Shown here in pieces: positions 1 to 63,983 of a stretch of DNA of 63,983 nt; position 1 is the first letter of the stretch, and each line of letters opens with the position of its first letter. The DNA lies in the IMG/VR virus record IMGVR_UViG_3300033076_000750, positions 1 through 63,983 of that record; one strand, given 5' to 3'. The position numbers and the translations under genes are program-made. This DNA is from a virus (taxonomy: Duplodnaviria; Caudoviricetes). The notes under the pieces are model-generated. The model was not told the origin of the DNA. It did not search any database and worked only from the letters and a program-made list of their open reading frames with translations.

Positions 1-238
1 TCACTCGCTGCCAGCAGCACACAGAAGGGCTACGAGTATCTCCGCGCCCTCATCGAGCGCAAATACAACGCCCACACCAGCGAGGAGCTGTTCATTCACG
101 CTGGCGTCAGCGCCAAGATCATCGCTGCGATCAAGAAGGTCGTGGAGTTCCTGCGTGACCTGCAATCAGCGCTCAAAGAGGGCGGCGACTTCAACTTGGT
201 CAAAGACATCGCAGACAAGGCGGAGATGGCGTTCCTTG
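1..238. repeat. Terminal direct repeat, copy 1 (overlap of a circular genome)
   Basis: 1-238 matches 63746-63983; the first 77 nt are identical and I count 10 substitutions overall. Confidence 0.95.
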
Positions 239-3200
239 ACAGCGGCATCACCACCGGCAACGTCGATGCGCAGCGCAACGCCACAGCAGGCAAAGCAAAG
301 GCAGAGCCAATCGGCAACAGCGCCCGCGCACGAGCTATGGTCAACGAAGAGTTCGGAGCCATGGCGAAAGCCATGGGCATCGACATCATCCCGAACTACG
401 CTGGCCCATCCGCACACTACGTCATCAGCGAAGACGGCAAACGTCGTGGTGGTTACATCGAGATCAACCCGGTGAAGGTAGCTAACTGGTCACGAGGTCA
501 GATGATGGAAGCGATGCGTGAAGAGATGATCCACGCCATCGAAGATCGTGCGCTTGTCGCCGAGATGCAGAAGGCTGGCTACAAGCTGAGCGACCCCTAC
601 ATCCAGAGTGGCGACTACCATGTGGACTTCTTCAAAGGGGTCTATGACATGATGAGCCCAGAGCAGATCGCATACGTCAAGGACATCTACTCCAGCCACG
701 GCAACCGAGAGTATGTCATCGGCTCCGAGTTCCGCCGCATGTTGCTGCAAAAGGAGCACTACAACGGGCTCACGGAGTCGGCTATGGCAGGCGGCAAGAA
801 CAGCGCCAAAGCCAAGAAGGCAATCGCGGCAATCGCTGCTCTGCTCAAGACTGCGGTCAAGTATCTGCGGGCACTTGCCACCACCAACACCGAGGCTGGC
901 AAGCAAGCAGCACGCATCTACGAAGAGAGCCGCAAGATGCTTCAGAAGCTCGACCCTCGTGGTGATGCGAAGCCGCTGGCAATGGCTCGACCAAGCCCAG
1001 AAGGTGGAGTGATGGACATCATCAACGCAGACATTGAGAGGGATCACTGGAAGGCAACAGACCTCGACTCAGGCGAGGAGATCGTCTATCCAAAGACACA
1101 GACTCCACCACCACTGAAAGAGGGTAAGCGCTACAAGTTCACATCGGTAGTTGGCGATCAACTAGCGATGCAAGCTATGGCAGCACCCCAGCAACCCAAC
1201 GGCAAAGCCGCAGGATGGAACAACGGCATCCCGATCAAGCCCCAGGTGTCGAACCAGATGCCGGTCAAAGACGTGCGCAAGATGCCAGAGGCACCGAAGC
1301 AGCGCATGGCAGGTCCGAACTCGGACCCACTCGTTGGACTCCCATCGAAGGTAACGATCCCCGGCATCGGTGAGCGCACATTCGGACCATACCAGCCAGC
1401 CCGCGACACAGCCGTCGCCTACATGAAGCAGGCAGGCATGAGCTACGATCCGCCGCGCACCTATGCGAAGGTCAACAAGGATCGCGCAGCACGCATCGCC
1501 GCCGAGTTTGATGCGATGAAGCACGAACCGCAAGACCCGAAGGTGAAGGCCGCATACGCCGCACTGATCAAGGAGACGGTCGCTCAGTGGGAAGCCATCA
1601 AGAAGACCGGGCTCAAGGTCAGCCCAATGAAGCAAGGCATGACCGACCCATACGCAGCCAGCCCACGCCTCGCACAGATCGACGTTGAGGAGAATAACCA
1701 CCTCTGGTTCTTCCCAACAGACTTCGGCTTCGGCAACGATGTGACGGGCTTCGACCCCAAAGACAACCCGCTGTTCGAGTTCACGGGCGAGGTGATCGAC
1801 GGTCACAAGATGCGTGCCAACGACGTGTTCCGCATCGTCCATGACTACTTCGGTCACTTCAAGGAAGGCGTTGGCTTCCGCGCAGACGGCGAGGAGAACG
1901 CCTGGAGACAGCACGCCGCCATGTTCAGCCCCGAGTCCCGTGGCGCATTGACATCCGAGACACGCGGCCAGAACTCGTGGCTCAACTTCGGCCCACACGG
2001 CGAAAAGAACCGCACGGCCAAGGTTGAGGACACGGTGTTCGCCGACCAGAAGATCGGGCTCATGCCAGAGTGGACATGGCTAGAAGGAGCTGGAGACACG
2101 CAAGCAATGGCAGCGCCATCACGCGGCTACCTCGGCACGATCACCGAAGACAACGAGGTCATCGGAGTTAAGGTCAACGACCTCTCAAAAGCATACCACA
2201 GTGACTACCGGGAGATCACCAACGCCAGTGAAGGATTCCAGGGAGACTTCCGCTACAACGCCGACGACAAGATCGTCTATTGGTGGAACCCAGGCAGCTT
2301 GAACCCAGGTCACAAGCAGAAGGTCGCCGACTGGCTCGAAGCCAACGGTCAGGAAGTGAAGTCCCACAAGAACGTGAAGGGTAGCCAGGAGGCGTTCGCG
2401 AGAGCCCACGGGGTCCAGGCGATGGCTGCTCCAATGCCGAACCAAAAGGTCACAGCCTACCATGGTAGCCCCTACCAGTTCGACAAACCAAGGCGCTCAT
2501 CGACTGGCTTCTGGCTTACCACCGAAAAGAGTGTCGCCGAGCGCGGCTACGCAAGGGGTGGCGAGGTAAAGCAATACACGGTTGACACCACTGGTTTTGC
2601 TGACCTAACGAGAGACAAGGAACTCGCCAAGAAGCTGATCAAGGCATACAACACCGAGCCAGATGTGATCGAAGAAGATCGCAAGATTGGCGTGGACCCA
2701 GAATACGCAGCAACCATCTTCTCCGGCGCTGAGCCCGAGTCCATTCTCCGTGACATGGGATACTCTGGCGCAATCGTGTGGGAGGAGCCTGGAGTTGCCT
2801 CAATCAACGCCTTCGACCCAGACAAGTCGGTCCAGGCGATGGCTGCGCCACAGTCCGAACTCAATCTCGGCAAGAAAGCTGACGCAGACTTCTTGCGCCA
2901 GAAGAACGTGAAGCGCATCATCGACCAGACAGCACGCCGCCACCCGGAAGCGAAGCTGGTTAGCTATATCAAGGACGGTGACAAGTTCAGGCTCGATGAC
3001 AAGGGCTTGCCAGCAGCACACCCAGAGGAATACAACTTCGCAGAATCGACCCTCGCCAAGAGCGCGATGAAGGGTCTTCGAGGCGATGCTCGCCTCAAGG
3101 CATTCGAGCGTGCGCTCGCCGACAAGCTCAAGGGCTTCTACGACCAGATCAAAGGCCAACCCGAGGTTATGGCTGGCAAGGAGTGGTATCGCGTGGCTCG

Positions 3201-6200
3201 TGAGAAGCTGGTCAACGTGTTCGGTGACGACACGATGCTCTTCGCGCAGTTGCTCGCCGCGACCTCCGCACGCACGCCGGTCCAGCAGAACTTCGAGCAG
3301 GCTCTCGATGCCTACAACGGCATCTACGAAGGCCGCTTCAATGGCATGACCGAGCGCTACCTTGACGCCATGAAGTCCCTGGAGGCCGGAGAGCTGCGCT
3401 TCAGGAAGTCCATCGGCAACAACAAGATGGGCGATGTGGTGACGCCAAAGAGCTTCCGCGAGTGGCTGGACATCGAAGGCATCATGCCTCGCCGTGAGAA
3501 CGGAAAGAAGTTCAACGCCAACTCCATGCAGGTGCTCAACGTGATCGCTGGCGTATGGCGTGAGAAGCTGGGTGGACCGAAGACCGCGCAGTTCTCCGAC
3601 AACCTCTCAGGAGCCTCACTGGAGGCCACCGTTGACGTTTGGGCGGCTCGCACCCTGCACCGCATGTCCAACGAGCAGGAAGGGGCACGCTGGCGCATTC
3701 TGCCAGAGGCTGAGACGGGCGTGAACAACGAGGACTTCGCCATCGGGCAGGCTGCATTCAAGATCGCCGCCTCCGAACTCGGCATGAACCCAGACGACCT
3801 CCAGGGCGTGTTGTGGTTCGCTGAGAAGCGCCATTGGGCAAACAACGGCTGGACACGCGCTGCCGGTGCCGAACTCTCGGACTTCAGCAGCCTCCTCGAC
3901 TTCGTGACCACTGAGGGTGGAAAAAAGGTCTTGCGCATCGACAACGGACAAGGGATGCTGGCCTTCGATGACACCGACACCACAAGAACCACTGGACCTG
4001 AGACGCGAAGGATTCGTTCCCGTGCGACTGGAGCAACTCAATCTGTCCAAGGAGGAGCAGGAAGCTCTGCGCAAACAGCAGCAGGACGAGGACCAGAGCG
4101 AGTAGCGGCTGAAGAGCAGCGCTCGCTGTTCATGTCTGCGCCAAAGATCGAGAATCTAACCAAGACTTCGATCCAAGGGATGGATGCCGAGACTGGCAAG
4201 CCAATCACATTCAAGTTCCTTCACAACAAGTCGAGCTACACAAAGGAGCGCGGCAGACCATACAAGCCCTCGAAAGACGAGATGTTCGACCGTGGCTATG
4301 AGCCATCCGGGCAATACATGGTCGCCACAGAGGACGACTATCTCATCAGGTCGTATCCAAACGACTACATCACTGGCACCACTACATTCAACAACCCAAT
4401 CGTCATCAAAGCTGGGGAGTATGGCGAGGAGTCATCGTGGAAGCGCTCGCTGTCCAAAGCCTATGGGGGCAAGTCTGGGAAAGCTCTGTCCAAAGCCATC
4501 ATAGCATCAGGGCACGACGGCATCATCACGGTTCCGTTTGCTGGCAACCACGGAGAGATCGTTGACCTAACGACATTCGATGAATCGAAGGCTCTATTCA
4601 TGGCATCACCGCAGCAGGACGCGGCATACGCCGCAGCCATCAAGTCTGGAGACACTCAGGCGGCTCGCAAGATGCTTGACGAGGCAGCGGCACAAGCTGG
4701 CTACACGGTCAAAGCATTCCACGGGACGAACAAATCGTTCCGCAAGTTCAAGGCTCAATTCGGTCGCGCCCTCTGGTTCTCAGAGGATCGCAAGAAGATC
4801 GAGGACGGCGAGTCTGGAGCCCAGGGCACAAAGAAGATCATGGAGGTCTATCTGCGCCCAGGCCGCGTGGCTGGACGGAAGGAATACAACAACCTCATTG
4901 AGGGACAGTTGCTACGAGACTTCGACAGCACGAAGCTGGATGAAGACTGGATCGTGTATTCACCGAACGACGTGAAGAGCGCTGAACTCGTGACCAAGTC
5001 TGGCGGCGAGATGATCCCGCTCTCGGAGCGATTCAATGACGCGACCGGCGACATCAGGTTCATGGCAGGTCCGAACTCGGACCCGCAGCGCGCAAACTTC
5101 GTTGAGCCCGGCTTCTACTCCGAACTCCAGCGCACGATTGCCAACAAGATGCCGAACTCGATGAGGGTGATCCCAGCGACCACCATCAAAGGCAAGGCAA
5201 CCACCGAGCGCACGATCACCAACCCCAAGACAGGGCAGGTGATCAAGGTGATCAAGGCCAACAACGAGCCCGACAAGACCTACCCAGCCAAGAGCATCGG
5301 TGAGCAGGTGCGTGCCATGCTGCTGAACGCGGACGTGACCGAGGACGAGATCAAGTGGAGCGGCATCGTGCCTTGGCTCGATGGTCGCGAGAGCGTGACC
5401 AAAGACGAGGTGATCGACTACCTGCGCACTGAGGGTCAGGTGCGGTTCGCGGAGTCGGTGCTATCCGATGATAAGGGGTTCAAGACACAAATAAACGAAG
5501 ACGAGACAGCCTATGCTGGCCACGATGTCGTTGACGTGATTGATCCTCGCAACGGATTCGTGAGATTCTCTGGCACCCCATCCGAGGCGCGTAACTGGAT
5601 TGACGAAGAGAACGGCGCTACAGGCAGGACTCCAAAATACGCCACCTACCAACTCCCAGGCGGGACGAACTACCGTGAGGTCGTGCTGGCGATGCCAACG
5701 AAGGAAACGGTGTATCGCGTTTATCAGAATGGCAAAATTCTCATCGCGCTCAACAAAAAGAGTGACGCTGATGAATTCATCGCCAAGAGAGCATCTTGGG
5801 ATAATGAGCCCGTTGAGATTAAGGAGGAAACCATCGACTCATGGAAGGGTGATTACACCTCCAGCCACTTCACTGACGTTCCAAACTACGTCGCCCACAT
5901 GCGAACCAACGAGCGCACAGATGCCGCAGGCAAGAGCGGGATGTTCATCGAAGAGCTTCAGAGCGACAGGCATCAGGCTGGACGCAAGAAGGGGTATCTC
6001 GAAGACAAGACATTCACCGACCTGACTCCAGAAGAACAGGCTCGCATGGAATACCTAAACAACGAAGCTCCGACCCCTCTGCGAAATCATCAACTCGCTG
6101 AACTTGAGAGGCTTCGTAGTCGCGCAAGACAGGCAAGAAACCCATCATTGCGCGAAGGCATTCCAGACGCACCATTCCGCCAATCATCAGCATGGGGTCT

Positions 6201-9200
6201 GCACCTCTTCAAGCGTGCGCTCCGCGATGCCGTGGAAAGCGGAAAGGAGTGGATCGGTTGGACAGTCGGCGACACACAGAACGACCGCTTCTCGCTGGAG
6301 AAGCAGATCGACACGCTCGGCTACCACAAGTGGACGCACCCAGAGAAGGGTGTGGTTTATAACCTGATGGCGGGCAAGAATAACAAAGAAGTATTCAAGA
6401 AGCAATCACTCACCGAGAGCGAGCTTGAAGACCATGTGGGCACCGAGATGAAGGACAAGATCGTGGCAGGAGAAAAGACCACCACCCAGAAGCAAAGCCA
6501 GATCGCTGCCGACCCTATCGAATGGTCTGTCATCTCGGGGCTCGACCTCAAGACAGGTGGCAGTGGTATGCGCGGCTTCTACGACAGGATCATGCCACGC
6601 GAGATCGGCGACTACGTCAAGCAGTGGGGAGGCAAGGTCGAGAAGAGCAACTTGATTGAGGGGAATAAATTCGACTTCGAGATGACCCCATTCGGAGTTG
6701 GCGACACCTTCGTCCTCAAAGACAAGATCACCGGCAAGTTCCTGGCAGACAGAGCCCAAGAAACATTCGCATCCAGGCAGGCTGACGGCGAGATCATGTC
6801 GAGGTCCGTCGCCAAGTCAGTGATTGAGGCATACGCGAAACAAGTCACCACTTCGATGTGGCGCATCAACATCACGCCACAGATGCGCCAGTCCATCGCC
6901 AATGAGGGACAAGCCCTGTTCATGGCTGGACCTCGCTCAGAGTCACCACAGGCAGCTGGAGAGGCGCTCGAAGCATGGCTGGCACTCCCAGCTACTGCCG
7001 CAGAGCTTCAGATGCTCCGTGAGCAGGCGTTAAGCGAAGAAACCGGCAAGCGCACGGTCGGCGATCCAGCACGAGCTGGACTGCTTGGATCGGGCGACAA
7101 GGAGAACCGTGAGCGTGACGCCATCATCCAGTTCCGCAAGAACCACAAGGCACCGGAGAAGGTTGTGGACTGGATGCGCGATGGGCAGGAACTCGCGGAC
7201 AGCGATCCAGAGATGGTCGCCGATGCGCTGATCGACAACTTCTACAACGGTGTGGGATACGACACGCCGGAGCAGGTGTTCGCCTCCGCCATCGTCGTCA
7301 GCCGCATGTTCAAGGAAGCCCGCCAGAAGGGCGATCCTGCGCTTCTGCGCAAGGCTCAGGCACTTGCATACGCGGACGGTGCTGCCCGCACGGAAAACGC
7401 ACGCATCCTGCGCAGTATGGTCGATCCTCACCGCTCGCCAGAGGAGCGGATGCACGAGTTCTTCAGCAAGCTCATCAGCACCCCATCCGAGTTCCAGCGC
7501 ATCGAGATCGAGAAGGCACCATCGCCACTTGCTAAAGAGCGTGAGATCGCGGAGCTGAAGGCGCAGATCGAGAAGCTGAAGGAGCAGGTCGGAACTCAGA
7601 CCCAAGGTCCGGTTGTCGAGCAAAAGAAGAAGCTCGAAAAGACCCTGGATCAGGCTCAGCAGCGCAAAGATCGCAAGACGTTGGTCGATGAATACACGGA
7701 GGCCCGCCGCAAGGCCGTCGCCGCCGCTCTGAAGAAGGAAGGCTTGAGCGAGGAAGACATCTTCGTGAGTGGCGAGGAACGCCTCGCCGCCCACAACTCA
7801 GACCCTGTTCAGGAGGCCATCGCCCAGCACCCGAAAGAGCACCGTGAGGCCATCAACTACATCATGCGTGGCTACTCGCACAAGGACATCGCACAGATGA
7901 CCAAGCTGCCAGTCAACGTGGTGGCAACCATCCATCAGGAGTTCCGTCAGAAGTCGATGCGCTCATCACTCGCCAAATGGGTGAAGAAGGGCAACACGCT
8001 GTTCGACACCATCCAGAACGGACTGAAGAAGGTCTTCGGCATGTCTATGGCAGCACCAGTCCCACTCGCCCAGGCACGCGCACAGATCATCGCAGAAGCT
8101 GAGATCGAGCGTCAGCTCAACGTGCTTGTGCCAACCGCACAGCAGGTCAACAGCGGCAAGATGGTGGCGGTGATCGTCAATAAGAAGTCCGGCCAAGAGG
8201 TCACGATCAAAGTTCCGTTCAGCGCATCCGACTTCCGTGCGTCCTACCGAGTTGGCCGCGCCATCAGCACCAGCGAAAGCAATGCCTTCGACAAGATTTA
8301 CGAGTATTGGATTTCGTTCGGCCTGCTCAGCGGTCCTGAAACGCATTGGGCGAACGTCGCTGGCAATGCCGGTATGCTCATGCTCCACCTCTTCGCGCAG
8401 AAGCCGATGGAGGCAGCGCTCAACTTTGCGTTCCGTGACCCCAACAGCACGACGTTCCGTGAGTTCGGAGAGATGATCAAGGGAGTGATCCCTGGCGTGC
8501 GTGATGCGTTCGCTCTCGCTGCTCTGGCGTGGGATGCAGAAGCCGACCCAATCGGAGCCCGCTACATGGATGAAACCATCGACCTCTCATTCGACTCCAC
8601 CGGCAACCTGTCGAAGGTCGGCACGATGAAGGGTCCGGCTATCCAAGGCACCAAGGGTCGCGTGTTCCGCGTGAGCACTCGCTTCCTGCTGGCGATGGAT
8701 GCGTTTTTTAAAGCGATCACTGCAAACATCGAGGTCGGAGCCCGCGCCTACCGCCTCGGCAAGATGTCCCAGGCCAAGGGCACGCTCGGCACAGCCAAGG
8801 GCGACCTCGAAGCGTTCATCGCTCAGCAGGTGGCAACCCCAGGATCAGAGTCATGGGAGCTTGCAATCCAGACATCTAAAGAACTCGCGTTCCAGGGTGA
8901 CAACTGGCTGACTATGATCGCCGGTAGCCTCACGGCCCGCAACCAGGAGATGGCTGTCGCCAACCTATCGAAGGATGTGGTGAAGGCATCTGCCAAGGGC
9001 AACTCAAGCGAGGTGTTCAACGCCAAGCTCTCGCGCTCAGCAATGATGTTCACAGGATTCGTGATGAAGTTCATCTTCCCATTCGTCAAGACCCCAACCA
9101 ACATCATCCGCATCGGCGCACGCAAAGCAGGACTCGGAACCATCGGCCTCCTGGCACTTGCCCCGTATGTCATGGCAAAGGGCGTTCACAACATCGCCAA

Positions 9201-10263
9201 AGGCCGAAACTTCCACGACGGCAATCAATCGGCGCTCATGATCACATGGCTCGCTGAACAGATTCAAGCCGCCGCCATGTGGATGTATGTGTGGAGCATC
9301 GCAGAGGGTGATGACGACGACAATGAGAAACCGTTCTACATTGTTGGTTCGCGCCCATACGGCACATCGAAGCCCGGTGAGCGCGAGGCTGCATACACCA
9401 AGAGCGGAGGCACCCAGGTTGTTATGGTCCGCAACAGCGACGGCACCTACACTCCATGGGCATACGGACGTTACGAGCCATTCGCCACCGTCCTCACCTC
9501 GGTCGTTGACACGATCCGCGAGATCAAGAATGCCAAGCGTCTTAACGAACTCGGAGTGCCTGGAGGCAGCATCGAGAACGTGATGACAAACTCCATTGCA
9601 TCCTTTGCCTCACAGCTCCAGGACAAGTCCTTCTTCCAGGGCTTCGCCAACGTCACCAAAGCCATCGAGAAGGTGATGAACAAAAAGAGTGGAGAGCTTG
9701 CGACTGACACCGTGAAGGGTTTCCTCCAGGGATTCGTTCCAAACATTGTTCGCCAGCCGATCCGTAACGACGATCCAAAGGTGCGCGACTCCAAGAAGGC
9801 TGATGCTCTCTATCTCGCGCTTCCCATGGGACGCTTTGCGGAGCCACTGATCGACTACTATGGTCGTGAGAGCGAGAAGCTCGGCACCAGCGTCAGTCGC
9901 CTGCTCATCCGCTCGGCTAACAAGCCACAGGACAGCACTAAGGCCGAAGAGATGATCGACCGTTGGAATCTCCTGCACCCAGACAAGAAGTTCCAGCCAT
10001 CGCGCATCTCGAAGTCTGATATGTGGATTTACGGGCCGAACAAGGAACGCCGCATCATCACCGACAACAAGCTGAAGACTGAATTCGAGCGTGAGCTTGG
10101 GCATGAAATCCTGCGCCGTCACAACGAACTCGCGGCCAGCATCGAAGGATTCCCAGACGACTTTGATGACCGTCTGCGCTCTGAGGCGACAAAGGCTCGC
10201 GAGCAGGTGCGCAAGGACTTTCTCAACAAGTCGTTTGAAAGACAGCAAAAGCTATTAAAGTGA
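1..10263 (+). CDS. Giant polyvalent/ejection protein, C-terminal part (continues from 57857 across the junction). Contains zincin-like, ART-PolyVal, HhH-like, EELQSD-type and C-terminal LPD38-like regions
   Basis: Frame open from base 1 to TGA 10263. Motifs: EEMIH; HDYFGH...ETRGQNSW; YHGS..GFWLT; FHGT..LWFS..IVYSPNDVKS; WY..LAATS..TVDVW..QGVLW; IEELQSD; FPFVKTPTNI. Confidence 0.85.
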   Translation, partial: SLAASSTQKGYEYLRALIERKYNAHTSEELFIHAGVSAKIIAAIKKVVEFLRDLQSALKEGGDFNLVKDIADKAEMAFLDSGITTGNVDAQRNATAGKAKAEPIGNSARARAMVNEEFGAMAKAMGIDIIPNYAGPSAHYVISEDGKRRGGYIEINPVKVANWSRGQMMEAMREEMIHAIEDRALVAEMQKAGYKLSDPYIQSGDYHVDFFKGVYDMMSPEQIAYVKDIYSSHGNREYVIGSEFRRMLLQKEHYNGLTESAMAGGKNSAKAKKAIAAIAALLKTAVKYLRALATTNTEAGKQAARIYEESRKMLQKLDPRGDAKPLAMARPSPEGGVMDIINADIERDHWKATDLDSGEEIVYPKTQTPPPLKEGKRYKFTSVVGDQLAMQAMAAPQQPNGKAAGWNNGIPIKPQVSNQMPVKDVRKMPEAPKQRMAGPNSDPLVGLPSKVTIPGIGERTFGPYQPARDTAVAYMKQAGMSYDPPRTYAKVNKDRAARIAAEFDAMKHEPQDPKVKAAYAALIKETVAQWEAIKKTGLKVSPMKQGMTDPYAASPRLAQIDVEENNHLWFFPTDFGFGNDVTGFDPKDNPLFEFTGEVIDGHKMRANDVFRIVHDYFGHFKEGVGFRADGEENAWRQHAAMFSPESRGALTSETRGQNSWLNFGPHGEKNRTAKVEDTVFADQKIGLMPEWTWLEGAGDTQAMAAPSRGYLGTITEDNEVIGVKVNDLSKAYHSDYREITNASEGFQGDFRYNADDKIVYWWNPGSLNPGHKQKVADWLEANGQEVKSHKNVKGSQEAFARAHGVQAMAAPMPNQKVTAYHGSPYQFDKPRRSSTGFWLTTEKSVAERGYARGGEVKQYTVDTTGFADLTRDKELAKKLIKAYNTEPDVIEEDRKIGVDPEYAATIFSGAEPESILRDMGYSGAIVWEEPGVASINAFDPDKSVQAMAAPQSELNLGKKADADFLRQKNVKRIIDQTARRHPEAKLVSYIKDGDKFRLDDKGLPAAHPEEYNFAESTLAKSAMKGLRGDARLKAFERALADKLKGFYDQIKGQPEVMAGKEWYRVAREKLVNVFGDDTMLFAQLLAATSARTPVQQNFEQALDAYNGIYEGRFNGMTERYLDAMKSLEAGELRFRKSIGNNKMGDVVTPKSFREWLDIEGIMPRRENGKKFNANSMQVLNVIAGVWREKLGGPKTAQFSDNLSGASLEATVDVWAARTLHRMSNEQEGARWRILPEAETGVNNEDFAIGQAAFKIAASELGMNPDDLQGVLWFAEKRHWANNGWTRAAGAELSDFSSLLDFVTTEGGKKVLRIDNGQGMLAFDDTDTTRTTGPETRRIRSRATGATQSVQGGAGSSAQTAAGRGPERVAAEEQRSLFMSAPKIENLTKTSIQGMDAETGKPITFKFLHNKSSYTKERGRPYKPSKDEMFDRGYEPSGQYMVATEDDYLIRSYPNDYITGTTTFNNPIVIKAGEYGEESSWKRSLSKAYGGKSGKALSKAIIASGHDGIITVPFAGNHGEIVDLTTFDESKALFMASPQQDAAYAAAIKSGDTQAARKMLDEAAAQAGYTVKAFHGTNKSFRKFKAQFGRALWFSEDRKKIEDGESGAQGTKKIMEVYLRPGRVAGRKEYNNLIEGQLLRDFDSTKLDEDWIVYSPNDVKSAELVTKSGGEMIPLSERFNDATGDIRFMAGPNSDPQRANFVEPGFYSELQRTIANKMPNSMRVIPATTIKGKATTERTITNPKTGQVIKVIKANNEPDKTYPAKSIGEQVRAMLLNADVTEDEIKWSGIVPWLDGRESVTKDEVIDYLRTEGQVRFAESVLSDDKGFKTQINEDETAYAGHDVVDVIDPRNGFVRFSGTPSEARNWIDEENGATGRTPKYATYQLPGGTNYREVVLAMPTKETVYRVYQNGKILIALNKKSDADEFIAKRASWDNEPVEIKEETIDSWKGDYTSSHFTDVPNYVAHMRTNERTDAAGKSGMFIEELQSDRHQAGRKKGYLEDKTFTDLTPEEQARMEYLNNEAPTPLRNHQLAELERLRSRARQARNPSLREGIPDAPFRQSSAWGLHLFKRALRDAVESGKEWIGWTVGDTQNDRFSLEKQIDTLGYHKWTHPEKGVVYNLMAGKNNKEVFKKQSLTESELEDHVGTEMKDKIVAGEKTTTQKQSQIAADPIEWSVISGLDLKTGGSGMRGFYDRIMPREIGDYVKQWGGKVEKSNLIEGNKFDFEMTPFGVGDTFVLKDKITGKFLADRAQETFASRQADGEIMSRSVAKSVIEAYAKQVTTSMWRINITPQMRQSIANEGQALFMAGPRSESPQAAGEALEAWLALPATAAELQMLREQALSEETGKRTVGDPARAGLLGSGDKENRERDAIIQFRKNHKAPEKVVDWMRDGQELADSDPEMVADALIDNFYNGVGYDTPEQVFASAIVVSRMFKEARQKGDPALLRKAQALAYADGAARTENARILRSMVDPHRSPEERMHEFFSKLISTPSEFQRIEIEKAPSPLAKEREIAELKAQIEKLKEQVGTQTQGPVVEQKKKLEKTLDQAQQRKDRKTLVDEYTEARRKAVAAALKKEGLSEEDIFVSGEERLAAHNSDPVQEAIAQHPKEHREAINYIMRGYSHKDIAQMTKLPVNVVATIHQEFRQKSMRSSLAKWVKKGNTLFDTIQNGLKKVFGMSMAAPVPLAQARAQIIAEAEIERQLNVLVPTAQQVNSGKMVAVIVNKKSGQEVTIKVPFSASDFRASYRVGRAISTSESNAFDKIYEYWISFGLLSGPETHWANVAGNAGMLMLHLFAQKPMEAALNFAFRDPNSTTFREFGEMIKGVIPGVRDAFALAALAWDAEADPIGARYMDETIDLSFDSTGNLSKVGTMKGPAIQGTKGRVFRVSTRFLLAMDAFFKAITANIEVGARAYRLGKMSQAKGTLGTAKGDLEAFIAQQVATPGSESWELAIQTSKELAFQGDNWLTMIAGSLTARNQEMAVANLSKDVVKASAKGNSSEVFNAKLSRSAMMFTGFVMKFIFPFVKTPTNIIRIGARKAGLGTIGLLALAPYVMAKGVHNIAKGRNFHDGNQSALMITWLAEQIQAAAMWMYVWSIAEGDDDDNEKPFYIVGSRPYGTSKPGEREAAYTKSGGTQVVMVRNSDGTYTPWAYGRYEPFATVLTSVVDTIREIKNAKRLNELGVPGGSIENVMTNSIASFASQLQDKSFFQGFANVTKAIEKVMNKKSGELATDTVKGFLQGFVPNIVRQPIRNDDPKVRDSKKADALYLALPMGRFAEPLIDYYGRESEKLGTSVSRLLIRSANKPQDSTKAEEMIDRWNLLHPDKKFQPSRISKSDMWIYGPNKERRIITDNKLKTEFERELGHEILRRHNELAASIEGFPDDFDDRLRSEATKAREQVRKDFLNKSFERQQKLLK
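1312..1327. promoter_or_regulatory. 16-bp palindromic operator/parS-like site (intragenic)
   Basis: GGTCCGAACTCGGACC. Confidence 0.75.
3968..4105 (+). CDS. Possible overprinted small ORF (+1 frame inside the giant gene)
   Basis: MTPTPQEPLDLRREGFVPVRLEQLNLSKEEQEALRKQQQDEDQSE; the main frame is low-complexity here. Confidence 0.35.
   Translation: MTPTPQEPLDLRREGFVPVRLEQLNLSKEEQEALRKQQQDEDQSE
5068..5083. promoter_or_regulatory. 16-bp palindromic operator/parS-like site (intragenic)
   Basis: GGTCCGAACTCGGACC. Confidence 0.75.
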
Positions 10264-10275
10264 GCGCTGTCACCC

Positions 10276-10539
10276 ATGCCACCACCTATGAAATCCATGC
10301 GCTGCAAAGTAACGATCCAGGAAGTCCATCTTCATGGAGCCACTGAAACCATCATCGCTCGCCCCGTGTGCAAACCTGGGGGCTATCCACCAGACGGAGC
10401 TGATGAGGATAACACGTTTGCCAGATGGTCCCCAAGCGGGGAGTTCCGGCTGTGCATCGCCAACCCAGACCTGTTCGACACCTACAAGCCAGGGCAGGTG
10501 TTCTATGTGGATTGGACCCCAATCGAACCAACAGCATGA
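10276..10539 (+). CDS. Small conserved phage hypothetical protein
   Basis: EDNTFARWSPSG...NP...YVDWTP motif; stop overlaps next start; exact start uncertain. Confidence 0.75.
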   Translation: MPPPMKSMRCKVTIQEVHLHGATETIIARPVCKPGGYPPDGADEDNTFARWSPSGEFRLCIANPDLFDTYKPGQVFYVDWTPIEPTA

Positions 10540-10823
10540 CCGAGATCGAGGACATGACCCCAGAGCAGAAGACGCAGTTCATAGATCGAGCTGTGATGAT
10601 GCTGTCTGAGGTCTTCCCGAATGTCCACATCTCGGTCAGCACGCCTAACGCAAAAAACGACGGCACCGCGTTCATCCATCGCGGATGCGGAGACTGGTTC
10701 GCCAGGACAGGGCTCTGCCACCACTTCTTGAAGCTGGACGAGGCAACCGAGATCGCCAGCAAGACAGCAAACCTCATCAACCGCCCTCCCGAAGAGGGCG
10801 AGGCATGGAAGAACCAGCAATGA
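10536..10823 (+). CDS. Hypothetical protein
   Basis: ATGA-coupled at both ends. Confidence 0.7.
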   Translation: MTEIEDMTPEQKTQFIDRAVMMLSEVFPNVHISVSTPNAKNDGTAFIHRGCGDWFARTGLCHHFLKLDEATEIASKTANLINRPPEEGEAWKNQQ

Positions 10824-10933
10824 TCGCCCTACTCCCAGAACTCAGCGCCATAGGGCTTATCATCGCCTGCGTATCCGGCCTAACACTCTTCGTTATCAGC
10901 ATCTTCATCACAATCGACAAACTCCCCAAATGA
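10820..10933 (+). CDS. Small membrane protein
   Basis: 37 aa, one hydrophobic helix, ATGA-coupled. Confidence 0.55.
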   Translation: MIALLPELSAIGLIIACVSGLTLFVISIFITIDKLPK

Positions 10934-11322
10934 AAGCACACATGAACGACATGATCTTCGCCATCGACTTTGATGGCACCTGCGTAACGCACGACTACCC
11001 AAAAGTTGGAAAAGACATTGGCGCTGCGCCAGTCCTCAGGCGCATTGTTGATGCGGGCGGCAAGCTGATTCTATGGACGATGCGAAGCGATAACCGACCA
11101 GACGGCACAAGCCCCTTATCAGATGCGGTGAACTGGTTCAGAGAGAATAAAATTCCGCTATTCGGCATTCAACGCAACCCCGACCAAGACAAGTGGACAT
11201 CAAGCCCAAAGGCTTATGCCAAAATCTACATTGACGACGCCGCCCTTGGATGTCCTCTGATTTACCCAGAAGGAGAAAAGCCATACGTTGACTGGCAGAC
11301 TGTGGAGTCACTACTATTCTAA
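10930..11322 (+). CDS. HAD-superfamily hydrolase (BT0820-like)
   Basis: AIDFDGT motif I, LWTMR, KAYAKIYIDD. Confidence 0.85.
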   Translation: MKAHMNDMIFAIDFDGTCVTHDYPKVGKDIGAAPVLRRIVDAGGKLILWTMRSDNRPDGTSPLSDAVNWFRENKIPLFGIQRNPDQDKWTSSPKAYAKIYIDDAALGCPLIYPEGEKPYVDWQTVESLLF

Positions 11323-11331
11323 AGCACACAA

Positions 11332-13425
11332 ATGAAAGCACTCGCCATCACATCCCTCACGCTCACCGATGAGCAAGAACAAGAACTCTACAATGTCTGC
11401 GAGGAGGGGGCGAATGCTGCACGCAAGGGGCAGGGGCAGGAGGCTGAATGGGACTGCACCAAGCAGCCGAAGCAATACTCGTGGCTCTGGTGGAGATGGA
11501 TCAGCGAACTCGCGTTCGAGGGCGACTTCTCTTGGCGCGTAGGGCTCACGCCTCGTGGCGCTATCACGACTGGAGTTGAGGGGCTGAAGGTGTTCAACAA
11601 CAGCAACCTGAGCATGAACACGCCCGCAGACCACCACGCACAGCTCCGCGTGAAGATCAGCCGGTCGCTGCTCAAGGATCACCGCTTCTTTGGTGCCAAG
11701 CCAGAGGGCAATGAGGACCAGCACGCCGCCAAATCCATCGAGCAGATTCAGCGCCGGTTGAGGCACCGCTCAAAGAAGTCCGGCTTCCGTGATCAGATGG
11801 AGACTTCAATCAACCGAGCCCTGCTATCTGGAGAACAAGTGCTGCTCCCAGCATACTCTCAGCGCATCGTCTATCGGCCAACCCTCGCCCGCATCGTTCT
11901 CGACCAGAATGGTCGCCCGCTTCAAAGCGCGGCGACCAAAACCATCGTCACCGAACTCGATCCGTGGGATGATGTTGAAGCAGGCCGCAGTCAGCTTCGC
12001 AAAGACCCAACCATCACCAGAGCAACCAGCTCAGAGCTTCGCTACAGCAACAAGCCGATGAAGCTCATGCAGGCAGAGGTGATCAACGATGGCGCACGCT
12101 TTGACCGCATCCATCCACAGGACTTCATCTGTGATCCAAGGTGGGCAACCATTGACGAAGCTGACTACAAGGGCAACGAATTCTCGATGCCACTGGACGA
12201 CATCAAAGCGATGCTCGAAGCCAGGGGCCAGCTCATCCCCGAGGCGTGGGAAGAATACCGTGAGAAGGTCAAGACCGGCTCGAAGAAGCTGGCACGCAAA
12301 GATCAGGCCAAGGAGAGTGTTGGCGAGGTGGACGAGGACTCCATTGACGCATCGTCAGGCGCAGGTTCCAGATCAAGCTCTGACACCATGCAGCCACGCA
12401 TCCTTCTGCGTCAGCAGTTCGTCAAGGCAGACACCTTGGGTCTTGGACACCGGCAAGACTTGTGGGTGATCACCGACAACGAGACTGGCATTCCCCTGAT
12501 CTACGACTTCGCATCCGAGATCGTGGAGGTGGACCCAGATCGCGGGCACCCATATCGTTGCATCCGTGGAGCCGAGGTCATCGACCGCTGGTATGGTCGC
12601 CCGATCTACCAAACGATGTGGGATGACCTCATCGCCATCGACAGTCGCCTGAACCAAATCCAGCTTGAATGCGATGCAGCAGGCAACATCGTGTTCGTCA
12701 ACGGCAAGTTCATCGTTGGTTGGAACAAGGACAAGAAGCTCGAAATCCGCAGCCGCGTTCCAAACGAGGTGACATCTGGCGCTGACCCTCGTGAGGCGAT
12801 CCATGTCGAGACAATCGAGCCGCAGATCGCTGAGATCGAGAAGTCGCTCGACCTCGCTCTCCAGCGCGCCCAGGCCAAGAATGGACTCAGTGGCGCAGGC
12901 CAGACCGTCAGCAAGGCTTTGCCTGGGACAGAGACGGCTACCGGCCAGACGATCCTGGAGGACGCTCAGAATGCGGTCCTTGAGAGCTTGATCAAGGAAC
13001 TGGCAAAGGGCATCGACACCTGCATCAGTGACTTCACAAAGATCGAACTCGACAATATCGACGATGCCGACCTCCTGAAGCAGATGGGTCAAGACAACGC
13101 GAAGCTGGTTCTGGATTGGGTCGCAGCCAACGAGGAGTCATACGACAGCGCCATCGAGATTCTGATCGCCGCCATCGTTGACACCACGACCCTTGACAAG
13201 AATTCCCAGGCAATGGCAGTCGGCAAGGAGTGGATGGCTTGGCCTCCAGCCTACCAGCCGTCATGGAAGCCGCTCTTCGAGAAGATGCTGATGAGCCTGG
13301 ACATCGACAACCCATCACAGTTCCTGCAAACCATCAATGAACTCATCGCCGCCCAATCCACCCAACCAGCAGCGCCAATCGCTCCCCCCGTTGACGCTGC
13401 CAGACTGGAACCCATCGGAGCGTAA
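11332..13425 (+). CDS. Portal protein (podovirus/P22-like)
   Basis: 697 aa; WYGRP..DLIAIDSRLNQ and ETATG motifs; first gene of the structural block. Confidence 0.7.
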   Translation: MKALAITSLTLTDEQEQELYNVCEEGANAARKGQGQEAEWDCTKQPKQYSWLWWRWISELAFEGDFSWRVGLTPRGAITTGVEGLKVFNNSNLSMNTPADHHAQLRVKISRSLLKDHRFFGAKPEGNEDQHAAKSIEQIQRRLRHRSKKSGFRDQMETSINRALLSGEQVLLPAYSQRIVYRPTLARIVLDQNGRPLQSAATKTIVTELDPWDDVEAGRSQLRKDPTITRATSSELRYSNKPMKLMQAEVINDGARFDRIHPQDFICDPRWATIDEADYKGNEFSMPLDDIKAMLEARGQLIPEAWEEYREKVKTGSKKLARKDQAKESVGEVDEDSIDASSGAGSRSSSDTMQPRILLRQQFVKADTLGLGHRQDLWVITDNETGIPLIYDFASEIVEVDPDRGHPYRCIRGAEVIDRWYGRPIYQTMWDDLIAIDSRLNQIQLECDAAGNIVFVNGKFIVGWNKDKKLEIRSRVPNEVTSGADPREAIHVETIEPQIAEIEKSLDLALQRAQAKNGLSGAGQTVSKALPGTETATGQTILEDAQNAVLESLIKELAKGIDTCISDFTKIELDNIDDADLLKQMGQDNAKLVLDWVAANEESYDSAIEILIAAIVDTTTLDKNSQAMAVGKEWMAWPPAYQPSWKPLFEKMLMSLDIDNPSQFLQTINELIAAQSTQPAAPIAPPVDAARLEPIGA

Positions 13426-13666
13426 CTACGCCGCCGCATCCGCACAAATGCTGCGCGATGATCCGCATGTTCGGAACCTGATCACGGGTCCGAACTCGGA
13501 CCTGTTTGGCGACAACAAGTCGGTAATTGGAAACATGAGACGGCAGCTTCTGCGCGAGCAGATGGACCCAGGAAGCAAATACGACAAGCAGCAGATCGCC
13601 ATCTCACTAAAAACACTCGAAGTATTGCTTGATAAACTGAAGGATGTTGCAGATTTTATCCAATGA
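13337..13666 (+). CDS. Hypothetical protein after portal
   Basis: ORF coupled to the next gene; start uncertain, overlaps the portal 3' end. Confidence 0.6.
   Translation: MNSSPPNPPNQQRQSLPPLTLPDWNPSERNYAAASAQMLRDDPHVRNLITGPNSDLFGDNKSVIGNMRRQLLREQMDPGSKYDKQQIAISLKTLEVLLDKLKDVADFIQ
13487..13502. promoter_or_regulatory. 16-bp palindromic operator/parS-like site
   Basis: GGTCCGAACTCGGACC. Confidence 0.75.
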
Positions 13667-13938
13667 ACTTCGCAGCCTCAAACGTCTTCTCCGTAGCCGT
13701 CACAACTGGTTGGCTTCCAATCCCATCGAAGAATGCCTCAGTCGTCTCGATTGAGAACAACACGGGTGCCGACCTTTTGGTCCGCACCGAAAGAGATCAG
13801 GCGACCGAATACGCCAAAGTGCTCGACGGCAAGTCGATCTCGATTCCGGTAAAGAACAACTCTAGCGAGGTTCTGATCAAGGCTGCCGTGGCAGTTGTCA
13901 CCCTCGACATCAACGTCGTAACCTACCGATACGCATGA
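13663..13938 (+). CDS. Small beta-rich virion protein (putative)
   Basis: ATGA-coupled ORF in the structural block. Confidence 0.6.
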   Translation: MNFAASNVFSVAVTTGWLPIPSKNASVVSIENNTGADLLVRTERDQATEYAKVLDGKSISIPVKNNSSEVLIKAAVAVVTLDINVVTYRYA

Positions 13939-14702
13939 ACGCATTCCTAACCAATATGGGTTTTCTATCGCTGTTTGGATTTCTCCAGTCAACAGTATCA
14001 ACGCCAGCGCCAACGCCACAGCCCGAAATCACGCAGGTGACTCCTGTGGATGATGTCAATGGGAGCCTCCACTCGACTTACTTCTTGCTGTCAGATGCCA
14101 ATGGTCGTGTTGGGATTTACTTCTCGGTCCCACGCCCTGAGATCGCACAGTATCAGTGCGTTGACGGAAATGCCCTAGTCACTGGCACCGACGGGCATTA
14201 TGTTATTTTTTCAGTCTCCGATAGTGACCGCAGATGCTTCTGGTTTAACACTGGCACTGAAACCCAACCAGCCGTTGCAGCAAATAGTTTCGTTGAGGTC
14301 AGTTCGTCTCCCGGCTGGAGTGCTGCAACGAATGCCTTAAATTTGGCATCCTACTCTGGAGGCACGTCAGATGCCGAAAATGTGATTTACACTTCGACCG
14401 GAAATGGCGACCTGCCTGATGCGGAGTGCTCAATAGGCTCTGTGTTGATTCTCCAAAATGGACAAGGCACAGCGTCAGCACCGGGGGGCGTATCCCGTTC
14501 AATCGAAATTGTCCTCTCCGTCAACGCTGCTGCCGAGGACATCATCTTTGCTGTCACTTCGACAATGATCGGAGACACGGGCTTTGCTGTCTCTGACGAC
14601 ACGACCCACCTCGATTTTACCGACCTCGCCGATGGGGCACGGTTAGACGCCAGCGCTGGCACTTCAGGTTTCACCATCACCATCATCCAACAAGGAGCAT
14701 AA
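13935..14702 (+). CDS. Putative virion fibre/accessory protein
   Basis: Acidic, T/S/G-rich beta composition; WFN..GT..P-type repeat. Confidence 0.55.
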   Translation: MNAFLTNMGFLSLFGFLQSTVSTPAPTPQPEITQVTPVDDVNGSLHSTYFLLSDANGRVGIYFSVPRPEIAQYQCVDGNALVTGTDGHYVIFSVSDSDRRCFWFNTGTETQPAVAANSFVEVSSSPGWSAATNALNLASYSGGTSDAENVIYTSTGNGDLPDAECSIGSVLILQNGQGTASAPGGVSRSIEIVLSVNAAAEDIIFAVTSTMIGDTGFAVSDDTTHLDFTDLADGARLDASAGTSGFTITIIQQGA

Positions 14703-14706
14703 CACC

Positions 14707-15090
14707 ATGACCCAAATCGACAAAGATACTGCACTTGCAGCCCTCGATATTCAAATCTCGGAACTTCAGACTCAACGAGCAGCCCTCGAAGCCGAGCCGG
14801 TAGAGATCATTACCCCACCCTTCGCGCCTTCCATGCCCGTGCCAGTCGGCACCCGCACTGACGGAATCATCACCGTCTCCGAAACCGGTGATGCCACCAG
14901 TTTTGAAGTCCAGCTTCATCGGCCCGCACCAGATGCCGCCATCACGACCTCTGCTCCCATTGGCTCGGGCGTCAGCGTTGCTGACCACGCGCCCGACGCC
15001 ATCGCCTTCCAGGTGCGCGGAAAATACTGGTCGCCAGACGGCACGCCTGAAGCGGAGTCTGAATGGAGTGAGGTGGTAACAATTCAATAA
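14707..15090 (+). CDS. Hypothetical protein (coiled coil plus FN3-like end)
   Basis: FQVRG...ESEWSEVVT resembles an FN3 C-terminus. Confidence 0.55.
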   Translation: MTQIDKDTALAALDIQISELQTQRAALEAEPVEIITPPFAPSMPVPVGTRTDGIITVSETGDATSFEVQLHRPAPDAAITTSAPIGSGVSVADHAPDAIAFQVRGKYWSPDGTPEAESEWSEVVTIQ

Positions 15091-15106
15091 TATCACCGAC
15101 CTTATC

Positions 15107-15355
15107 ATGAGTAACGATAACGAGAGAAATTGGCTCGCCGTTCTAGGTGCCATCACCGCATCTATGACGATTGCCATTCAGCTCATTTCGTTAGGCGAGA
15201 TGAAAGGGCAGTTCACATCCATGCAAGAGACGCTCAAGTCCGACATCACGGCGATCAAGATGGAGATTCACTTGCTGAAGACCGACACATCCGCATCCAG
15301 CAACAAAATCGCCGACCTTAACGCAAGGGTCGTCAATATTGAGCGCAAACTATGA
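15107..15355 (+). CDS. Membrane protein with coiled coil (possible holin)
   Basis: N-terminal TM helix; lies in the lysis region. Confidence 0.5.
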   Translation: MSNDNERNWLAVLGAITASMTIAIQLISLGEMKGQFTSMQETLKSDITAIKMEIHLLKTDTSASSNKIADLNARVVNIERKL

Positions 15356-15822
15356 GCCGCCCGCAGCCAAATGCTCGTCCAGTTCGCAATGCGGACCTGT
15401 TCTTTCCTTTCTGGCCAAAATCGAAGGGTCCACTCTATGAGAACCTTACTCCATGGGTATTCGATGTGAACATGAATAACGGCACGTTCAGGACGTTCGA
15501 GATTCCCGCCGGATACATTTTCAATGGGGCGTCAGTGCCACCTTGCTTGTGGGGATTCCCATTCGGCTACACGCCAGATGGCGTTCACCGCGCAGCCGCC
15601 ATGGAGCACGACTTCCTGTGCGATCTTGGACTCCGCCCCGACTCATTCGCCGACATGATGATGTGTGACTTCGGCATCATCCCAATACCTGACCCTGTGC
15701 CCCACCACATCGCCCACCAGCACTTCCGCGCACGCATGAAGGAATACGGTATGCGCGAGACTCAGGTAGAGGCTTTTGGTTGGGCCGTAAAACTGCTCGG
15801 ACCCCGCTGGAAAATTGATTGA
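15352..15822 (+). CDS. DUF1353 family protein
   Basis: IPAGYIFNGASVP...AAMEHDFLC. Confidence 0.8.
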   Translation: MSRPQPNARPVRNADLFFPFWPKSKGPLYENLTPWVFDVNMNNGTFRTFEIPAGYIFNGASVPPCLWGFPFGYTPDGVHRAAAMEHDFLCDLGLRPDSFADMMMCDFGIIPIPDPVPHHIAHQHFRARMKEYGMRETQVEAFGWAVKLLGPRWKID

Positions 15823-15890
15823 CGGCGCGTGGATAGGTGCAACAGTCCGTTACCTCAAATGAGGTTCAAAACACCAACGCCAACACACCC

Positions 15891-16193
15891 ATGAATCCAA
15901 TGCCCCCACCCACCAACCAGCGCATCCTCACCCTCTGCCTGTTCCTCATCATCGCATCCCTCGGTGCCGCTATCTCCGCCTGCAAGACTGGCGCTAACGG
16001 CAAGCCGGAAGTCGATTACGAGAAAGCATCGACAGCGATCTTCGCCACAGCAGACGCTTACCACGCTGCCCAGGCTCGCGGAGTTCCGCCATCTGCCGCC
16101 AAGAGCGCGGCAATCAGCGCCGGACTCACCACGCTAAAGACGGAGCCCGCACCAATCGAGCTTCCTGTCACCGAAGTCACGGCATCCAAGTAA
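15891..16193 (+). CDS. Lipoprotein (possible spanin component)
   Basis: Signal peptide with lipobox ISAC; adjacent to the endolysin. Confidence 0.55.
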   Translation: MNPMPPPTNQRILTLCLFLIIASLGAAISACKTGANGKPEVDYEKASTAIFATADAYHAAQARGVPPSAAKSAAISAGLTTLKTEPAPIELPVTEVTASK

Positions 16194-16210
16194 TCCAACA
16201 ACATAGAGCA

Positions 16211-16226
16211 GGTCCGAACTCGGACC
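16211..16226. promoter_or_regulatory. 16-bp palindromic operator site upstream of the endolysin
   Basis: GAGCA-GGTCCGAACTCGGACC-TGCTC extended palindrome. Confidence 0.75.
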
Positions 16227-16250
16227 TGCTCGCCCTAACCAAACACGAAG

Positions 16251-17012
16251 ATGAATACCACAGAATTTACCAAAGAAGTTCAACGCCGCCTGGGCGTAGC
16301 CGATGACGGCAGTCCTGGACCAAAAACAATCGCCGCCCTGAACAAGGCTCTACCGATCAAGATCAACGGAGTCCCATTGACCGTCATCAAGGAACCGGCA
16401 CCACCGCTTGGCGACCACATCGTCATCCATCTCACCCGCGCTATCATCAAGAATGCCGAACGATTCATCGGGCTTCGCGAGGTGAAGCCTAACGCCGATT
16501 GGGACAACCCATCGACACCAGGACCAGACGCGGAGCTGGTGAACGAGCTTCGCCGCCGTATGAGAGCAGCTCCATGGAAAGAAGGTTGGGCATACTGCGC
16601 GGCCTTCGTTGAAGCAGTTGTCGTATGCGCGCTCGAAGAGATCGGCGCAACCAAAGATCAGATCAGACGCTTCACCGACACCATGGAGCCTGGGGTGATG
16701 AACAGTTACAGGGCATTTAAGGTGCTCGATCTCATCAGTGATTGGCCCGACGACGGATCAATCTGGCTCGCCCAACGTGGTCAGACAGCGCAGGGTCATG
16801 CTGGAATTGTCTTCTCTGAGATGATTGAGAGAGGCAAGATGAGCACGATTGAGGCCAACACCAGCACCGACCCAAAAGCCTCTGCCAGCAAGCAGCGTGA
16901 GGGCGACTGGATCACTGTCCGTCATCGCGACATTGGTGGGGTCGGAACCCTGCACACCAAGGGATTTGTCAGGCCAATCAACATCATCAAACTCTGCGGC
17001 ATCCCCGCGTAA
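16251..17012 (+). CDS. Endolysin: peptidoglycan-binding domain plus CHAP amidase
   Basis: VQRRLGVADDGSPGPKT; WAYCAAFV, GHAGIV, TIEANT. Confidence 0.8.
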   Translation: MNTTEFTKEVQRRLGVADDGSPGPKTIAALNKALPIKINGVPLTVIKEPAPPLGDHIVIHLTRAIIKNAERFIGLREVKPNADWDNPSTPGPDAELVNELRRRMRAAPWKEGWAYCAAFVEAVVVCALEEIGATKDQIRRFTDTMEPGVMNSYRAFKVLDLISDWPDDGSIWLAQRGQTAQGHAGIVFSEMIERGKMSTIEANTSTDPKASASKQREGDWITVRHRDIGGVGTLHTKGFVRPINIIKLCGIPA

Positions 17013-17023
17013 CTGACACCGCC

Positions 17024-17434
17024 ATGGATAACACACACAACGACGCTCAGTTCGTCCGGGAGTTCAATCACATTGCCACAAAGGCCCACGCCAACTCCAG
17101 GGCAAAGGGATTCTGGAATGACAAAGACTTGCTTGCATCGGTTGCGCAATCACATAGCCCAGGATTGGCAGCATACGCAGAGGCTGCAATCATAAGCTCC
17201 GAGATCGCCCTCATTCAATCCGAGGCATCCGAAGCCCTGGAGAACGTGCGCGGCGGATTTGAGCCCGACGACAAGGTGCCCGAGTTCATGGGCATTGAAG
17301 CAGAGCTGGCCGATGTCGTGATCAGGATCATGGACATGGCTGCTGGCCGAGGCTTCAGAGTCGGCGCAGCTATCATCGCGAAGATGGCGATGAACGCCAC
17401 ACGCCCACCAATGCACGGAGGTAAGGCGCTGTGA
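17024..17434 (+). CDS. MazG-like NTP pyrophosphohydrolase
   Basis: ALIQSEASEALE...EAELADVVIRIMD. Confidence 0.8.
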   Translation: MDNTHNDAQFVREFNHIATKAHANSRAKGFWNDKDLLASVAQSHSPGLAAYAEAAIISSEIALIQSEASEALENVRGGFEPDDKVPEFMGIEAELADVVIRIMDMAAGRGFRVGAAIIAKMAMNATRPPMHGGKAL

Positions 17435-17625
17435 GTGACGAAGACCAACGTCGCGCATTCAACGCCAGCCAAAAGCCTTGCCCAAAAAGCGGAAAGTGCC
17501 CACGCCTCCAATGGATGAACTTGCATGTCATCGCCTGCGGCCCAGACTGTGAATGCACGATCCACGACGGCAGCAACGTCTCACCCCAACCAATAATAAA
17601 CGCATGGAACCAACTACACCCGTGA
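17431..17625 (+). CDS. Small Cys-rich protein (Lar-like)
   Basis: KPCP..C...C..C...IINAWN. Confidence 0.5.
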   Translation: MSDEDQRRAFNASQKPCPKSGKCPRLQWMNLHVIACGPDCECTIHDGSNVSPQPIINAWNQLHP

Positions 17626-18272
17626 ACGTAGCATTCGTGCTGAGCACAAAGCCAATCCGTGATGCAGATGCTGTTGTTCGGCGACTGAAGCATTCGCATG
17701 AGGGCGTGCCAACGGGGCTTTACTACACTCAGAAACACGGACCAGAAGCCTACATATTCACAAACACTCACGGTTGGTGGAACATACATCCAGGGTCGTT
17801 GCTCGATGTCCACGGGGTCGATGAGGAATATCGCTGCCCAATGCACGACATTGTCATTGCCTTCAAGCCGTGCCCACTGTGCGAGCGCGACTCGAAGATT
17901 GAGGTAAAAGACTTCATGCTCGAAGGCAACAACGACAATGGCATCGACCCAAAGGGTCCGATTGGTGCCACAAAGCCACCACTCGCACTCCTACCACCAG
18001 CCTTCAACGAGGAGACGGCTAAAGCGCTCCATCTTGGCATCACAAAAGGGTATGGACCGTGGAACTGGCGACTAACCAAAGTCGAGATGATGACCTACAT
18101 GCACGCCATGCGCAGACACATGGATGCGGTAATCGAGAGAATCGACATCGACCCAGAATCAGGGGCGCACCACCTTGGGCATGTCGCTGCCAACTGCGCC
18201 ATCATCCTCGACGCACTCAAGCACGGAACACTCGTTGATAACCGACCACCACAACCAAAAAACACCCCATGA
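17622..18272 (+). CDS. dATP/dGTP diphosphohydrolase-domain protein (DUF5664) with N-terminal extension
   Basis: KPPLALLP, KGYGPWNWR, AMRRH, DPESGAHHLGH. Confidence 0.8.
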   Translation: MNVAFVLSTKPIRDADAVVRRLKHSHEGVPTGLYYTQKHGPEAYIFTNTHGWWNIHPGSLLDVHGVDEEYRCPMHDIVIAFKPCPLCERDSKIEVKDFMLEGNNDNGIDPKGPIGATKPPLALLPPAFNEETAKALHLGITKGYGPWNWRLTKVEMMTYMHAMRRHMDAVIERIDIDPESGAHHLGHVAANCAIILDALKHGTLVDNRPPQPKNTP

Positions 18273-18670
18273 AGAACCCGACGCTAACATTCGACATACG
18301 CCGAGAAGACTACGACCGACATTACTCACTCAAAGCCTGGAAGGGTAATGAAGGCGATGGTCGAGTCGTTGCCATGCAGCCAGTGGCATTTATCTCACAT
18401 GCCTGGGACGAAGCTCCTCCATGTCCAGTCGCTATGGAACTCTCAGCAGAGTCCTGCCAATCGCTGATGAACGCCCTCTGGGATGCCGGAATTCGACCCG
18501 CCAAGGGTCACGGCAGCACGGGGCAGCTTGCTGCTGTCCAAGAGCACCTGAACGACACGCGCAGCCTGCTAACGAAGGTCACTGACGCTCTCATTGGGCA
18601 ACTGCAAAGACCAGCGCCCCAGCCACCCAAGCATCCACCCCAAGGATACCTGTCAGACGACGGAAAATAA
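18269..18670 (+). CDS. Hypothetical protein
   Basis: ATGA-coupled; CQSLMNALWDAGIRP. Confidence 0.7.
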   Translation: MKNPTLTFDIRREDYDRHYSLKAWKGNEGDGRVVAMQPVAFISHAWDEAPPCPVAMELSAESCQSLMNALWDAGIRPAKGHGSTGQLAAVQEHLNDTRSLLTKVTDALIGQLQRPAPQPPKHPPQGYLSDDGK

Positions 18671-18674
18671 CACT

Positions 18675-19421
18675 ATGATCGGAGTTACCCTCATCACACC
18701 AAGCTACGCAGAGATTGGCCTGGAGGCCGTGAAGCGCTTCAAACGCCACACGGGACTCGATGTCGTGATCTTATGGCGCGACGATGGACCAGATGCGTTC
18801 GCCGCCAAGCTCGACATCCCGCTGACGATAAGGGATCAGACGGTCGTATTTTTCGATAGCGACCTTTGGTTTATCCACGATGTCGATCTGAGGTGGATGG
18901 ATCGCCGCGATCAGTTCTTCGCGGTCATGGACCCAGGCATCAACGACGTGGCTGATGCCTCGATCAAGGTAGCTGGGGCATGGGCACGAAGTGACTGCGA
19001 GGTATTGGGTATTAACCCGAACAAATACTTCAACGGAGGCTTGTGGGTCGCCAACTTCCGTCACAACTCACACCGAGTTGCGTTTGCGCACGCCCGCCAA
19101 CTCTACCAGGACAAGATCAACGGCATCTTCAACTACGACGACGGCGACTTGCGGAAGTGTCGCATTGGCGACTACGGCGAGCAGTCGTTCCTGAACGCTG
19201 GAGTGCAGCGTGCTGGCATTGAGGTTCGAGAGCTGCCAATGTCCCACAACTACTGGCACATGGCATACAAGGGCGGATTGGTCGCTGGTATCCCATATCG
19301 GGTCATTGGCCTGCACGCCGCTGGTTACGCGCTCCAAGACAAATTACAGCACCTTCGCCAGATGGCCGATGTCTTGGGCGTGTGGTTCGATCAACCGAGG
19401 GACAGAGCATTCATGCCATGA
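18675..19421 (+). CDS. GT-A fold glycosyltransferase (GT8-like)
   Basis: FFDSD (DxD), YFNGG, GEQSFLN. Confidence 0.8.
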   Translation: MIGVTLITPSYAEIGLEAVKRFKRHTGLDVVILWRDDGPDAFAAKLDIPLTIRDQTVVFFDSDLWFIHDVDLRWMDRRDQFFAVMDPGINDVADASIKVAGAWARSDCEVLGINPNKYFNGGLWVANFRHNSHRVAFAHARQLYQDKINGIFNYDDGDLRKCRIGDYGEQSFLNAGVQRAGIEVRELPMSHNYWHMAYKGGLVAGIPYRVIGLHAAGYALQDKLQHLRQMADVLGVWFDQPRDRAFMP

Positions 19422-20026
19422 AGAGGTGGGAGGATCACTATCTCTCAAGGCGTGGCGAGACTGCCGTCATCATGGGGCGCGGTCCATCGCTTGATGATTG
19501 GATTGATCACGGATCACCAAACGAAGGGCACTTCAAGATTGGCATAAATCACACGGGCATCATAACGAAATGTGAATACAACATCTCAAGGCACTACTTT
19601 GAAGCCTATGAAAAAGCTGTTGGCGAATGGTTCATGCCGTTCATTCACGAGTGGGAATACGCCCCATCCTATACAAAGTGTCATTTCGTTAGGCCCATAT
19701 TCCACCACCACTGGTTCATTCCAGTTGCCCCATCATTCTTCCGGCCAACAAGGGAGGACATGCGTGACCTCAAGACCTTCTACACAGACGGCGGGAGTGC
19801 AAATTGCGCAGTCGAGCTTGCTTACTACCTCGGGGCTTCTCGGGTGATCCTCATCGGAATCGACGGGGGTTGCGGATACGCTAAATCAACAGAAGGTATT
19901 GGCGGCAATCTGGCCGAAGAATACGACAAGCTGAAGGCGCAGACGATCATGGCTTGTGAGAGGAGATTCGGATCAAATTACGTTTTTTGGAAATCACCAC
20001 TTGCCAAAAAAGAAACAGGTCAATAG
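19418..20026 (+). CDS. Maf/MptE-like (DUF115-type) glycosyltransferase-like protein
   Basis: IMGRGPSL...GGSANCAVELAYYLGASRVILIGID. Confidence 0.7.
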   Translation: MKRWEDHYLSRRGETAVIMGRGPSLDDWIDHGSPNEGHFKIGINHTGIITKCEYNISRHYFEAYEKAVGEWFMPFIHEWEYAPSYTKCHFVRPIFHHHWFIPVAPSFFRPTREDMRDLKTFYTDGGSANCAVELAYYLGASRVILIGIDGGCGYAKSTEGIGGNLAEEYDKLKAQTIMACERRFGSNYVFWKSPLAKKETGQ

Positions 20027-20034
20027 CTTTACCC

Positions 20035-21213
20035 ATGCCCGCAGCCGCACCATCCGCCGAAGAAGACATTCTCACCATCACCGACCACAAGGGTCAGGGT
20101 GACGACGATGTGCTGATTGCCGATGGAACGATGGAGTTCCTCGACTCCGTGATCAGTGGCAAGCACACTCCTGAGCAACAGGAAGAAGAGGACATCGTTT
20201 CCGTTGACGTTATCGAAACTGACGAGGACACTGTTCAGCCAGTCAAGACGACCCCGACCCAGGCTCAGCCCGCTGAAGTTACGAAGGAAGAGGTTGAGGT
20301 CGAAGAAGAGCCAGCCAAGGCCGACAGGTCCGAACCCGGACCTGCGGATCGCAACCGAGTCTATCTCGGCAACATCACCGACCCGGTCACGCTCGAAGCG
20401 ATGCACCTCCTTGAGCGCAATCCAAAGCTCAGCATGTCGAAGGCTGAGGAGCTTGCAAAGCAGGCTCTTGGCATCAACGACGACAAGGGTCCAGACGATG
20501 ACGGCACCGTCAGCTATGACGACCTGCCCATCACTGAAAAGATCGAGTTCGACAAGGCTGAGTTCAAAGACATCAGCCAGCAACTCATCGAGAAAGAGCG
20601 CATCGGCCTACATGACGAGGAGTGGGAAACTCTGGTCAACAAGAAGGACGAGCTAAACCGCACCATCGCCAAGAACGAGCTGAGACTCGAAATGCTTGAG
20701 GACAAGGAGTCCAGTGACTCCGCTCGCATTGCTGCTGAGCAGGAAACTGCACTCGCCACCATCGAAGCGACTGAGGCGGAGCTTGCCAAAGAATTCAAAG
20801 ACCTTGCGGACGAGGAATCTCTCCTTTATGCCGCAGTCAAGAACAAGACTGAAAGGCTGATGGGCCAATATGCCGAGGGCAAATCCCCGGATTGGTTCAA
20901 GCCAACATCTCCCGAAGCAATGAAGCGCATCGTGCAAGAGCAGCATGATCGCATCACAGGGAAATCGACACCCGTGGCGAAGCCCGGTGTCACCGAAGTA
21001 GGCAACCGCACACATCAGGCCAAAGGCCCGGTGGCTGCAAAGCCTGCTCACTCGATTGCTCAACTTCGTTCGATCCCAGGATCGGAGGTCGAAACACGCC
21101 CACGTCTCAATGTGAGCGGCAGTGACGACGACTTCCTTTCTTCGCTGGATGACGTGATCGCCGACAAGGCGACTCCTCATCAGCGTGGATCGAGCAGATT
21201 TGAGATCGTATAG
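20035..21213 (+). CDS. Capsid scaffolding protein (putative)
   Basis: Very acidic coiled-coil protein directly upstream of the capsid gene. Confidence 0.65.
   Translation: MPAAAPSAEEDILTITDHKGQGDDDVLIADGTMEFLDSVISGKHTPEQQEEEDIVSVDVIETDEDTVQPVKTTPTQAQPAEVTKEEVEVEEEPAKADRSEPGPADRNRVYLGNITDPVTLEAMHLLERNPKLSMSKAEELAKQALGINDDKGPDDDGTVSYDDLPITEKIEFDKAEFKDISQQLIEKERIGLHDEEWETLVNKKDELNRTIAKNELRLEMLEDKESSDSARIAAEQETALATIEATEAELAKEFKDLADEESLLYAAVKNKTERLMGQYAEGKSPDWFKPTSPEAMKRIVQEQHDRITGKSTPVAKPGVTEVGNRTHQAKGPVAAKPAHSIAQLRSIPGSEVETRPRLNVSGSDDDFLSSLDDVIADKATPHQRGSSRFEIV
20327..20342. promoter_or_regulatory. 16-bp operator site variant (intragenic)
   Basis: CA-GGTCCGAACCCGGACC-TG. Confidence 0.65.
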
Positions 21214-21374
21214 CGAGACTCCACGACGAGTCTCCGCGCGCGCATTCACACGACCTCGTAGGGGCCAACCCCTGAACATGGTCACGCACAATCTTGGTCC
21301 ACACCAAGGCTCGTGAAATCGCGTGTCCTTGTTGTTGGCCGGAACACAACACAACAACACACAAGGACACCACA

Positions 21375-23003
21375 ATGAGCTACATCAATGGCATCAATAA
21401 GGACACCCTACAGCAAACTATCGACGCAGATTCCGCCAATTCGCGGGAAGTGGCGTGGATGGCAAAGATTGTTATGGGTGCCAAGAAACACTGCCCCATC
21501 GCCAACTGGTTTGGCAGCGTGGGCGGAGGTCGCCCGATCATGGAAATCGGCGACTGGCGCAAACTCCAGGGGCAAGAAATTGTCGCCAAACGTCGTGCCC
21601 GTCTCGGGGCTCGTGGTCGCCAGGGCGACTCCGCCCGTGTCGGCTACGAAGAGAAGTTCAAGGAGCGCTACTTCCGTGCCAAGATCGGCGCGATGTTCCA
21701 CTCTGTCGGCTTCTCCCGAATCGCTGCCGCGCAGACCGCAATGGGCGGAGACAAGGATAAGGTCGCCCAGGAACTGCTCTCCGAGTGGGTTGCTGAACGT
21801 CAGTATATGGATGTGGAAGCCGAAATCTTCCGCAACTGCTACACGTCTGGTGCCATCACTGGTCGCAACGTCATCCGGCCTAACTCGAAGGGCTCCGAGA
21901 ACGCCCTCGGCTCCAACGACGTGTTCGGCATGGACACGATCACTGATGCTCGCGATGCGATGCTCTCCCTGAACGCTTCCCCGCTGATGATCAGCCAGGG
22001 CGCGAACATGCAGAAGATTCCTCGCTTCTACATCCAGGGCTCTCAGTATCTGTTCGCCAGCCTGAACCGCAACAGCACGTTCAAGACTCTCGTTGCTCAG
22101 GCCGAAAACCGTGGACCATCCCAGAGCCTGCTCGCCGGTGGAAAGCCAATCGTGGACAACACGATCCTCAACGAGTGGATGATCACGAACAACGATGCTG
22201 ACGCCACCCAGGGTGCCCGCCTCATTCCGTTCGCCACCACTGGTGTAGCGATCCCAGCCGACCCACAGTGGGCTGAAAACGTGGTCGATAGCAATCTTGG
22301 CGACGACAGCGCAACTGCTGACGCAGATGGATTCTTGCTGAAGCTCGGTGGCTCTGCCGCCGCCGCCCTCAAGACCGACGTTGACTACGCTCAGAACTTC
22401 CACAACGCCCCATACACCGGATTTGAGGGAGAGAAGATCGCTGCTGACACCACGACCGAGCGCTATCTCGCTATCCGCGCACGCTCTGGAGCAAACGCCG
22501 GACTCTGGAGGCACTTCGCCTACAAGGTCAACAACGGTAACGCCATCGTCCTCACCCGCGCCCTCGGCTCTAGCGGTGGAACTGGTGCCTCGGCTTCTGC
22601 CGCTGGCTCCATCGTTCGCCAGAATCTCTCACAGGCCGCTCCAACGGATGTCGCAACCTGGGGCTCTGGTCAGTTCACCGACACTGGCAAGCTGACTGAA
22701 GACGAAATCGCGATTGGCGCTGAAGTCTATCAGTGCAACGCCAAGGGCACCATCCTGTCCTACGGCTACGTCATCTCTGACGGCTTTATGATGAGCGGCT
22801 ATGGTTCGCTCGACGGCAAGACCGCATTCGGAAACCGCAAGGTTGAGAAGCAGGAATACGAGAAAGACATCGGTATCGGTGTTGAACTCGTGTGGGGCTG
22901 CAAAGCCAACGAGGACACGAACGGCGTGAAGAACGGCTTCGTTCTCATCCAGGCGGCTTACACGCCACCCGGTTACTACGACAACATCCCGTCCAACGCA
23001 TAA
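21375..23003 (+). CDS. Major capsid protein (DUF4043/N4-gp56-like)
   Basis: Follows the scaffold, strong codon bias, GYEEK, C-terminal GIGVELVWG..K..FVLI; followed by a hairpin. Confidence 0.75.
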   Translation: MSYINGINKDTLQQTIDADSANSREVAWMAKIVMGAKKHCPIANWFGSVGGGRPIMEIGDWRKLQGQEIVAKRRARLGARGRQGDSARVGYEEKFKERYFRAKIGAMFHSVGFSRIAAAQTAMGGDKDKVAQELLSEWVAERQYMDVEAEIFRNCYTSGAITGRNVIRPNSKGSENALGSNDVFGMDTITDARDAMLSLNASPLMISQGANMQKIPRFYIQGSQYLFASLNRNSTFKTLVAQAENRGPSQSLLAGGKPIVDNTILNEWMITNNDADATQGARLIPFATTGVAIPADPQWAENVVDSNLGDDSATADADGFLLKLGGSAAAALKTDVDYAQNFHNAPYTGFEGEKIAADTTTERYLAIRARSGANAGLWRHFAYKVNNGNAIVLTRALGSSGGTGASASAAGSIVRQNLSQAAPTDVATWGSGQFTDTGKLTEDEIAIGAEVYQCNAKGTILSYGYVISDGFMMSGYGSLDGKTAFGNRKVEKQEYEKDIGIGVELVWGCKANEDTNGVKNGFVLIQAAYTPPGYYDNIPSNA

Positions 23004-23017
23004 CCAACAACAACTTT

Positions 23018-23052
23018 AGGGGGCTGGTTCACTCCAGCCCCCTTCATTCTTT
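23018..23052 (+). terminator. Probable intrinsic terminator after the capsid gene
   Basis: AGGGGGCTGG-TTCACT-CCAGCCCCCT followed by TCATTCTTT. Confidence 0.55.
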
Positions 23053-23058
23053 CACACC

Positions 23059-23631
23059 ATGAACGACCTCAATAACTTCGAGCACTTGCCAACGGCAACC
23101 TCCGAAACTCCATCAACGGCATCATCCGGCTGGTTCGCCAAGCTCATCGACCGTTCTGCGGTCGAAGGTAGCGCCAAGCGCATTCGCTCGATCACGCTGC
23201 TGAATCTTGCCAACTACCTTGTCGGCATTCTAACCAGCGCCATCACAACCTCATCCTCGATCAAATCTTCATCCGCCACCGCTGGTGTTGGTTATGCGAC
23301 TGGAGCTGGTGGAGCTGGAGTCCAGGGAACGAATGCCACAACCGCAGTCACCCTTAACAAGGTGTGTGGGACCATTGCCTTGCACGCAACCCAAAACGTG
23401 GCAGCAGGGGCCGAGCAATCCTTCACGCTTACCAATAGCGCGATTGCGGCCACCGATGTAGTTGTTGTTTCTCGAAAATCTGGAACTGCCACCGGCACCC
23501 CGATCTTCGCTGTCACAGCGACCGCTGCTGGATCATGCGTCATCACTATGACCAACCTGCACGCATCGACTGCTGAAACTGGAGCCGATCACGTCCTAAA
23601 CTTCGCCGTCATCAAAGGCGTTGCCGCATAA
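23059..23631 (+). CDS. Putative head decoration/fibre protein
   Basis: T/A/S/G-rich; FTLTNSAIAATDVVVV...NFAVIK. Confidence 0.6.
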   Translation: MNDLNNFEHLPTATSETPSTASSGWFAKLIDRSAVEGSAKRIRSITLLNLANYLVGILTSAITTSSSIKSSSATAGVGYATGAGGAGVQGTNATTAVTLNKVCGTIALHATQNVAAGAEQSFTLTNSAIAATDVVVVSRKSGTATGTPIFAVTATAAGSCVITMTNLHASTAETGADHVLNFAVIKGVAA

Positions 23632-23680
23632 GCCATTTGCGCCTTGCGCGCTGTAAATTTGACCGTTAGGTTTCAAGTGC

Positions 23681-24355
23681 ATGAAAATCATCCTTCTCGC
23701 CACTTGGCCTAACGGTCAAACGCAGCACATCTACTCAACATCAAGTCGATTAATCGCCAAGTCTCAGCACAACGCAAAGCTGAACCGGCATGTTATCGAG
23801 GTCACTGACCAAACTCTCGCCGAGTGCATCTGGCACAAGACGGCAATGGCGCAGGCCGTGCCGCTGATTGTGGACGAGAACTACAGCCCCATCCCACTTG
23901 GGTCCGAGTTCGGACCTGCTTACGGATACGACGAAAAAGGCAACCAAGTCGTATCTGGCATGAAGTTCATTAAGCCGGACGCAATTAAAGGTGCCACAGT
24001 CGTCGCAACCAATGAGCCGAACCAAAAAGAAACCATACCGCCAGTCGAGAGCGTTCGACAGGTCGTGTCGGAACCACGGGAGTTGCCCGTATTGCCAGAG
24101 CAACCGGCAGCACAAGCACAGGAAGCAGTTGCTCAAGACAATGATGTGACTGTCGATGAAGAAGCCGACCCAGAGGCAGACATGCCGCTCGAAGAGGTCA
24201 TCTGCAAGCGCATTGCCCAATACACCAAGCTGAAGGTTGAGACGTTGGCCGCAAATCTCGGGGTAACAGTCGCTGAGATTAAATCCACGGTGAAGAAATC
24301 AGACTTCCTCAAGATCACCGTCAAGAATAAGACCGCAACCGTCTCCGCCAAATGA
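23681..24355 (+). CDS. Hypothetical protein
   Basis: ORF in the structural operon; possible C-terminal HTH. Confidence 0.65.
   Translation: MKIILLATWPNGQTQHIYSTSSRLIAKSQHNAKLNRHVIEVTDQTLAECIWHKTAMAQAVPLIVDENYSPIPLGSEFGPAYGYDEKGNQVVSGMKFIKPDAIKGATVVATNEPNQKETIPPVESVRQVVSEPRELPVLPEQPAAQAQEAVAQDNDVTVDEEADPEADMPLEEVICKRIAQYTKLKVETLAANLGVTVAEIKSTVKKSDFLKITVKNKTATVSAK
23901..23916. promoter_or_regulatory. 16-bp palindromic operator site (intragenic)
   Basis: GGTCCGAGTTCGGACC. Confidence 0.75.
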
Positions 24356-25242
24356 CAAGTCACGTCCTCCAGGTCAAACGAGCCTTCCAAGATGCCTGCG
24401 GGCTCTCGGCGATCACTGATGCCGACAGCGGGCAGCAGCAGACGATGCTTGACGCGCTGAACGCAGCTACACAGCAGATCGCTGCCTTCGCCCCCCTCTC
24501 GTGGTATGGGGCTGAAGAGTATGCCGACTACATCCGCGCCCCACAGTCAATCACGCTCACGGGGCTCACTACCGGCTCGCGGGCTATGACATGGGCAGCT
24601 ATCTCATCGAACGCTTGGTCGAATGGATGCGCCCTGATGCTGGCTGGCGACTCTGCCATCAACCGACTCAAGAGGACAGCGGACTCCTATGAGCTGCACC
24701 TTCCTTACATGGGCGCATCGTCATCGGACACAGCCACCATCTACCAGGATGTGATTGAGATGCCCGAGAACTTTCTGAAGCTGAAGGGAGACGTGGTGAT
24801 GATTGGCGACAACGTCATCCATGTGGTAGCTACCAACGACCAGATGGGGTCAGGAAAGGAGATGGGGTCGCCACAATTCGTTGGGGCACCTACCCTGGCA
24901 AAGCTTATCTCCCGCTACAACCGCAGCAAGGCACGAGTTCCGTTCCTGAAGCTCAACTCACTGCCAACTGCGGCATCGCGCATCGCATTTGAATACCACC
25001 TGCGTCCACTGGATGTGGCAGCATGGACCGACGAGCGATACGACTTGGTCCCAATCCAATACGTCCAGAGCGTCCTCATCCCCATCGCCCTATCAAAGCT
25101 CGCCGAGCTATCGTCCATCGTTAGCGAGTCACGCATTCCCATGATCCAGGCTGGAGGAACGACCGCATTCCAGATTCTCGACAGCATCGCAGATGCAGAG
25201 AACGGAAACTCCAGGGGCATCATCTCAACCGGGCAATGGTAA
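24352..25242 (+). CDS. Head-tail adaptor protein (putative)
   Basis: Position; N-terminal LDALNAA helix; LP.NFLK; VP..Y..VL. Confidence 0.55.
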   Translation: MTSHVLQVKRAFQDACGLSAITDADSGQQQTMLDALNAATQQIAAFAPLSWYGAEEYADYIRAPQSITLTGLTTGSRAMTWAAISSNAWSNGCALMLAGDSAINRLKRTADSYELHLPYMGASSSDTATIYQDVIEMPENFLKLKGDVVMIGDNVIHVVATNDQMGSGKEMGSPQFVGAPTLAKLISRYNRSKARVPFLKLNSLPTAASRIAFEYHLRPLDVAAWTDERYDLVPIQYVQSVLIPIALSKLAELSSIVSESRIPMIQAGGTTAFQILDSIADAENGNSRGIISTGQW

Positions 25243-25243
25243 C

Positions 25244-28135
25244 ATGATCAAGAGGTTCCCCATCACAGAAATTGGCAGCGTTGTTACACTCACTGACGCC
25301 ACTCAGTCTGGCGTCAACTTGGTGGGCGCAAAGAACCTCATCCCACGCCCAATGAAGGCGTTTAGCGGGCCTCCGCTACTCCGACACCTTTGGGAGACTA
25401 CGAGCGCGGCAAGCCTATACACTGTCCTTGATGGGGTCACTGGAATAAATGGCATCGCTGACGCCACCCGAAAGACGGTCGCTGTCCGCATCTACCAGCA
25501 CGGAAAGAGCATCATCGTTCTGTTCGACATGCTGAACAGAAAGCTGCGCGGGCTATTCTACATGGGTGACGACGGCTCATACTCTGGCGAGGTTTCCTTC
25601 ACCGAGGGCGCGAACTCCAACCAGCCGTATTTTGAAGCGCTTGCCACCGGGCTCGATGCGGAATCCGAGTGGTATGGTCAGCTTCAGTTCGGCCAACTAA
25701 TGATTCAGAACGGGGTCGATGACCCGGTCGCCGCCCAGCTAATGCGGACATCCACCAAGACCCCTGGAAGGTGGAGAAAGCGAGGCACGAACGAGTTCCC
25801 GGCAGCACCCATCATCACGCTCATATCGCCGGAGACATCAGCAAACGTCCAGGCATCCAGAGAAGTAGCCGGACTCAAGGTCACGGCAGATGAGGACAAT
25901 TTCCTTGGCTCTGCTGGCAACCTGAAGATTCAGATTCAGATCACGCTCGGCGCATACTCAGTCCTCGCATCCTCGCTCAGCGGCGACGGAGTCGAAGGAA
26001 ATCCATACGTCTATGCGGTCACTGCCCCAACCGGGACAACCAACACGGCGTTGGCGGCATTCATCAATGGTGACACGGAAGCTGTGCCGATCATGGCCGC
26101 GACCGTCACAACTGCTGGGACGGCTACCAACTGGAGCCTCGATTACCTCGCTGGAGGAACCGGCACCGGATCGTCCACTGGTCTTAGCGGCGAAGTGGTG
26201 GATGTGGTCGCCAGATATTGGGATGACGGTCAGGACAACTGCGGCTACGAAGGCCCATCATCGCCATACTCGAACGAGCTTATTCTATCAGCCCTGGCCT
26301 TCAAAGACATCTTGGTCAAGGTTCTCATCAACCCAGCCGCCGAGGGCGGGAGGTTCGCGTATTCTGGATGTGGTATCCGTTTATATAAAAGGTTCGGCGA
26401 TACAGCGCCAACATACAACCTCGTCACTGAATCCGTTCTGTCCAACTCCTACAGGGAGACGCTGGTTGTTTATGATGCAGCCGCCGACAGACTTTGGAGC
26501 TACTCAACGACCCAAAGCCTAACTTTTAACGCCACCACAAGTTTCACGACAACGCCATCACTGGCGGTTGGAACTGTCGTGATGTTCGTAGCCACAGCAA
26601 ACGGATTCACGTCGCACACGCCATACTACGTTGTCAGCACAGGAGTAGGCGCATACGGGCTCAGCGCAACGTCTGGCGGATCGCCGATCACGGCAACTGC
26701 ATCTGCGTCCGCAACCGCTTACATCCTGGCGCAAAATCTCCTATCGACCAACGACTCGATCAAGTTCACCACGGCTCCGGCAAACCTTGTCACCGGAACC
26801 GAATACGCGGTGATCAACAGGACTGCATATAACTTCCAGGTTTCATTGACTAGGGGCGGGTCCGCTGTCGGCATCGGAGCTTCAGGAAGCCTCATTGGAT
26901 CAGCGAGAGTCTATGCGGTTTATTTCGTCATCGGATCACAGACGGAAGCCGGAGATTTGATGTCCATCGACCAGAACCGCCCACCGGCTCACAGATATGT
27001 GGCGATGGCTGGAAACGTCAACTGGTGCGCGGGTGTGCCCAACAACGAGGCGCGTGTCTATTCGTCCAAGGATCAGGCATTCGATGAAGTGTGCCCGGAA
27101 GGCGTGAATCTGGATGACTACGACACCATTGCAAAATCGTTCGGCAGCGCCTCAAACGAGGTGAGCGGTCTATACAGCGACAAGCAATCACTGCACGTCC
27201 ACTTCCGAGACGGCATCGTGATCGTTGACCCAGGCGACACCAACATCCAGCACGAGCCACCGATTGAAGTCGGCATGGTCAACGGGCGATGCGTCACGAC
27301 ATCGAAGGGCAACAAGATTCTGTTCCTCGCCTCAGACCGGAACATCTATGAATTCAATGGGGCTCGATACGGAACACGCGCCGGTCAGTCGGTAACAAAC
27401 AACGCAATCGACTACATCCGCAGCTATGTCTCGCTCGACCAGATGGAACAGAGCCCGGGCAAGTGTAATCTTCTACACGACAAGACCACGCAGATGATCT
27501 TTGTGTGGATGCCATCTGACTCAGGCACCGTTGGCTTCGCCTTCGATGAAAATACTCAGGGCATGTATGGACCATTCTACGCACCATGTGCGCCGACTCA
27601 CGTTTGCTCGATGGAAGCCGGTCGCGGCGTCTATGTGCTGGGTGATGCTGACGGCAACCTCTTTGTCTGGGACACCGGAGAGCAGCAGTATTCGAGCAAC
27701 AACTTCACCGGGCAGGTTTCCCCAACCTACCACGCCACAAACACCACTCCGGGTCAGTCGCACAATGGATACCTAACGAACGAAGTATCGTTGGATGGGG
27801 TCGCAAAAGACCTCTGGTTCTCGAATGAGACGGTGATGGAGACGGCGTTCATCGACGCTCAGTCCATCGGCGGCAAGGTCGAGGGGCCGATCACATTCAG
27901 GGGTCTTGAGTGGCGCTCAATCAAGGGCTCAAGGGCATCTGTTGAAGTGACGTTCATCACGCACGATGGGCGCGAAAGCACGATCATCTATGGCGAGATG
28001 GGGGCCAAGGAGCGTGACGTTCCTCACCGAGTTGGAATCTCGATCAGATCGAGTGCCGTTCGCATCAAAATGCGCGTGGTTTCTTCCGACCTCCAGCGGT
28101 GGACAATTCGCGATCTGAACCTGCTATACGAGTAA
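25244..28135 (+). CDS. Tail nozzle/tubular protein with inserted FCCH-like repeats
   Basis: ~960 aa beta-propeller-like; YYVV..F/Y.LS.T.GG repeats. Confidence 0.6.
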   Translation: MIKRFPITEIGSVVTLTDATQSGVNLVGAKNLIPRPMKAFSGPPLLRHLWETTSAASLYTVLDGVTGINGIADATRKTVAVRIYQHGKSIIVLFDMLNRKLRGLFYMGDDGSYSGEVSFTEGANSNQPYFEALATGLDAESEWYGQLQFGQLMIQNGVDDPVAAQLMRTSTKTPGRWRKRGTNEFPAAPIITLISPETSANVQASREVAGLKVTADEDNFLGSAGNLKIQIQITLGAYSVLASSLSGDGVEGNPYVYAVTAPTGTTNTALAAFINGDTEAVPIMAATVTTAGTATNWSLDYLAGGTGTGSSTGLSGEVVDVVARYWDDGQDNCGYEGPSSPYSNELILSALAFKDILVKVLINPAAEGGRFAYSGCGIRLYKRFGDTAPTYNLVTESVLSNSYRETLVVYDAAADRLWSYSTTQSLTFNATTSFTTTPSLAVGTVVMFVATANGFTSHTPYYVVSTGVGAYGLSATSGGSPITATASASATAYILAQNLLSTNDSIKFTTAPANLVTGTEYAVINRTAYNFQVSLTRGGSAVGIGASGSLIGSARVYAVYFVIGSQTEAGDLMSIDQNRPPAHRYVAMAGNVNWCAGVPNNEARVYSSKDQAFDEVCPEGVNLDDYDTIAKSFGSASNEVSGLYSDKQSLHVHFRDGIVIVDPGDTNIQHEPPIEVGMVNGRCVTTSKGNKILFLASDRNIYEFNGARYGTRAGQSVTNNAIDYIRSYVSLDQMEQSPGKCNLLHDKTTQMIFVWMPSDSGTVGFAFDENTQGMYGPFYAPCAPTHVCSMEAGRGVYVLGDADGNLFVWDTGEQQYSSNNFTGQVSPTYHATNTTPGQSHNGYLTNEVSLDGVAKDLWFSNETVMETAFIDAQSIGGKVEGPITFRGLEWRSIKGSRASVEVTFITHDGRESTIIYGEMGAKERDVPHRVGISIRSSAVRIKMRVVSSDLQRWTIRDLNLLYE

Positions 28136-28150
28136 GTTGACAAATAATCG

Positions 28151-28178
28151 TTGACAGGTCCGAGTTCGGACCTATGAT
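28151..28178 (+). promoter_or_regulatory. Sigma70-type promoter with the operator palindrome as spacer
   Basis: TTGACA-GGTCCGAGTTCGGACC-TATGAT. Confidence 0.85.
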
Positions 28179-28208
28179 CACGCCACGCCACCCGGCGCAC
28201 CAAACATC

Positions 28209-28487
28209 ATGGCACACCCAATCAAAAAAACCAAATCTCCAGTGTGGGGCATTCACATCGACAAGATTCCATCAGTTAATGGATCAGTGTGGGGCAAAAG
28301 CATCCAGAGACTGACCAAGGAGGAATACATTGCCAACATCGACAACGCTGTCACCATGACGGATCAGGTAGCCACCGGCAACGGGTGTTCCCACGATGTA
28401 GCTCTCAAGCAAGTTGAGAAGGACGAGGGATTCTACTTCCTGCCCACCCACAGAAAGCTCATTCTTGACGAAGCAAAGCGCCCATAA
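28209..28487 (+). CDS. Hypothetical early protein
   Basis: First ORF after the promoter. Confidence 0.65.
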   Translation: MAHPIKKTKSPVWGIHIDKIPSVNGSVWGKSIQRLTKEEYIANIDNAVTMTDQVATGNGCSHDVALKQVEKDEGFYFLPTHRKLILDEAKRP

Positions 28488-28504
28488 TTCAAACGCCAAC
28501 CACC

Positions 28505-28927
28505 ATGCCACACAACTTCATCACCCCACAGCCCTCATTCGTCTTCGAGGGGCTTCTACACCACCACGCCATCAACAAGACCCCAATGACCGCTCGCCAA
28601 GCAGTCGTTGCCTGCCGCCAACTCAGCGACAAGCACACGTTCATCGCCAACGAGCACCAGGGCATCCACCTGTCCTCATACGGCGAAGTCTCCAACACCA
28701 GCGAATACACCCTGGCGATCTTCGATGAAATGAAGCTCGTCTCACGCCACGTCTCCAAAGACGGATTCGAGAATCTGATCGAAGAGGTCACGACGTTTCT
28801 CCATCCACTCCCAACTCTCAAGCAGGAAGACCCCGATCCAGATCGCTTTGCGAATGACGAGGAGCGCCACGAATTCGAGTCCAGCGATAGCGACGACCAA
28901 GATTGCGAATCCGATGAAGATGAATGA
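28505..28927 (+). CDS. Hypothetical protein with acidic tail
   Basis: A/C-rich leader, phage-like codon use. Confidence 0.65.
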   Translation: MPHNFITPQPSFVFEGLLHHHAINKTPMTARQAVVACRQLSDKHTFIANEHQGIHLSSYGEVSNTSEYTLAIFDEMKLVSRHVSKDGFENLIEEVTTFLHPLPTLKQEDPDPDRFANDEERHEFESSDSDDQDCESDEDE

Positions 28928-29252
28928 CTCCCACTGCCTCTGGATGCCGCACATAACTTACAATCCGTTCACCGAAGATGAGTTTGAATACGAGGCGTTC
29001 AATTCCGAAGCATTCTCTGTCGTTCGAGCGTTCTACAACCTCACGTCACCAACCAAGATGGGTCCGCTGTTCTTCGAGAACTACGCCAAGAACTGCATTC
29101 ACTCACACGAGTTTGTGGATGTTGAAACGGGTCGATGGCTGATGACGGTCTGGCTCGACAAGTGGACGAACAAAGTCCTTGCCAAGTTCATCAACAAGAC
29201 TCAGGATGCAAAATCTCCGCTGGCACAAATGCTGGCACCGATACCAAAGTAA
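28920..29252 (+). CDS. Hypothetical protein
   Basis: Coupled ORF; start approximate. Confidence 0.6.
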   Translation: MNDSHCLWMPHITYNPFTEDEFEYEAFNSEAFSVVRAFYNLTSPTKMGPLFFENYAKNCIHSHEFVDVETGRWLMTVWLDKWTNKVLAKFINKTQDAKSPLAQMLAPIPK

Positions 29253-29271
29253 CCAAACAAGAAACACGACA

Positions 29272-30222
29272 ATGACGCCCCTTAGCCAAATCACACAACT
29301 CGGAGTCGGCTGCGGCCTTGGCTCCACACAGGTCGAAGTGCTCGCCTTCGTCAAAACCATCAACAGTAAGCCCAATTCCCCCAGAGCCTGGAGCTTTCAC
29401 ATCTTCAAAATCGCCGATCCAGAAGGCGGATTCCAATGCGAGGCGAAGTTCTGGGAACGCGATCCACGCGACATCCCCATCGGTCAGGTGATCGAGATCA
29501 CGGACACCAGTAATCGCGGGCCAGGGCTCGTGGTCGCCGAAGACAACCGTGGAAACGTCCAGCTCGATGTGAAGTCGTCGTGCGAGATCGCGTTCATCCG
29601 GGGAGGTCCAGCCCCGCAGCAGCGCCAGCAGCCAGCACCCCAGCAGCAGCGCAATTACCAGCAGCAACCCCAGCAGCAACCCCAGCAGCAACCCCAGCAG
29701 CAGCGTCAGCAATACCAACGCCCATCTCCGCACATGGAAGGCAATGGTGGACAAGGAGCGAACGGCCCAGGCTATCAACAGCGCGCTCAACAGCAAAGCG
29801 CGCAGCAAACGCGCCCTGCGACGAACTTGGGCGTCACGGTGGGTATGGCGATCAACAACGCCTGCAATCTCATCGCTAAGTTCGGCGCTGACCCAGCCAC
29901 GGGGTCGGGTCTGGCTCGCGACTACCTGATCTCACCTCAGTTCAGTTCTGATGTGTGGACCATCGCCAGCGACATCCTGCGTGTCAGTCGCCTACTCGAA
30001 GCGGATCGTCTCGCGGACCCAGCCAAGATTCGCCATGCGCCCCGCCAAGCTCCGCAGCAACGCCAGCCTGCGCAGGAACCGCATCACGATCTGCCACCCG
30101 ATGCCGAAGTCACGCGCCCGCTGAATCGCCAGCCAGCGAATCGCCAACCTCCGAGCGTTGACGACTTTGGCGACGGGCCAATCATTGACACCGGACTCGA
30201 AGGAGACGACATTCCGTTCTGA
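29272..30222 (+). CDS. ssb: Single-stranded DNA-binding protein (OB fold, Q-rich linker, DDIPF tail)
   Basis: C-terminal GDDIPF; N-terminal OB-like region; CAGCAGCAACCC tandem repeat. Confidence 0.65.
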   Translation: MTPLSQITQLGVGCGLGSTQVEVLAFVKTINSKPNSPRAWSFHIFKIADPEGGFQCEAKFWERDPRDIPIGQVIEITDTSNRGPGLVVAEDNRGNVQLDVKSSCEIAFIRGGPAPQQRQQPAPQQQRNYQQQPQQQPQQQPQQQRQQYQRPSPHMEGNGGQGANGPGYQQRAQQQSAQQTRPATNLGVTVGMAINNACNLIAKFGADPATGSGLARDYLISPQFSSDVWTIASDILRVSRLLEADRLADPAKIRHAPRQAPQQRQPAQEPHHDLPPDAEVTRPLNRQPANRQPPSVDDFGDGPIIDTGLEGDDIPF

Positions 30223-30260
30223 TATAATTCGTTAGACCAACACCCAAATACCAAACCACA

Positions 30261-31916
30261 ATGATCACATCACTCAAGACCAACGCACGCGCCAAGAACC
30301 GCGACCTCACATTCACCAAGCCCATCGTCGTCATCACTGGCGACAATCAAGCTGGTAAGACCTCGATCCTCGATAGCCTCACCCTGGCACTCCTCGGATA
30401 CATCCCTCGCCTTGGCAAGACTAACGAGAAGCTCAGCTCAGTCATCGGCTGGAGCGGAGTCCTGGACATCCAGGCTGAATTGTGGAGCAACCTCGACCCG
30501 AGCCTCCTCTACAAGCGCAAGTTCCGCCTCTCTGGCAACGAGGTGGATGGCTACAAGAAGTCTGCGGACAAGGAGCCGCTGTGCTCTGCGGCATTCGATG
30601 CACGCTTGTTCCTCAACAGTGGGCCAACTGCCCGCATTGAGATCATCCAGCGTGCGCTCGGCGCTCAGCTCGCCATCTCACCAGCCGATGTCAGAAACAT
30701 CATCCAGAAGGCGATCACTGACGCCAAAGGTCAGCACGTCTTGTCGAAGGGTAAGCCATCCCTCAATGAGTCCCTGGACTTGTGGTGGGATGAGGTGGCA
30801 GGCCAGACGAAAGTGCTTACCGACCAGATCGCTCGTTACGCTGGCTCTGCGCTAACCAACATGGAGACGAGCGAATCGCCACCCGAATACTCAGCGGACG
30901 AACACGCCAGGGTCACAAAGAGCCGAAACGAACTCGATGCTCGCCTTGCTGACATTGACCACCGGCTCAACGCCCAGGATGTTGAGATTCAGCGCTCCCA
31001 AGCCATTCTCGAAGCCTTCAGCTTCACTGATGAGGGCGAGATCACCAAGCTCACCCTCAAGCTCGAAGAACTCCGCCGCCAGTCCATTGAAATTGCTGGC
31101 AAGATGGTCGAGTGTGAGTCCAAGGATTCTGGTGATCGCAAATGTCCAACTTGCGGACAGGGAGTTCGCCACACCGTTGAGCAGTCCGATGAGTGGCACA
31201 ACCTTGACCAGAAGAGCGTGGAGATCGCAGGCTCCATTGCTGAACTCGAAGACGAGTTGAGCGGCATGAAGCCCCCGGCGCTCAAAGCCAAGCATGATGA
31301 CATCATCAAGGGCGGAGAGGCGGCAATCCTCGAACTCCAGACGCTTCGCGAGCAGACGCTCACCTTCCTCGACACTGCCAACGCAGCCCTCGCTGACTAC
31401 GAGGCGCAAGAAGCAGCGCTCCGTGCATGGGACACCAAGCAGGAACTCGACAAACAGGTCCAGCGCAGCCGCGAGCAGGCAGAGATCAACCTCGAAGCAA
31501 TGAAGGCGGCGAAAGCAGCCCTCGACAAGCTCTACAAGGAATCGACGGAGAAAGTCCTTGGTCCGGTCATGGGTGTGGCGAACCAACTGCTCGTTGGAAT
31601 CCTTCCGCGCCCGCTGACGCATCGTGGATTCAATCTAGGCTACTGGACCCCTGAAGAGAAGTGGGTGCCTATCGAAGGATTCTGCGGGGCAGAGGAGGCG
31701 GCAGCAACCATCGCGTTCACCGCTGCACTCGCATCGACTGACAAGCTGAAGATCGCGATTCTGGACGAAGTCGGCAACCTGGATGAGCGCATCCTCAAGC
31801 GCTTTATCGTGAACCTGGAGCAGGCGATCAAGCACAAGACGCTCGATCAGGTGTTCTTGGCTGGAGTTCGCATCGACCCAGAGGACTCGGAACTTGTGCA
31901 GGTAATCAGCCTGTGA
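30261..31916 (+). CDS. Rad50/SbcC-like SMC ATPase
   Basis: Walker A GDNQAGKTS, coiled coil with CPTC hook, Walker B AILDE. Confidence 0.85.
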   Translation: MITSLKTNARAKNRDLTFTKPIVVITGDNQAGKTSILDSLTLALLGYIPRLGKTNEKLSSVIGWSGVLDIQAELWSNLDPSLLYKRKFRLSGNEVDGYKKSADKEPLCSAAFDARLFLNSGPTARIEIIQRALGAQLAISPADVRNIIQKAITDAKGQHVLSKGKPSLNESLDLWWDEVAGQTKVLTDQIARYAGSALTNMETSESPPEYSADEHARVTKSRNELDARLADIDHRLNAQDVEIQRSQAILEAFSFTDEGEITKLTLKLEELRRQSIEIAGKMVECESKDSGDRKCPTCGQGVRHTVEQSDEWHNLDQKSVEIAGSIAELEDELSGMKPPALKAKHDDIIKGGEAAILELQTLREQTLTFLDTANAALADYEAQEAALRAWDTKQELDKQVQRSREQAEINLEAMKAAKAALDKLYKESTEKVLGPVMGVANQLLVGILPRPLTHRGFNLGYWTPEEKWVPIEGFCGAEEAAATIAFTAALASTDKLKIAILDEVGNLDERILKRFIVNLEQAIKHKTLDQVFLAGVRIDPEDSELVQVISL

Positions 31917-31922
31917 AACAAT

Positions 31923-31944
31923 GGGGCTGGCTTCGGTCAGCCCC
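31923..31944 (+). other. Stable cUUCGg hairpin
   Basis: GGGGCTGGC-TTCG-GTCAGCCCC, intergenic, no U-tract. Confidence 0.55.
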
Positions 31945-31962
31945 TCAACATTTAATCACCAA

Positions 31963-33198
31963 ATGCAACCTAACCAACAGCAGCTCAACTTCATCAACGC
32001 GCCAGACAACCGCATTGTGCTGTCCGCAGTCCCAGGCTCCGGCAAGACGCACAGCATAGCGCTGAAGATCGCGCACGAAGTCAGAATACTCGGCATCGAC
32101 CGATCCAAGATCGTGTGCCTGACTTATACCGTCGCCGGAGCCGAAGCGATCAAGAAACGTCTTGCCGATGTTCTGGGGTGGGATCGTCTGGTTCGTATTG
32201 GTATAGCGCCACACAGCGGGCCTGGACCAATCGGCTTCTGCGGGACCATAGACGCATACTGCAAACTGATCCTGGACACGTTCGGCGGGAAGCTCGGCTA
32301 CCGAACCGAGGTGTCGGTTCACGATGAACACGCTCGGTCCATCATTCGCGACAAGCTCAAACTCGCCAATTTAAAGCAAAAATCAGACTTGGAAAAGGTG
32401 TTCGGGATTCTCGGTGCCGAACCAACGCTGCTCATCACCCCACACCACATCGTAGCCAGAGCTGTGCTCATGGAGATGCGCAGGCTCAGCATCGGCACGT
32501 TCCAAAGCATCAAGCTCGAAGCCATCCGTGTGATGAAAGATGCGGATAAATTCTGGGAGATCGAGTCACTTCACCTGGACGAGGCGCAGGACATGAACGC
32601 CGAAGACTGGATCGTCGCGGACTCGATCAACACGCCGCGCATGACGGTAGTTGGCGACGAAGACCAGACGCTCTACGAATTCCGTGGGGCTGTCCCATCC
32701 GAGTTCCTGGATTGCCAAGGCACCAGGATGACGCTCACCACCAACTATCGCTCTGCCCGATTGATCGTGGAGGCATCGAACAGACTCGTCGCCCACAACC
32801 GGCAGCGAGTCGCTAAGGCAGGGGTCGCCGCGAGCCAGGAAGAGGGCATTCTGCGCGTTTTGCCGCCAGCTACGCCATATCACCTTGCCAACGTCATTCA
32901 GGCCACGCAGAGCGCAAATGCGAGCCTCGCAGTGCTGTTCCGCTACAACAAGGAGGTCGATCTACTGCGCGAGGAGTTAAAACGGCATTCAAACACCGTT
33001 AAAACCAACGTCCACATCGGCACCATCCACAGCGCCAAGGGGCTCGAATTCGACCGGGTGATCCTCAACGATTGGGAGCCATCGAACGTGGACGAGGAAG
33101 AGCGCCGACTGTTCTACGTTGGCATGACTCGCGCCAAGTCACAGCTCGACATCGTCACCGAGCGGCAATCACCATTCACGACGGAGGCTGGGCTGTGA
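31963..33198 (+). CDS. UvrD/Rep-family SF1 helicase (compact)
   Basis: AVPGSGKT, DEAQD, VGDEDQ, NYRS, TIHSAKGLEF, EERRLFYVGMTRA. Confidence 0.9.
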   Translation: MQPNQQQLNFINAPDNRIVLSAVPGSGKTHSIALKIAHEVRILGIDRSKIVCLTYTVAGAEAIKKRLADVLGWDRLVRIGIAPHSGPGPIGFCGTIDAYCKLILDTFGGKLGYRTEVSVHDEHARSIIRDKLKLANLKQKSDLEKVFGILGAEPTLLITPHHIVARAVLMEMRRLSIGTFQSIKLEAIRVMKDADKFWEIESLHLDEAQDMNAEDWIVADSINTPRMTVVGDEDQTLYEFRGAVPSEFLDCQGTRMTLTTNYRSARLIVEASNRLVAHNRQRVAKAGVAASQEEGILRVLPPATPYHLANVIQATQSANASLAVLFRYNKEVDLLREELKRHSNTVKTNVHIGTIHSAKGLEFDRVILNDWEPSNVDEEERRLFYVGMTRAKSQLDIVTERQSPFTTEAGL

Positions 33199-33596
33199 GC
33201 AATCCCGACTTCAACTTCAAATTTCCAGGCGATAAGAAGATCATGGACAGCCTGAAAGAGTGGTCAGAAAAGTTCCGCAAGCAGTCGCTTTACCTCCAGG
33301 AGAAGGCCGGACTCGCGATGGTCAATCGCAAGCACCCTAACGAATTCGATGACGAGGAGATCGCTGGGTGCGCGGCCAAGGTGATGACACCATGGTCAGC
33401 GATGTGGACATCGAAAGAAGAGCCACGAGTCTCGATCACAATGGACGAGAACGGCTACACCATCGCCGAACCACAGCCCCCAGGCTCGATCAGCGCCTCG
33501 CTTGTCTGGGTGACGTTCGCTCAGCTCGATGAGGTCGAGGCTCTTCTACCGGCCTACGGATACAGGAAGGTTGACGGCAAGTGGCAACGCGGATAG
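33195..33596 (+). CDS. Hypothetical protein
   Basis: GTGA-coupled ORF. Confidence 0.6.
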   Translation: MSNPDFNFKFPGDKKIMDSLKEWSEKFRKQSLYLQEKAGLAMVNRKHPNEFDDEEIAGCAAKVMTPWSAMWTSKEEPRVSITMDENGYTIAEPQPPGSISASLVWVTFAQLDEVEALLPAYGYRKVDGKWQRG

Positions 33597-33627
33597 GATC
33601 ACGATCACCAAACTACTAAACACCAAA

Positions 33628-34098
33628 ATGAGCACGATGAACACCAACACACCAGAAACTGACGCCGCTTGCGGAGCAGGAAACTTCATACACTGCGTTG
33701 ATGATGACTTCGCCCGCAAGCTCGAACGCGAGCGAGACGAGGCCAGAGCCAAACACGCAGCCGATGTCGAAGAACTCAACCAGCGGCTTATTAAGCGTCA
33801 GCAGGATATGCTGTCGGTCATTATTGATCTGCGTAATGAAAAAAGAGAAATCGAGCGCGATCTGAACGCTGTCCTCACATCGCTAAACGCCCACGAAGCA
33901 GCCGAGGGATGCCTCACGGCCAGGGGGATGCGGGGTGCGATCAAGGAGGCGCAAATCATGCTAGAGAACTGCTATCAAGTTCACCGCGCTATCACTTTGC
34001 ATGCCCCACAAACCGAAGAAGACAAAGCGGCTAACCGTGGGCACTGCGACAACATCAGCGCCACCCTCGCCAAACTCCAGCCCTTCCTCAAGCCATGA
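33628..34098 (+). CDS. Hypothetical coiled-coil protein
   Basis: TPETDA...FARKLERERDEAR. Confidence 0.65.
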   Translation: MSTMNTNTPETDAACGAGNFIHCVDDDFARKLERERDEARAKHAADVEELNQRLIKRQQDMLSVIIDLRNEKREIERDLNAVLTSLNAHEAAEGCLTARGMRGAIKEAQIMLENCYQVHRAITLHAPQTEEDKAANRGHCDNISATLAKLQPFLKP

Positions 34099-34298
34099 GC
34101 GACGACCCAACAGACTACGAGCCACGCCCAGCGCATGACGCCGTGGCATTCGAGAAATCACACTGGAACACGTTCGAGCATGTGATGAGCCGGATGAGCG
34201 GCTACCAGATTGGCGAGGCTCTCCGCATCAAGGCCAGCAAGCCCACCTTCTGCCACCAACTCGGAATCGACTTCAACAAGCTACCACACTGCATTTGA
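34095..34298 (+). CDS. Hypothetical protein
   Basis: ATGA-coupled. Confidence 0.55.
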   Translation: MSDDPTDYEPRPAHDAVAFEKSHWNTFEHVMSRMSGYQIGEALRIKASKPTFCHQLGIDFNKLPHCI

Positions 34299-34299
34299 T

Positions 34300-35103
34300 A
34301 TGACCGAACCTGGAGGAAAATTGAATCAGGACACGTCGGGAATGAACGTGATCTTCGTCCACTCGTCACTCGATGACGCTGGACTCTCTGCCTATGCCTT
34401 CCGCATTTACTGCCACATTGCCCGTCGCGCCAACCAGACGGGTCATGCTTGGCCTGGAATCGAGTCCATAGCCAAAGTGTGCGGCATCAGCAAGAACACG
34501 GTTAAAAGCGCCATTGCTGAGCTTGAGGAGCGCCAGATGCTGAAGGTCATCCGCTCCGAAGGTGGACGCCACTCGAATCGCTACTTCCTCACTCGTGCTG
34601 CTGTTTGGACAAATGCACCGGGTCAGGAGATGACCGGGTCAGGAGATGACCGGGTCATAGAATGCACGGCTCCCGGTCAGGAGATGACCAGCAGGGGGTC
34701 AGGAGAAGGCTCCGAAGGTAATCCATCAAGGAAATCCAATGAAGGAAATCCTGATATGGGTGACAGGTCCGAACTCCGACCTACTCCAGAACCATTCTCA
34801 AACGAAGACCCAGACATGATCGAGATCGGCAAGATGCTCCGCGATCCCAAGTTCCTCATCCGCGAGGCAGTTCACAAGTGGTTCAAACGCCGCGTCAATA
34901 CCAAGTGGTCGAAGGTCGAGGACAAGGCGCTCACTGAACTTGCCAAAACCTATGCCTCGGTGCCGCTCGATGAGCTGCGCGAAGACATCGACATCCTCGA
35001 ATGGTATTACACGGTCAGCGGTTGCGAGTTCCTCCGCCGTGATGTAAAGACGCTGCTCAACAACTGGCAGGGCGAGATCGACCGGGCCAAAGAATACCGA
35101 TGA
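34300..35103 (+). CDS. Replication initiator with N-terminal wHTH (HTH_36, lambda O-like)
   Basis: AFRIYCHIARRA..AWPGIESIAKVCGISKNTVKSAIAELEE..SNRY; internal iterons; upstream of DnaB. Confidence 0.75.
   Translation: MTEPGGKLNQDTSGMNVIFVHSSLDDAGLSAYAFRIYCHIARRANQTGHAWPGIESIAKVCGISKNTVKSAIAELEERQMLKVIRSEGGRHSNRYFLTRAAVWTNAPGQEMTGSGDDRVIECTAPGQEMTSRGSGEGSEGNPSRKSNEGNPDMGDRSELRPTPEPFSNEDPDMIEIGKMLRDPKFLIREAVHKWFKRRVNTKWSKVEDKALTELAKTYASVPLDELREDIDILEWYYTVSGCEFLRRDVKTLLNNWQGEIDRAKEYR
34617..34710. repeat. Iteron-like repeats (putative origin)
   Basis: ACCGGGTCAGGAGATG x2 plus 3 variants; core GGTCA-N5-TGACC. Confidence 0.7.
34766..34781. promoter_or_regulatory. 16-bp operator site next to the iterons
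   Basis: TGACA-GGTCCGAACTCCGACC-TACT. Confidence 0.7.
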
Positions 35104-35606
35104 AAACCATTCCCATAACCAACCCAAATCCCGAAGCAGTAAAAAGATTTTGGGCAAAAATAAACAAAGATGGATCAACTCAGCCGCACATGGATTCACC
35201 ATGCTGGCTGTGGACTGCCGGGAAGTTTCCAGACGGATATGGATCATTCAGATTGCAAGGCAGGATGACTTTGGCTCATCGAGTAGCCTGGATTATAGAA
35301 AACGGCCCAATTCCCAATGGTGCCTGCATTCTACACCAATGCGATAATCCAGGGTGCTGTCGCCCATCTCACTGCAAACCCGGAACGCACTCGGAGAACA
35401 TGAACGATAGGGACGATAAGGGTAGGCAAGCTAGACAGAAGGGTTCAAGCCACGGGAGGTCCAAACTAACAAACGATCAAGTTATTCAAATTCGCGAGAT
35501 TCACAAAGCTGGACAGACTACTTACAGAACACTTGCCGATAAGTTCAATGTCAGCCACTCACTCATCAGCTTTATCATAACCAGAAAATTATGGCAGCAC
35601 ATATAA
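35100..35606 (+). CDS. HNH homing endonuclease
   Basis: RFWAKI..CWLWT..YG..AHRVAW..LHQCDNPGCCRPSH..GTHSENM; AT-richer than flanks. Confidence 0.85.
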   Translation: MKTIPITNPNPEAVKRFWAKINKDGSTQPHMDSPCWLWTAGKFPDGYGSFRLQGRMTLAHRVAWIIENGPIPNGACILHQCDNPGCCRPSHCKPGTHSENMNDRDDKGRQARQKGSSHGRSKLTNDQVIQIREIHKAGQTTYRTLADKFNVSHSLISFIITRKLWQHI

Positions 35607-35617
35607 AACCAACGCCA

Positions 35618-36115
35618 ATGAACGAAAACAAAATCCAATGTGCTCTGTTCCTGGACCTCCAAGCCAGCCACAAACTCGTGATGCCAAACTTCTCTCCGCC
35701 TAACTGGTGGGAGAACGACATCATGGCCGTAACCAACTCCGACTATTGGGTGGAGCACGAGATCAAGGTGTCGGTCGCCGACTTCAAGAAGGATGCAACC
35801 AAGGTGAAGGATGAGCGCGGGATAAACAACTGGAGAACTGGCAGGACAATCAACAAGCACGAGGTGATCGCGGCAAAAGATGGTCGTGGTCCATCACGCT
35901 TCTACTTCGTGGTCGTCACCGGCATGGAGAACAATATCACTATCCCAGAATGGGCAGGACTCAAAATTGCTCACCCATACAAGGATCGGGCGGTCATCTC
36001 CACACATAAAAAAGCCCCTCAACTCCACAAGAATAAAATAGACCCGAAGATCATTGACGGGGCACGAGCAGCCTGCTACTGGCGCATGTGGAGTTATAAA
36101 AAGAATAACGCCTAA
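35618..36115 (+). CDS. MmcB-like PD-(D/E)xK protein
   Basis: END...EHEIKVSVADFKKD..RFYFV. Confidence 0.6.
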   Translation: MNENKIQCALFLDLQASHKLVMPNFSPPNWWENDIMAVTNSDYWVEHEIKVSVADFKKDATKVKDERGINNWRTGRTINKHEVIAAKDGRGPSRFYFVVVTGMENNITIPEWAGLKIAHPYKDRAVISTHKKAPQLHKNKIDPKIIDGARAACYWRMWSYKKNNA

Positions 36116-36131
36116 CCAACACCAAATACCA

Positions 36132-37556
36132 ATGTCCAAATCATCATTCCAAAAGAAGCCCTTCTCTCCAGAGGAAATCCTGGCAAACATCAACAAGGCT
36201 CTACCTTTCTCAGATGAGGCTGAGAAAGGCGTCATAAGCTCGCTGATGCAAGACCCTGAGAGATTCGACCATCTCACGTTCGGACCCGTTGCATTCTACC
36301 ATGAGGCAAACAGAACGATCATGGAGGAGATGATCGAGATGAACGCCTCCCGTGAGCCGCTCGATCCAGTTCTTCTCACGCGCAGGCTCAGAGACAAAAA
36401 CATTCTCGATAAGGTTGGCGGACCATCGGCAATCTCTGAGGCGTTCACGTTTGTCCCAAGCCCATCACACTTTCAGCACTACGCAAAGATTGTCGCCGAC
36501 AAGCATTACGATAGGATGGCAATCGCTCGCTGCGCATCCATCATCTACGACATACAGAACAAGGGGTTGGACCAAGTCATTCCTGTCACAGAGCGCCTGC
36601 GAGAGGTCGCTGAAGAGATTGACAACTCAGACCTCGAAACCCCCGATGAGTCGATGAAAGAGCTGATTGGCAAACTCGTGGACGAGGTTGGATACAACAT
36701 GGAGAACCAAGGCAAGCTGAAGGGCGTGTCAACCGGATGGACGGAGATCGACAACAATACTGGAGGCTACTATGGAAGCAGGTTGTGGGTGATTACCGGA
36801 GAATCTGGCGACGGCAAATCGACACTCAGCCGCCAACTGATAGAGGAGTATTTGCGAGCCGAAGTGTGGCACAATGGAAGCATGATGCCATACACGCACA
36901 AGGCGGCGATCTACACCTATGAGATGGCACCAGTTAAGGAGGCTGCGCGCATGGTAAGCTCCATCGGTCGCATCGACTCTGACGCAATGAAGAGCGGCAA
37001 GTTCTCGGGCGCTCAGCTTGAGGGGTTCCAAAAGGCGACGAAAGAGATCACCAGCTTCGACCTTGTGATCAAGAACGTGAGCGGCAAGAGCGTGCAATGG
37101 ATCATCCGCGACATCCGCCGCCGCCGCCGCAAGCTCAAGCCAGGGCAGCGCTTTGTTGCTGAGATCGACTACGTCCAGCTCATCACGACAGACGAGAAGA
37201 ACCACGAACGCCGCCAGATGGAGATCGCGAGCATCACCCGCAAGCTGCACGACCTGTGCATGACCGAGGACATCGACATCATCCTGCCATCACAGGTCAA
37301 CGATGACGGTAAAGCTCGCGAAGCCGCCGACATCAAGAACGACGCAGACGTGAAGATCGACATCGTGCGCGAGGAAGAGGAAAAGAAAAGCAAAGGCGGT
37401 TACGCCGCATACAAGGGGCAGGAGCCTGATGCCGAAGCCGACACCGGCATTCGCCGCCGAATTCTCCGCTGCGATAAGAACCGAGACGGCTCACCCAACT
37501 GGAAAATCAAGGTTAAACTCATCGGTCCACAATTTCGCTTCACCCCAGAATTCTAA
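36132..37556 (+). CDS. dnaB: Replicative DnaB-like helicase
   Basis: LPFSDEAEKGV, GESGDGKST, YEM, IDYVQL, SQVND, KNRDG. Confidence 0.9.
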   Translation: MSKSSFQKKPFSPEEILANINKALPFSDEAEKGVISSLMQDPERFDHLTFGPVAFYHEANRTIMEEMIEMNASREPLDPVLLTRRLRDKNILDKVGGPSAISEAFTFVPSPSHFQHYAKIVADKHYDRMAIARCASIIYDIQNKGLDQVIPVTERLREVAEEIDNSDLETPDESMKELIGKLVDEVGYNMENQGKLKGVSTGWTEIDNNTGGYYGSRLWVITGESGDGKSTLSRQLIEEYLRAEVWHNGSMMPYTHKAAIYTYEMAPVKEAARMVSSIGRIDSDAMKSGKFSGAQLEGFQKATKEITSFDLVIKNVSGKSVQWIIRDIRRRRRKLKPGQRFVAEIDYVQLITTDEKNHERRQMEIASITRKLHDLCMTEDIDIILPSQVNDDGKAREAADIKNDADVKIDIVREEEEKKSKGGYAAYKGQEPDAEADTGIRRRILRCDKNRDGSPNWKIKVKLIGPQFRFTPEF

Positions 37557-37605
37557 TCGACAGCGCCAATCCAAGCGCTCATAGTAAAGCTCACCAAACA
37601 CCACA

Positions 37606-38070
37606 ATGACCCCCACATCGCCCGAAAATATCATCTCCATGTTCGTAGCTGGCCTTCTCCGCGAGAAGCGTTTCCAGATCGAGTCCAAGGACGACGGAGA
37701 CAGCTACACGATCCAGATCGAAACCCCAAGCCGCAACTATGGTCGCGTGCTCGGCGCTCAACGCTCGCACCTCGATGACTTGATCACGCTTGGCAAGCGC
37801 ATCGACCGCAACATCATGGTTGTCCTCCTGGACCCGAACGAGGCTGCGGAAAAGTCCGAGCTTCCAATCATGCCACCGCTGGTCATCGTCCAGGCATTCC
37901 TCGATTTCATCGACGCACATGACGTGCAAGTCATCGAAGGCGACGGGGGAAAGGCAGTGATTCGCGACGACCTTGGATCGCTGAAGTGGGATGTGCGCAA
38001 CGCCATCTCTCGCCTCGCCTTCGACATCGGTCGCACCGCTCGCATCCACTGCGAGATCACCTGGGAGTAA
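37606..38070 (+). CDS. KH-domain (KhpA-like) RNA-binding protein, putative
   Basis: IQIETPSRNYGRVLGAQRSHLDDL. Confidence 0.45.
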   Translation: MTPTSPENIISMFVAGLLREKRFQIESKDDGDSYTIQIETPSRNYGRVLGAQRSHLDDLITLGKRIDRNIMVVLLDPNEAAEKSELPIMPPLVIVQAFLDFIDAHDVQVIEGDGGKAVIRDDLGSLKWDVRNAISRLAFDIGRTARIHCEITWE

Positions 38071-38073
38071 CCC

Positions 38074-38289
38074 ATGAAATGCATACTTCCAAGCAACTCG
38101 ATCATCCATATCAACGGATTCCCATGCAGAACCAAGTTTGATACGGTTATCGAAACAGAAACACCGCTCAGTCTTGAACCTTGGGACAAATGGCTCATTC
38201 CTCGTGTCTGCTTGAAGGTCGCGTTACTGATAGGTGCAGTCATCTACATAATGTATGCGTTGTCCAAACAAATCAGCGTGATGTTGTAG
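38074..38289 (+). CDS. Small membrane protein
   Basis: C-terminal hydrophobic helix. Confidence 0.5.
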   Translation: MKCILPSNSIIHINGFPCRTKFDTVIETETPLSLEPWDKWLIPRVCLKVALLIGAVIYIMYALSKQISVML

Positions 38290-38317
38290 GATAACAAAGA
38301 GCATAACCAAACGCCCC

Positions 38318-38620
38318 ATGGCAACCAAGTCAGAAACATGGACACCTGAGATCGAGCCGCTAGAAACGATTGGCGAGTTCCGAGTCGAGTCCGAGTCAAA
38401 CCCAGGTCACTACTACATGGTGGACCTGTTCGCCTACGATGGCATGGGCTCCTGCACCTGCCCCGATCACCAATACCGCACAGAGCCAGCGCTCAAAGCC
38501 GATCTGGTGCCGGTCCACGAAAGCTGCAAGCACATCGACAGATGCTACGCTCACGCCGGTCGCGAGTTCGTGAAGATGTTGCTCAAGAGAATCAAAGCTG
38601 GAGAATTCAAACGCCGATGA
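38318..38620 (+). CDS. SWIM zinc-finger protein
   Basis: Y.V...CTCPD...CKHI. Confidence 0.75.
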   Translation: MATKSETWTPEIEPLETIGEFRVESESNPGHYYMVDLFAYDGMGSCTCPDHQYRTEPALKADLVPVHESCKHIDRCYAHAGREFVKMLLKRIKAGEFKRR

Positions 38621-39048
38621 CTGGAGCAGAAAAAAGAAACCGCATGACGGCAGCAGAGTTCCGGGCGCAGTTCGGATCAAAGATTCCATCAACGGTCACG
38701 AATCACGAGAAGCCGCCGATCAGGCTCCCGAAACCCAACGAGCCTAACAAAACAGAGTCTCGATATGGCGATGTGCTTGCCGTTGAGTTCCGTGAGCGAG
38801 ACGGCTACACACTCCAATACGAATGCCTGTCACTGAAGCTCGAAGATGGCACACGCTACACGCCAGACTGGATTGTGTGGAAGGGGGCAGAGATCGTCCT
38901 GGCGGTCGAATGCAAAGGCTCATTCAAGCTCGGGTCCAACGGAAGGTCTGTCGCAGCCTTCAAGCGTGCGATCAGCGACTTCCCGCACATCAAGTTCCGC
39001 TTCGCCCAGGACTCGAAAGACGGCTGGAGGGTAGTCGATTCAAAGTGA
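38617..39048 (+). CDS. DUF1064-like PD-(D/E)xK nuclease/resolvase
   Basis: NKTE..YTPDW..VECKG. Confidence 0.7.
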   Translation: MTGAEKRNRMTAAEFRAQFGSKIPSTVTNHEKPPIRLPKPNEPNKTESRYGDVLAVEFRERDGYTLQYECLSLKLEDGTRYTPDWIVWKGAEIVLAVECKGSFKLGSNGRSVAAFKRAISDFPHIKFRFAQDSKDGWRVVDSK

Positions 39049-39061
39049 TGATAAAAAGACT

Positions 39062-39089
39062 TTGACAGGTCCGAGTTCCGACCCACAAT
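39062..39089 (+). promoter_or_regulatory. Promoter of the ParB-like gene with the operator as spacer
   Basis: TTGACA-GGTCCGAGTTCCGACC-CACAAT. Confidence 0.8.
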
Positions 39090-39136
39090 CACCACCACTG
39101 GCAAACGCCAACCCAAACACCAAACACCCACCTCAC

Positions 39137-40135
39137 ATGAGCAAACCCACTGAAGATAACGTCGTGCTGCCATTCGGCCTGAAAGCACATGAATACGCCG
39201 ACATCCTGCCACTCGCATCAGGCAAGTCCCGCGAAGTCCTACTCGCCAGCCTCTCCACCGGCTTCGATAAAAACCACCCAATCGTGCTCACCAATGGGCT
39301 CGTGCTTGATGGGCGCAACCGACTCATCCTCGGCGCTGAGTCCGGCCTGAAAAAGGAGGACTTCACGTTCCGTGAGTTCAACCCAACCACTGATGGCGAA
39401 AGCGCCCTGGAGTTCGTCTCCCGCGAAAACCTCTCCCGCCGCCATCTCAGCGAAGGTCATCTCAGCCTGATCGCCGTCAACATCGCCAAACTCATCACTG
39501 AAAAGCTGAAGGCGAAGGCAAAGGTCACGAGCGAGGAGTCCACGCCGCCGACTGGAGCCAAGGTCGAGAAGCCGGTCAAAGCCGCTGCCAAGGTGCCATC
39601 CCACGTCGCCCGTGAGGAAGCCGCCAAGGAAGTTGGTGTGAGCACTGATGCGGTCAAGAAGGCCCAGCTCATCGCCAAGTCCCCCGACATATCCAAGCAG
39701 GTCGAAGAGCAGAAAATCTCTCTCGATGCTGCCTACCAAGAAGCCGTTCGTCGTCGTGATGACGAGAAGGCCAAAAAGAACTCCGCCAAAATCAAGGAGG
39801 AGAGGAAGGCAATCCTTGTGAACATCACCAAAGAACTCGGCGCTGATCACCAGTTGGTGAAGGCCGCAACTCGCGGCTCGATCCTCAAGGAGCACCGTGA
39901 GCTGAAGGTCTTCGGCGAACTGCCCAAAGCCCAGAAGCTCGGCATCGCCCCGCTCATCATCCAGAACATCTCGATCAAAGATGCGCTGAAGATCACGAGC
40001 AAGGCACCGGACCTCACATCGACTGTAGATGACCTCATCAACTGGTTCATCGTCCAGCTCGCCAAGGGCAGCAAGAAATCCGCAGAGCTTCGCCTGCCTG
40101 CCGGACTCATCACTTTCACGCCGGGCAAGGCGTAA
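39137..40135 (+). CDS. ParB/Srx-like domain plus HTH DNA-binding protein
   Basis: HPIV...VLDGRNR...ENLSRRHL; HTH REEAAKEVGVSTDAVKKA; ISLDAAY. Confidence 0.75.
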   Translation: MSKPTEDNVVLPFGLKAHEYADILPLASGKSREVLLASLSTGFDKNHPIVLTNGLVLDGRNRLILGAESGLKKEDFTFREFNPTTDGESALEFVSRENLSRRHLSEGHLSLIAVNIAKLITEKLKAKAKVTSEESTPPTGAKVEKPVKAAAKVPSHVAREEAAKEVGVSTDAVKKAQLIAKSPDISKQVEEQKISLDAAYQEAVRRRDDEKAKKNSAKIKEERKAILVNITKELGADHQLVKAATRGSILKEHRELKVFGELPKAQKLGIAPLIIQNISIKDALKITSKAPDLTSTVDDLINWFIVQLAKGSKKSAELRLPAGLITFTPGKA

Positions 40136-40264
40136 CGAGCGTCCTCAGTGCGTCCGGTCTTTGCGCATGATCACCCGTATGGGAGCGATAAGAGGTCACA
40201 TAGGAAATTGACACAGGGTAACTGAACCCGGCATCAATCGTTAGGCCAGACGAACAGTATTCTT

Positions 40265-40376
40265 CCGGCAGCGAGCTTTCAAGCGCTGCTGGTTGAATTG
40301 AGCGACGGGCAGCAAAAGCAAAAGCAGCGGCATCCAGTCCGTATGACTTGCCAAGCACCGTCGTTCAATTCAGCCA
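40265..40376 (+). ncRNA. Candidate structured RNA (intergenic)
   Basis: 19-bp stem 40290-40308/40358-40376 with two G-U pairs, plus inner and upstream hairpins. Confidence 0.4.
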
Positions 40377-40390
40377 TTACCAATAACCAA

Positions 40391-42019
40391 ATGTCCGACT
40401 GGAACCCAAAGTTCAAACTCAGCCCCCATCAAACAGAGGCTGTGACTAACATCATCCGCTCCTGGAACGGTGAACTCACAGGCGAGCCCATCCAGCGCGT
40501 GATGGCAGTAGCTTGCACAGCATTCGGAAAGACGATTCTTTCCAGCCGCCTGATGTGGCTCGCGCATCGCCGTGGCTACAAGTCATTGTTCATCGTGGAC
40601 CGTGATGAACTTGTGAGCCAGACAGTCAAGAAGCTGTATGCGGCTGCAAACCTCGTGGCTGACTTGGAGAAGGCCAGCGACCGGGCATCACTCGAAGCCG
40701 ACGTGGTCGTGGCATCCGTTCAGAGCCTCCAGAACGCGGAGAGGCTCGCCCGCTTCCCAGCCAACCATTTTGGCGTGGTGATCGCTGACGAGTGCCACCT
40801 ATCACTTGCCCCAGCATGGAAGAAAGTGCTGACATACTTCCAGGAATCCCCAGGCACCAAGATGCTTGGGGTGACGGCAACGCCTGCCCGTGGAGATCGC
40901 AAGAACCTCATGGGCTACTGGCAGCACATCGCCTACAAGATGGACCTCTTCGATGGCATCGACAACGGGCTCGTGGTGCCGATCAAGGTTCACCAGATCG
41001 ACCTCAGTTCGGTGGACATCGAGAAAGTCGAAACCTCGTGCGAGGAGCAGGTGGCTTTGGCTGAGGCAATGATGCCACTTTGGGACGGGATCATTGACGA
41101 GTGGTCCAAAGTCGCAGGCAACCGTAAGACCCTCTGGTTTCACCCATCCATTGCCTCAAGCGAGGCATTCAGCCGCCGACTCCAGGAGCGGGGCTACAGC
41201 AGCAAGCACGTCTCTGGCGTGAGCAAGGATCGCAAGGTGATCATCGAAGAGTTTGCGATCAACAAGTTCCAGAGCCTAAACAACTCCCTTCTACTCACGA
41301 CCGGCTACGATGATGACCAGATCGCGTGCGTGGTGCCCCTGCGTGCCATCGGCAGCAAGGTTCAATACCAGCAGACGGTAGGGCGCGGAATCCGCCTCTA
41401 TTGCCCAAATGGATGCCGGGACTACCGTTCCTGCAAATGCGAGGGAAAGAAGGAGAATCTCCTGCTCATCGACGTGTTCGGCAGCTTCCCACATCTCAGC
41501 GTGATGACGCCCGCCGATCTGTGCTCGGACTCGCCGGAGCAGGTGGACTGGATGAAGAAGCGCATGAAGGCCAAACAAGGTGTTCTCGACCTCCAGGAGG
41601 AGTCGATCATCACGGCCAAGGATCGCGAGCAAGCATTCATCCGCGAGGTCAAGCGGGCACGCAAGGTTGGACGTAAGACGGTCTATGATGCACGCTATGT
41701 CGCCACGCTCCACGGGGACCACGACCTCTTCGATTACGACGCACAGTCACAGGGCTTGTGGGCAGCACAGCCAGCGCTGCCCGTCCAGCTTCAGTATCTC
41801 ACGCAACTCGGAGTCGCGCCAGACTCTGTGATCAGTCGCGGACATGCCTACCAAATAATCACGATGCTCAACAAGAGCCGCAAGCAAGGAGCGCCATCCG
41901 TTCTCCAGCTTGGAAAACTTCAGGAGCTTGGCATTGAGGCCAAGGGACTGAGCAAAGAACAAGCAACCAAACTCATCGAACAACATGGAAACCGAACTGC
42001 ATCTCGGGCTGCAAGATAG
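40391..42019 (+). CDS. SF2 DExH helicase (YejH/Irc3-like)
   Basis: TAFGKT, DECH, TATP, QTVGRGIR. Confidence 0.9.
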   Translation: MSDWNPKFKLSPHQTEAVTNIIRSWNGELTGEPIQRVMAVACTAFGKTILSSRLMWLAHRRGYKSLFIVDRDELVSQTVKKLYAAANLVADLEKASDRASLEADVVVASVQSLQNAERLARFPANHFGVVIADECHLSLAPAWKKVLTYFQESPGTKMLGVTATPARGDRKNLMGYWQHIAYKMDLFDGIDNGLVVPIKVHQIDLSSVDIEKVETSCEEQVALAEAMMPLWDGIIDEWSKVAGNRKTLWFHPSIASSEAFSRRLQERGYSSKHVSGVSKDRKVIIEEFAINKFQSLNNSLLLTTGYDDDQIACVVPLRAIGSKVQYQQTVGRGIRLYCPNGCRDYRSCKCEGKKENLLLIDVFGSFPHLSVMTPADLCSDSPEQVDWMKKRMKAKQGVLDLQEESIITAKDREQAFIREVKRARKVGRKTVYDARYVATLHGDHDLFDYDAQSQGLWAAQPALPVQLQYLTQLGVAPDSVISRGHAYQIITMLNKSRKQGAPSVLQLGKLQELGIEAKGLSKEQATKLIEQHGNRTASRAAR

Positions 42020-42311
42020 ACACCACTCTGCCTCGCGCCTTCCACGCACAACAAAAGCAGTGCCACCACGCATTGACACCGACCACGGGTCCGAAGAATA
42101 CCAGCGACTGATCGACGCTAAGGAGAAATCCGAGCGCAGGATTGCTGGCATTCTCGCTGCACGCAAAGCCGCAAAGGGCATCCAGAAAGAGATCAACTAT
42201 CTCAGGTCCGAGCGCGCCAAGATCAAAGGCAAATCCAGAGCCGCTAAAGATCAGAGGTATGAATTCGACATCAAGATCGACATCCTTCGAGCCACAAAGG
42301 CCGAAACCTAG
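41985..42311 (+). CDS. Hypothetical basic coiled-coil protein
   Basis: ORF track; start uncertain. Confidence 0.5.
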   Translation: METELHLGLQDRHHSASRLPRTTKAVPPRIDTDHGSEEYQRLIDAKEKSERRIAGILAARKAAKGIQKEINYLRSERAKIKGKSRAAKDQRYEFDIKIDILRATKAET

Positions 42312-42365
42312 ACGTTGACAAAAATCCACATCAAGTCCACATAAACACGCCACACCAACACGCCC

Positions 42366-42638
42366 ATGAACCCACCTCCTGAAAAACGCATGAAGCCTCG
42401 CTTCTTCAACCGTATCGCCATGGCTATCGCCGCCGTCTTCTCTGCCATCACCGGCAAGAGTGGATTGTCCGGCAAGCCCATCAACCTCGCCAACGCCATG
42501 GGCCTTGGAGGCTCGCTGGCGCACCCGGTATTCAATGGGGGTGGCAACATCTCCATTCGCCGCTCCCACCGGACCACCAACCAGCGCAAACGGCGCAAGC
42601 ACTTCCGCGCACAAATCGCCAACGGATCAGTCCGGTGA
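42366..42638 (+). CDS. Hypothetical basic protein
   Basis: A/C-rich leader; TTGACA upstream. Confidence 0.55.
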   Translation: MNPPPEKRMKPRFFNRIAMAIAAVFSAITGKSGLSGKPINLANAMGLGGSLAHPVFNGGGNISIRRSHRTTNQRKRRKHFRAQIANGSVR

Positions 42639-42829
42639 CTCCATCAGAGCGCAGAACCCTCCGCAAGGCCCAGGGGCTTTGCACGAGATGCCCCCAGCCA
42701 TCGGAGCCGGGGGCATCTCTATGTTTGGCGTGCGGTATCAGCGCACGCCTCCAAATGAGAGAAAGGAGCGGCAGCGGGCAGCAAAAGAACTCCAACCGGG
42801 GGAGGCCGTCAAAGTATGCCAAAGGCTAA
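42635..42829 (+). CDS. Small CxxC-CxxC zinc-binding protein
   Basis: GLCTRC...CLAC. Confidence 0.55.
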   Translation: MTPSERRTLRKAQGLCTRCPQPSEPGASLCLACGISARLQMRERSGSGQQKNSNRGRPSKYAKG

Positions 42830-43361
42830 ACCCAAGGCAAAGGTTCCTATGGAGGTCGCGGTGATCGAGGAGTTGAAGAAAGAGGACTTTGATTTCTGCC
42901 TGCACCGCGCCCTCAACAAATCGGACATCGAATCATTCCAGCTTGCCTACGGCGGCACGAAGCAGGCGGCGACATCCAACGCATGGCGCAAAGCCAACAA
43001 CCCCAAGATCATAGCGGCTACCAACCACCTGCGAAAGCAGATGGCGAGCAGTCGTGTGGAGTCAGCGATCCTCACCGAACAAGAGATTCTCGGCTTCTGC
43101 GCACGGGCCATCCGCACACCCCTATCGCAGCTCAATGAGCACGACCCACTGGTTGTCGAGATGACGACCGAAGTTAGCCCGATGGGCAGCGTGAAAAAGA
43201 AATACAAGAAGGCCAACCCGCTCGATGCGGCGAAGGTGGCCCTAACCATCATCAGCAACGGAGACAACTCGGCACCGAAGCCGATTGGCTCGATCCTCCT
43301 CCAGATCATCAACCAGGGCATCCCGGAGGAGAGGGATGTCACACCGATCAATGAGCAATGA
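42816..43361 (+). CDS. terS: Terminase small subunit
   Basis: AY...A.SNAW...NPKI...L; lies upstream of TerL. Confidence 0.65.
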   Translation: MPKAKPKAKVPMEVAVIEELKKEDFDFCLHRALNKSDIESFQLAYGGTKQAATSNAWRKANNPKIIAATNHLRKQMASSRVESAILTEQEILGFCARAIRTPLSQLNEHDPLVVEMTTEVSPMGSVKKKYKKANPLDAAKVALTIISNGDNSAPKPIGSILLQIINQGIPEERDVTPINEQ

Positions 43362-43759
43362 CTCCCGAAGACCTAGCACAACGTATGGATAATAACGAGG
43401 TATTGAGTGAGCCGGTAACAGAGCTGCTCTCCAAAGAAGAGATTATCACAATCATTAAGGAGGCAGCAAAAATTGCCAAAAAGTCCATTGAGATAACCAG
43501 TCGCATTGGAGAATGGAAAACTGACTATGAGCGATCAACCTCTGTGCGCGAATTCATCAGCTACAAGTTCACTGACAACCAAAATGAAGTGAAGTGGATT
43601 GAGCCGCCACCGGCATCAAGGCGTGCTCAGCATAACCCATTCGCCACCCTGTTTAGCCTCCAGACGAAGACCTCCGAATTCGTTAAATCATTCTTGCAGG
43701 TCCGAACTCCGACCTGTAAGAAGCGCGCCTCCGCCCACTTCGATCTGACCGATGTCTGA
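43358..43759 (+). CDS. Hypothetical protein between terS and terL
   Basis: ATGA-coupled. Confidence 0.55.
   Translation: MTPEDLAQRMDNNEVLSEPVTELLSKEEIITIIKEAAKIAKKSIEITSRIGEWKTDYERSTSVREFISYKFTDNQNEVKWIEPPPASRRAQHNPFATLFSLQTKTSEFVKSFLQVRTPTCKKRASAHFDLTDV
43699..43714. promoter_or_regulatory. 16-bp operator site upstream of terL
   Basis: CA-GGTCCGAACTCCGACC-TG. Confidence 0.7.
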
Positions 43760-46040
43760 GCCAGCTCCACCAACCCAGGAGCAGCTAGCGTCTCCCCTCT
43801 GGCGGATTCGCTCTATTTACACGATCAGAAATCGCAAGGGTAAGCCACAGAAGTTCACGCCGACCCCCGAGCAGGAGCAGGTGCTACACCAAATCTATGT
43901 CCTCAAGAGGAAGAAGATTTTCATTCCAAAGGCTCGCCAGCTTGGGATGAGCACACTGATTGCCATCATCATTCTCGACTCAATCCTATTCGGCACCGGG
44001 GTTCAGATCAGCATCAGTGACTTCGTGGCAGGCAATGCGAAGAAGAAGCTCGAAGAGAAGATCGTCTATGCGTTCGACAAGCTGCCCGCAGACTGGAAAG
44101 CTGGGTGGACGGTGGTCACGCATAACAAGCAGTCTGGAGAGTTTCGATTGCGCGCATCGCACCTTGAGGGCGTGGACAAAGAGAGCGCTGTCTATGCCGG
44201 AGACTCGATTCGTGGTGGCACCAACCAGCTCATCCACCTTTCCGAACTCGGCGAGACGCAGATCAAAGCACCGGAGCGCGCCCGTGAGACGATTGAGGGT
44301 GGTATGCCATCGGCGGAAGATGCGATCATCGTCATCGAGACGACGTGGCATGGCGGAAAGCACGGGCAGCTATACCGAATCCTGGACGACGCACTCACCA
44401 CTCCAGATGCCGAGAAAGACCCAGACAAAGATTTCTTTGTCATGTTCTTCTCCTGGGACTCAGAGCCATCCTATGTCCACAAAGGCGACCCAGCTAGCAT
44501 CACGCCAGAGACTCACGCATACTTTGAGGGACTAACCAGAAGGAACGGAAAGACATACACCAACCCGCAGCGCCTCTGGTATCAGAAGCAGAAAGCAAAA
44601 TACGGCGAGCGCGTATATTCGATCTACCCATCGGAGATTGCTGAAATCTTCCTATCGCCGGTCGAGGGCGCGGTGTTCGCCAAAGAGATCGACATCGCCC
44701 GTGGGTCAGGGCGCATCAACAAGTTCCCCCACGATCCAACACGACCCGTTCACACGCTCTGGGACATCGGAGCGCCAGAGAACACCATCGTCTGGTATTT
44801 CCAGATCATCGACAATATGTTCAGGTTCATCGACTGCGATGTTGAGAGCGGCAAGAACAAGGACGGAAAGGACAACGGAGAGATCAAGGGTCTTGACATC
44901 ACATTCCCTGAACGGGTGAAGCACATGAACGGCAAGCCGTATCGCTACGGATACCACTACCTGCCACACGACGGACGAAACAAAACCGACTTACGCAACC
45001 GCACAACAGCACAGGAAGACCTGAAGAGGCATGGGCTCAACGGAACGATCATGGTTGTAGATCGTATTGGTCAGAAGTATCTGGCAGTGGACAAGACCAA
45101 GCAGATGTTCTGGCAGTTCGAGTTCGACTCCGAGAAGTGCGGGCACGCTGTCGATGCCCTCGCCATGTATCGCCGCAAGCAAGACCCTTGGGATGACAAG
45201 AAGTTCCTCAACGAGTTTGTCCACGACTGGACCTCGCATCTCGCCGACTCATTTATGCAGTTGGCAACCGCATCACTATTCAGCTATCTTACGGGAGAAG
45301 GAAACGAATCTATGACAAACATGATGTTGGACCACGATGCTATCAAAAAGATGTCCAGCAAGGCATCGACCGAAAAACCAATCAATGGCGTCATCACGCG
45401 CCAGGGAGCACGCCTCATGTTCACACGAGACGAGAGCAAGGCTTGGATGTCGAAGTGGGATTCGCCTCGCTGGGGTCACTCATATCTAACCGTGATCCAC
45501 AACGGCATCTTCCAAGTGTGGCAAACTCCATTTGTTCAGGAGGATGAGGTGGAGGCCGTGGACAAGAGCAAGCCGATGCGTCTCGTGGCTTGCAGCAGAC
45601 CAGACTCACGAGTGGACGAAGACTTGCTCGTGGATTGGGCAGCTATGGCGTCAAAGATTTACGGCGACTGCATTGTCATCCCAACCATCGGAGAACGCGA
45701 CAAGATCATCGAGAAGCTATGGGCGCACGACTGCATGATCTACCGACGCGATGTGCGCGCCAGCATGAAGCCAGTGGGCAGAGAGCGCCCAGCGAAGAAG
45801 CCTGGATTTGAGTTCAGCCCAGCGATCAAGGCCGATGCCATGGAGGAACTCGTGTCATTCGTGCGTGACGGCAACATCGAGTTCTGGGACATGAATCTCA
45901 TCGCCCAAACGCACACCTATACCACGAGCCCAGATGGAGTCCATGGAGTCGAGCCAGGGCATGACGGAAGGCGCGTGGAAGCCGCAGCCATCGCTGTCCT
46001 GTGCCGAAGTTCAGCAACATTGTTCGAGGGAGCAAAATAA
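43752..46040 (+). CDS. terL: Terminase large subunit with an extra degenerate C-terminal domain
   Basis: KARQLGMST, IHLSE, ETT, LWDIG, LPHDG, HDWTSHLADSF. Confidence 0.9.
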   Translation: MSEPAPPTQEQLASPLWRIRSIYTIRNRKGKPQKFTPTPEQEQVLHQIYVLKRKKIFIPKARQLGMSTLIAIIILDSILFGTGVQISISDFVAGNAKKKLEEKIVYAFDKLPADWKAGWTVVTHNKQSGEFRLRASHLEGVDKESAVYAGDSIRGGTNQLIHLSELGETQIKAPERARETIEGGMPSAEDAIIVIETTWHGGKHGQLYRILDDALTTPDAEKDPDKDFFVMFFSWDSEPSYVHKGDPASITPETHAYFEGLTRRNGKTYTNPQRLWYQKQKAKYGERVYSIYPSEIAEIFLSPVEGAVFAKEIDIARGSGRINKFPHDPTRPVHTLWDIGAPENTIVWYFQIIDNMFRFIDCDVESGKNKDGKDNGEIKGLDITFPERVKHMNGKPYRYGYHYLPHDGRNKTDLRNRTTAQEDLKRHGLNGTIMVVDRIGQKYLAVDKTKQMFWQFEFDSEKCGHAVDALAMYRRKQDPWDDKKFLNEFVHDWTSHLADSFMQLATASLFSYLTGEGNESMTNMMLDHDAIKKMSSKASTEKPINGVITRQGARLMFTRDESKAWMSKWDSPRWGHSYLTVIHNGIFQVWQTPFVQEDEVEAVDKSKPMRLVACSRPDSRVDEDLLVDWAAMASKIYGDCIVIPTIGERDKIIEKLWAHDCMIYRRDVRASMKPVGRERPAKKPGFEFSPAIKADAMEELVSFVRDGNIEFWDMNLIAQTHTYTTSPDGVHGVEPGHDGRRVEAAAIAVLCRSSATLFEGAK

Positions 46041-46078
46041 ACCATTGCCAACTCAAAAATTGGCACAGATGTTTTCGC

Positions 46079-46549
46079 ATGAGCAATAATTGGGCATCAA
46101 CAGGTGGCAGCGGAGTGAGAACTCTCGTGAATGGTCGTATGGTTGACCAAGCCTCTCCAGAGGGGCAAAAGCACATGGCAAATCTGGTGGCGCACAACCA
46201 GAAGCGCGTGACTGACGATGCCAAACGAAAAACGGACATCGAGCGCAGTAAGGCTTTGCTTGAGCTGAACGACCGATCTACAGAGCTTGCCTCTGGATTG
46301 GCAAACGCACGAGTCAATGCCGCCGCAGGCAGTGGGACACGCGGAATGAGCCGCAGGGTCCATCGCCGCCAAGGAACGAGCGCATTTGCCGCCCTTGGAA
46401 AACTCCAGGCCGAGAACATCAAGACGCAGACCGAGGGCGTCAACAAGCTGTTCGATCAGGTGCAGGCAGACCGCACGCAGTCATCCCCGGCATTCGCCTC
46501 TATGGCACCAGCCAAGCCCAAAATCCGCGTCCCAAAAATCGGCAAATGA
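46079..46549 (+). CDS. Hypothetical basic protein (possible internal virion protein)
   Basis: ORF after terL; contains SAFAAL. Confidence 0.6.
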   Translation: MSNNWASTGGSGVRTLVNGRMVDQASPEGQKHMANLVAHNQKRVTDDAKRKTDIERSKALLELNDRSTELASGLANARVNAAAGSGTRGMSRRVHRRQGTSAFAALGKLQAENIKTQTEGVNKLFDQVQADRTQSSPAFASMAPAKPKIRVPKIGK

Positions 46550-46764
46550 GATCACTCCTTCTACGCATCGCCTGCCTCTACATCCGCAACCACGTCATCA
46601 ACCAGATGACAAAAGCTGGTTGGACGAGGCACCCAACCAATCCCGCCCACTGGAACACCAAGCCCCAGGTGATCGACGGGCACGAGCACAGCTCATCCGT
46701 CCACGAGGTCGCCGCCTCTGGAATGTTACTCACCGACACGCTCAACGACCTCTACCACAAGTAA
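46546..46764 (+). CDS. Hypothetical protein
   Basis: ATGA-coupled. Confidence 0.5.
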   Translation: MRSLLLRIACLYIRNHVINQMTKAGWTRHPTNPAHWNTKPQVIDGHEHSSSVHEVAASGMLLTDTLNDLYHK

Positions 46765-46768
46765 CGCC

Positions 46769-47200
46769 ATGGCATCTGCATTTTCTGCGCTCAAGCCGCC
46801 CTCACGAGAGGATAGGATTGCTGCTGCGAAGAAGGATGGGTCGTTCCATGGGAAGCGAGACGCATACAATAAATCCGCCAAGGCTCATGGGTATGAGATG
46901 GATGAAAATGGGACCATCAAGAAGGCAATATCATCTCGTGGCTACACGGCAAAGGATCGCCCAAAGCAACTCCCAGAAGTAACAAAGAGGGTCGAAGATG
47001 ATCCTATCGAGGACGATATAATGAACCAAATTGTTGCGACAGAAAGAATGGTAAAAAGAACCCAACACTTGCTGAACGAACAAAGGCTTCGAGGTTCCGG
47101 TAGGCACAAAGAAGCGTCCATCCAAAAGCACCTCCATAATCAACTTCTACCAGACGAAGATGAAAGTAAAAGAGGGGCGCAAGTCTTTCAATCACCATAA
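46769..47200 (+). CDS. Hypothetical protein, N-terminus MASAFSALK
   Basis: ORF; shared N-terminal motif. Confidence 0.6.
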   Translation: MASAFSALKPPSREDRIAAAKKDGSFHGKRDAYNKSAKAHGYEMDENGTIKKAISSRGYTAKDRPKQLPEVTKRVEDDPIEDDIMNQIVATERMVKRTQHLLNEQRLRGSGRHKEASIQKHLHNQLLPDEDESKRGAQVFQSP

Positions 47201-47212
47201 CAACACACCTCC

Positions 47213-47545
47213 ATGTCAGCATTCGCCGCCATCAAGAAGGCCGAGGAATTCGGCAAAAACTACGCTCAGAAACGCGACATTCTCGCCACCGCTCACATGG
47301 CTGGCGAATACGACGACGAGCCTTCGATGAAGTCTGGTCGCTATGACGAGACGGGTCGCCGCCGTGATGGCCGCAAACGCATCCAGGGTTATACCGCAGC
47401 CCAGCGATACACCGGCATGGCTAATCGTGAAGCCGGTATCCAGCAGGACATGAACGACCTGAAGAAGAAGAAAAGGATGACCGACTCTCCGAGCAGGCCG
47501 GACATCAAACGTGGAGCCGATGGCTTCCCAACCTCCGCATACTGA
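47213..47545 (+). CDS. Hypothetical protein, N-terminus MSAFAAIK
   Basis: ORF; shared N-terminal motif. Confidence 0.65.
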   Translation: MSAFAAIKKAEEFGKNYAQKRDILATAHMAGEYDDEPSMKSGRYDETGRRRDGRKRIQGYTAAQRYTGMANREAGIQQDMNDLKKKKRMTDSPSRPDIKRGADGFPTSAY

Positions 47546-47844
47546 TGCCGTCTGCATTCAAAGCTCTGAAGCCGAATCCGCACAAGCCTGGGTCGCTCGA
47601 TCACGAGTTGCTTGAGACGAAGCGCGACATTAAGCGAGCTAAACGCGGCGAGCCGGGGGAAGCGTCACTTGAAGAGATGCGCCAAACCAAAAAGCGTATC
47701 AAGCGTGAGATTAAGGAGGCGGACGACCAGGAGCGTGCTGCCGAAAAAGTGGAGCGCGACACCTACCTCCGCATGAGGGCGAAGGACACGGAGCCACGGC
47801 AACTGGCACCGATCCACATCAAGCCCAAGCACCGCTTCTTGTAG
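47545..47844 (+). CDS. Hypothetical protein, N-terminus MPSAFKALK
   Basis: TGATG-coupled; shared motif. Confidence 0.65.
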   Translation: MPSAFKALKPNPHKPGSLDHELLETKRDIKRAKRGEPGEASLEEMRQTKKRIKREIKEADDQERAAEKVERDTYLRMRAKDTEPRQLAPIHIKPKHRFL

Positions 47845-47859
47845 GTCCGAGTTCGGACC
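47844..47859. promoter_or_regulatory. 16-bp operator upstream of a promoter (TTGCGT-16-CATACT)
   Basis: GGTCCGAGTTCGGACC; downstream CACGCCACCCGGCGCACCAAA leader shared with the 28151 promoter. Confidence 0.75.
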
Positions 47860-47954
47860 TGTGAAGAAAGTGATAAAAAAAATTTGCGTTCAGTCTGGAG
47901 CGCCCCATACTCCAATCACGCCACCCGGCGCACCAAACTCAACTACCAAATACC

Positions 47955-48515
47955 ATGAGCCAAATCAGCCCCCAAGCCCAATCCCTCATCGACACCGTCA
48001 AAGCCTGTAAAGGACAGTTCATCCGTGTCGAATATCAGACCAACGTCAAGACCGCTGCCGCCCACAAGGATGTGACGATCACCAAGTTCGTCAACGGCAT
48101 CTTCCGCACCGGCATCGACTACGCGAACAAAGCCAGCGTCAAAGAGGCTATCGCCAGCGGCGAGCGTGGCGATGTCCAACCCCTTGCTTGGGGCGAGTGG
48201 GCAGTCTTCCCCTGGATCATCACCCACAAGGGGGCTGAATACGTCCGCTTGTTCCCTGTCTCGCACGCCACAGCCCGCCCCGAGGTCCGCTACACGATCA
48301 GTGATCCAAAGCGCGCCAGCGGCTTCACTGAGAACGCCCCAGCGACCAAAGATGAGGTCGCCGCCTACCTCACCCCAGGCGACAAGGCAAAGCTCTTCGA
48401 GGAGCGTGAATCCCTTGAGTGCTTCAACAAGAAGATCGCCGATGTCAGCGTTATCGGTTGCTGGCACAACGAAACGAGCCAGGAGATCATCGACGCTGAA
48501 CTCGGAGGCTTCTAG
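47955..48515 (+). CDS. Conserved phage hypothetical protein
   Basis: GIDY.N...LAWGEW..FPWIITHKG.EYVRL. Confidence 0.75.
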   Translation: MSQISPQAQSLIDTVKACKGQFIRVEYQTNVKTAAAHKDVTITKFVNGIFRTGIDYANKASVKEAIASGERGDVQPLAWGEWAVFPWIITHKGAEYVRLFPVSHATARPEVRYTISDPKRASGFTENAPATKDEVAAYLTPGDKAKLFEERESLECFNKKIADVSVIGCWHNETSQEIIDAELGGF

Positions 48516-48699
48516 CCATGCTCCGCACCCCCTTCATCCACCCCTGTCCACAATGCGGTCACAAGTGCCGCAGCACACCGGCTCTCGAAGTCCACCAATC
48601 ACTCGTTCACGGCATCAAGATCAAAGACTTGACGCCACTCGAAAAAGAAGCACAATCACTGCCGCACGGCAACTGAACAACACCCCACCCACCACACCC

Positions 48700-48930
48700 A
48701 TGAATACCCCACTCGGAGCCTACGCTCAATCTCGCCAGGACACCCAGGACGCACAGGAAGCCCGCTTCCGCCGCCAGTATGGCGTTGACACCGCCACCAC
48801 CCTCAAAGGCAAGGTGCGCGCCGTCAAAGCGGTCGCCAGTCGCATCAAACACCTCGCTGAATGCAAGCAGCGCGTGGAGTTCGCCAAACGCATCCTGGGT
48901 GCCTCTGGACGCTCCCCAGCGTTTGGCTGA
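48700..48930 (+). CDS. Hypothetical protein
   Basis: Preceded by TTGACG-16-CACAAT and an A/C leader. Confidence 0.6.
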   Translation: MNTPLGAYAQSRQDTQDAQEARFRRQYGVDTATTLKGKVRAVKAVASRIKHLAECKQRVEFAKRILGASGRSPAFG

Positions 48931-48939
48931 TAGCATCAT

Positions 48940-49017
48940 CTGGTGGTAGCTCAGCATGGTAGAGCACTGGACTTGGAATCCAGTGGTTCGTGAGTTCAAA
49001 TCCAACTCACCAGACCA
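48940..49017 (+). tRNA. tRNA-Pro(TGG) with degenerate T-stem
   Basis: Acceptor CTGGTGG/TCACCAG, anticodon arm CTGGA-CTTGGAA-TCCAG, TTCAAAT, encoded CCA. Confidence 0.8.
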
Positions 49018-49022
49018 ATTTC

Positions 49023-49098
49023 GTCAGAGTGGACAAGCGGTAAAGTCGTCAGCCTCATAAGCTGAAGATCGTTGGTTCAAATCCAACCTCTGACCCCA
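49023..49098 (+). tRNA. tRNA with CAT anticodon (Met-like)
   Basis: GTCAGAG/CTCTGAC acceptor, TCAGC-CTCATAA-GCTGA, GTTGG-TTCAAAT-CCAAC, CCA. Confidence 0.9.
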
Positions 49099-49593
49099 AT
49101 TTCCGAAAGGAACGGACAACCTGTGAGTGTCCGATAGCGACGACTGGTTTTTCGATTGATTTGTCCAGCATAATAAACTCCACCGAGGGAGTGAACGTCA
49201 ACCGCAGGCTCGGCCCCCATATCCAATTTTCCGGCACACCTCATTCCGTTAAGCATCGGACACTACGCCGGACCACGGCTGAAAACATGACCGCCCGAGA
49301 TCACAATCGAGCCATGCCAGTAAGCCACCCCACCACAACCATCCACACAAAACTCGATAGCCAGGGAGGGGCTTATTCTACCATGAAATAGATCACGCAC
49401 ACAGCCACCGGGACCAACCGGAAGATTTACACAACGCCGCCCTTCCCACTTCAGCGGCATGTTAGGAAGTGGATATTTAGATCGTGGCATTTGCAGTGAG
49501 GGGCTTGTTGTCCGGTGACTCCTTCGCCGAGGGTAGATGGTTCAACTCCTAGAGCAGCGACCTGACCAAGTGCCACGATCTAAGTTTAACCAA

Positions 49594-49830
49594 ATGAGCC
49601 CAAACACACACATCATCGACATGAGCAAAGAGGCGCTCGAAGACCTCAACGATGCGCTCGCAGACGAGGGTATCAGCATCGAGTTTGGAGTCTCTGAAGG
49701 CTTCGCGTTCTACATCTGCCACGGCGGTAGTGGGGCATCGACTGGCAGGATCAGGGTCGATCCATTCACCAAAGCCAGCGAGTGCTGGAAGATCGCCAGG
49801 GACTTGTTCCCGGACCCATTTCCAGTATGA
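49594..49830 (+). CDS. Hypothetical protein
   Basis: A/C leader, coupled to the next gene. Confidence 0.55.
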   Translation: MSPNTHIIDMSKEALEDLNDALADEGISIEFGVSEGFAFYICHGGSGASTGRIRVDPFTKASECWKIARDLFPDPFPV

Positions 49831-50030
49831 CATCAAGCCCATCAGCATCATGGCCGCAGGCTCTCGAAGCAGAGCAAGCTCGGCTCAAAGCATTGAAGAG
49901 AAATGCCAAGTTCATGTCCCCAGAGTGGAGGCATCTAAACCAGCAAGTTGCAACTATTGCCAGAGCCACAGAAACGGCATGGCGAGAGTATTATGGCGAA
50001 GTTCACAGAAAGATGACAAATAATCGTTGA
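49827..50030 (+). CDS. Hypothetical protein
   Basis: ATGA-coupled. Confidence 0.5.
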   Translation: MTSSPSASWPQALEAEQARLKALKRNAKFMSPEWRHLNQQVATIARATETAWREYYGEVHRKMTNNR

Positions 50031-50054
50031 CAGGTCCGAGTTCCGACCTACTTG
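50027..50054 (+). promoter_or_regulatory. Promoter with the operator as spacer
   Basis: TGACAAATAATCG-TTGACA-GGTCCGAGTTCCGACC-TACTTG. Confidence 0.75.
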
Positions 50055-50094
50055 TCCATCACGCCAGACAACCCTGAGCGCACCAAACACCAAT

Positions 50095-50340
50095 ATGTAT
50101 TCACTCGACACCATCCGCACCATCAACAACCGTGCCGCCCGCCCGTCAGCCGTCCAGTCCCGTGACTGCTCGGTCTGCTTCAGCCGTGGAGGCGCTGTGA
50201 TCCACTCCGCCCGCCACCGTGACACGGTATTCATCTACGGCACTGCTCCACGCATCATCGCCCGCCTGCGCGCCCTTCGTGGCAATCAGCCAGCGCTGAA
50301 CCGCTACATTGAAACTCTCTACTCCCGCTACTCAGCATGA
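50095..50340 (+). CDS. Hypothetical early protein
   Basis: First ORF after the promoter. Confidence 0.65.
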   Translation: MYSLDTIRTINNRAARPSAVQSRDCSVCFSRGGAVIHSARHRDTVFIYGTAPRIIARLRALRGNQPALNRYIETLYSRYSA

Positions 50341-50555
50341 TCAAGATCGTGATCCACCAATGCCAAATCCCGTCACTTAAAAAACTATTCCCAGGAATAG
50401 AGGCTCGGGAAGGTGTTGGTGGATTGCTTAGCGCAATCAAGGTTCACTTCATTGAACTCGACCACATCTCCAAACGAAAGTGGGACGAATACAATGAACT
50501 GCACGAAGCTATCGCCAGAAAATCATTCATCAGATCATGCACTGCCTCCAAGTAA
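50337..50555 (+). CDS. Hypothetical protein
   Basis: ATGA-coupled. Confidence 0.55.
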   Translation: MIKIVIHQCQIPSLKKLFPGIEAREGVGGLLSAIKVHFIELDHISKRKWDEYNELHEAIARKSFIRSCTASK

Positions 50556-50794
50556 TCCACTCCCTCAACAAGCGTGCTGGCACCCCGTCAGCCGCTTTCG
50601 AGGTATCCCACAAGGGCATCCGAATCGCCAGCCTCAAGCATCTCGATTCGGTGCTCCTGCCTAACAACTCGCTCCGCGATCACGAGCACTCAGGATACTC
50701 GCAGATCATCCGCAACATCCGCATCCTGGAGCGCGAGAAGCCTGAAGCGCTTCCACGCTACGCCGAAGACCTCTACAAACGATTCAAGCTATGA
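50537..50794 (+). CDS. Hypothetical protein
   Basis: Coupled ORF. Confidence 0.55.
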   Translation: MHCLQVIHSLNKRAGTPSAAFEVSHKGIRIASLKHLDSVLLPNNSLRDHEHSGYSQIIRNIRILEREKPEALPRYAEDLYKRFKL

Positions 50795-50997
50795 AAACGC
50801 TGCATCTCAGCCCTCACCAAGAGACACACCTCATTATCACCTTAAACTGCGAGCTGAGAACTACCACGTGTGCCACCTCGCACCCACTGAATGAAGTTTT
50901 CCGTCAACTTGTTGGCCGCGACCATGATGTCTATGCCCGTTGTCACCCAGATCGCGTAAAACCTAACGAACCGTGGTATAAGGAGAAATCAAAATGA
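50791..50997 (+). CDS. Hypothetical protein
   Basis: ATGA-coupled. Confidence 0.55.
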   Translation: MKTLHLSPHQETHLIITLNCELRTTTCATSHPLNEVFRQLVGRDHDVYARCHPDRVKPNEPWYKEKSK

Positions 50998-51263
50998 TCA
51001 CCGGCAATTTTTACACCTTCGACCCGGGATCACGCGCCCGCGAGTTCCTCCCCGTCATTCCCCGAGACTCCATCGGCAAGCCTGCCACCGAGATCGAGAG
51101 CACGACCACCCAGCGCATACACGCGGGCGACCTCCTGCGCATAGTCCACGACAACGGAGACGGCAGTGTGTTCGTCTCGCACCCAGCGATGAACGGCTAC
51201 GGCATCACATTCGCATCCTCGCTCAAGGAGTGCGAGCAACCACCCACACAAGACGAGCTATGA
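50994..51263 (+). CDS. Hypothetical protein
   Basis: ATGA-coupled. Confidence 0.6.
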   Translation: MITGNFYTFDPGSRAREFLPVIPRDSIGKPATEIESTTTQRIHAGDLLRIVHDNGDGSVFVSHPAMNGYGITFASSLKECEQPPTQDEL

Positions 51264-51658
51264 AACGCACATTCCCATCCTCACTCATCCGCCCCCAGCC
51301 ACGCGCAGAACTTCCATCGCTGTTCAACACCAGGAGACAGGCGGGCGTGACCTGGAGCGAGAGCAGCCAAGACTACGTCCCGGTTTACAAGCCAACCCCA
51401 AAGCCAGGGCGCACGCACCAGCAACGCATGGCGAACCTCGATGCCGTGACCATCCATGTGCGCGACAACACGATCCACGACCGGCACCCACTCCGCCGCA
51501 TCTACTCGAACGCTGACATAACGCCACGCAAGGCGCGTCTGGAGCGTGAGCGCAGAGAGACGCACGCAGCAATCAAATCGGTGGCATTCAGCGTGGCTGG
51601 CGCTATTATCCTGGCAGCAGGAGCGCTCGCTGGCTTCTTCCTATCCACAATCAACTAA
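51260..51658 (+). CDS. Hypothetical protein with C-terminal TM helix
   Basis: ATGA-coupled; hydrophobic C-terminus. Confidence 0.6.
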   Translation: MKRTFPSSLIRPQPRAELPSLFNTRRQAGVTWSESSQDYVPVYKPTPKPGRTHQQRMANLDAVTIHVRDNTIHDRHPLRRIYSNADITPRKARLERERRETHAAIKSVAFSVAGAIILAAGALAGFFLSTIN

Positions 51659-51660
51659 CC

Positions 51661-51879
51661 ATGAGTGACGCTACTCCATGCAAAGACGAAGATGACTGCA
51701 CCATGTATCCATGGTGCGCAGGAAAGACCGTTTGCGGAAAAGTGGCGAACCAACAACTCGCCAAACCGATGACGGATGAGCAACGCCGAGCAGATCGAAT
51801 CGAGGTCCAGAAGCTGCATCCTGGGAACCGATTCCGCCTCATGTTCGGCCAACCACTTTTACCACAAAACGACAAATGA
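51661..51879 (+). CDS. Hypothetical Cys-rich protein
   Basis: ORF coupled to the next gene. Confidence 0.5.
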   Translation: MSDATPCKDEDDCTMYPWCAGKTVCGKVANQQLAKPMTDEQRRADRIEVQKLHPGNRFRLMFGQPLLPQNDK

Positions 51880-53165
51880 AACACGAATACACCCCCGAAA
51901 CGATTCAGGTCGCCATTGACGCGGCTTGTGCATCCGACAACGTCGCTGGAGAACTTCACACATCGCCAACGTCCAGATGGTGGGAGGAACAAGCTGACTC
52001 TCGCCTCACGCTAGCCCGCGAGCTTCTCGAACGCCTGCCAGAGCCCACGCCCCCCGTGGTTCAAAAACTGTGGACAGTATGTGCTCGCCTTGATTGCCCA
52101 GAGAAAGTCACACACTATGAAGGATCGTGCCCGGAATGCACCGCACGCCATACGCTGCCCGTAGCCGTCCTCGCTGCGTTTGGAGGCAACTTGGAAGCCG
52201 CGATTGCGCGGATGGAGGCGGTGCCTTTGGATGAACTCAAGCAAGAGATTTTCAAGGTGGCGATCTCTTTCTCGCCAGCAGGCACCGAGGCAGTCCGCGC
52301 CCGCCTCATCGCCGCCGCCAGGGGCCAAGGAGAGTCCGTGGACTGGAAGTCGAAGTATAATGACCTGCAAAAGAGGTTACAGCCAGACCCTGGCGGCAGC
52401 GACAAAATTGACGAGCTTGAATCGGCCAACGCACTTATTCTAGCCAGAGCCGAGAAGGCCGAGTCCGAGCTTGCCGACGAAAAGCGCAAACGCCTCTACG
52501 CCGAGGAACATCTTGGAATCCTTGCCAAGACGTTCGGCTATGAAGGTAGAACGTGGTGCAATATGGTTAGCTATTTGTGCCCACGTTTGCAGAAGGCGGA
52601 AGAAATGAATGCAGAGCTTATCCTGAAAAGGAATGAGCGACTGACCCAACTCCGCCCACTCTCCGAAGCCGGGCCTGTGCCAGCGGGGTGCGTGCGGTTT
52701 TACGGGCAGTTTTGCCCAGACGGTAAATGGTATCTTGGTTATGAACATCAAAAAAACGACACCCACTTCGCCTCCATCCGCCTGCCGTCTCCTGCCTCCA
52801 GTCAGCCAGTCGGAATCAACGGACTAACAGACGAAGAAACATCAAAGACAGCTAGTGTAGTAGGTCTTTCCCAGCCTGCCGACGAGCTAACGCCAGAGGC
52901 TACCAAAACAAGCCCACCAGCCTATGTCGGCTACATGACAGACGAAGCGCCGTCGCCAACTCCTGTGGCCACCCTGCCATCGCCACCTTGGACCCCCAAA
53001 GTCGGCGACACCGTGAAGCTGAAATCTAGCGGGCCGGTGATGACTGTTCTTGGCTTCTACAAAGATGATGACTGCCTATGCGGCTGGCACGATGGGGCTA
53101 AACCAATTAGCGCACAGTATCCAGCCGCCTGCCTCGAACCCGCAACGAAGGAGGACGCACAATGA
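51876..53165 (+). CDS. Mosaic hypothetical protein with C-terminal DUF2158/YodC-like domain
   Basis: KVGDTVKLKSSGPVMTV...CGW.DG. Confidence 0.7.
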   Translation: MKHEYTPETIQVAIDAACASDNVAGELHTSPTSRWWEEQADSRLTLARELLERLPEPTPPVVQKLWTVCARLDCPEKVTHYEGSCPECTARHTLPVAVLAAFGGNLEAAIARMEAVPLDELKQEIFKVAISFSPAGTEAVRARLIAAARGQGESVDWKSKYNDLQKRLQPDPGGSDKIDELESANALILARAEKAESELADEKRKRLYAEEHLGILAKTFGYEGRTWCNMVSYLCPRLQKAEEMNAELILKRNERLTQLRPLSEAGPVPAGCVRFYGQFCPDGKWYLGYEHQKNDTHFASIRLPSPASSQPVGINGLTDEETSKTASVVGLSQPADELTPEATKTSPPAYVGYMTDEAPSPTPVATLPSPPWTPKVGDTVKLKSSGPVMTVLGFYKDDDCLCGWHDGAKPISAQYPAACLEPATKEDAQ

Positions 53166-53413
53166 AGCTACGCCCCTACCACAATCCGAATAACGCCGAC
53201 GAGTCACTTGTGCCCGCAGGCTGGCGGATGCTCTACGCCGACGAGTTCCCAATGCCCGTTTGCCACGCAGTTCCATGCCGACTATTCATTAGGCCAATGA
53301 TCATCGAAGATTCTGACTACAACGATCCCGACTGCACCCCTCGGTTCGGCAATCGGACAGGATGCACGGGACGCATTCGTTCACTCACCTACATCATCCC
53401 TGTCAACGCATGA
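53162..53413 (+). CDS. Hypothetical protein
   Basis: ATGA-coupled. Confidence 0.55.
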   Translation: MKLRPYHNPNNADESLVPAGWRMLYADEFPMPVCHAVPCRLFIRPMIIEDSDYNDPDCTPRFGNRTGCTGRIRSLTYIIPVNA

Positions 53414-53751
53414 TCACAGCATTCCAGCAGAAGCCAGTAAAGCGCCTTACCTACGCCGAAAAGCGCAAGGCTGGACTCGTGGAACCAAAGCCACGAACTC
53501 GCCTCAAAGGCGTGAGCAAAAAGCATGGGGAGTGGCTGGCGAAGTATCACGCTCAGATTGATCAAGACTCGCTTAACCAGGAGTGCTTCCGATGCCACAT
53601 CCAGGGGACCAAACACATCCTGGAGCGCCATCACACACACGGCAGAAACAAAGAACTAATCTTGCGTTATTCTTACTGCTGCTCAACCTGTCACGCATGG
53701 ATACATCAACACGCCAACCAAGCCCGCAAGCAAGGGCTTTTATTCTTCTAA
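53410..53751 (+). CDS. HNH-like zinc-binding protein
   Basis: CFRC..HHTHGR..CSTCHAWIH. Confidence 0.65.
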   Translation: MITAFQQKPVKRLTYAEKRKAGLVEPKPRTRLKGVSKKHGEWLAKYHAQIDQDSLNQECFRCHIQGTKHILERHHTHGRNKELILRYSYCCSTCHAWIHQHANQARKQGLLFF

Positions 53752-53760
53752 CCAACTGAT

Positions 53761-53958
53761 ATGGCATCCAAAGACACCAAGCTCAACGAGGCGCTGAAAA
53801 GGCGCGGACTCTCGATGCGACACACGAGAACAGCAAAGTCCGACAACGATTACCTGGGGATAATCGAGGAGAATAAAAAGGTCCGAAGTCGAGTCAGTCG
53901 GCTGGCTGGCTTCAGGGTGAGCAAGCCGGGGCTTTTGGCACTCATGGATGAAGAATGA
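53761..53958 (+). CDS. Hypothetical protein
   Basis: ORF track. Confidence 0.5.
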   Translation: MASKDTKLNEALKRRGLSMRHTRTAKSDNDYLGIIEENKKVRSRVSRLAGFRVSKPGLLALMDEE

Positions 53959-53968
53959 TAAATAATCT

Positions 53969-53996
53969 TTGACAGGTCCGAGTTCCGACCTATTCA
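53969..53996 (+). promoter_or_regulatory. Promoter with the operator as spacer
   Basis: TGATAAATAATCT-TTGACA-GGTCCGAGTTCCGACC-TATTCA. Confidence 0.75.
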
Positions 53997-54031
53997 TAGC
54001 GCCACGGGAAACCGCACCAAACACCAACGCC

Positions 54032-55345
54032 ATGAATATCACCATCCGCAACCTCGTCGCCTTCGGCAGCAAGATCGACAAACTCAACCGTCGCGCCAAA
54101 CGCCTTGGCTTACCCGAGATCACTTACACCGTAGCCGGTGAGCGCCAGGAAGACGCTGACATCTTTGAGATCGCTGAAGGCGAGGCTCGCAAGGTGGGCA
54201 CCGAAAAGATCATCGTCCACGACCTCGTGCTCAACAACGTAGAGCCCGTCAAAGTCAATGGATGGTCCTTCGCTGCCGTTCTTGAGCCCCTCGGCGAGCG
54301 CAACCTCATCCTGCCAGTATTCGGCACTGAGGTGCCTGAGCGCTTCCTCACATCTGGATGCGCCTGCGAGCATTGCGGAAAGCATCGCTCCCGCAAGAAC
54401 GTGTTCGTCATCCGCAATGGCGACGACTTCAAGCAAGTGGGCCGCGCCTGCCTGCGTGACTTTGTGGGCTCCGACAGCGCCGAGACGGTCGCCAACCAGT
54501 TCGCATTCTACGGCGAGATTTACTACGACCTCGATGCCTATTGCCGTGGCGAGCGCGACCTTTGGTCTGGAGGCGGCGAGCGCAGCTACGACCTGGAGCA
54601 CGTTCTGCCAATCGTGGTCGCCCACTTGAACGAGTTTGAGTTCGTGTCCGGCACCAAGTCATTCAACATCGGCACACCATCCACTAAGACCGTGATCAAG
54701 TTGGAGCTGACGGCACCCGAAAAGAAGATCAAGGTCACTGATGCGGACATCGCTGAAGCAGAGAAGATCATCGAGTTCTTTGCCAGCCTCCCCCAGGACA
54801 AACTCATCACTCGCCGCCGCCTCCAAAAGCTCGATGAGTATGGAAACTTCCTCGGCTACGAGTGGGAGGCTTCACCTAACCAATACCTCTGGAACATTCA
54901 CACTATCTGCGCTGCCGGATACTTCGGCGAGAAGGCGCTCGGCATCGTTTGCTCGATTGTCACAGCCTACGACAACCATATCAAGGGCGAAGCCCGTCAG
55001 CTTGCCCAGGAGGCTCTCCGCGCATCCTCCCGCCACGAGGGCACCAAAGGCGACCGTATCGAGATCACTGGCACCATCATCCGCACGTTCAGCTTCGACA
55101 CTGAGTTCGGCACCACGCACAAGATCGTTCTGAATGCCGGTGGACTCTGCTACGTCGTCAGCGAGCCAAAGACGTTTCTGGATGGCAAGGAAGTGCTGAA
55201 CCTGGACGAGGGTCACACGATCAAATTCAAAGGCACCATCAAGGGCTTCAGCGAGTTCAACGGCGTGAAGCAGATCGACCTCCTCCGCCCCTCGAAGGCG
55301 GAGTTCATCAGCCTGCCCCACACAATCCCACAAGATGATAAATAA
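54032..55345 (+). CDS. Conserved phage protein with zinc finger and C-terminal OB-like fold
   Basis: GWSFAAVLE, CEHC..R.R..QVG..CL.DF; C-terminal KGTIK..EFNGVKQ..L.RP. Confidence 0.75.
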   Translation: MNITIRNLVAFGSKIDKLNRRAKRLGLPEITYTVAGERQEDADIFEIAEGEARKVGTEKIIVHDLVLNNVEPVKVNGWSFAAVLEPLGERNLILPVFGTEVPERFLTSGCACEHCGKHRSRKNVFVIRNGDDFKQVGRACLRDFVGSDSAETVANQFAFYGEIYYDLDAYCRGERDLWSGGGERSYDLEHVLPIVVAHLNEFEFVSGTKSFNIGTPSTKTVIKLELTAPEKKIKVTDADIAEAEKIIEFFASLPQDKLITRRRLQKLDEYGNFLGYEWEASPNQYLWNIHTICAAGYFGEKALGIVCSIVTAYDNHIKGEARQLAQEALRASSRHEGTKGDRIEITGTIIRTFSFDTEFGTTHKIVLNAGGLCYVVSEPKTFLDGKEVLNLDEGHTIKFKGTIKGFSEFNGVKQIDLLRPSKAEFISLPHTIPQDDK

Positions 55346-55349
55346 TCCG

Positions 55350-55377
55350 TTGACAGGTCCGAGTTCGGACCTACTCT
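55350..55377 (+). promoter_or_regulatory. Promoter with the operator as spacer
   Basis: TGATAAATAATCCG-TTGACA-GGTCCGAGTTCGGACC-TACTCT. Confidence 0.8.
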
Positions 55378-55402
55378 CCATCACGCCACAAGCGCACCAA
55401 AT

Positions 55403-55792
55403 ATGAAAACCACCCCACGCCAAGCCCTAACCAACGCAGTCAACAAAGCCATCGCCACTGGCTCTCCAGTGATCACGGAGATCGCTCCCGTCACCTTCAC
55501 CGTCATCGCAGTCTCCAAGAACGCCAACTCGTTTGGGCTTCACAGCATCATCATCCTGGCAAAGGATGGCACAGGCTGGCAACTACTGAAGTCGTCCGAC
55601 CTGCCAAAGGCTGGAGACGACCTCACATTCGAGATCGCCAACGGGCACCTTGTGTTCCCACGCTTCCACTCCTACGAGTGCCCAACCGAGCTTCCAAAGC
55701 TCGAAGCCAAGCAAGCCGCCAAGCTCATCAAGTCCACCAAGAGACTAGCTGATCTGGTTAGAATTCAATCAACAATTCAAATCATTTTCTAA
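55403..55792 (+). CDS. Hypothetical early protein
   Basis: First ORF after the promoter. Confidence 0.65.
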   Translation: MKTTPRQALTNAVNKAIATGSPVITEIAPVTFTVIAVSKNANSFGLHSIIILAKDGTGWQLLKSSDLPKAGDDLTFEIANGHLVFPRFHSYECPTELPKLEAKQAAKLIKSTKRLADLVRIQSTIQIIF

Positions 55793-55814
55793 CCATAAAA
55801 CAAATTCACCCACT

Positions 55815-56210
55815 ATGATCATCAGAAACGCTCTCCCCTCCCTCGGCACCCAGCCGTTCTCCAACATCCGCTTTGTCATCGGAACTGGCAAGACCAAGCA
55901 CGGCGGCGACATCCACTTCAGTGATCTACACGATTCTCTCCAGGAGATCAGGGCTCAGCTCGCCAAGCTCTTCGGTGGCTACACCGAAACCACCGGGCGT
56001 GGCGGATGGTATGACGAGGCTCGCGGAGTCCTGGTCGAAGAGACGAACGTGATCTTCGATGTGGCTATCCCAACCGAGATCGCATTCTACAGCGCCAGAT
56101 ACGATCAAGAAATCGCCAAGGCCCAGGATGTCGTGGACCTCGCCAAGCGCATCCTCCAGCAAGAGTGCGCGCTCGTTCAATTCAGCTACGGACAATCAGC
56201 CATCGTCTAA
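55815..56210 (+). CDS. DUF3574-like (PII-fold) hypothetical protein
   Basis: FGGYT...GGW.D..G..VEE...L.QEC. Confidence 0.55.
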   Translation: MIIRNALPSLGTQPFSNIRFVIGTGKTKHGGDIHFSDLHDSLQEIRAQLAKLFGGYTETTGRGGWYDEARGVLVEETNVIFDVAIPTEIAFYSARYDQEIAKAQDVVDLAKRILQQECALVQFSYGQSAIV

Positions 56211-56212
56211 CC

Positions 56213-56551
56213 ATGAACTCCACCGACACATCCTTCCATAAGCCGTTCCAGCACTCCGGCCAATCTTGGGCAAGCCCAGGTCACACAAAGATCGTCGCCG
56301 ACCTCACGCGCCACGTCTATCCATGCGGATGCACGACCGCAGGTGACGGCTCGGGATCATCCCCGATCCGCATCATCTACTGTGCGGTTCACGACAAGGC
56401 ACACAAGACACGCAATGTGCTTGGCGACCTCCTCAACACGCTCCCAAACTATGTGAGCACCGACACGAGAAGCCGATTGGCTTGGCATGAGGCACAGCGC
56501 CACTTCGGCAACCTCACATCATCACCCGCATCACCAATCACAAAGCAATGA
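56213..56551 (+). CDS. Hypothetical protein
   Basis: Coupled ORF. Confidence 0.55.
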   Translation: MNSTDTSFHKPFQHSGQSWASPGHTKIVADLTRHVYPCGCTTAGDGSGSSPIRIIYCAVHDKAHKTRNVLGDLLNTLPNYVSTDTRSRLAWHEAQRHFGNLTSSPASPITKQ

Positions 56552-56799
56552 GTGACGATTCCAACCTTCTCGACTACGAGCGGCTGATAGAGGCGTCAGC
56601 TATATCGAAAGCGATCTTCACCCTGGAGGGCGAGAGCGTCCTGATTCGTAACGCCTTCCGCTGGAAGCTCGACGGCATGGTTGTATCTAACGCCTATGAG
56701 TCATTCAGCATGGAGCAAGTCTGCGAAGAGCGAGGCTGGAAAATTGTCACCAAATACGGAGAGCACATTGGAATCATCATCACCAAACCAAATGAGTAA
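56548..56799 (+). CDS. Hypothetical protein
   Basis: ATGA-coupled. Confidence 0.55.
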   Translation: MSDDSNLLDYERLIEASAISKAIFTLEGESVLIRNAFRWKLDGMVVSNAYESFSMEQVCEERGWKIVTKYGEHIGIIITKPNE

Positions 56800-56843
56800 T
56801 AAACAAGGCAGCCCCCGCCGTTGCCAGCATCCACTTGTTAGCC

Positions 56844-57074
56844 ATGCTTGAAATCACTGAACTGCAAAAAGGCCGTGAGACGACGTTCGAGGAACGCGCC
56901 ACATGGGGAACCTGTCCAACCTGCAAAGCGGGTCCGGGCGAATGGTGTCACGCCGATGCCGGAATCCAACTCGGGACGCCTGCGGGCGGCGGGCGGATGA
57001 AGGATGGAGATGGAGCGCATCTTGGGCGACTCCAAAACGCTCCCCGCCGGATCAAACTCGTTTCCTGTGGCTAA
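56844..57074 (+). CDS. Cassette 1 gene, zinc-finger-like hypothetical protein
   Basis: CPTCKAGPGEWC...H..R; TAA stop lies inside GGCTAAC. Confidence 0.6.
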   Translation: MLEITELQKGRETTFEERATWGTCPTCKAGPGEWCHADAGIQLGTPAGGGRMKDGDGAHLGRLQNAPRRIKLVSCG

Positions 57075-57172
57075 CGACACAGATGAGATGACCCGGAGGG
57101 TCGCGAAATAACTACGATGAAAACGACTGATCTACACCGGCCCGAGGGGTCATCTCCAGCGCCTTGTTCTCA
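57069..57172 (+). repeat. attC-like site 1
   Basis: GGCTAAC..GAGATGACCC...GGGTCATCTC..GTTCTCA. Confidence 0.65.
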
Positions 57173-57398
57173 CCCGATTTTGGCGCAGGCTGGCGTTGCT
57201 GAGGGCGATCTTGTTTGGTGGACAAATTCACTGACTTTGAACGGCGTCAAATGCGAGCCTCACGCCTGCAAAGTAATCGGCGTCCACCTTTCGACATCAG
57301 AGTGCAATAAAGGCACGCCAGCCGTGCATGTCGTCGATGAACAAGGGCGCGGATACCGAGCCTACCCTGGCGAGCTGAGGCTGCGTGAGAACGCATAG
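57117..57398 (+). CDS. Cassette 2 gene, hypothetical protein (start inside the upstream attC)
   Basis: MKTTDLHRPEGSSPAPCS reads through GTT into the cassette. Confidence 0.55.
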   Translation: MKTTDLHRPEGSSPAPCSHPILAQAGVAEGDLVWWTNSLTLNGVKCEPHACKVIGVHLSTSECNKGTPAVHVVDEQGRGYRAYPGELRLRENA

Positions 57399-57474
57399 CT
57401 ATGAGACGCCGATCCAAAGCCCAACCTACACCAAAGGAGACCGCCCGGCGTTCTCATCAGCGCCTTGTTCAGCG
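57385..57474 (+). repeat. attC-like site 2
   Basis: TGAGAAC..ATGAGACGCCG...CGGCG(T)TCTCAT..GTTCAGC with an extrahelical base. Confidence 0.65.
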
Positions 57475-57772
57475 CTGCAAATTTGGGTGCCGCCGAGTGC
57501 CCATCTGGCAGGGGATGTGTGGGCCATGTCTCGATCTTCACTGGTAATCAGTTCACCTCAAATAACCCAAGACGCTAACAACATGATCCATATCCGCAAA
57601 AACGTCATCAGCGGCCAGAGTAATGGCTGCTATCCTGTGCATTCAGTTCCGCTATACGCAGATTCTATTCCGCCGCTGGTGGAGCAGGTCTGATAAGCAA
57701 GGACTACACATCTACCTGTGGGCACCTGTCCACAATCCTGAAACCGGCTACCGCTGCCAGCGCCTCGGTATT

Positions 57773-57821
57773 CGCTGAACAAGTAGCTCACCGACTTTGT
57801 TCGGTGAAGCGAAAGTTCGGC
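57773..57821 (+). repeat. attC-like site 3 (short)
   Basis: GCTGAAC..GCTCACCGA-CTTTGT-TCGGTG(A)AGC..GTTCGGC. Confidence 0.6.
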
Positions 57822-57856
57822 ATTGAACATCGCCAATAGGTCCAATATGTTTGCGA

Positions 57857-60800
57857 ATGGCATCACCATTCGCATACCTATACGCAGCCGGAACCGACGC
57901 ACGCACACCAAACACTCAGCGCAAACTGAGTCCCGTTGGAGAGGCGCTTTTAAAACAAACAGGTCCGAGTTCCGACCCACGAGTCCAGAAGGCTGAGCAG
58001 GACGATCAGGAGGTGCTCACGCCAAAGCGTCAGACGCACTTCAAATTGCCTGACGGCACGCTGAAGCCACTAACCGCCCCAAGCGGCGAGCGCTACCTGC
58101 TCAAAAACAGCGGATGGCGTCACCCACGCGACCCAAAGACCAACGAGCCGGTTTTGGTCAACGAGCAGGGCGAGGCCCGCTCGATCTACGACGACGCTCC
58201 ACGCATCAAGAAGGATGGCAAGATTTACGCAGCCCCCGCAGGCTACGAGAAGAAGGAGCTTGGTCCTGACCCAGACTTCAATCCGAACGCCATGACCAAG
58301 GAGCAGGAGAAGGCCAACCTCGCAAAGCAGAAGGAAGACGAGAAGACTGCCAAGGAGCAGGACGCATACGCCAAAGCCGTGCTCGAACGTGACGTGTCCC
58401 AGATCATCACTGACAGCGAGGTCAAGAGCCTGGAGACGGCAGCGGCTGAGAAGAAGGCCAAGCTCGCCGAAGCCGAGATCAGCGACAAACGCATGTTCGC
58501 CAAAGAAGCGCTAACCAAGGCCGAGCGTGATGCAGAAGATCGTAAGATTGGTTCGGCTGAAGAACTCGCCATCGCGCAGGAGCAATACAACGCCGCCCGC
58601 AAGTCTGAGGAGCAGGCCAAAGCCGCAACCCGCGCCATCGAAGCTCGCCAGATCGAAGAGGACTTGGCAAACGCCAAGCAGAAGGAAACACTCAATCAAT
58701 TCGAGAGCGCTCTGAAGCTGGAGAACACTGGTCGCCGCCAGTCTCTCTCCATGCCCACACCGACGAAGGCCAAGGAGCCAACGGCCAGCGAGACAGCGCC
58801 AGTCACCACACCAATCAGCGCCCTCCCAACAGGCAAGGGGCTGGACAAAGCTATCGCAGCCAGCAAAGCCCCAGACATCAGGATCGAGCCACCCATCGCC
58901 CCGACGTTCCTGACCGGCGCTCCACGCACCGACATCCCACCAGTCCCAGAGATCGCAGGAGGACCGCTGCCATGGCAGAAGCAGGCGAGCCGCACACTGA
59001 TCATCGAAGCCGACCCGAACTTCGGTGATGAGCCCATCGAGCCAGGAACCGACCTCACACAGGAAGTGGAGTTCGATGCCGCTGGCAAAGGATCGTTCAC
59101 CGGCAGCAAGCCACGCAAAGCCGCAGGCAAGAAGATGGGCGAAGGCATGACCGACGACGTGCCCCCAGAGTGGACATCAAGCAACGCACTCACTGCCCAG
59201 GCAACTGCCCGCGACACTGGCACCGATGTCATCCACACCGACAGCACTCTCAGCGTAGAGCTGCCAGCAAGCCGCCTCGACGCAGAAGGTGCGTTGAAGG
59301 TAGATGGCAAGCAGGTGGGGATTGTGAGGCGCACGATGCTCGGCCTGCCTGAGATCGAGCTGGCACCAGCAACCTACGGGCAGACAGCCAGCCCAAGCTA
59401 CCGCAGCAGCGACCCATTCAAGGGAGCGCCTGAATATGCCGCGCCATCTGCCACCTTCCGCGAGCAGCAGGCCAAGGCAGGCAATCCATTCGCCGCCGAG
59501 AAGCCATGGCGTGAACAGCGCTGGGGTGACAAGCAGGTGGCAGAGTTCATCGAGAACTGGAAAGGCTTTGGCGATGCTGAACGCCGCAAGCTCATGGACA
59601 GCGACTTGCTCAAAGAGATGGAGGGCGAGATGCCAGACGCACGCTTCCTGTTCACCAACGGCTACGTCAGCCTGCAACAGGCACGCCAGATCGACCAAGC
59701 GGTCTATGGTCGCAGCCAGAAGCTTCCTGACTTCACCACGAGCTTCGACGCATGGAAGGGTGGCGAGTCACCGGCAGCAGCCAAACTGCGTGAGATGGAG
59801 GCGGGTGGAATCACTGACGCCAGCAACCGTGAGCTTGTGCTAGCCCGTCAGCGCGTCCTGACCGAGTGGGAGGGCGAATACCGCAAACGCCACGGCACCC
59901 AGCCTGATTTCGACCCCAATGCGCTCGTATCGGCCAGCAAGACCATCGGTGGCACCATGAGCACTGGCTGGCAGACGTTCGTGTCTGACGCCGAAGACCT
60001 CGGCAGCAGTGTGGGTGGGTCCGTCTCAGGATTGGCCCAATGGTTTGGCAAGCAGGGCATTAAGATGGCAACCGGCACCCTTGGTCGGTCACTCGCCACA
60101 ATGAGCGCTCCAACCATCCCCCAGGAGCAGCAGCAGGCTATCCGCGACAAGCAGGCCCAGGGCTCCCCCCTCTCCAACGAGGAGAAGGCGCTGCTCTTCC
60201 GCATGAACTACACTGACGGCAAGAACGTGTCAGACGAAGCGCTCGCGATGATCGAGTTCCCCAAGGAGGCCGAGCTTGCATTCAAGAAGCTGCAATCCGA
60301 CATCAAAGCACTCGGCAGCAAGTGGAAGGAGAACGACGAAGACCCGCGCAACGTGATGGTCATCGCCCCAGGGCTCGCAGTTGAAGCAGGCATCAAATCA
60401 TTCGACACCCAGGCCCAGAAGGACGCAGCGGTCAAAGCCTACCTGGACAAGCGCAACAAGGGCGAAGGCAACGTGCTGGCTGACATCGACCTGCTCAAGG
60501 AGCACATCAACAACGACACGCTCACGCCTGACGTGCTCAAGACCCTCTCAGATCGCATCAAAGCGAAGGGCATGAAGAACGTGGGCATGATCGACAAGAG
60601 CAACGACGATCAAATCACGCAGAAGGGGCAGATGGAAGCTGACAAAGCCAACCGCTATGACCTCATGCAGCACTCGAATGCAGCAGCGCTCCTCGCTGGC
60701 TACAAGGAGACGCGGGACGAGAGCTACATAGACATGCTCAAAGACCTCATGTATTCGACCGCAGAGCGCGAGGAGCTGATCATGGAAGCTGGTCGCCACG

Positions 60801-63800
60801 CATCCATGGAAGGACTGATCCAGCACAGCGACTCGTGGGGGGCATGGAACCTCACCCGTCGTGGCATCCAGACCGACCTCAAAGAACTCGGCATCGAAGC
60901 GCTTGGCACCGGCACCGGATTCATCATCAGCAAGGCGCTTAACCCATCCACCCGCATCTTCAAAGCCGCTGGCAAGGCTGGCACCGCAGCCACCCGAGTC
61001 CAGCAGACGCTCGCTGCCGTAGATCGCGGCTTGTTCATGCTCCAGAAGTCGAAGACCCTGGCAGCGATGAAGGAGATGGGCGAGGCTTATAGCAAAGCTG
61101 GTTTGCGCGCCAACTCACCGATCCTCAATGCCATCGTGCAGAAGGGTAAAGAGATTCCTCTTCAGATGGTTGACGAGGGCATCCAAGGCTTCAGCGCTGG
61201 CCTATTCGAGGAAGGTAAGAGTGGCAAAGACCTCATGCACCAAGCTGTGCTTGAGGGTATGGGCGGATTCATCGCGACCGCCGCATACATCCCGCCAGTC
61301 ATGGGGCTCGGCGCTGTCGAGCGCATGAAGGCAAACACCGCCAGCCAAAAGCACGCCAAAGCATGGGCAGATAGCTGGAATGCCAGACACCCAGAGCAAC
61401 CAATCACTGCGGCTGACGCCATGGGCGTTCACGCAGTCATCGACCAGCGCGACTTGGCCCAGGCACGCAAGACGGCCTTGGAGGCAATCGCAACGCTCGA
61501 TGTGTATCTGGACGAGAACCAAGGCCCACCACCAGCGGAGCTATCGCAGCCGGTCGTCAACGCCATGTGGGACATCCACGGCATTGAGCAGGTCGGAATT
61601 CAGACCTATCAGGAACTTGAAGGCATCGGCGACAAGCGGATGAAGGCATTCGTCAAAGCTGGTTTGCGCACACTCACTGGACAACCACTGACGACCGCAG
61701 ACCAGCAGGCACTCGGAGCAGTCAATGCTGCCGGTGAACCACTAATCATCATGCACAAGGGTCAGGTCGTGTTCACCGACGCTGGTCTGGCTGAAGTATC
61801 GCAAGCAGCCCCAGGCATCTCTGGTCGCTACTTCCCAAGCAAGCAGGAGCAGCAGGAACTCGCGATCAACGCGGAAGCAGAGCTTGCAGCCACACCTCCA
61901 CCACTGCCAGTGGAGCCAGCACCGGCAGAAGCCGAACAATCACCCGCAGCATCGCCTGCGGAGCCGACGCTCGCTACCTCGGACCAGCTCACGTCGGGAG
62001 ACGTCGGCACCTCCGTGGTCGATGAGATCGACACGGAGCTTGATCGCAAGCACGCAGAATGGCAGGCAGGTAAGAAGGAGGTCGATGATGCTTTCAATGC
62101 CACAGAGCCACACTCTAAAGAGCGCAAAGAGGCGAGGGAAAAGAGAAAGCAGTGGGAAGAGAAGAATGGGCAGGTGCCACCTCCATCATCCAGCAATCCA
62201 CTGTCCGATGTCGGAACCTTGTCCAACAAGGACTCAGACACCAAGTTCTCACTGGCTGGAACTGGCTGGAGGCTGACTGGTGAAAAAGAAAAGTCCATTC
62301 GTGGCAAGACGATACTTCGCGTCACAAACGGCAAGGAGTGGCGCTGGGTGGAGGAGGGCGACCTAACCGATCAACATCGCCAGATTCTCGCCCGCTCATC
62401 CAGCACATCCGTGGACAAAGCGGCACACGACGCAGCCAGCAGCCCAACCAACAACAAGCGTCCACCGACCCCAGATGAGATCGCGGCAGGCAACTACGCC
62501 AAGGGGCACCCAACCATCGGTGGCATCAAGATCAGCATCGAGAACCCAGCAGGCAGCAAGCGCAGCGGCAAAGATGATGGCGGCAAGTCCTGGGAAGTCC
62601 AGATGAAGGCTCACTATGGCTACATGCGTGGCACAGTCGGCGCTGACGGCGACCAGATCGACGTCTTCGTGAAAGAGGGCACACCGGAGAACTTCGACGG
62701 CATGGCATTCGTCATCCCGCAGCGCAAGCCAGACGGCTCGTTCGATGAGCACAAAGTCATGATTGGTTACGCCAGCATTGAAGAAGCCAAAGCCGCATAC
62801 AAGGCCCACTACGCCAAAGGATGGCAGGGCTACCGCCCAGCGATGCCCGTGCCGATGTCCGAGCTTGCGTCCATGGTCAAGAGCGGTAAGCTCAAGAAGC
62901 CAAACCAACGCCAACGCACCAATGACACCACACCAGGAAAAACTACAGCGTCACCAACGCCAACGCCAACGCCAACTGACTCAGGACGAGTTGGCGAAGA
63001 TCAACGAGCCTCTGGAGCCACTGATGGAGGAGAAGTTCAACCAACACCTCAAGGAGGCGGGATTGGAGATGGTGTGGGGCAGGACGGAGCGCCAGATGCA
63101 AGTAGCCCTGGAGACTCTAGCGTCGGGAACGCCCCAGGAGAAGGAGTGGGCACGACGGATAGCAGAGGGGAGTGGTCCATCCGCACCAACAAAGGTCGCA
63201 AACTCACCATCCCAGCCAGTGCCGCCACCGACAGCGAGCAAGCCAAGAAAGCGCTCGCTGCTCAGCTTGGTGGAAAGCGTGGCGAAATGCTGGTGCTGGA
63301 TAGCCTCACGGCTCCTGATGTCGAACAAACGCTAGCACAGAGCATCTACGAAGAGGTGGCGAAGATCGCTGCCCGCGCTCCAGCTCGTGACAAGCAGTTG
63401 GTTATGCACCTGGGTCGCCTGATCCTGGCCGCAGTCCGCAAGCACGAGAAGATGTTGGGCATCGCATTCGCCGACATCAAGATCGTGAGCGGCAAGGTCG
63501 AGGGTGGCGGCATGTATGTGCAGGGCAAGACCCTCCACATCAGCCCAGCCACACTCATCCGCTCGATGACGCTGTTCAAGCCAGCCTACATCGAGACGTT
63601 CGTTGACACCGGCTTCTTCCACGAGGCGCTTCACCCGATCATCGAGATGAACGTCACGCCGCAGGAAGCTGCGATGTTCTGGGATGAGCTGAAGCCCGAG
63701 GCGCAGGAAGCGTTCCTCACGTCCTACGAGCAGGACAATCCAGGCTCACTCGCTGCCAGCAGCACACAGAAGGGCTACGAGTATCTCCGCGCCCTCATCG

Positions 63801-63983
63801 AGCGCAAATACAACGCCCACACGTCCGAGGAGCTGTTCATTCACGCTGGCGTCAGCGCCAAGATCATCGCTGCGATCAAGAGGGTCGTGGAGTTCCTGCG
63901 TGACCTGCAATCAGCGCTCAAAGAGGGCGGCGACTTCAATCTGGTCAAGGACATCGCGGACAAAGCGGAGATGGCGTTCCTCG
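57857..63983 (+). CDS. Giant polyvalent protein, N-terminal part (no stop in window; joins 1..10263 through the terminal overlap, ~5383 aa total). Contains an InPase domain and an HEALH zincin peptidase
   Basis: ATG 57857 MASPFAYL; same frame as the overlap; GNY.KGH..IENP.GS.RSG..W...M.AHYGY..T.GADGD.IDVF..FDEHKV (~62480-62850); FHEALH (~63620). Confidence 0.85.
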   Translation, partial: MASPFAYLYAAGTDARTPNTQRKLSPVGEALLKQTGPSSDPRVQKAEQDDQEVLTPKRQTHFKLPDGTLKPLTAPSGERYLLKNSGWRHPRDPKTNEPVLVNEQGEARSIYDDAPRIKKDGKIYAAPAGYEKKELGPDPDFNPNAMTKEQEKANLAKQKEDEKTAKEQDAYAKAVLERDVSQIITDSEVKSLETAAAEKKAKLAEAEISDKRMFAKEALTKAERDAEDRKIGSAEELAIAQEQYNAARKSEEQAKAATRAIEARQIEEDLANAKQKETLNQFESALKLENTGRRQSLSMPTPTKAKEPTASETAPVTTPISALPTGKGLDKAIAASKAPDIRIEPPIAPTFLTGAPRTDIPPVPEIAGGPLPWQKQASRTLIIEADPNFGDEPIEPGTDLTQEVEFDAAGKGSFTGSKPRKAAGKKMGEGMTDDVPPEWTSSNALTAQATARDTGTDVIHTDSTLSVELPASRLDAEGALKVDGKQVGIVRRTMLGLPEIELAPATYGQTASPSYRSSDPFKGAPEYAAPSATFREQQAKAGNPFAAEKPWREQRWGDKQVAEFIENWKGFGDAERRKLMDSDLLKEMEGEMPDARFLFTNGYVSLQQARQIDQAVYGRSQKLPDFTTSFDAWKGGESPAAAKLREMEAGGITDASNRELVLARQRVLTEWEGEYRKRHGTQPDFDPNALVSASKTIGGTMSTGWQTFVSDAEDLGSSVGGSVSGLAQWFGKQGIKMATGTLGRSLATMSAPTIPQEQQQAIRDKQAQGSPLSNEEKALLFRMNYTDGKNVSDEALAMIEFPKEAELAFKKLQSDIKALGSKWKENDEDPRNVMVIAPGLAVEAGIKSFDTQAQKDAAVKAYLDKRNKGEGNVLADIDLLKEHINNDTLTPDVLKTLSDRIKAKGMKNVGMIDKSNDDQITQKGQMEADKANRYDLMQHSNAAALLAGYKETRDESYIDMLKDLMYSTAEREELIMEAGRHASMEGLIQHSDSWGAWNLTRRGIQTDLKELGIEALGTGTGFIISKALNPSTRIFKAAGKAGTAATRVQQTLAAVDRGLFMLQKSKTLAAMKEMGEAYSKAGLRANSPILNAIVQKGKEIPLQMVDEGIQGFSAGLFEEGKSGKDLMHQAVLEGMGGFIATAAYIPPVMGLGAVERMKANTASQKHAKAWADSWNARHPEQPITAADAMGVHAVIDQRDLAQARKTALEAIATLDVYLDENQGPPPAELSQPVVNAMWDIHGIEQVGIQTYQELEGIGDKRMKAFVKAGLRTLTGQPLTTADQQALGAVNAAGEPLIIMHKGQVVFTDAGLAEVSQAAPGISGRYFPSKQEQQELAINAEAELAATPPPLPVEPAPAEAEQSPAASPAEPTLATSDQLTSGDVGTSVVDEIDTELDRKHAEWQAGKKEVDDAFNATEPHSKERKEAREKRKQWEEKNGQVPPPSSSNPLSDVGTLSNKDSDTKFSLAGTGWRLTGEKEKSIRGKTILRVTNGKEWRWVEEGDLTDQHRQILARSSSTSVDKAAHDAASSPTNNKRPPTPDEIAAGNYAKGHPTIGGIKISIENPAGSKRSGKDDGGKSWEVQMKAHYGYMRGTVGADGDQIDVFVKEGTPENFDGMAFVIPQRKPDGSFDEHKVMIGYASIEEAKAAYKAHYAKGWQGYRPAMPVPMSELASMVKSGKLKKPNQRQRTNDTTPGKTTASPTPTPTPTDSGRVGEDQRASGATDGGEVQPTPQGGGIGDGVGQDGAPDASSPGDSSVGNAPGEGVGTTDSRGEWSIRTNKGRKLTIPASAATDSEQAKKALAAQLGGKRGEMLVLDSLTAPDVEQTLAQSIYEEVAKIAARAPARDKQLVMHLGRLILAAVRKHEKMLGIAFADIKIVSGKVEGGGMYVQGKTLHISPATLIRSMTLFKPAYIETFVDTGFFHEALHPIIEMNVTPQEAAMFWDELKPEAQEAFLTSYEQDNPGSLAASSTQKGYEYLRALIERKYNAHTSEELFIHAGVSAKIIAAIKRVVEFLRDLQSALKEGGDFNLVKDIADKAEMAFL
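57962..57977. promoter_or_regulatory. 16-bp operator site near the start of the giant gene
   Basis: CA-GGTCCGAGTTCCGACC. Confidence 0.7.
62922..63335 (+). CDS. Possible overprinted ORF (+1 frame inside the giant gene)
   Basis: Phage-typical A/C leader CCAACGCACCA-ATG; helical protein-like 137-aa product; main frame is low-complexity. Confidence 0.45.
   Translation: MTPHQEKLQRHQRQRQRQLTQDELAKINEPLEPLMEEKFNQHLKEAGLEMVWGRTERQMQVALETLASGTPQEKEWARRIAEGSGPSAPTKVANSPSQPVPPPTASKPRKRSLLSLVESVAKCWCWIASRLLMSNKR
63746..63983. repeat. Terminal direct repeat, copy 2
   Basis: Matches 1-238. Confidence 0.95.

Follow-up and report, generated by a model that had tools for sequence, protein, structure and literature searches.

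[quoted passage not shown] The MARTX toxins of Vibrio undergo autoprocessing between their effector domains, with an embedded protease cutting the unstructured linkers, and the prohead proteases (T4 gp21 and phiKZ gp175 sites) recognize lineage-specific short consensus sequences that are cut many times in packaged, ejected proteins. Closest to the present locus are the polyvalent proteins (Iyer, Burroughs, Anand, de Souza and Aravind 2017, PMC5512222), which are giant multidomain phage proteins with InPase (PF18823), ART-PolyVal (PF18760) and zincin-like HExxH domains, and for which processing by the embedded zincin-like metallopeptidases was proposed. The word "linker" occurs 0 times in the main text of that paper, and none of the main-text passages on cleavage considered here defines a recurring site, although the supplementary files may hold relevant alignments; no junction code was described in the literature searched. 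The locus analyzed here shares the InPase and ART-PolyVal domains of these proteins, has a candidate zincin-like HExxH domain, and differs from that main text in the junction peptide, its lineage variants and the module exchange at the peptide, which are described below.

A polyvalent protein encoded across the ends of a circular assembly

The window, meaning the whole stretch of 63,983 nt that was analyzed, is a circularly assembled phage genome. Its last 238 bases repeat the first 238 with 10 mismatches, so that the giant ORF is obtained by joining 57857..63745 to 1..10263, and homologues of 5,612–5,633 aa run unbroken over the join point. The phage genome of 63.7 kb carries portal, major head, terminase and replication genes, with the giant ORF adjoining the portal gene. 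The encoded protein belongs to the phage polyvalent proteins and contains InPase, ART-PolyVal and DUF7178 domains and a zincin-like HEALH domain together with its degenerate twin, as shown in Table 1. An ORF of 5,385 aa in a phage genome is in keeping with the size of this class, and the polyvalent repertoire is present, with the InPase and ART-PolyVal matches both over the Pfam cut-offs and DUF7178 matched at E 3.7e-10.

The layout comprises a conserved N-terminal scaffold with the InPase, the zincin-like HEALH domain and its degenerate twin, a conserved C-terminal scaffold (m10–m12) at the end of the chain and, between these, a variable cargo set (two ART-like domains, DUF7178, the m04 domain and others). 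The MARTX toxins are alike in that conserved N- and C-terminal scaffolds bracket variable, recombining modules, between which a protease would presumably cut here as well. However, a bacterial host would be the target here and the virion would deliver the protein, and Pfam searches of both halves of the protein at E ≤ 0.01, and of twelve segments covering part of it at E ≤ 1, gave no family for the MARTX cysteine protease domain or the RTX repeats. As an analogy, the likeness lies in how the protein works and not in membership, making this protein an analogue of the MARTX toxins.

Table 1. Coordinates of the giant ORF, its modules, the junction peptides and the 16-bp elements in the window.
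Feature	Position	Strand	Evidence or remark
Giant ORF, first part	57857..63983	+	Start is the ATG of MASP; in-frame TTG at 57851; homologues P0004 and P0005 also begin MASP
Window repeat within giant ORF first part	63746 onward	+	Duplicates window 1–238
Giant ORF, second part	1..10263	+	Stop codon at its end; joined ORF 16,158 nt, 5,385 aa
MASP, protein N-terminus	57857..57868	+	Common to P0004, P0005 and P0012; MPSP in P0010; not general in wider family
Junction ATMSAP, residue 751	60101..60112	+	Absent from the preliminary list; same site in P0005
Junction LAMARP, residue 2293, end of zincin pair	982..993	+	The same upstream flank precedes 4 different modules in relatives
Junction QAMAAP, residue 2358	1177..1188	+	In-frame motif scan; flank comparison
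Junction QRMAGP, residue 2401, m04 start	1306..1317	+	Motif scan; homologues; AlphaFold model
Junction QAMAAP, residue 2668, m05 start	2107..2118	+	Motif scan; AlphaFold model; flank comparison
Junction QAMAAP, residue 2773, m06 start	2422..2433	+	Motif scan; flank comparison
Junction QAMAAP, residue 2912, m07 start	2839..2850	+	Motif scan; homologues; AlphaFold model
Junction LFMSAP, residue 3343, m08 start	4132..4143	+	Motif scan; homologues
Junction LFMASP, residue 3499, m09 start	4600..4611	+	Motif scan; homologues
Junction RFMAGP, residue 3653, conserved m10 start	5062..5073	+	Motif scan; homologues
Junction LFMAGP, residue 4273, conserved m11 start	6922..6933	+	Motif scan; homologues
Junction MSMAAP, residue 4648, conserved C-terminal m12 start	8047..8058	+	Motif scan; homologues
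InPase domain (PF18823)	62477..62878	+	Pfam E 1.3e-46
Zincin-like domain	63344..63982	+	HEALH 63620–63634; conserved Glu of GYEY 63779–63781
Degenerate twin of zincin-like domain	298..990	+	EEMIH 520–534; alignment; profile second-domain matches in 6 relatives
m04, widely shared domain, function unassigned, HDYFGH motif	1306..2106	+	Confident fold, model residues ~51–308
m05, 105 aa, function unassigned	2107..2421	+	Found in P0004 and P0005 only
m06, weak ART-PolyVal-like match across whole module	2422..2838	+	Match over residues 12–134 of 139 with E 8e-5; its 23.9 bits fall short of the 31.2 cut-off
m07, DUF7178 (Pfam match 3559–3822) and disordered tail	2839..4131	+	Pfam; AlphaFold model
m08, 156 aa, function unassigned	4132..4599	+	Homologue comparison
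m09, ART-PolyVal (Pfam match 4699–4866)	4600..5061	+	E 6.1e-8
Conserved C-terminal scaffold m10–m12	5062..10263	+	The family defined by m12 comprises ≥1,822 clusters (50% identity)
16-bp palindrome GGTCCGAACTCGGACC within junction, encodes GPNSDP	1312..1327	+	6 nt after junction ATG
16-bp palindrome GGTCCGAACTCGGACC within junction, encodes GPNSDP	5068..5083	+	6 nt after junction ATG
One-mismatch palindrome copy near N-terminus, encodes GPSSDP	57962..57977	+	Third copy in giant ORF

Junction peptides at the module starts

The preliminary description had listed 11 in-frame copies of M-[AS]-x-P, each of which was recovered in frame at its coordinate, and had given MASP as the protein's own N-terminus, which is also the case (57857). 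With this start and one further in-frame copy at 60101 (ATMSAP), the giant ORF contains 13 copies of M[AS].P against 1.37 expected and 12 copies of M[AS][AGS]P against 0.35 expected. Residue shuffling (n = 20,000) gave maxima of 9 and 6 copies, respectively, and the observed counts were reached in 0 of 20,000 shuffles. Outside the giant frame, the open frames of ≥80 aa in all six frames of the window contained no M[AS][AGS]P. The module-start consensus is [Q/L]-x-M-A-[A/G]-P, and of 67 distinct junction sites, 33 have Q and 24 have L at position −2, with Met and Pro invariant in all 67.

The processing of internal head proteins by prohead proteases likewise uses a lineage-specific short recurring consensus. 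It differs in that the junction peptide is absent from the capsid, the portal and every other open frame of ≥80 aa, and searches of the other ORFs of the window with PHROGs (36 ORFs) and Pfam (24 ORFs) found neither a prohead protease family nor any other peptidase family, an absence that is weak evidence by itself.

It had also been claimed that most of the motifs fall at apparent domain boundaries, with AlphaFold as the check, and the model, which covers window 1177–4131, agrees with this. All the junction Mets (model residues 1, 44, 311, 416, 555 and 986, the last just beyond the end) are in segments of pLDDT <50, and four of them (44, 311, 555 and 986) immediately border the two confident domains (51–308 and 571–922). 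Junction 2422 is uninformative in the model because m05 and m06 were modelled poorly.

A position between domains would also suit a programmed translation pause or peptide-bond skipping, by which one module folds before the next is made or is freed without a protease, and the A-G-P and A-A-P endings recall, by resemblance, bacterial arrest peptides such as SecM. However, the arrest and 2A-type peptides described so far depend on conservation over a longer upstream region, whereas the upstream residues vary here except at position −2, and the unrelated peptides of other lineages (AQRI, QSER, LKSQ) have no Pro. We therefore hold this mechanism to be highly improbable.

Module exchange and lineage-specific peptides

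Seven of the 120 best relatives bear the motif (P0003–5 and P0009–12), with 5–13 copies of M[AS][AGS]P each against 0.3–0.4 expected, and the remaining 113 have 0–1 each. These seven relatives are 37–74% identical, and the proposed check, whether homologues gain or lose domains exactly at the motif, was positive, with modules gained, lost and also reordered there. In an all-against-all BLASTP of the eight proteins with the motif, 432 alignment ends were internal, and 133 of these lie ≤8 aa from a motif; random placement of the ends (1,000 trials) averaged 12.4 and reached 36 at most. Such an end is present at 48 of the 68 motif sites. Eleven of the 17 upstream-flank clusters seen at least twice are joined to at least two different downstream flanks, although one of the 11, the m11–m12 junction, resembles divergence and not a swap. 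For instance, with a slash marking the junction, RSLF/M leads into m08 in the window and in P0004; P0003 has another module at this point, and P0005 goes straight on to m10. The peptide is missing at some domain boundaries; in P0003–5 and P0006, m04 continues into another domain without one.

More distant lineages have their own recurring peptides at the same junctions (ATAP, ANAP, FMP[AES], AQRI, QPQT and QSER). These are found as LF/ATAP in P0008, LF/ANAP in P0007, LF/A[ST][AS]P in P0006 and LF/A[AS]DRP in P0014, as [ST]QPQT in L012, LKSQNL in L015 and AQRI in L032–37 (6–8 times against 0.07 expected), and as [IL][RQ]F/MP[AES] in the wider family, with QSER, ASPT, AAPL and TERP as further recurring peptides. 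Under a strict test for recurring exact tetrapeptides, 18 of 124 proteins were positive in one set and 17 of 106 in another, compared with a single shuffled control in each (1 of 124 and 1 of 106). Within the loci of the relatives, AQRI, QPQ and LKSQ occur only in the giant frame (0 elsewhere), and the lineage peptide of L004 occurs 7 times within it against 2 elsewhere in the locus.

The m04 and m07 modules are 68–80% identical to those of P0006, P0007 and P0008, whereas the backbone (m01, m10–m12) is only 30–41% identical, and each m04 or m07 copy bears the junction peptide of its own backbone. At the level of sequence, the peptide type tracks the protein backbone and not module ancestry. 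[quoted passage not shown] In contrast to those, the protein here belongs to a DNA phage, the candidate is a metallopeptidase-like and not a chymotrypsin-like domain, the modules are accessory conflict domains and not replication or capsid proteins, and cleavage is a prediction.

Exchange exactly at the motif would also be produced by DNA-level recombination joints, in which short conserved nucleotide stretches promote homologous exchange and the peptide is a mere translation; 24 identical nt are common to junctions 1306 and 5062, and 18 to 2422 and 2839. However, identity drops to 13 nt in the pair that comes next, and none of the remaining 75 of the 78 junction pairs exceeds 11 nt. The motif is encoded with the Ala codons GCA (7) and GCT (4) and the Pro codons CCA (8), CCG (3), CCC (1) and CCT (1), synonymous variation was observed in L004 as in the window, and in L034 none of the four AQRI codons is constant, which indicates that selection acts on the peptide, with the codons largely free of constraint beyond it. 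Moreover, the MAAP, ATAP and ANAP lineages share modules at 68–80% identity, so exchange between them must have proceeded without junction homology. Where the preliminary description had suggested recombination joints, the domain exchange at the motif stands, while a joint at the DNA level, with synonymous codons and more than 13 nt common in 2 of 78 pairs, is very unlikely.

The claim that two linkers also encode a 16-bp element was borne out by exact copies at 1312 and 5068. At 1306 and 5062, ATGGCA replaces the TTGACA of the intergenic copies of this element, which would fit a further suggestion, that the motif Mets are internal translation starts from which modules are also made as separate proteins. 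The invariant Met of the MAxP lineage (67 of 67 distinct sites) and the MASP start of the whole protein would fit it too. Nevertheless, only 1 of the 13 motif ATGs has a Shine-Dalgarno-like word at −16 to −6, against 21 of 155 for all in-frame ATGs, the same junctions of relatives have Ala, Ser, Gln or Thr instead of Met, and a transcript beginning past the 16-bp element would lack the junction ATG. Internal restarts were therefore not supported, and we consider them the least probable of the explanations weighed here.

The candidate protease and the proposed release of modules

Two zincin-like motifs had been reported, of which HEALH near 63620 was located as such, while EEMIH, rather than being a zincin motif, is a degenerate copy in a duplicated domain that has lost the first His. 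E94, H97 and E146 are invariant in the zincin-like domain across nine aligned sequences, and its model (pLDDT 87.9) has three strands followed by the HExxH helix. Foldseek returned no match for this model at E ≤ 0.001, with weak rows including the minimal zincins abylysin and selecase (probability 0.25–0.38), the best VIA Z of 6.7 was to unrelated helical proteins, and a Pfam search of the segment gave nothing at E ≤ 1. The domain profile matched 16 of the 120 relatives only, and HExxH or HExxxH was found in seven of seven chosen FMP-type proteins by pattern search only.

In L016 and L017, Glu replaces the first His of HExxH, and the motif reads REELIH in P0013 and EEMTH in P0015, two proteins that retain repeats resembling junctions ([LF][FY]AG.r, six times, and LFSAPRP) despite the degenerate zincin motif. 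P0013 does have a further domain, with HEWFH (residue 2461), and P0015 is apparently N-terminally truncated, as it starts with Leu and its gene is as long as its contig. The persistence of the repeats would fit an uncut linker cap, docking motif or hinge that marks the module start for a partner (a chaperone, the capsid interior, the portal or a host factor), with the chain kept whole as beads on a string. The flexible position of the motifs is consistent with such a role, as are peptide-level selection and the lineage-specific variants provided that the partner co-evolves, and some polyvalent proteins, such as the N4 virion RNA polymerase, are reported as packaged uncut (PMC5512222). However, a hinge needs a suitable composition and not a strict sequence of 4–6 residues with Met and Pro invariant, no candidate docking partner was identified, a peptide in no other phage protein would be unusual for a general docking signal, and free reordering is easier to tolerate if the modules are released. 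We regard an uncut chain as rather unlikely, although it deserves more weight than the pause, the restarts or the DNA-level joints.

Judged on the sequences, the chance is slightly better than even that a co-evolving protease encoded by the phage, probably the embedded zincin, cleaves at the junction peptides, and such sites would turn the cargo domains into cassettes. Such cleavage would explain the recurrence of the peptide, its position at the module edges, the variants that follow the backbone and the selection at the peptide level. The preliminary interpretation is thus partly supported, the self-processing polyprotein being its best-supported component: the sites stand, and we infer that they are cut, as well as the enzyme, its link to HEALH, the bond and the timing.

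In the proposed mechanism, a backbone-encoded protease, most probably the embedded zincin, would recognize the module-start peptide and cleave there, and the cut would probably fall just before Met, because zincins mainly read the residue after the cut. The chain would be cut into modules in the capsid or after injection, and the released modules would act separately, so that any in-frame join at a junction would be viable. This would account for the exchange of whole modules between relatives exactly at the motif, and for the finding that a module moved into another lineage carries the junction peptide of that lineage. If this is true, an old idea on giant phage proteins becomes a testable prediction.

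Giant gene and its recurring junction peptide

The ends of the window overlap by 238 bases (10 mismatches), which marks it as a circularly assembled phage genome, about 63.7 kb long; it is listed as a virus record, with 100% completeness by CheckV. The overlap falls within the giant gene, where one of the 10 mismatches changes a Lys to Arg, and the appearance is that of an assembly wrapping around over strain variants, not of an exact terminal repeat. The homologues of the giant protein (5,612–5,633 aa) align across the join without a break. Genes for head, tail, replication and terminase functions lie downstream of the portal gene, and almost all of them are on the + strand. Between the portal and the putative major head gene, neither a prohead protease nor a scaffold family could be recognised, and scans of the window's other ORFs (36 with PHROGs, 24 with Pfam) detected no peptidase family. 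The Pfam domains of the giant protein, InPase (E 1.3e-46), ART-PolyVal (E 6.1e-8) and DUF7178 (E 3.7e-10), place it among the polyvalent proteins of Iyer et al. 2017 (PMC5512222), and judged by these domains it is a polyvalent protein. A hydropathy scan of the entire giant protein found no window at the threshold for a membrane span, and for this reason no claim is made that the C-terminal module m12 is membrane-inserting.

Coordinates of the features in the window, and junction peptides of relatives (a slash marks the junction)
Feature	Position (nt)	Strand	Details
Terminal overlap	63746-63983 and 1-238
Giant ORF	57857-63745, then 1-10263	+	ATG start; 16,158 nt, 5,385 aa, stop-free
Portal gene, SU10 type (PF23899)	11332-13425		giant gene directly upstream
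Putative major head gene	21294-23003
Zincin-like domain	63344-63982		HEALH at 63620
Degenerate twin	298-990		EEMIH at 520
Module m04	1306-2106
Module m06	2422-2838		139 residues
Module m12	8047-10263
Direct repeat, 24 nt	1306-1329 and 5062-5085
Palindrome, 16 bp	1312, 5068, 13487, 16211, 20327, 23901, 28157, 34766, 39068, 43699, 47844, 50033, 53975, 55356, 57962		1312 and 5068: 6 nt past junction ATGs; 28157, 39068, 50033, 53975, 55356: intergenic
P0008 junctions			LF/ATAP, VM/AATAP, LQ/ASAP
P0006 junctions			LF/ASAP, LF/ATSP, QA/AAAP
P0007 junctions			LF/ANAP, VQ/AANAP
P0014 junction			LF/A[AS]DRP
P0015 junction			LF/SAPRP
L012 peptide			[ST]QPQT
L015 peptide			LKSQNL
L014 peptide			L[LFR]SR.A

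The peptide M-[AS]-x-P, which starts the modules of the giant protein, was found in frame at every site listed in the preliminary description, with flanks as described there, and two further sites were located at 57857 (the N-terminus) and 60101. The giant protein contains 13 copies of M[AS].P against 1.37 expected from composition, and 12 copies of M[AS][AGS]P against 0.35, with the highest counts in 20,000 shuffles being 9 and 6, respectively. No M[AS][AGS]P was found in the other open frames of at least 80 aa in all six frames of the window. All 67 distinct sites from eight proteins have the Met and the Pro; A (61) or S (6) stands at position 2, A (48), G (16), S (2) or R (1) at position 3, and Q (33) or L (24) in most sites at position -2.

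An AlphaFold model of window 1177–4131 (985 aa, 19-row alignment, mean pLDDT 63.4) contained confident domains at residues ~51–308 (m04) and ~571–922 (m07), and low-confidence segments at 1–48, 309–479, 518–570 and 923–985. The junction Mets at model residues 1, 44, 311, 416, 555 and, just beyond the end, 986 are in low-confidence segments throughout, and no motif lies inside a folded domain over this stretch, the junction at residue 416 being uninformative given that m05 and m06 have few relatives and modelled poorly. The earlier claim that the motifs sit at domain boundaries holds for Mets 44, 311, 555 and 986, which directly flank the m04 and m07 domains. Some domain boundaries lack the peptide: in the related proteins P0003-5 and P0006, m04 runs into another domain without it. 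The 140-position ART-PolyVal profile of Pfam covers nearly all of m06, as a second, sub-threshold match in the giant protein (residues 12–134 of the module), and the matches of m04 in a phage database span query residues 118–372, starting 7 residues past one motif Met and stopping 6 short of the following one; both support the module edges. A fold search with the 985-residue multi-module model gave no clear match. Module m04 itself harbors a conserved HDYFGH motif and a confident fold with no clear match among solved structures; it occurs in 215 phage records, 199 of them from Mycobacterium phages, under inconsistent annotations (RelA/SpoT, lysin with crystallin motif, hypothetical).

Module exchange and dependence of the peptide on the backbone

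A search of a large protein collection returned 310 relatives. Among the best 120 of the 310, seven contain 5–13 copies of M[AS][AGS]P (0.3–0.4 expected), namely P0003-5 (71–74% identity) and P0009-12 (37–44%), and the other 113 contain 0 or 1. Comparison of the motif contexts revealed that entire modules are gained, lost and reordered precisely at the peptide. For instance, after ...EEQRSLF/M the window and P0004 have m08, P0003 has another module and P0005 goes straight on to the conserved m10, while ...DESKALF/M precedes the ART module in the window but m10 in P0003 and P0004, and four different modules were seen immediately before m04.

Because the initial module map was made from queries divided at the motif, its zero distances arise partly by construction; an unbiased breakpoint test was run by all-against-all BLASTP of eight full-length proteins. 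A total of 133 of 432 internal alignment ends fell within 8 aa of a motif, against 12.4 on average and 36 at most under random placement (1,000 trials), and 48 of the 68 motif sites have such an end. Eleven of the 17 upstream-flank clusters seen at least twice are joined to at least two different downstream flanks, though one of these, the m11/m12 junction, resembles divergence, not a swap; at least two upstream partners were seen for 8 of the 17 downstream clusters. The window's giant protein shows breakpoints at 8 of its 12 internal sites, the remaining four (residues 751, 2912, 4273 and 4648) being conserved collinear junctions. The test proposed in the preliminary description, that homologues change domains exactly at the motif, was thus positive. 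Among the sequencing runs listed as containing the stretch there was none of RNA; one contains it entire and may be where it came from. In the contigs of three sequencing runs, none joined across a deleted module. A look for natural gene splits at junctions, in loci that contain the start of the giant ORF, yielded nothing informative.

Between the window and P0006, P0007 and P0008, identity is 68–80% in m04 and m07 and 30–41% in the backbone (m01, m10, m11 and m12). The start of m07 reads QA/MAAP-QSELNLGKK in the window, VM/AATAP-ELNLGRK in P0008, QF/AAAP-ELDLGRK in P0006 and VQ/AANAP-ELNLGRK in P0007. Similar modules have differing start peptides, and therefore the junction peptide belongs to the recipient backbone and not to the module, which is the pattern that would be expected if a backbone-encoded factor reads it. 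The main rival to cleavage, in which the peptide stays uncut and serves as a cap or docking motif for a partner that co-evolves with it, we regard as rather unlikely.

The motif is encoded variably, with GCA (7), GCT (4), AGC (1) and TCT (1) at position 2 and CCA (8), CCG (3), CCC (1) and CCT (1) for Pro, and the eight AQRI copies of the related locus L034 vary in all four codons. Of the 78 junction pairs, only two have more than 13 identical nt in common: 1306/5062, with 24 nt, and 2422/2839, with 18 nt. Judged from these codons, selection acts at the peptide level. A DNA-level recombination signal, for which the two pairs might speak, fits the data poorly and is very improbable, and translational pausing at the junctions, another poor fit, is about equally so. 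If modules are released, joins at junctions are those that survive selection, so that cleavage and recombination are not mutually exclusive.

The palindrome GGTCCGA-NN-TCGGACC, of which two linkers had been described as encoding a copy and indeed do so, occurs 15 times in the window at ≤1 mismatch, with 0 expected. Its intergenic copies lie exactly between TTGACA and a TAnnnT-like hexamer, filling a sigma-70-type promoter spacer in an operator-like manner, and the three copies in the giant ORF encode GP[NS]SDP. It was not found in the 23-kb locus L004, the nearest relative with DNA. The junctions at either end of the whole variable cargo region share an identical direct repeat of 24 nt (ATGGCAGGTCCGAACTCGGACCC and one base upstream of it); if its copies recombined, m04-m09 would be lost in frame, a deletion that none of the contigs from the three runs showed.

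Lineage-specific peptides in the wider family

Polyvalent proteins are widespread in phages and plasmids. Relatives without M-A-x-P carry another short peptide at the same aligned junctions, as listed in the table. A viral-contig search with a single protein as query yielded no close relatives, and the search with an alignment query yielded 46 loci, in which over-represented tetrapeptides were sought de novo. Four loci contain 6–8 copies of AQRI against 0.07 expected, each copy preceded by LF, IN, IK or LN. The wider family has the junction [IL][RQ]F/MP[AES] or F/QPA, and the homologous ART module ends with SERFN..TGDIRF/MAGP in the window versus SERFN.GTGDIRF/MPS in P0016 and P0064. Internal translation starts, suggested earlier for the Met-initial peptide, fit this range of peptides poorly and are the least probable explanation of all. 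Doubled lineage peptides were also observed with copies a few residues apart, AQRI-NIQ-AQRI (L034 residues 264–274) and MAAP-MSKP (MAAPMSKP in P0003-5). None of the FMP-type proteins begins with MP[AES], and the giant protein's N-terminus as a general junction mimic was dropped, MASP/MPSP being found in close relatives only. The polyvalent proteins of two isolated or assembled phages sharing m04 (L001 and L002) have no recurring M[AS].P, L002 having 2 scattered sites.

A strict test (exact tetrapeptide, ≥3 distinct letters, ≥4 copies, Poisson p < 1e-6) was passed by 18 of 124 proteins versus 1 of 124 shuffled controls, and, once a spacing rule was added, by 17 of another 106 representatives, no two of them from the same 50%-identity cluster, versus 1 of 106 shuffled; QSER, ASPT, AAPL, TERP and LKSG are among the peptides of the latter. 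Some of the 17 (AEAK or TPEE, for example) do not look junction-like and the test misses degenerate motifs, and therefore these figures show recurrence, not frequency, of the phenomenon.

Module m12 was matched by 1,822 representatives of 50%-identity clusters at E ≤ 0.001 and by 828 at E ≤ 1e-10, and occupies the extreme C-terminus in nearly all long proteins (2,000–7,100 aa). It had no match in 50,697 isolated phage records, and tblastn of m11+m12 against isolated phage genomes gave none. It represents a very large uncultivated family with invariant motifs including EGDDDD and FPFV.TP.N. A family-wide code is tentatively proposed, slightly short of an even chance, for these giant phage proteins with a C-terminal anchor, m12 being shared by at least 1,822 of their clusters (50% identity): each lineage would have its own 4–6-residue peptide, read by a co-evolving, backbone-encoded protease.

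Candidate protease and predicted processing

The HEALH and EEMIH motifs reported as two zincin-like motifs were both located. The former belongs to an H-E-x-x-H domain, and the latter is a degenerate twin that follows it and has lost the first His (REEMIH). The same form is kept in P0003-P0010, and the inactive-looking twin therefore is itself under selection. Alignment of the zincin-like domain with eight relatives from the loci revealed E94, H97, Y128, G144 and E146 as invariant; E94 and H97 are the HEALH Glu and its second His, and E146 is the Glu in GYEY. Its model (pLDDT 87.9, pTM 0.81) shows N-terminal helices, three strands, the HExxH helix and more helices, the element order of the zincin core as described in section 8 of PMC5512222. 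Structure searches left the zincin fold unconfirmed: Foldseek gave no match at E ≤ 0.001 (weak rows include abylysin and selecase), VIA-align gave helical proteins as best (Z 6.7) with 2ejq at Z 4.8, and no Pfam family was found in the segment.

The motif varies among relatives. The first His of HExxH is Glu in L016 and L017, and P0006 has HEIGGH, HExxxH being a real variant according to the passage on it in PMC5512222. P0013 has REELIH and P0015 EEMTH, both with junction-like repeats; P0013 has an additional HEWFH domain and P0015 appears N-terminally truncated. A shallow profile detected the domain in 16 of the best 120 of 310 relatives, with an intact motif in 10, and all seven inspected FMP-type proteins contain, by pattern match only, a single HExxH/HExxxH after an '..IN.D..' strand-like stretch at residues 640–2050. 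The zincin is the sole visible candidate protease, and we infer its link to the junctions. Modelling of the zincin in complex with a junction segment of 40 residues gave a score of 0.00 and counts neither way.

We consider it somewhat probable that the junction peptides are protease sites releasing the modules, with the embedded zincin as the likely, though unproven, agent. The cut would probably fall between the conserved L/Q-x and the residue that opens the lineage-specific peptide, because zincins mainly read the residue following the cut and this residue varies by lineage (M, A, Q, T). The giant protein would work like an RNA-virus polyprotein or a MARTX toxin, being a member of neither. 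Processing of polyvalent proteins by embedded metallopeptidases was proposed in 2017, with the RNA-virus polyprotein comparison (PMC5512222); 'linker' is absent from the main text of that paper and its cleavage passages define no sites, while its supplements may bear on this. A full-text search, supplements aside, found no published description of recurring junction peptides in polyvalent proteins, and the account of phage phi24B in a 2026 preprint places a 2,811-aa polyvalent protein in virions and reports no sites. The processing proposal is known already, and the putative junction peptide code appears to be new.

If true, the family-wide code would give DNA phages an equivalent of the polyproteins of RNA viruses and of MARTX toxins, with exact cut sites predictable directly from the sequence-readable peptide, which would also help to find the limits of unknown effector domains across thousands of giant proteins from metagenomes. 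If protease-site pairs prove specific, they might serve as orthogonal processing tools. The exchange suggests that anti-host effector domains would be plug-and-play cassettes, moving between phages and re-labelled with the recipient's peptide.

Follow-up and report, generated by a model that had tools for sequence, protein, structure and literature searches.

A 16-bp palindrome recurs across the 63,983-nt stretch of viral DNA analyzed here (the window), and it is very probably a protein-binding site. The reading that best explains the whole combines a double-stranded DNA site bound by a dimer, a ParB-family protein as the binder, shut-off of promoters and dispersed loading sites, and we give it about an even chance of being right.

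The earlier note had listed 15 copies of the palindrome and our scan of the window recovered all of them. Each of the 15 coordinates carries GGTCCGANNTCSGACC when at most one mismatch is allowed, with 14 exact copies on the + strand and a single-mismatch copy at 20327. The motif scan against a shuffled background that had been proposed with that list gave 32 strand-matches to GGTCCGANNTCSGACC in the window versus a mean of 0.12 and a largest count of 2 in 100 dinucleotide-preserving shuffles. Two degenerate copies added in this analysis, 7587-7602 (GGTCGGAACTCAGACC) and 61591-61606 (GGTCGGAATTCAGACC), both within the giant ORF, are one-mismatch sites that fit the looser consensus GGTC-N-GA-NN-TC-N-GACC (GGTCNGANNTCNGACC) and bring the total to 17 sites. 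This consensus matched the window 16 times and the genome of a relative, G001, 12 times, and the reversed controls of both gave no match. De novo search of the window, G001 and a second relative, L037, returned the 16-bp element as the only recurrent palindrome. Eight of the 17 window sites are perfect palindromes, and in six C replaces G at position 12.

Five copies (28157, 39068, 50033, 53975 and 55356) have TTGACA directly 5' and are followed by a −10-like hexamer, all on the + strand. These promoter-like elements are 28151-28178 at the head of the replication module (site 28157-28172, then TATGAT), 39062-39089 (site 39068-39083, CACAAT) and three early elements at 50027-50054 (site 50033-50048, TACTTG), 53969-53996 (site 53975-53990, TATTCA) and 55350-55377 (site 55356-55371, TACTCT). 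The claim that the palindrome forms promoter spacers at these five places stands. A stricter consensus scan called only 28151 and 39062 as promoter-like, and three of the five have weak −10 hexamers that consensus scanning did not call; promoter-like counts in both scanned regions showed no excess over shuffles. The spacer-filling arrangement is conserved in all three genomes. A perfect palindrome with the center GT at 47844-47859, intergenic and conserved in L037, lies 24 bp upstream of a promoter-like TTGCGT (47884) that belongs to the same promoter family, and at least one further member of that family, at about 42315, lacks the palindrome.

Eight of the original 15 sites (1312, 5068, 13487, 20327, 23901, 34766, 43699 and 57962) were confirmed to lie in ORFs, in three reading frames. 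The perfect palindromes at 1312-1327 and 5068-5083 (center AC) are both read AGPNSDP in the giant ORF, and that at 13487-13502 (also AC) is 62 nt past the portal gene stop, within ORF 13337-13666. The one-mismatch copy at 20327-20342 (GGTCCGAACCCGGACC) is in ORF 19987-21213 and a perfect palindrome with the center GT (23901-23916) is in ORF 23681-24355. Three genic copies have C at position 12: 34766-34781 in the gene of an O-like initiator, 43699-43714 located 37 nt before the large terminase start, and 57962-57977 at codon 38 of the giant ORF. The remaining perfect palindrome with the center AC, 16211-16226, is intergenic.

The relatives retain both the element and its placement. G001, whose proteins are 34-68% identical to those of the window, has 12 sites, and L037, a partial genome, has 5 sites in 21 kb. 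Sites are syntenic at the start of the giant ORF, upstream of TerL (43699, in both relatives), after a 980-aa gene and at the early promoters (50027 in both relatives, 53969 and 55350 in G001); G001 also has a site syntenic with 28151, and L037 conserves 34766. In five window/L037 site pairs the core is identical at 60 of 60 positions versus 314 of 400 in the flanks. The G001 counterpart of the 57962 site is at codon 44 of the giant ORF in a different peptide. At the positionally conserved giant-ORF site the DNA motif is kept while the peptide changes (GPSSDP versus GRTSDP); the other giant-ORF sites are conserved in density but not in position. The earlier view that selection acts on the DNA rather than the peptide is borne out by the genic sites and the relatives, and the sequence comparisons support the element as genuine, conserved and under selection as DNA.

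The gene at 39137-40135 (+ strand) encodes an orphan protein of 332 residues that had been assigned ParB/Srx and helix-turn-helix (HTH) domains. Pfam ParB_N did not match the product at E ≤ 0.01, nor did it match in a six-frame search at E ≤ 1, and NCBIfam returned no ParB model for it. The assignment was upheld by other methods, including the profile and fold comparisons that the earlier note had suggested. A profile of 15 homologues matched the pNOB8 ParB N-domain (E = 1e-4), and Hhalign against a PF02195-bearing protein gave a probability of 99.3% (E = 4e-20). The best Foldseek matches were pNOB8 ParB-N, Spo0J, Caulobacter ParB, Noc and KorB. VIA-align gave Z scores of 8.7-8.8 (rmsd 3.2 Å over 84 residues) against M. 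xanthus ParB with CTPγS or CDP, and the first 14 rows were all ParB family, after which Z dropped to 4.4. The ParB/Srx N-domain spans about residues 12-101 with a GxxR motif at G59-R62, followed by HTH helices (154-166 and 170-180), a long helix and a C-terminal dimer domain (291-330). G59-R60-N61-R62 and the HTH residues S155, H156, R159, S169, D171, K174 and K175 are invariant in all 15 homologues. A homodimer was predicted through residues 291-330 with an ipSAE of 0.49 (best control, 0.00). Of 30 solved homodimers, 20 attained that mark, as did 1 of 23 single chains; runs agreed in at least 97% of contacts and the partner pLDDT was at least 78. Together these results make the product a distant ParB-family protein.

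The co-occurrence of this protein with the palindrome in three of three genomes (one partial), the geometry of the site and the lack of any other recognizable candidate point to the ParB-family protein as the binder, which we consider slightly more probable than not. The protein is 50% identical to the window protein in G001 and 80% in L037, and we found no relative lacking the palindrome or the ParB-like gene. The other protein recognizable as a site-specific binder is the O-like initiator, and its iterons, in the window as in G001, differ from the palindrome. ORF translations were scanned for families (50 by Pfam, 19 by PHROGs and 10 by NCBIfam), which covered about two thirds of the candidate ORFs, and no other DNA-binding family stood out. 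Weak phrog rows for HTH DNA-binding and transcriptional repressor were seen for the O-like initiator and HTH and DNA-binding rows for an HNH endonuclease (35100-35606) that has no G001 match, and 23681-24355 gave one sub-threshold HTH_60 match (E 0.038).

Most of the proteome is without annotation, and the proteins that lack a family match could include one of Cro or Arc type. The palindrome would then be the operator of another regulator, either such a small phage repressor or a host transcription factor, and the ParB-like protein would act in replication or recombination with the nuclease and SF2 helicase or in anti-defense, as might its methyltransferase-fused relatives. Its setting suits such a role: the gene belongs to a conserved block that also encodes a SWIM-like protein, a nuclease-like protein and an SF2 helicase, and for residues 12-210 the closest relatives, in sequence as in structure, are ParB_N modules that phages fuse to DNA methyltransferases, rather than repressors. 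The window has the promoter copy that had been reported directly upstream of the ParB-like gene (the 39068 site ends 53 nt before the ATG at 39137), and L037 conserves it, but in G001 no operator-promoter immediately precedes the gene, and the closest site is about 440 nt upstream, within the preceding gene. Autoregulation as a general property was therefore not sustained. Against another regulator, the ParB-like protein is, the initiator aside, the only conserved one having a recognizable HTH and a predicted dimer, and evenly spaced sites within ORFs are characteristic of the ParB family and not what ordinary repressors usually show. A host factor is further disfavored in that, among the matches listed, the exact palindrome occurred only as single copies, in 9 viral and at least 120 genome stretches, with no host regulon standing out. 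We regard another regulator as rather unlikely.

The spacing of the sites also bears on their role. The 15 sites are more evenly spaced than random (CV 0.43, P = 6e-4), as are the 17 (CV 0.33, P = 5e-6) and the 12 of G001 (P = 0.04). The copies outside promoters, about 11, recur roughly every 3.7 kb, in the giant ORF, among structural genes, near the origin and before the terminase gene. They had been described as spaced around the whole circle. The record is filed as linear, but its last 236 nt (63746-63981) match the first 236 nt with 9 mismatches and the giant ORF spans the record ends, which indicates a circular or circularly permuted genome of about 63.7 kb. Such spacing could also suit entry points for replication or recombination, or signals for packaging, condensation or nicking, with transcription secondary and with or without the ParB-like protein. 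One site (34766) lies within the O-like gene 55 nt downstream of four to five iterons of about 16 nt (34615-34711, + strand), which are unlike the palindrome and are a probable origin of replication, and another just precedes the terminase gene. The conserved density of the giant-ORF sites and the position of the ParB-like gene in the replication module, beside helicases and the nuclease-like protein, fit as well. However, the five spacer-filling sites conserved in three genomes argue for transcription, nicking at a palindrome would be double rather than strand-specific, and packaging from 17 start sites would leave the genome end undefined. We hold this explanation to be improbable.

The halves of the palindrome vary independently, which argues for a double-stranded site bound by a dimer rather than a hairpin. 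The two halves match in 9 of the 17 sites of the window, where 9.5 would be expected, and in 6 of the 12 of G001 (5.6 expected). Positions 5 and 12, which would pair in a stem, are complementary in only as many sites. Position 12 differs in five of five window/L037 pairs with no compensating change at position 5. To judge from these comparisons, there is no pairing constraint between the halves. An RNA or single-stranded DNA hairpin (a terminator, a processing or stabilizing stem, a priming signal or a promoter of the N4 type) might account for the eight perfect copies, for the intergenic copy at 16211, whose flanks lengthen the perfect palindrome to 26 bp, and for a similarly extended G001 copy after a 998-aa gene, and the phage resembles N4 in having a giant virion-type protein. 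Yet no T-run was found after the sites on the coding strand, the five promoter copies lie upstream of transcription starts and would be absent from RNA, and the search of the giant ORF revealed no RNA polymerase domain. A hairpin is very unlikely. A repeated peptide or small mobile element in place of a DNA signal is scarcely credible, for although three of five window and two of three G001 giant-ORF copies use the (A/T/S)G(P/R)xSDP frame and two window copies share MAGPNSDP, the copies span three frames, intergenic DNA and promoter spacers, a conserved genic site keeps its core while its peptide differs, and the flanks are unrelated, with no target duplications or longer repeat units found.

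We return to the ParB-family reading, for which we infer the binder, the direction of regulation and the NTP-gated spreading. The element would be a site at which a dimeric protein of the phage, likeliest the 39137-40135 product, binds double-stranded DNA. It fills the −35/−10 spacer exactly at five putative sigma-70-type promoters: the early promoters 50027, 53969 and 55350, the replication-module promoter 28151 and the ParB-like protein's own promoter 39062. A sixth, near 47884, has the site 24 bp upstream. A dimer bound at these promoters would exclude RNA polymerase, such that protein made from the middle region may silence early and middle transcription and keep its own synthesis in check. 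The remaining copies, about 11, would be nucleation or loading sites; from these it could spread, slide or bridge in the manner of ParB, KorB and Noc, and the entire genome would then be within reach of a site. Nucleotide-dependent spreading is possible, though less likely than not; a survey of the ParB fold describes nucleotide specificity as unpredictable from sequence (PMC12704722). Two further roles given to the protein in the earlier note found no backing. Genome partition is disfavored because six-frame searches of both complete genomes (window and G001) gave no match to the ParA family and the protein lacks the LG(R/K)GL ParA-binding motif, and a substitute for a CI repressor because no integrase or other lysogeny gene was found.

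Several known systems share parts of this arrangement. ParB_N-methyltransferase fusions are described as typical of phages, and the canonical ParB layout as almost exclusive to plasmids and chromosomes in the survey concerned (PMC12704722). In contrast to those fusions, the ParB-like protein has no methyltransferase domain and instead has the long helix and C-terminal dimerization domain of the canonical layout. Noc of Bacillus, to which the protein has fold matches (Z 8.0 for 7ng0 and 6.6 for 7nfu), is likewise an orphan ParB paralogue, described as lacking ParA (PMC12704722), with many dispersed palindromic sites and with spreading, which in the phage is proposed. Noc blocks division by tethering DNA to the membrane, whereas the phage sites lie within promoters and the context is that of a phage. 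The four IR sites of phage N15 are scattered and affect phage gene expression. N15 offers a phage-encoded ParB-family protein, SopB, with several inverted-repeat sites on a phage genome, IR1-4 being its centromere sites (PMC7205306). N15, however, has four sites, SopA (ParA) and plasmid partition of the prophage, whereas the window has 15-17 sites, no ParA found and no sign seen of a plasmid-prophage life style. In the Cluster A mycobacteriophages L5 and Bxb1, one phage protein also acts at many sites genome-wide, the stoperators of the immunity repressor being described at early promoters and within and between genes in genome-wide silencing (PMC9283540). Stoperators are asymmetric and read by a monomeric two-domain repressor of an unrelated family, whereas the phage element is a dyad with a predicted dimer, and Cluster A phages are temperate with integrase or ParABS, neither of which was found in the window.

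The IncP plasmid RK2 is a replicon of about 60 kb that carries the KorB operator OB in many copies. The likeness of layout that had been proposed is supported: each replicon measures about 60 kb, encodes an HTH-containing member of the ParB family and carries numerous dispersed copies of a 16-bp palindromic operator, partly at promoters and partly far from any, and each shows repression (in the phage, proposed) of replication and early-type genes. OB is reported to be a 16-bp palindrome, with sites proximal or distal to promoters, and KorB a CTP clamp (PMC11790492). The phage differs in having no ParA (IncC) and no recognizable KorA- or TrbA-like clamp lock, in being a phage without lysogeny genes found rather than a plasmid, in a protein undetected by PF02195 and in conspicuously even site spacing. 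OB sites lie 4-10 bp or 45 to >1,000 bp upstream, whereas the phage site fills the −35/−10 spacer. If our reading holds, this would be a plasmid-style KorB silencing network in a virus.

All 15 copies of the 16-bp palindrome that the earlier note had reported are present in the window where it placed them, 14 of them exactly and the copy at 20327 with one mismatch, compared with a mean of 0.12 matches in shuffled sequence. The looser consensus GGTC-N-GA-NN-TC-N-GACC brought in two extra sites, at 7587 and 61591, to give a total of 17; this pattern occurs 16 times in the window and is absent from the reversed sequence. A de novo search for any recurrent palindrome found this family alone. Eight of the 17 sites are perfect palindromes and 14 have CA directly 5' of the site, which lengthens the left half-site. 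With the genome taken as a circle, the coefficient of variation of the gaps is 0.43 for the 15 sites (P=6e-4) and 0.33 for all 17 (P=5e-6), in both cases against a null of uniformly random placement. The 12 sites of G001, a complete IMG/VR relative of 62,356 bp, are likewise spaced more evenly than random (P=0.04). A lower value (P=1.5e-5), obtained upon adding four G001 sites having two mismatches, was set aside as these sites were picked after the fact; at three mismatches a control pattern matched as frequently as the real palindrome.

The 63,983-bp IMG/VR record is filed as linear and carries every long ORF on the + strand. Among the sequencing runs listed, one DNA run and no RNA run contains it. 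Its last 236 nt (63746-63981) and first 236 nt (1-236) are the same sequence apart from 9 mismatches, and a giant ORF leaves the 3' end and resumes at the 5' end, the last 79 residues being 98.7% identical to the first 79. As the contig ends overlap and the giant ORF continues across them, the genome is circular or circularly permuted, with a length of about 63.7 kb, and the mismatches within the end overlap indicate that such a genome was assembled across strain variation, rather than a linear genome. The giant ORF (57851-63983 joined to 1-10263; about 5,385 codons, one quarter of the genome) encodes a polyvalent protein that matches InPase, ART-PolyVal and DUF7178; its G001 homologue has 5,601 codons. 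The ends of G001 overlap by exactly 127 bp, a 'terminal repeat' that we read as having the size of a common assembly k-mer. Family matches in the window gave an SU10-type portal (11332-13425), an SbcC-like ATPase plus UvrD helicase (30261-33198), a lambda-O-like initiator (34210-35103), DnaB (36054-37556), an SF2 helicase (40298-42019) and the large terminase TerL (43752-46040). Cultured phages are distant relatives only, with TerL identity of about 30%. An HNH endonuclease having a C-terminal helix-turn-helix (HTH) (35100-35606; phrog_1872, E=8e-33) lacks a G001 counterpart and probably entered the replication module as a homing endonuclease. The structural genes are interspersed with sequences (17553-18272 and 19382-20026) for a dATP/dGTP diphosphohydrolase N-terminal domain (PF18909, E=8e-23) and for an MptE-like domain (E=1e-8), and the coding strand is strongly skewed towards A over T (AT skew about +0.2); these features may indicate nucleotide-pool manipulation or DNA modification.

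G001 proteins are 34-68% identical to those of the window and are encoded in the same order. Its 12 sites have the window consensus, flanked by G...C versus A...T in the window, and three of them lie in early-promoter spacers (TTGACG-site-C-CATACT). Syntenic site pairs are found at codon 44 (G001) and codon 38 (window) of the giant ORF, at 31 nt (G001) and 53 nt (window) before TerL, just after a homologous 998/980-aa gene and after homologous early genes. Within the giant ORF the N-terminal site alone keeps its position between the two genomes; there the DNA core is retained and the peptide changes from GPSSDP (window) to GRTSDP (G001), and the remaining copies have shifted in position with their density maintained. 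In a partial relative, L037 (21 kb of a 62.7-kb metagenome contig), each of five sites is homologous in place to a window site. The 12 core positions of these five pairs are identical at 60 of 60 comparisons versus 314 of 400 for the ungapped 40-nt flanks on each side. Every pair differs at position 12, and two pairs differ in the centre. Given its spacing, its presence in relatives and this footprint, the palindrome is more than chance and is under selection. The finding of the earlier note is confirmed, and is strengthened by the conservation, the footprint, the even spacing and the two extra sites. Two copies in the giant ORF (1303-1329 and 5059-5085) share a longer identical stretch, CATGGCA plus palindrome plus C, read as MAGPNSDP, and MAGPMSDP is the reading of one G001 copy. 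Either a linker embeds the site in a favoured way or the peptide itself is a signal, for instance for processing of the polyvalent protein.

Relatives were sparse. Searches with TerL alignments and with the promoter-plus-palindrome pattern gave nothing beyond G001, and thus IMG/VR seems to contain one relative. A DNA search of the phage DNA collection with the 7.5 kb around the gene directly downstream of the 39068 site (39137-40135, +; called here the ParB-like gene) gave no match. A single-protein search of viral contigs and a search of genome contigs gave no relative of its product, and an alignment-based search gave G001 plus eight distant loci at 22-33% identity. Against cultured phages there were three weak matches: ParB of Leptospira phage LE1 (two records) and Corynebacterium phage phi16. 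Thirteen loci carrying distant ParB-like genes (1-20 kb each) had neither the palindrome motif nor any recurrent palindrome. Among the matches listed, the exact palindrome occurs elsewhere only as single copies, in 9 viral stretches and at least 120 genome stretches, and these gave no clue to the host and no host regulon.

The pattern of variation argues that the palindrome is a double-stranded-DNA site for a dimer, because positions 5 and 12 vary as independent half-sites. The alternative of a hairpin was ruled out: positions 5 and 12 are complementary in just 9 of the 17 window sites and 6 of the 12 G001 sites, where independent half-sites predict 9.5 and 5.6, respectively. At position 5 the window prefers C (24 of 34 half-sites) and G001 prefers G (15 of 24). 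A serine-recombinase crossover site would share the 2-bp centre. In G001 that centre varies freely, with six different dinucleotides (the window has AC or GT), gene order is conserved, and the sole invertase-like match is a weak HTH match in the HNH endonuclease that has no G001 match; this candidate was rejected. A peptide repeat or mobile element is excluded by copies in three reading frames, intergenic and promoter copies, and unrelated flanks.

Five of the 17 window sites abut TTGACA on one side and a −10-like hexamer on the other and thus fill promoter spacers, one lies 24 bp upstream of the −35 of a sixth promoter of the same family (about 47884), and 11 are located elsewhere. The five spacer promoters have an AT-rich element, GATGAYAAATAAT, just upstream and a leader CACGCCA...GCACCAAA ahead of the start codon. 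The leader, CACGCCA...GCACCAAA(C/T), was located at 28179-28205, 47917-47940, 50060-50090, 54000-54025 and 55382-55402; it ends a few bases before the start codon and lacks a Shine-Dalgarno-like purine run. Its G001 counterpart is CACGCCAG...GGACCAAATACCAA(C/T)ATG, and the conserved leader could be a translation or RNA-level signal. A palindrome-free element of the same family (TTGACA, about 17-19 nt, CATAAA, then CACGCCA) at about 42315-42352 may be a constitutive or differently timed promoter. A consensus scanner called just the elements at 28151 (11/12) and 39062 (10/12), and its promoter counts were not above those of shuffled sequences. The case for the other three, at 50027, 53969 and 55350, as promoters rests on a perfect −35, an intergenic place ahead of gene starts and conservation in relatives.

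The product of the ParB-like gene, a 332-aa protein, is the putative binder of the palindrome. Direct family searches were uninformative: Pfam gave no family at E<=0.01, NCBIfam no ParB model and PHROGs only a PHROG of unknown function, and a six-frame search of both complete genomes with PF02195 gave no match at E<=1 (a control search matched 11 of 14 genomes). The protein has fourteen close homologues among 5.8 billion proteins, and weaker homologues include precomputed ParB_N proteins and ParB_N-methyltransferase fusions. The family profile matched the pNOB8 ParB N-domain (E=1.1e-4), and Hhalign of the family alignment with P0026, a protein having a precomputed PF02195 assignment and the source name Spo0J-like, gave 99.3% probability (E=4.3e-20, 150 columns). 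With an AlphaFold model (pLDDT 78), Foldseek retrieved pNOB8 ParB-N (probability 1.00), Spo0J, Caulobacter ParB, Noc and KorB. Residues 12-101 superimposed on M. xanthus ParB with CTPγS or CDP (Z 8.7-8.8, rmsd 3.2 Å, 84 aligned) and residues 12-215 on pNOB8 ParB-N (Z 8.6). The top 14 rows of the fold comparison were all ParB family and the next row had Z 4.4; the KorB DNA-binding domain-operator complex 1r71 gave a Z of just 3.8. Given the homologues, profile match, Hhalign, Foldseek and fold superposition, the protein is a distant member of the ParB family.

Residues L35..S38..G42..P48-I-V and E97-N-L-x-R-R-x-L104 resemble what we take to be the canonical forms of Boxes I and III. G59-R60-N61-R62 fits the Box II P-motif GxxR as defined in the available text of a 2025 survey (PMC12704722), and is invariant in 15 of 15 homologues. 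An HTH on helices 154-166 and 170-180 likewise has residues invariant among homologues. A homodimer was predicted via residues 291-330, with an ipSAE of 0.49 (best control 0.00); 20 of 30 solved homodimers scored that high, as did 1 of 23 single chains. The runs agreed in at least 97% of contacts with partner pLDDT of at least 78, and part of the prediction may stem from resemblance to ParB dimers of known structure. The protein has the canonical ParB layout of NTPase-fold N-domain, HTH and then predicted dimerisation domain, a layout that, according to the survey text available, is found almost exclusively on plasmids and chromosomes and not in phages (PMC12704722). The same text states that the nucleotide specificity of ParB folds cannot be predicted from sequence or AlphaFold3 (PMC12704722).

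Other binders were considered. The O-like initiator was rejected because it has iterons of its own that differ from the palindrome in both phages. In the window, 4-5 units of about 16 nt, each with GGTCA...TGACC, lie within the initiator gene (34615-34711, +), and the G001 gene has at the same place four 22-nt iterons that are unrelated to those of the window and differ from the palindrome. The window iterons are followed by two copies of AAGGAAATCC (the whole spanning 34615-34760), with a palindrome 55 nt downstream; 34615-34760 is the probable origin of replication. The other HTH-type matches, both weak, were phrog rows on the HNH endonuclease and a sub-threshold HTH_60 at 23681-24355. No other DNA-binding family stood out, small conserved ORFs included, in scans that covered about two-thirds of the candidate ORFs (50 translations with Pfam, 19 with PHROGs and 10 with NCBIfam). 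Most of the proteome, including most small ORFs, has no family match. For the clamp-locking co-repressor (KorA or TrbA) of KorB-type regulons and its operator, the de novo scan gave no second recurrent palindrome, and no small HTH protein was recognisable among small ORFs that mostly lack a family match. Just upstream of the ParB-like gene are two genes (38318-39048). The product of one, of 100 aa, has a CxC...CxH pattern and looks SWIM-like by eye; that of the other, of 168 aa, has a D...ExK pattern (PD-(D/E)xK by eye) and a weak endonuclease PHROG match (E=0.0045). These two, the ParB-like gene and the SF2 helicase gene form a four-gene block conserved in G001, and such neighbours would also be compatible with the protein acting in replication or recombination, either in place of transcription or alongside it.

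The proposal that palindrome and ParB-like protein form a KorB/parS-like regulon standing in for a CI repressor, and perhaps partitioning the genome, holds up in part. With a dispersed dyad, copies at promoters and a ParB-family protein, a KorB-like operator network is the best reading of the sequence, to which we give about an even chance. A partition role is not supported. Six-frame searches of the window and G001 with PF13614 (AAA_31 ParA) found no match, the control matching 14 of 14 genomes, and the ParA-binding motif (L/F/I)G(K/R)G(L/F/I), including LG(R/K)GL, is absent from the 332-aa protein; the motif is that of ParB as described in the available part of PMC12704722. Replacement of CI is also without support: no tyrosine integrase was found in six-frame searches of both genomes.

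The KorB-like reading would operate as follows. A weak promoter of its own would drive the ParB-like gene from the middle region (in the window and L037 at least), and the dimeric product would bind the dyad. Bound in the spacers of the five promoters, and 24 bp upstream of the one at 47884, the dimer would shut out RNA polymerase and thereby turn off early and replication-module transcription. The other sites, which occur every few kb (one beside the origin, another ahead of the terminase gene), would let the protein nucleate or load and from there spread, slide or bridge, as KorB, ParB and Noc do. In this scheme we infer which protein binds, the direction of the regulation and any need for a nucleotide. 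A bolder and rather improbable extension is that, in a phage where neither lysogeny nor partition genes were found, an orphan nucleotide-gated ParB-type clamp loads at the approximately 17 evenly spaced sites (3.7 kb apart) and coats or compacts the whole genome as virus-encoded chromatin. It would do two jobs, turning early and middle promoters off via the spacers and organising or shielding replicating DNA (e.g., against host nucleases, or for replication or packaging), with selection acting on site density and not on exact position.

RK2 is the one plasmid on which long-range silencing by a ParB-family clamp, KorB, has been elucidated; VirB, BisD and Noc have related activities. KorB-type logic in a phage lineage would, if true, extend the clamp-silencing principle to viruses. 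The parts of the proposed system are an orphan ParB-type protein, a regularly repeated 16-bp dyad and copies within promoter spacers; if true, it would offer a compact model (about 64 kb, 17 sites) for site spacing versus clamp spreading. It also proposes a concrete early-to-late switch in a phage lineage with an almost wholly unannotated proteome. The 2025 survey, as described in its available text, was a domain-centric search seeded with PF02195 (PMC12704722). Surveys so seeded would miss this protein family, which is invisible to PF02195, and thus further such systems may exist.

A limited search of the open-access literature gave no earlier account of a non-temperate phage with a set of dispersed operators of ParB type. 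N15 SopB with IR1-4 is a phage ParB-family protein having several sites, and in the available text acts in plasmid partition with SopA (PMC7205306), whereas no ParA partner was found in the window or G001. Cluster A mycobacteriophages have stoperators that are likewise distributed genome-wide but are described in the text available as asymmetric, oriented with transcription and monomer-read (PMC9283540); unlike them, the palindrome is a dyad of equivalent, independently varying half-sites, and the ParB-like protein is predicted to dimerise. Among working systems the nearest analogue is the KorB/OB operator set of RK2, KorB being a ParB-family CTP clamp with a 16-bp operator found in promoter-proximal and distal positions, according to the available part of the source (PMC11790492). 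The window differs in having sites inside promoter spacers and even spacing, in having no ParA found and no recognisable KorA-like partner, and in being a phage without lysogeny genes found whose protein lies outside PF02195. Like the KorB regulon, it has many dispersed copies of one palindrome, both at promoters and distal to them (17 in the window and 12 in G001, three of the latter at promoters).

Follow-up and report, generated by a model that had tools for sequence, protein, structure and literature searches.

Integrons are known as bacterial gene-capture platforms, and in the so-called "inverted integrase" integrons the array lies downstream of an intI that is itself inverted in place. 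The attC sites at which cassettes recombine are 57-141 bp long and are cleaved between the A and C bases of an AAC triplet; they have a spacer of 5-6 nt, and a 6-bp stem separates two extrahelical bases, 16 and 23/24, of which the more distant is a conserved T (Nivina et al., 2016, PMC5027507). In phages, virulent ones included, attC clusters without an integrase have been reported, IntI1 recombined five of the six phage attC sites tested, and phages were proposed as cassette carriers (Qi et al., 2023, PMC9892861). The complete integrons in that study are of bacterial types and reside in temperate phages or prophages, namely Vibrio chromosomal fragments, a class 1 integron in P1, and Shewanella (PMC9892861). 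In Treponema succinifaciens, an example of the inverted-integrase type, co-oriented genes lie at coordinates above the integrase gene (PMC3607928; PMC3575428).

We estimate at roughly four in five the probability that positions 56802-57783 of the window (the whole stretch of 63,983 nt analysed here) hold three integron-type cassettes in a short array that is partly decayed and lacks a nearby integrase, and that this array belongs to an integron family of uncultured phages. The three small cassettes sit just upstream of the giant gene of the phage. As the initial annotation had proposed, this is an integron-type array in which the complementarity between the two ends of a unit is the cassette signature, and the phage carries no integrase of its own: a six-frame search of the window with PF00589 returned no match, and since a tyrosine recombinase is absent, the array is an attC cluster lacking integrase (CALIN). 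PF01797 also gave no match in the window, Rfam gave none across 56300-58200, and TRF found no tandem repeat. The junction HMM detected four local copies in the window and no others. Full attC geometry is displayed by one of the four sites (j2), while j1 forms 11 of 14 arm pairs and has no bulges, of j0 only half remains, and the terminal site has degenerated (Table 1). With defects in both the first and the last site, no more than cassettes 2 and 3 are predicted to remain excisable. Folding of the junctions in the context of the array yielded weak structures (z from -2.6 to +0.8) with the R boxes unpaired.

Table 1. Features of the cassette array, in window positions.
Feature	Position	Strand	Description
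Truncated attC of cassette 1 (j0)	56802-56843	+	3' arm alone remains: T23 56821; TGCCAG 56822-27; C16 56828; spacer CACTT 56832-36; R box GTTAGCC 56837-43
ORF1, 76 aa, phage zinc-finger DNA-binding domain protein	56844-57074	+	Cargo of cassette 1 (span 56802-57074)
attC of cassette 2 (j1)	57069-57172	+	104 nt; 11/14 arm pairs; R box GGCTAAC 57069-75; stem 57085-94 / 57147-56; spacer GCCTT; R box GTTCTCA 57166-72
ORF2, 93 aa, conserved small protein family of unknown function	57117-57398	+	Cargo of cassette 2 (57075-57391)
attC of cassette 3 (j2), canonical geometry	57386-57473	+	88 nt; 14/14 arm pairs omitting bases 16 and 23; R box TGAGAAC 57386-92; crossover in AACG 57390-93; spacer GCATA 57393-97; 5' arm 57398-57411; loop; 3' arm CGGCG 57446-50; bulged T 57451; TCTCAT 57452-57; bulged C 57458; AGC 57459-61; spacer GCCTT 57462-66; R box GTTCAGC 57467-73
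Cassette 3	57392-57779	+	Ends in CGCTGAAC 57773-80, 11-bp complement of own CTTGTTCAGCG
Decayed terminal site	57735-57808	+	Junction motif in a fourth, degenerate copy (CCGCTGCCAGCGCCTCGGTATT) that has lost its GTT
Pair 1	56837-44 / 57068-75	+	GTTAGCCA / TGGCTAAC, 8-bp complement
Pair 2	57166-73 / 57385-92	+	GTTCTCAC / GTGAGAAC, 8-bp complement
Pair 3	57467-74 / 57773-80	+	GTTCAGCG / CGCTGAAC, 8-bp complement

The similarity of the window to runs X1-X3 begins at 56802, and the site of the first cassette, j0, has neither the 5' arm nor the AACG junction, both of which are present in the full element of other phages, which begins at AACG|ACAAGGATC in contigs L074 and L079. A 21-nt piece of j0 has an exact match in ten IMG/VR contigs, and in nine of them the element extends about 50 nt further upstream. 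The product of ORF1 matches PF24623 (E 2.7e-7; 30.7 bits against a cut-off of 24) and belongs to a cluster of four members at 99% identity. At j1, T23 and C16 are in register, yet T23 takes part in a pair and the L-box stem of 3 bp has disappeared, and therefore we regard the site as weakened. ORF2 starts in the loop of its own attC and its reading frame crosses the L''/R'' arm; nine matches to it were found among 1.84 billion representatives, a family alignment was built, and five relatives are 97% identical as far as N92 (AAC 57390-92) and then have differing tails. Two mini-ORFs lie in cassette 3, at 57465-57578 (37 aa, TTG start) and at 57583-57693 (36 aa, from the source annotation), and a second, imperfect AAC box at 57573-79 may divide this cassette in two; a variant contig of X16 breaks at 57577, within the cassette. 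A search for homologues of ORF3 (57385-57693) found none. That ORF2 and ORF3 are tandem paralogues was considered and rejected (BLASTP E 3.8; hhalign probability 0.1; a six-frame hmmsearch returned ORF2 alone). At the terminal site, which the junction HMM matches at 57735-57777 (E 5e-6), the AAC after the motif is followed by a short hairpin, TCACCGA/TCGGTGA (57788-57808), with TTTGTTC. A bulged hairpin after each AAC had been described in the initial annotation; hairpins are real at junctions 1 and 2, but the third junction has only this short one of 7 bp; the second hairpin has two bulged bases, and the first is a perfect, bulge-free 10-bp stem.

Comparison with other samples, covering four runs, all of them contigs, and, of 15 further runs with small shares of the stretch, X1-X3, located the points at which cassettes are joined. 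Neither a circular cassette nor an excision joint appeared in these data, and contigs would not reveal rare circles. All mapped junctions lie inside AACG/AACGC, on the AAC side, at a resolution of 4-6 nt: at 57073-76 in four of four contexts, with breakpoints in X1, X2, X3 and a variant of X16, and at 57390-93 in six of six, all six ORF2 contexts diverging after AACG. Cassette 1 of the window (56802-57076) is 98.5-100% identical in three other metagenome studies (X1-X3), where three different right flanks, unrelated to that of the window, follow TAACG. The flank in X2 is identical, in 29 of 30 displayed letters, to the start of a cassette of about 394 nt that is found in L079 and missing from L074, with AGAACG as its junction. 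A cassette of 753 nt, 99.9% identical in the two contigs, occupies different array positions (L074 951-1703; L079 4039-4791), and for this one both the empty site and the GAACGC junctions are visible. The presence or absence of cassettes among relatives, which had been suggested as a check, was in this way found positive. On the other hand, no crossover was mapped at the G/TT positions to which the initial annotation had assigned them (56837, 57166 and 57467, + strand), every one falling in an AAC box, and the proposed cassette limits had to be replaced by 56802-57074 (truncated), 57075-57391 and 57392-57779: GTT 57166 falls within ORF2, whose residues 1-15, coded upstream of it, are identical in five of five close relatives. 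The integron-type cassette reading was right in its core and wrong in these limits, and so it is partly supported. Because the junctions are inside AACG, each cassette consists of the attC first and then the ORF.

The geometry of these elements was tested on 30 distinct junction elements, and the bases were numbered, in a count of our own, starting at the 3' end of the 7-nt box. Position 23 has T in 29 of them; at position 16, C occurs in 20, G in six, T in three and A in one. When both of these bases are omitted, the 14-nt arm pairs with zero mismatches in 13 elements and with at most one in 18, the other 12 failing this strict test; when none or one base is omitted, 0/30 pair with at most one mismatch, and the same arm test on the opposite strand also gives 0/30. 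These tests replaced controls with shifted bulges, which were set aside because neighbouring bases are identical and the controls did not discriminate. The 5' spacer measures 5-6 nt in all 18 well-paired elements and the 3' spacer 5 nt (e.g., GCCTT or GTCTT), and the length of the element is 59-134 nt in 29 of the 30 and 177 nt in one. In an alignment of 18 sequences AACG and CTTGTT are invariant, and both are present at j1 and j2 of the window. The R boxes depart from the consensus RYYYAAC/GTTRRRY, most of them being NNNGAAC/GTTCNNN, and those of the window read GTTAGCC, GTTCTCA and GTTCAGC. A MAFFT alignment of the 18 elements misplaced the 5' arms, and RNAalifold returned no consensus structure. 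A rule-based attC scan served solely as a geometry control on a real class 1 array, where it found four aadA-type sites plus five other matches inside or close to coding sequence, whereas the sites of cmlA1 and estX escaped it. In the aadA1-type attC sites of phage P1 (MH445380), used as positive control, the bulges are on the 5' arm of the coding strand, which indicates that the coding strand of the phage elements behaves as the bottom strand. The coding strand is thus the attC bottom strand, the mirror of classical cassettes; judged by bulges and crossover against the aadA1 control, these cassettes do not have the ORF on the top strand with the attC after it. ORF1, ORF2 and a PAPS reductase gene are all coded on the attC bottom strand, and the openness of the frames, with the + strand open in 32/43 units and the - strand in 18/43, argues moderately for this coding strand.

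The ten IMG/VR phage contigs that have the 21-nt piece of j0 in common are otherwise unrelated, and they contain chains of up to eight like-built units. In three contigs, a 321-aa integrase is encoded 47 nt from the array. For the integrase of L074 (5025-5990) the best NCBIfam match is TIGR02249, integron integrase (E 3.5e-57), covering model positions 14-314 of 315; its 194 bits are below the NCBI curated cut-off of 265, and XerD scores 111 bits. The protein shares 40% identity with IntI1 over 277 aa, in an alignment that spans LERKY..PWFWVF, a stretch that we take to be the IntI-specific insert or domain. The integrase family has 342 members. The ATG of the L074 gene lies 47 nt from the last cassette and the gene points away from the array; L074 and L079 have different integrase-proximal cassettes, and the flank is identical from AGAAC|AGTTAATT on. 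The only integrase found linked to the cassette family is this phage-borne one, and 7 of the 10 array-bearing records are without a tyrosine recombinase, two of these being rated 100% complete. G005 codes for a Sak4-like annealing protein. Beyond these contigs, no relatives were found among GenBank phages (blastn of 56400-58400, tblastn of the portal), among viral contigs (438-aa ORF, portal, N-terminus of the giant protein, ORF1 and the ORF2 alignment) or among genome contigs (ORF2 and ORF1). In metagenome contigs, ORF1 has homologues at only 60-67%, in ordinary GC-rich contexts without junction elements. A 17-base pattern around CAGCGCCTTGTTC gave 60 single matches in viral contigs, which were taken as chance because none was otherwise similar to the window.

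The weakest of the other explanations is that small genes show complementary ends by chance; 8-mers can recur fortuitously, and the window contains 332 inverted 8-mer pairs at 150-400 nt. Nevertheless, the three GTT.../...AAC pairs of 8 bp reported in the initial annotation are all present and are not fortuitous, pair 3 lengthens to 11 bp (CTTGTTCAGCG / CGCTGAACAAG), and the stop codons lie where they had been placed (TAA 57072-74, TAG 57396-98, TGA 57776-78). GTT-prefixed 8-mers with a reverse complement 150-400 nt downstream number 6 in the window as compared to 2.27 +/- 1.63 in 100 shuffles, and, although three of them lie elsewhere, the other three are the consecutive cassette units. When the position of AAC was set independently, by breakpoints in other samples, the 5 nt before it matched the 5 nt after GTT at 5/5 positions in unit 1 and 5/5 in unit 2. 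In the window and ten other phage contigs (11 sequences), 57 of 97 CTTGTT sites have their own 7-8-mer complement 60-900 nt downstream, against a background of 150 of 1881 (8.0%) for other GTT sites. Chance is already contradicted by these results and can be given practically no weight. The small ORFs flanked by short inverted repeats could also be read as miniature transposons of the MITE or mycobacteriophage MPME kind, bounded by terminal inverted repeats of 8-11 bp. This is very improbable and is already contradicted by the mapped junctions: shared left ends lie 35-95 nt upstream of the left repeat, cassette 1 starting at 56802 and not at 56837; all relatives conserve residues 1-15 of ORF2, which are coded upstream of GTT 57166; the 753-nt unit begins at AACGC, about 80 nt upstream of its own GTT box; and no target-site duplications flank the repeats.

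More has to be said for two explanations that dispense with a site-specific enzyme or with mobility of the units. Conserved linkers of the PeSL type, consisting of a promoter/terminator and a stem-loop, allow genes to be swapped by homologous recombination through phage recombinases, and such shuffling, with mini-circles, is documented in T4-like phages (PMC2839356; PMC4122927). Our elements resemble one another, the same element can precede different genes, only the j0 element is common to the window and the ten contigs, and an annealing protein of the Sak4 kind is encoded by G005. However, homologous exchange would be expected to leave junctions anywhere across the shared 90 nt and not, as in every mapped case, at one spot of 4-6 nt (AACG); the sequences to the right of cassette 1 in X1, X2, X3 and the window bear no relation to one another and offer no homology to recombine in; no sigma-70-like promoter was found in 55200-58300; an IntI-like integrase adjoins the arrays; and neither the own-end complementarity nor the one-strand bulges fixed at 16 and 23 are explained. 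We consider this possibility unlikely, even if it is the best of the alternatives. About half as probable is that the hairpins are 5' leaders acting at the RNA level, the pairing of start and end being a translational or mRNA-stability device and the mosaicism of the ordinary type seen at phage gene boundaries. The start of ORF2 in a hairpin loop, a Shine-Dalgarno-like AAGGAG in the loop of j2, the covariation of stems between copies and a G-T pair in j0 of the window where relatives pair A-T are consistent with it, but the occurrence of a single cassette at two places in the arrays, bordered on either side by AACGC, the neighbouring integrase and the position-by-position attC geometry are left unexplained.

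Returning to the integron-type reading, we propose that a cassette, written on the coding strand, comprises the C(G) of AACG, the attC hairpin, CTT-GTT with a box of 4-5 nt, the ORF, and the complementary box followed by AA. Within the AAC triplet at the hairpin's 5' end, recombination would occur at the step from A to C, the point at which integron integrases cleave the attC bottom strand; with the bottom strand being the coding strand, each attC precedes its ORF. Phage transcription would then pass through the array toward intI, where intI is present; in the window it may start from a promoter-like motif at 55341. Cassette exchange may be catalysed by the phage-borne integrase or by a host IntI, and in the phage of the window, the integrase presumably acts in trans, coming for instance from a co-infecting phage. 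At slightly better than even odds, these arrays may represent a phage-specific integron lineage, widespread in freshwater and soil viromes, with its own XerD-annotated IntI-like family, an attI-like junction 47 nt from intI, arrays of up to eight or more cassettes, bottom-strand ORFs read through toward intI and not from Pc, cassettes that move between unrelated phages, and integrase-less phages, the present one among them, whose small arrays are serviced in trans during co-infection.

That phages contain attC clusters and a few integrons of bacterial type was shown only recently, and the present data suggest that phages have a cassette pool and an integrase family of their own, with a layout mirrored with respect to the textbook one. 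If the integrase works as we infer, small accessory genes would be traded site-specifically across unrelated phage genomes, and part of phage mosaicism would be explained at the resolution of single genes. Among the cargo are a DNA-binding zinc finger, small proteins of a family without known function, and a PAPS reductase. What determines the choice of strand and the orientation of cassettes when integrons recombine could be examined through the mirrored layout, which serves as a natural test. This phage family is probably overlooked by integron detectors and annotators, because its integrases are labelled XerD and its R boxes are off consensus.

Compared with classical integrons, both class 1 and chromosomal, the phage arrays agree in having AAC/GTT triplets as the sole invariant core, a crossover in AAC, and sites with an R box, an unpaired spacer of 5-6 nt, extrahelical bases 16 and 23 at a distance of 6 bp, a T as the far one and a variable loop. 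Lengths are mostly 86-134 nt, the ends of each cassette are complementary, and the array adjoins an IntI-like integrase that reads away from it, with a variable integrase-proximal cassette. They differ in that the carriers are phages, and in that the ORFs are on the attC bottom strand, follow their attC and are transcribed toward intI, so that their expression cannot come from a Pc promoter that faces out of the platform. Instead of RYYYAAC/GTTRRRY the phage R boxes have GAAC/GTTC, base 16 is mostly C where classical sites usually have G, the spacer ends (AAC-G, CTT-GTT) are conserved, and the ORFs often start inside the attC loop. Phage CALINs are already published, whereas the present lineage and its mirrored layout appear not to be; the accessible part of the work of Qi et al. 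(PMC9892861) presents no phage lineage that combines an IntI-like family of its own with arrays of up to eight cassettes and mirrored ORFs, and its 17 CALINs may overlap with those described here. The PeSL regulatory cassettes known from T4-like phages (Arbiol et al., 2010; Comeau et al., 2014) are similar in that stem-loops flank small non-essential ORFs in plastic regions, neighbours differing by whole modules of ORF plus element and mini-circles having been reported. PeSLs, however, combine a sigma-70 promoter with a stem-loop and recombine by homology, whereas the elements of the window have fixed AACG junctions and attC geometry, and no such promoter was found in 55200-58300; a separate PeSL-like motif is present elsewhere in the window. 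Finally, the inverted-integrase integrons of Treponema and others (PMC3607928; PMC3575428) share with the phage arrays cassette genes that are co-oriented with intI. Unlike in the Treponema type, the phage array is located upstream of the 5' end of intI, in the classical intI-attI-attC polarity; what is inverted is the ORFs inside their cassettes.

Judged by their geometry, the junction elements of this phage and of other array-bearing phage contigs, the hairpin segments between the cassette ORFs, are attC sites. We extracted 38 such elements, 30 of them distinct, with positions numbered starting at the 3' end of the 7-nt GTT box. Of the distinct elements, 29/30 have T at base 23; at base 16, 20 have C, 6 have G, 3 have T and 1 has A. 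When both bases are omitted, the two arms pair over the 14 nt of the 3' arm without mismatch in 13/30 elements and with at most one mismatch in 18/30; none of the 30 pairs as well when none or only one of them is omitted, and the same test on the opposite strand gave 0/30. All 18 well-paired elements have a 5' spacer of 5-6 nt following AAC. According to Nivina et al. (2016, PMC5027507), the classical attC site (57-141 bp) is cleaved on its bottom strand between A and C of the AAC in R'; its spacer measures five to six bases, and two extrahelical bases, at 16 and at 23 or 24, flank a 6-bp stem, the far one being a conserved T. Crossover, spacer and extrahelical bases of the phage elements can be stated in the same terms.

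ORF1 and ORF2 are each present in several further contexts; the three ORFs that directly precede the array (55403-56799) occur only in this genome. In a comparison of public contigs with the window stretch 56300-58300, contigs of three metagenome runs from three other studies (X1-X3; freshwater, soil and an unspecified metagenome) have only 56802-57076 in common with the window, at 98.5-100% identity, with one common left flank and three differing right flanks that all begin after ...GGCTAACG. A variant contig in X16, the run that covers the stretch best, carries the next segment, from 57073 on, behind a different left flank, and five near-identical ORF2 relatives (97%) agree up to N92 (AAC 57390-92) and thereafter have differing tails, all with a G-initial first codon. 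Therefore, both mapped junctions are AACG, a tetramer whose frequency in this genome is 0.0056 per nt. Variant contigs of X16 also break at 57201, inside ORF2 and away from any AAC/GTT box, and at 57577; the latter variant shows 9 differences, as well as a deletion of 1 nt at 57632 that would frameshift the 36-aa ORF.

The same elements occur in other phages. Ten IMG/VR contigs (10-73 kb) contain an exact match to 21 nt of the first junction element (56823-56843) and have no other similarity to the window in DNA or protein. In eight of the ten, the first ORF after GTTAGCC terminates in GGCTAAC+G, 190-229 nt downstream, and at least five different genes are found among these ORFs. GGCTAAC+G is always followed by an element built as j1 and j2, the predicted attC sites of window cassettes 2 and 3: AACG, then a few bases and a hairpin in which the arm sequences vary with complementarity kept, and finally C(A/C)G(C/T)G(C/T)CTTGTTC. 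An apparent conserved upstream gene in these contigs proved instead to be the 5' half of the first element, which is full-length there and of which only the 3' 42 nt are left in the window. Two of the contigs, L074 and L079, are near-identical save for cassette content, and carry chains of up to 7 and 8 units, respectively. A 753-nt unit, 99.9% identical between L074 (951-1703) and L079 (4039-4791), has GAACGC at both ends and an empty site visible in L079; a unit of ~394 nt, present in L079 and absent from L074, has the junction AGAACG, and 29 of its first 30 letters match the sequence to the right of the window-type ORF1 cassette in X2. The ends of these units therefore define the mobile unit as hairpin element, GTT box, ORF, complementary box and AA. 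On the coding strand, the crossover falls in the AAC that lies 5' of the hairpin, and not at G/TT, where the initial annotation had placed it; its proposal to look for cassette presence or absence in relatives was borne out by the differing content of X1-X3 and of L074 versus L079.

Within the window, the three GTTnnnnn/nnnnnAAC pairs and the stop codons described for the array are present at the positions given for them. The whole window holds six such pairs at 150-400 nt spacing, three of which are the three consecutive units, against 2.27 +/- 1.63 in 100 shuffles. With AAC positions set independently, from junctions in other contigs and proteins, the 5 nt after GTT and the 5 nt before the next AAC are complementary at 5/5 positions in both unit 1 and unit 2. 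The 13-mer CAGCGCCTTGTTC has exact copies at 57157 and 57458 and a degenerate third at 57758 (spacing 301 and 300 nt), and a small HMM of the junction motif found four copies, all within 56802-57783, with no match elsewhere in the genome. ORF2 starts within the first hairpin and its reading frame crosses GTT 57166, which argues against the cassette border once drawn there. Cassette 3 may comprise two units, since a variant contig breaks at 57577. As anticipated for a phage lacking an integrase, the window encodes no tyrosine recombinase, and no Y1 transposase either; lacking the former, the array is a CALIN, a cluster of attC sites without integrase. Codon usage over 56840-57800 is atypical for this genome. 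A search for ORF3 homologues found none, and comparison rejected it as an ORF2 paralogue. Distant ORF2 homologues (39-50% identity) have Asn five residues past the GEL motif in 4/7 cases, as in the window, followed by tails of very different lengths, which suggests that the AAC junction terminating ORF2 is old.

Features of the window and of the related phage contig L074 (window positions unless L074 is named)
Feature	Position	Strand	Description
SU10-type portal; UvrD, DEAD and DnaB helicases; HNH endonuclease			window-encoded
HNH_3 endonuclease	35100-35606		E 3.8e-12; between HTH_36 protein and DnaB helicase
tRNA-Pro(TGG) and tRNA-Met(CAT)	48940-49098		adjacent; the window's two tRNAs
TTGACA/palindrome motif	28142-28177, 39053-39088, 50018-50053, 53960-53995, 55341-55376, 57947-57982		about 10 more copies
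Cassette 1	56802-57074		with half an attC
ORF1	56844-57074	+	phage zinc-finger domain protein, PF24623, E 2.7e-7
Cassette 2	57075-57391		attC j1: bulges lost, 11/14 arm pairs
ORF2	57117-57398	+	small conserved family, 9 matches in 1.84 billion representatives
Cassette 3	57392-57779		attC j2: full geometry, 14/14 arm pairs
ORF3	57385-57693	+	
36-aa ORF	57583-57693		called by source annotation
Decayed terminal site	57735-57808		
Giant ORF	57983-63982, then 1-10263		~5,400 aa; runs across record ends
PAPS-reductase-like cassette ORF	L074:4107-4961		284 aa; integrase-proximal, far larger than other cassettes
IntI-like integrase	L074:5025-5990		321 aa; best match TIGR02249 integron integrase

At 63,983 nt, the window corresponds to a complete IMG/VR virus record, whose ends overlap (1-236 and 63746-63981; 236 nt, 96% identity). 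Every long ORF is on the + strand, and neither DNA nor portal-protein searches found a relative among GenBank phages. Its HNH_3 endonuclease is likely a free-standing homing endonuclease. The cassette region is the final kilobase upstream of the giant gene, whose product is a 'polyvalent protein' because of its InPase (E 1.2e-46), ART-PolyVal and DUF7178 domains; such proteins are thought to be injected by some phages. A motif consisting of an AT-rich run, TTGACA, the 16-nt palindrome GGTCCGAGTTCGGACC and TAtgAT recurs at least 15 times genome-wide, almost always on the + strand, with one copy right before the giant gene and another heading the small-gene block that holds the cassettes; a promoter scan of 55200-58300 flagged neither of its two copies there. 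Over the same stretch, 11 terminator-like hairpins are followed by T runs, every one of them on the non-coding - strand, against 3.2 +/- 2.0 in shuffles; one is inside the first junction element (56819-56807). This excess may be no more than a consequence of the A-rich coding strand.

Of the ten records, those of the L070, L074 and L079 lineage, three in number, have a tyrosine recombinase adjoining the array; the other seven, two of them rated complete, encode none. The L074 enzyme matches TIGR02249 over model positions 14-314 of 315 (E 3.5e-57) with 194 bits, below the curated cut-off of 265 bits, against 111 bits for the XerD model, and shares 40% identity with IntI1 across 277 aa, in an alignment spanning LERKY...PWFWVF, a stretch that we take to be the IntI-specific insert. 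The gene points away from the array, and its ATG lies 47 nt past the last cassette. From AGAAC/AGTTAATT through this ATG, the sequence is the same in L074 and L079, but the cassette adjoining this flank differs (PAPS reductase in L074, phrog_424, E 2.5e-40; another unit in L079), which is what insertion at attI would produce. The phage genes of L074 include a Sak4-like protein, helicases, terminase, a tail-fibre-like protein and a second integrase. The integrase family numbers 342 proteins at E <= 1e-20; its best 120 clusters are 70-100% identical, nearly all metagenomic, lie on contigs of <=62 kb and carry only the name 'site-specific recombinase XerD', and the family may mark many further phage integrons. 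The IntI-like integrase is the putative catalyst of the cassette exchanges.

Could the units arise or move otherwise? Chance is excluded as the source of the GTT/AAC complementarity, both by the shuffles and because, over the ten contigs and the window, 57/97 CTTGTT sites have their own 7-8-mer complement 60-900 nt downstream (AAC then G in 47/57) against 150/1881 (8.0%) of other GTT sites. Homologous recombination at common linkers, comparable to the promoter-early stem-loops (PeSL) of T4-like phages, would account for elements being common to many units, but it leaves unexplained the single-spot junctions, the unrelated flanks, the own-end complementarity and the strand-specific bulges. Hairpins acting purely at the RNA level would leave mobility and the integrase unaccounted for, and the left ends of the common units contradict the idea of terminal-inverted-repeat transposons.

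Qi et al. (2023, PMC9892861) have already published CALINs in phages, as well as a small number of bacterial-type integrons in temperate phages. The literature searches, which covered the main text of that study, yielded no phage integron lineage with bottom-strand cassette ORFs. In 'inverted integrase' integrons, the array lies downstream of an inverted intI. Cassette genes of this group are co-oriented with intI (PMC3575428, PMC3607928). In the phage elements, it is the coding strand's 3' arm that carries the bulges, in contrast to the aadA1-type attC sites of phage P1 (MH445380) used as control, in which they are on the 5' arm; from bulge side and crossover position, the coding strand is therefore the attC bottom strand. 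The R box is mostly GAAC/GTTC in the phage elements and RYYYAAC/GTTRRRY in classical sites, base 16 is mostly C instead of G, and the phage elements, unlike classical sites, have conserved spacer ends and ORFs that often start inside the loop.
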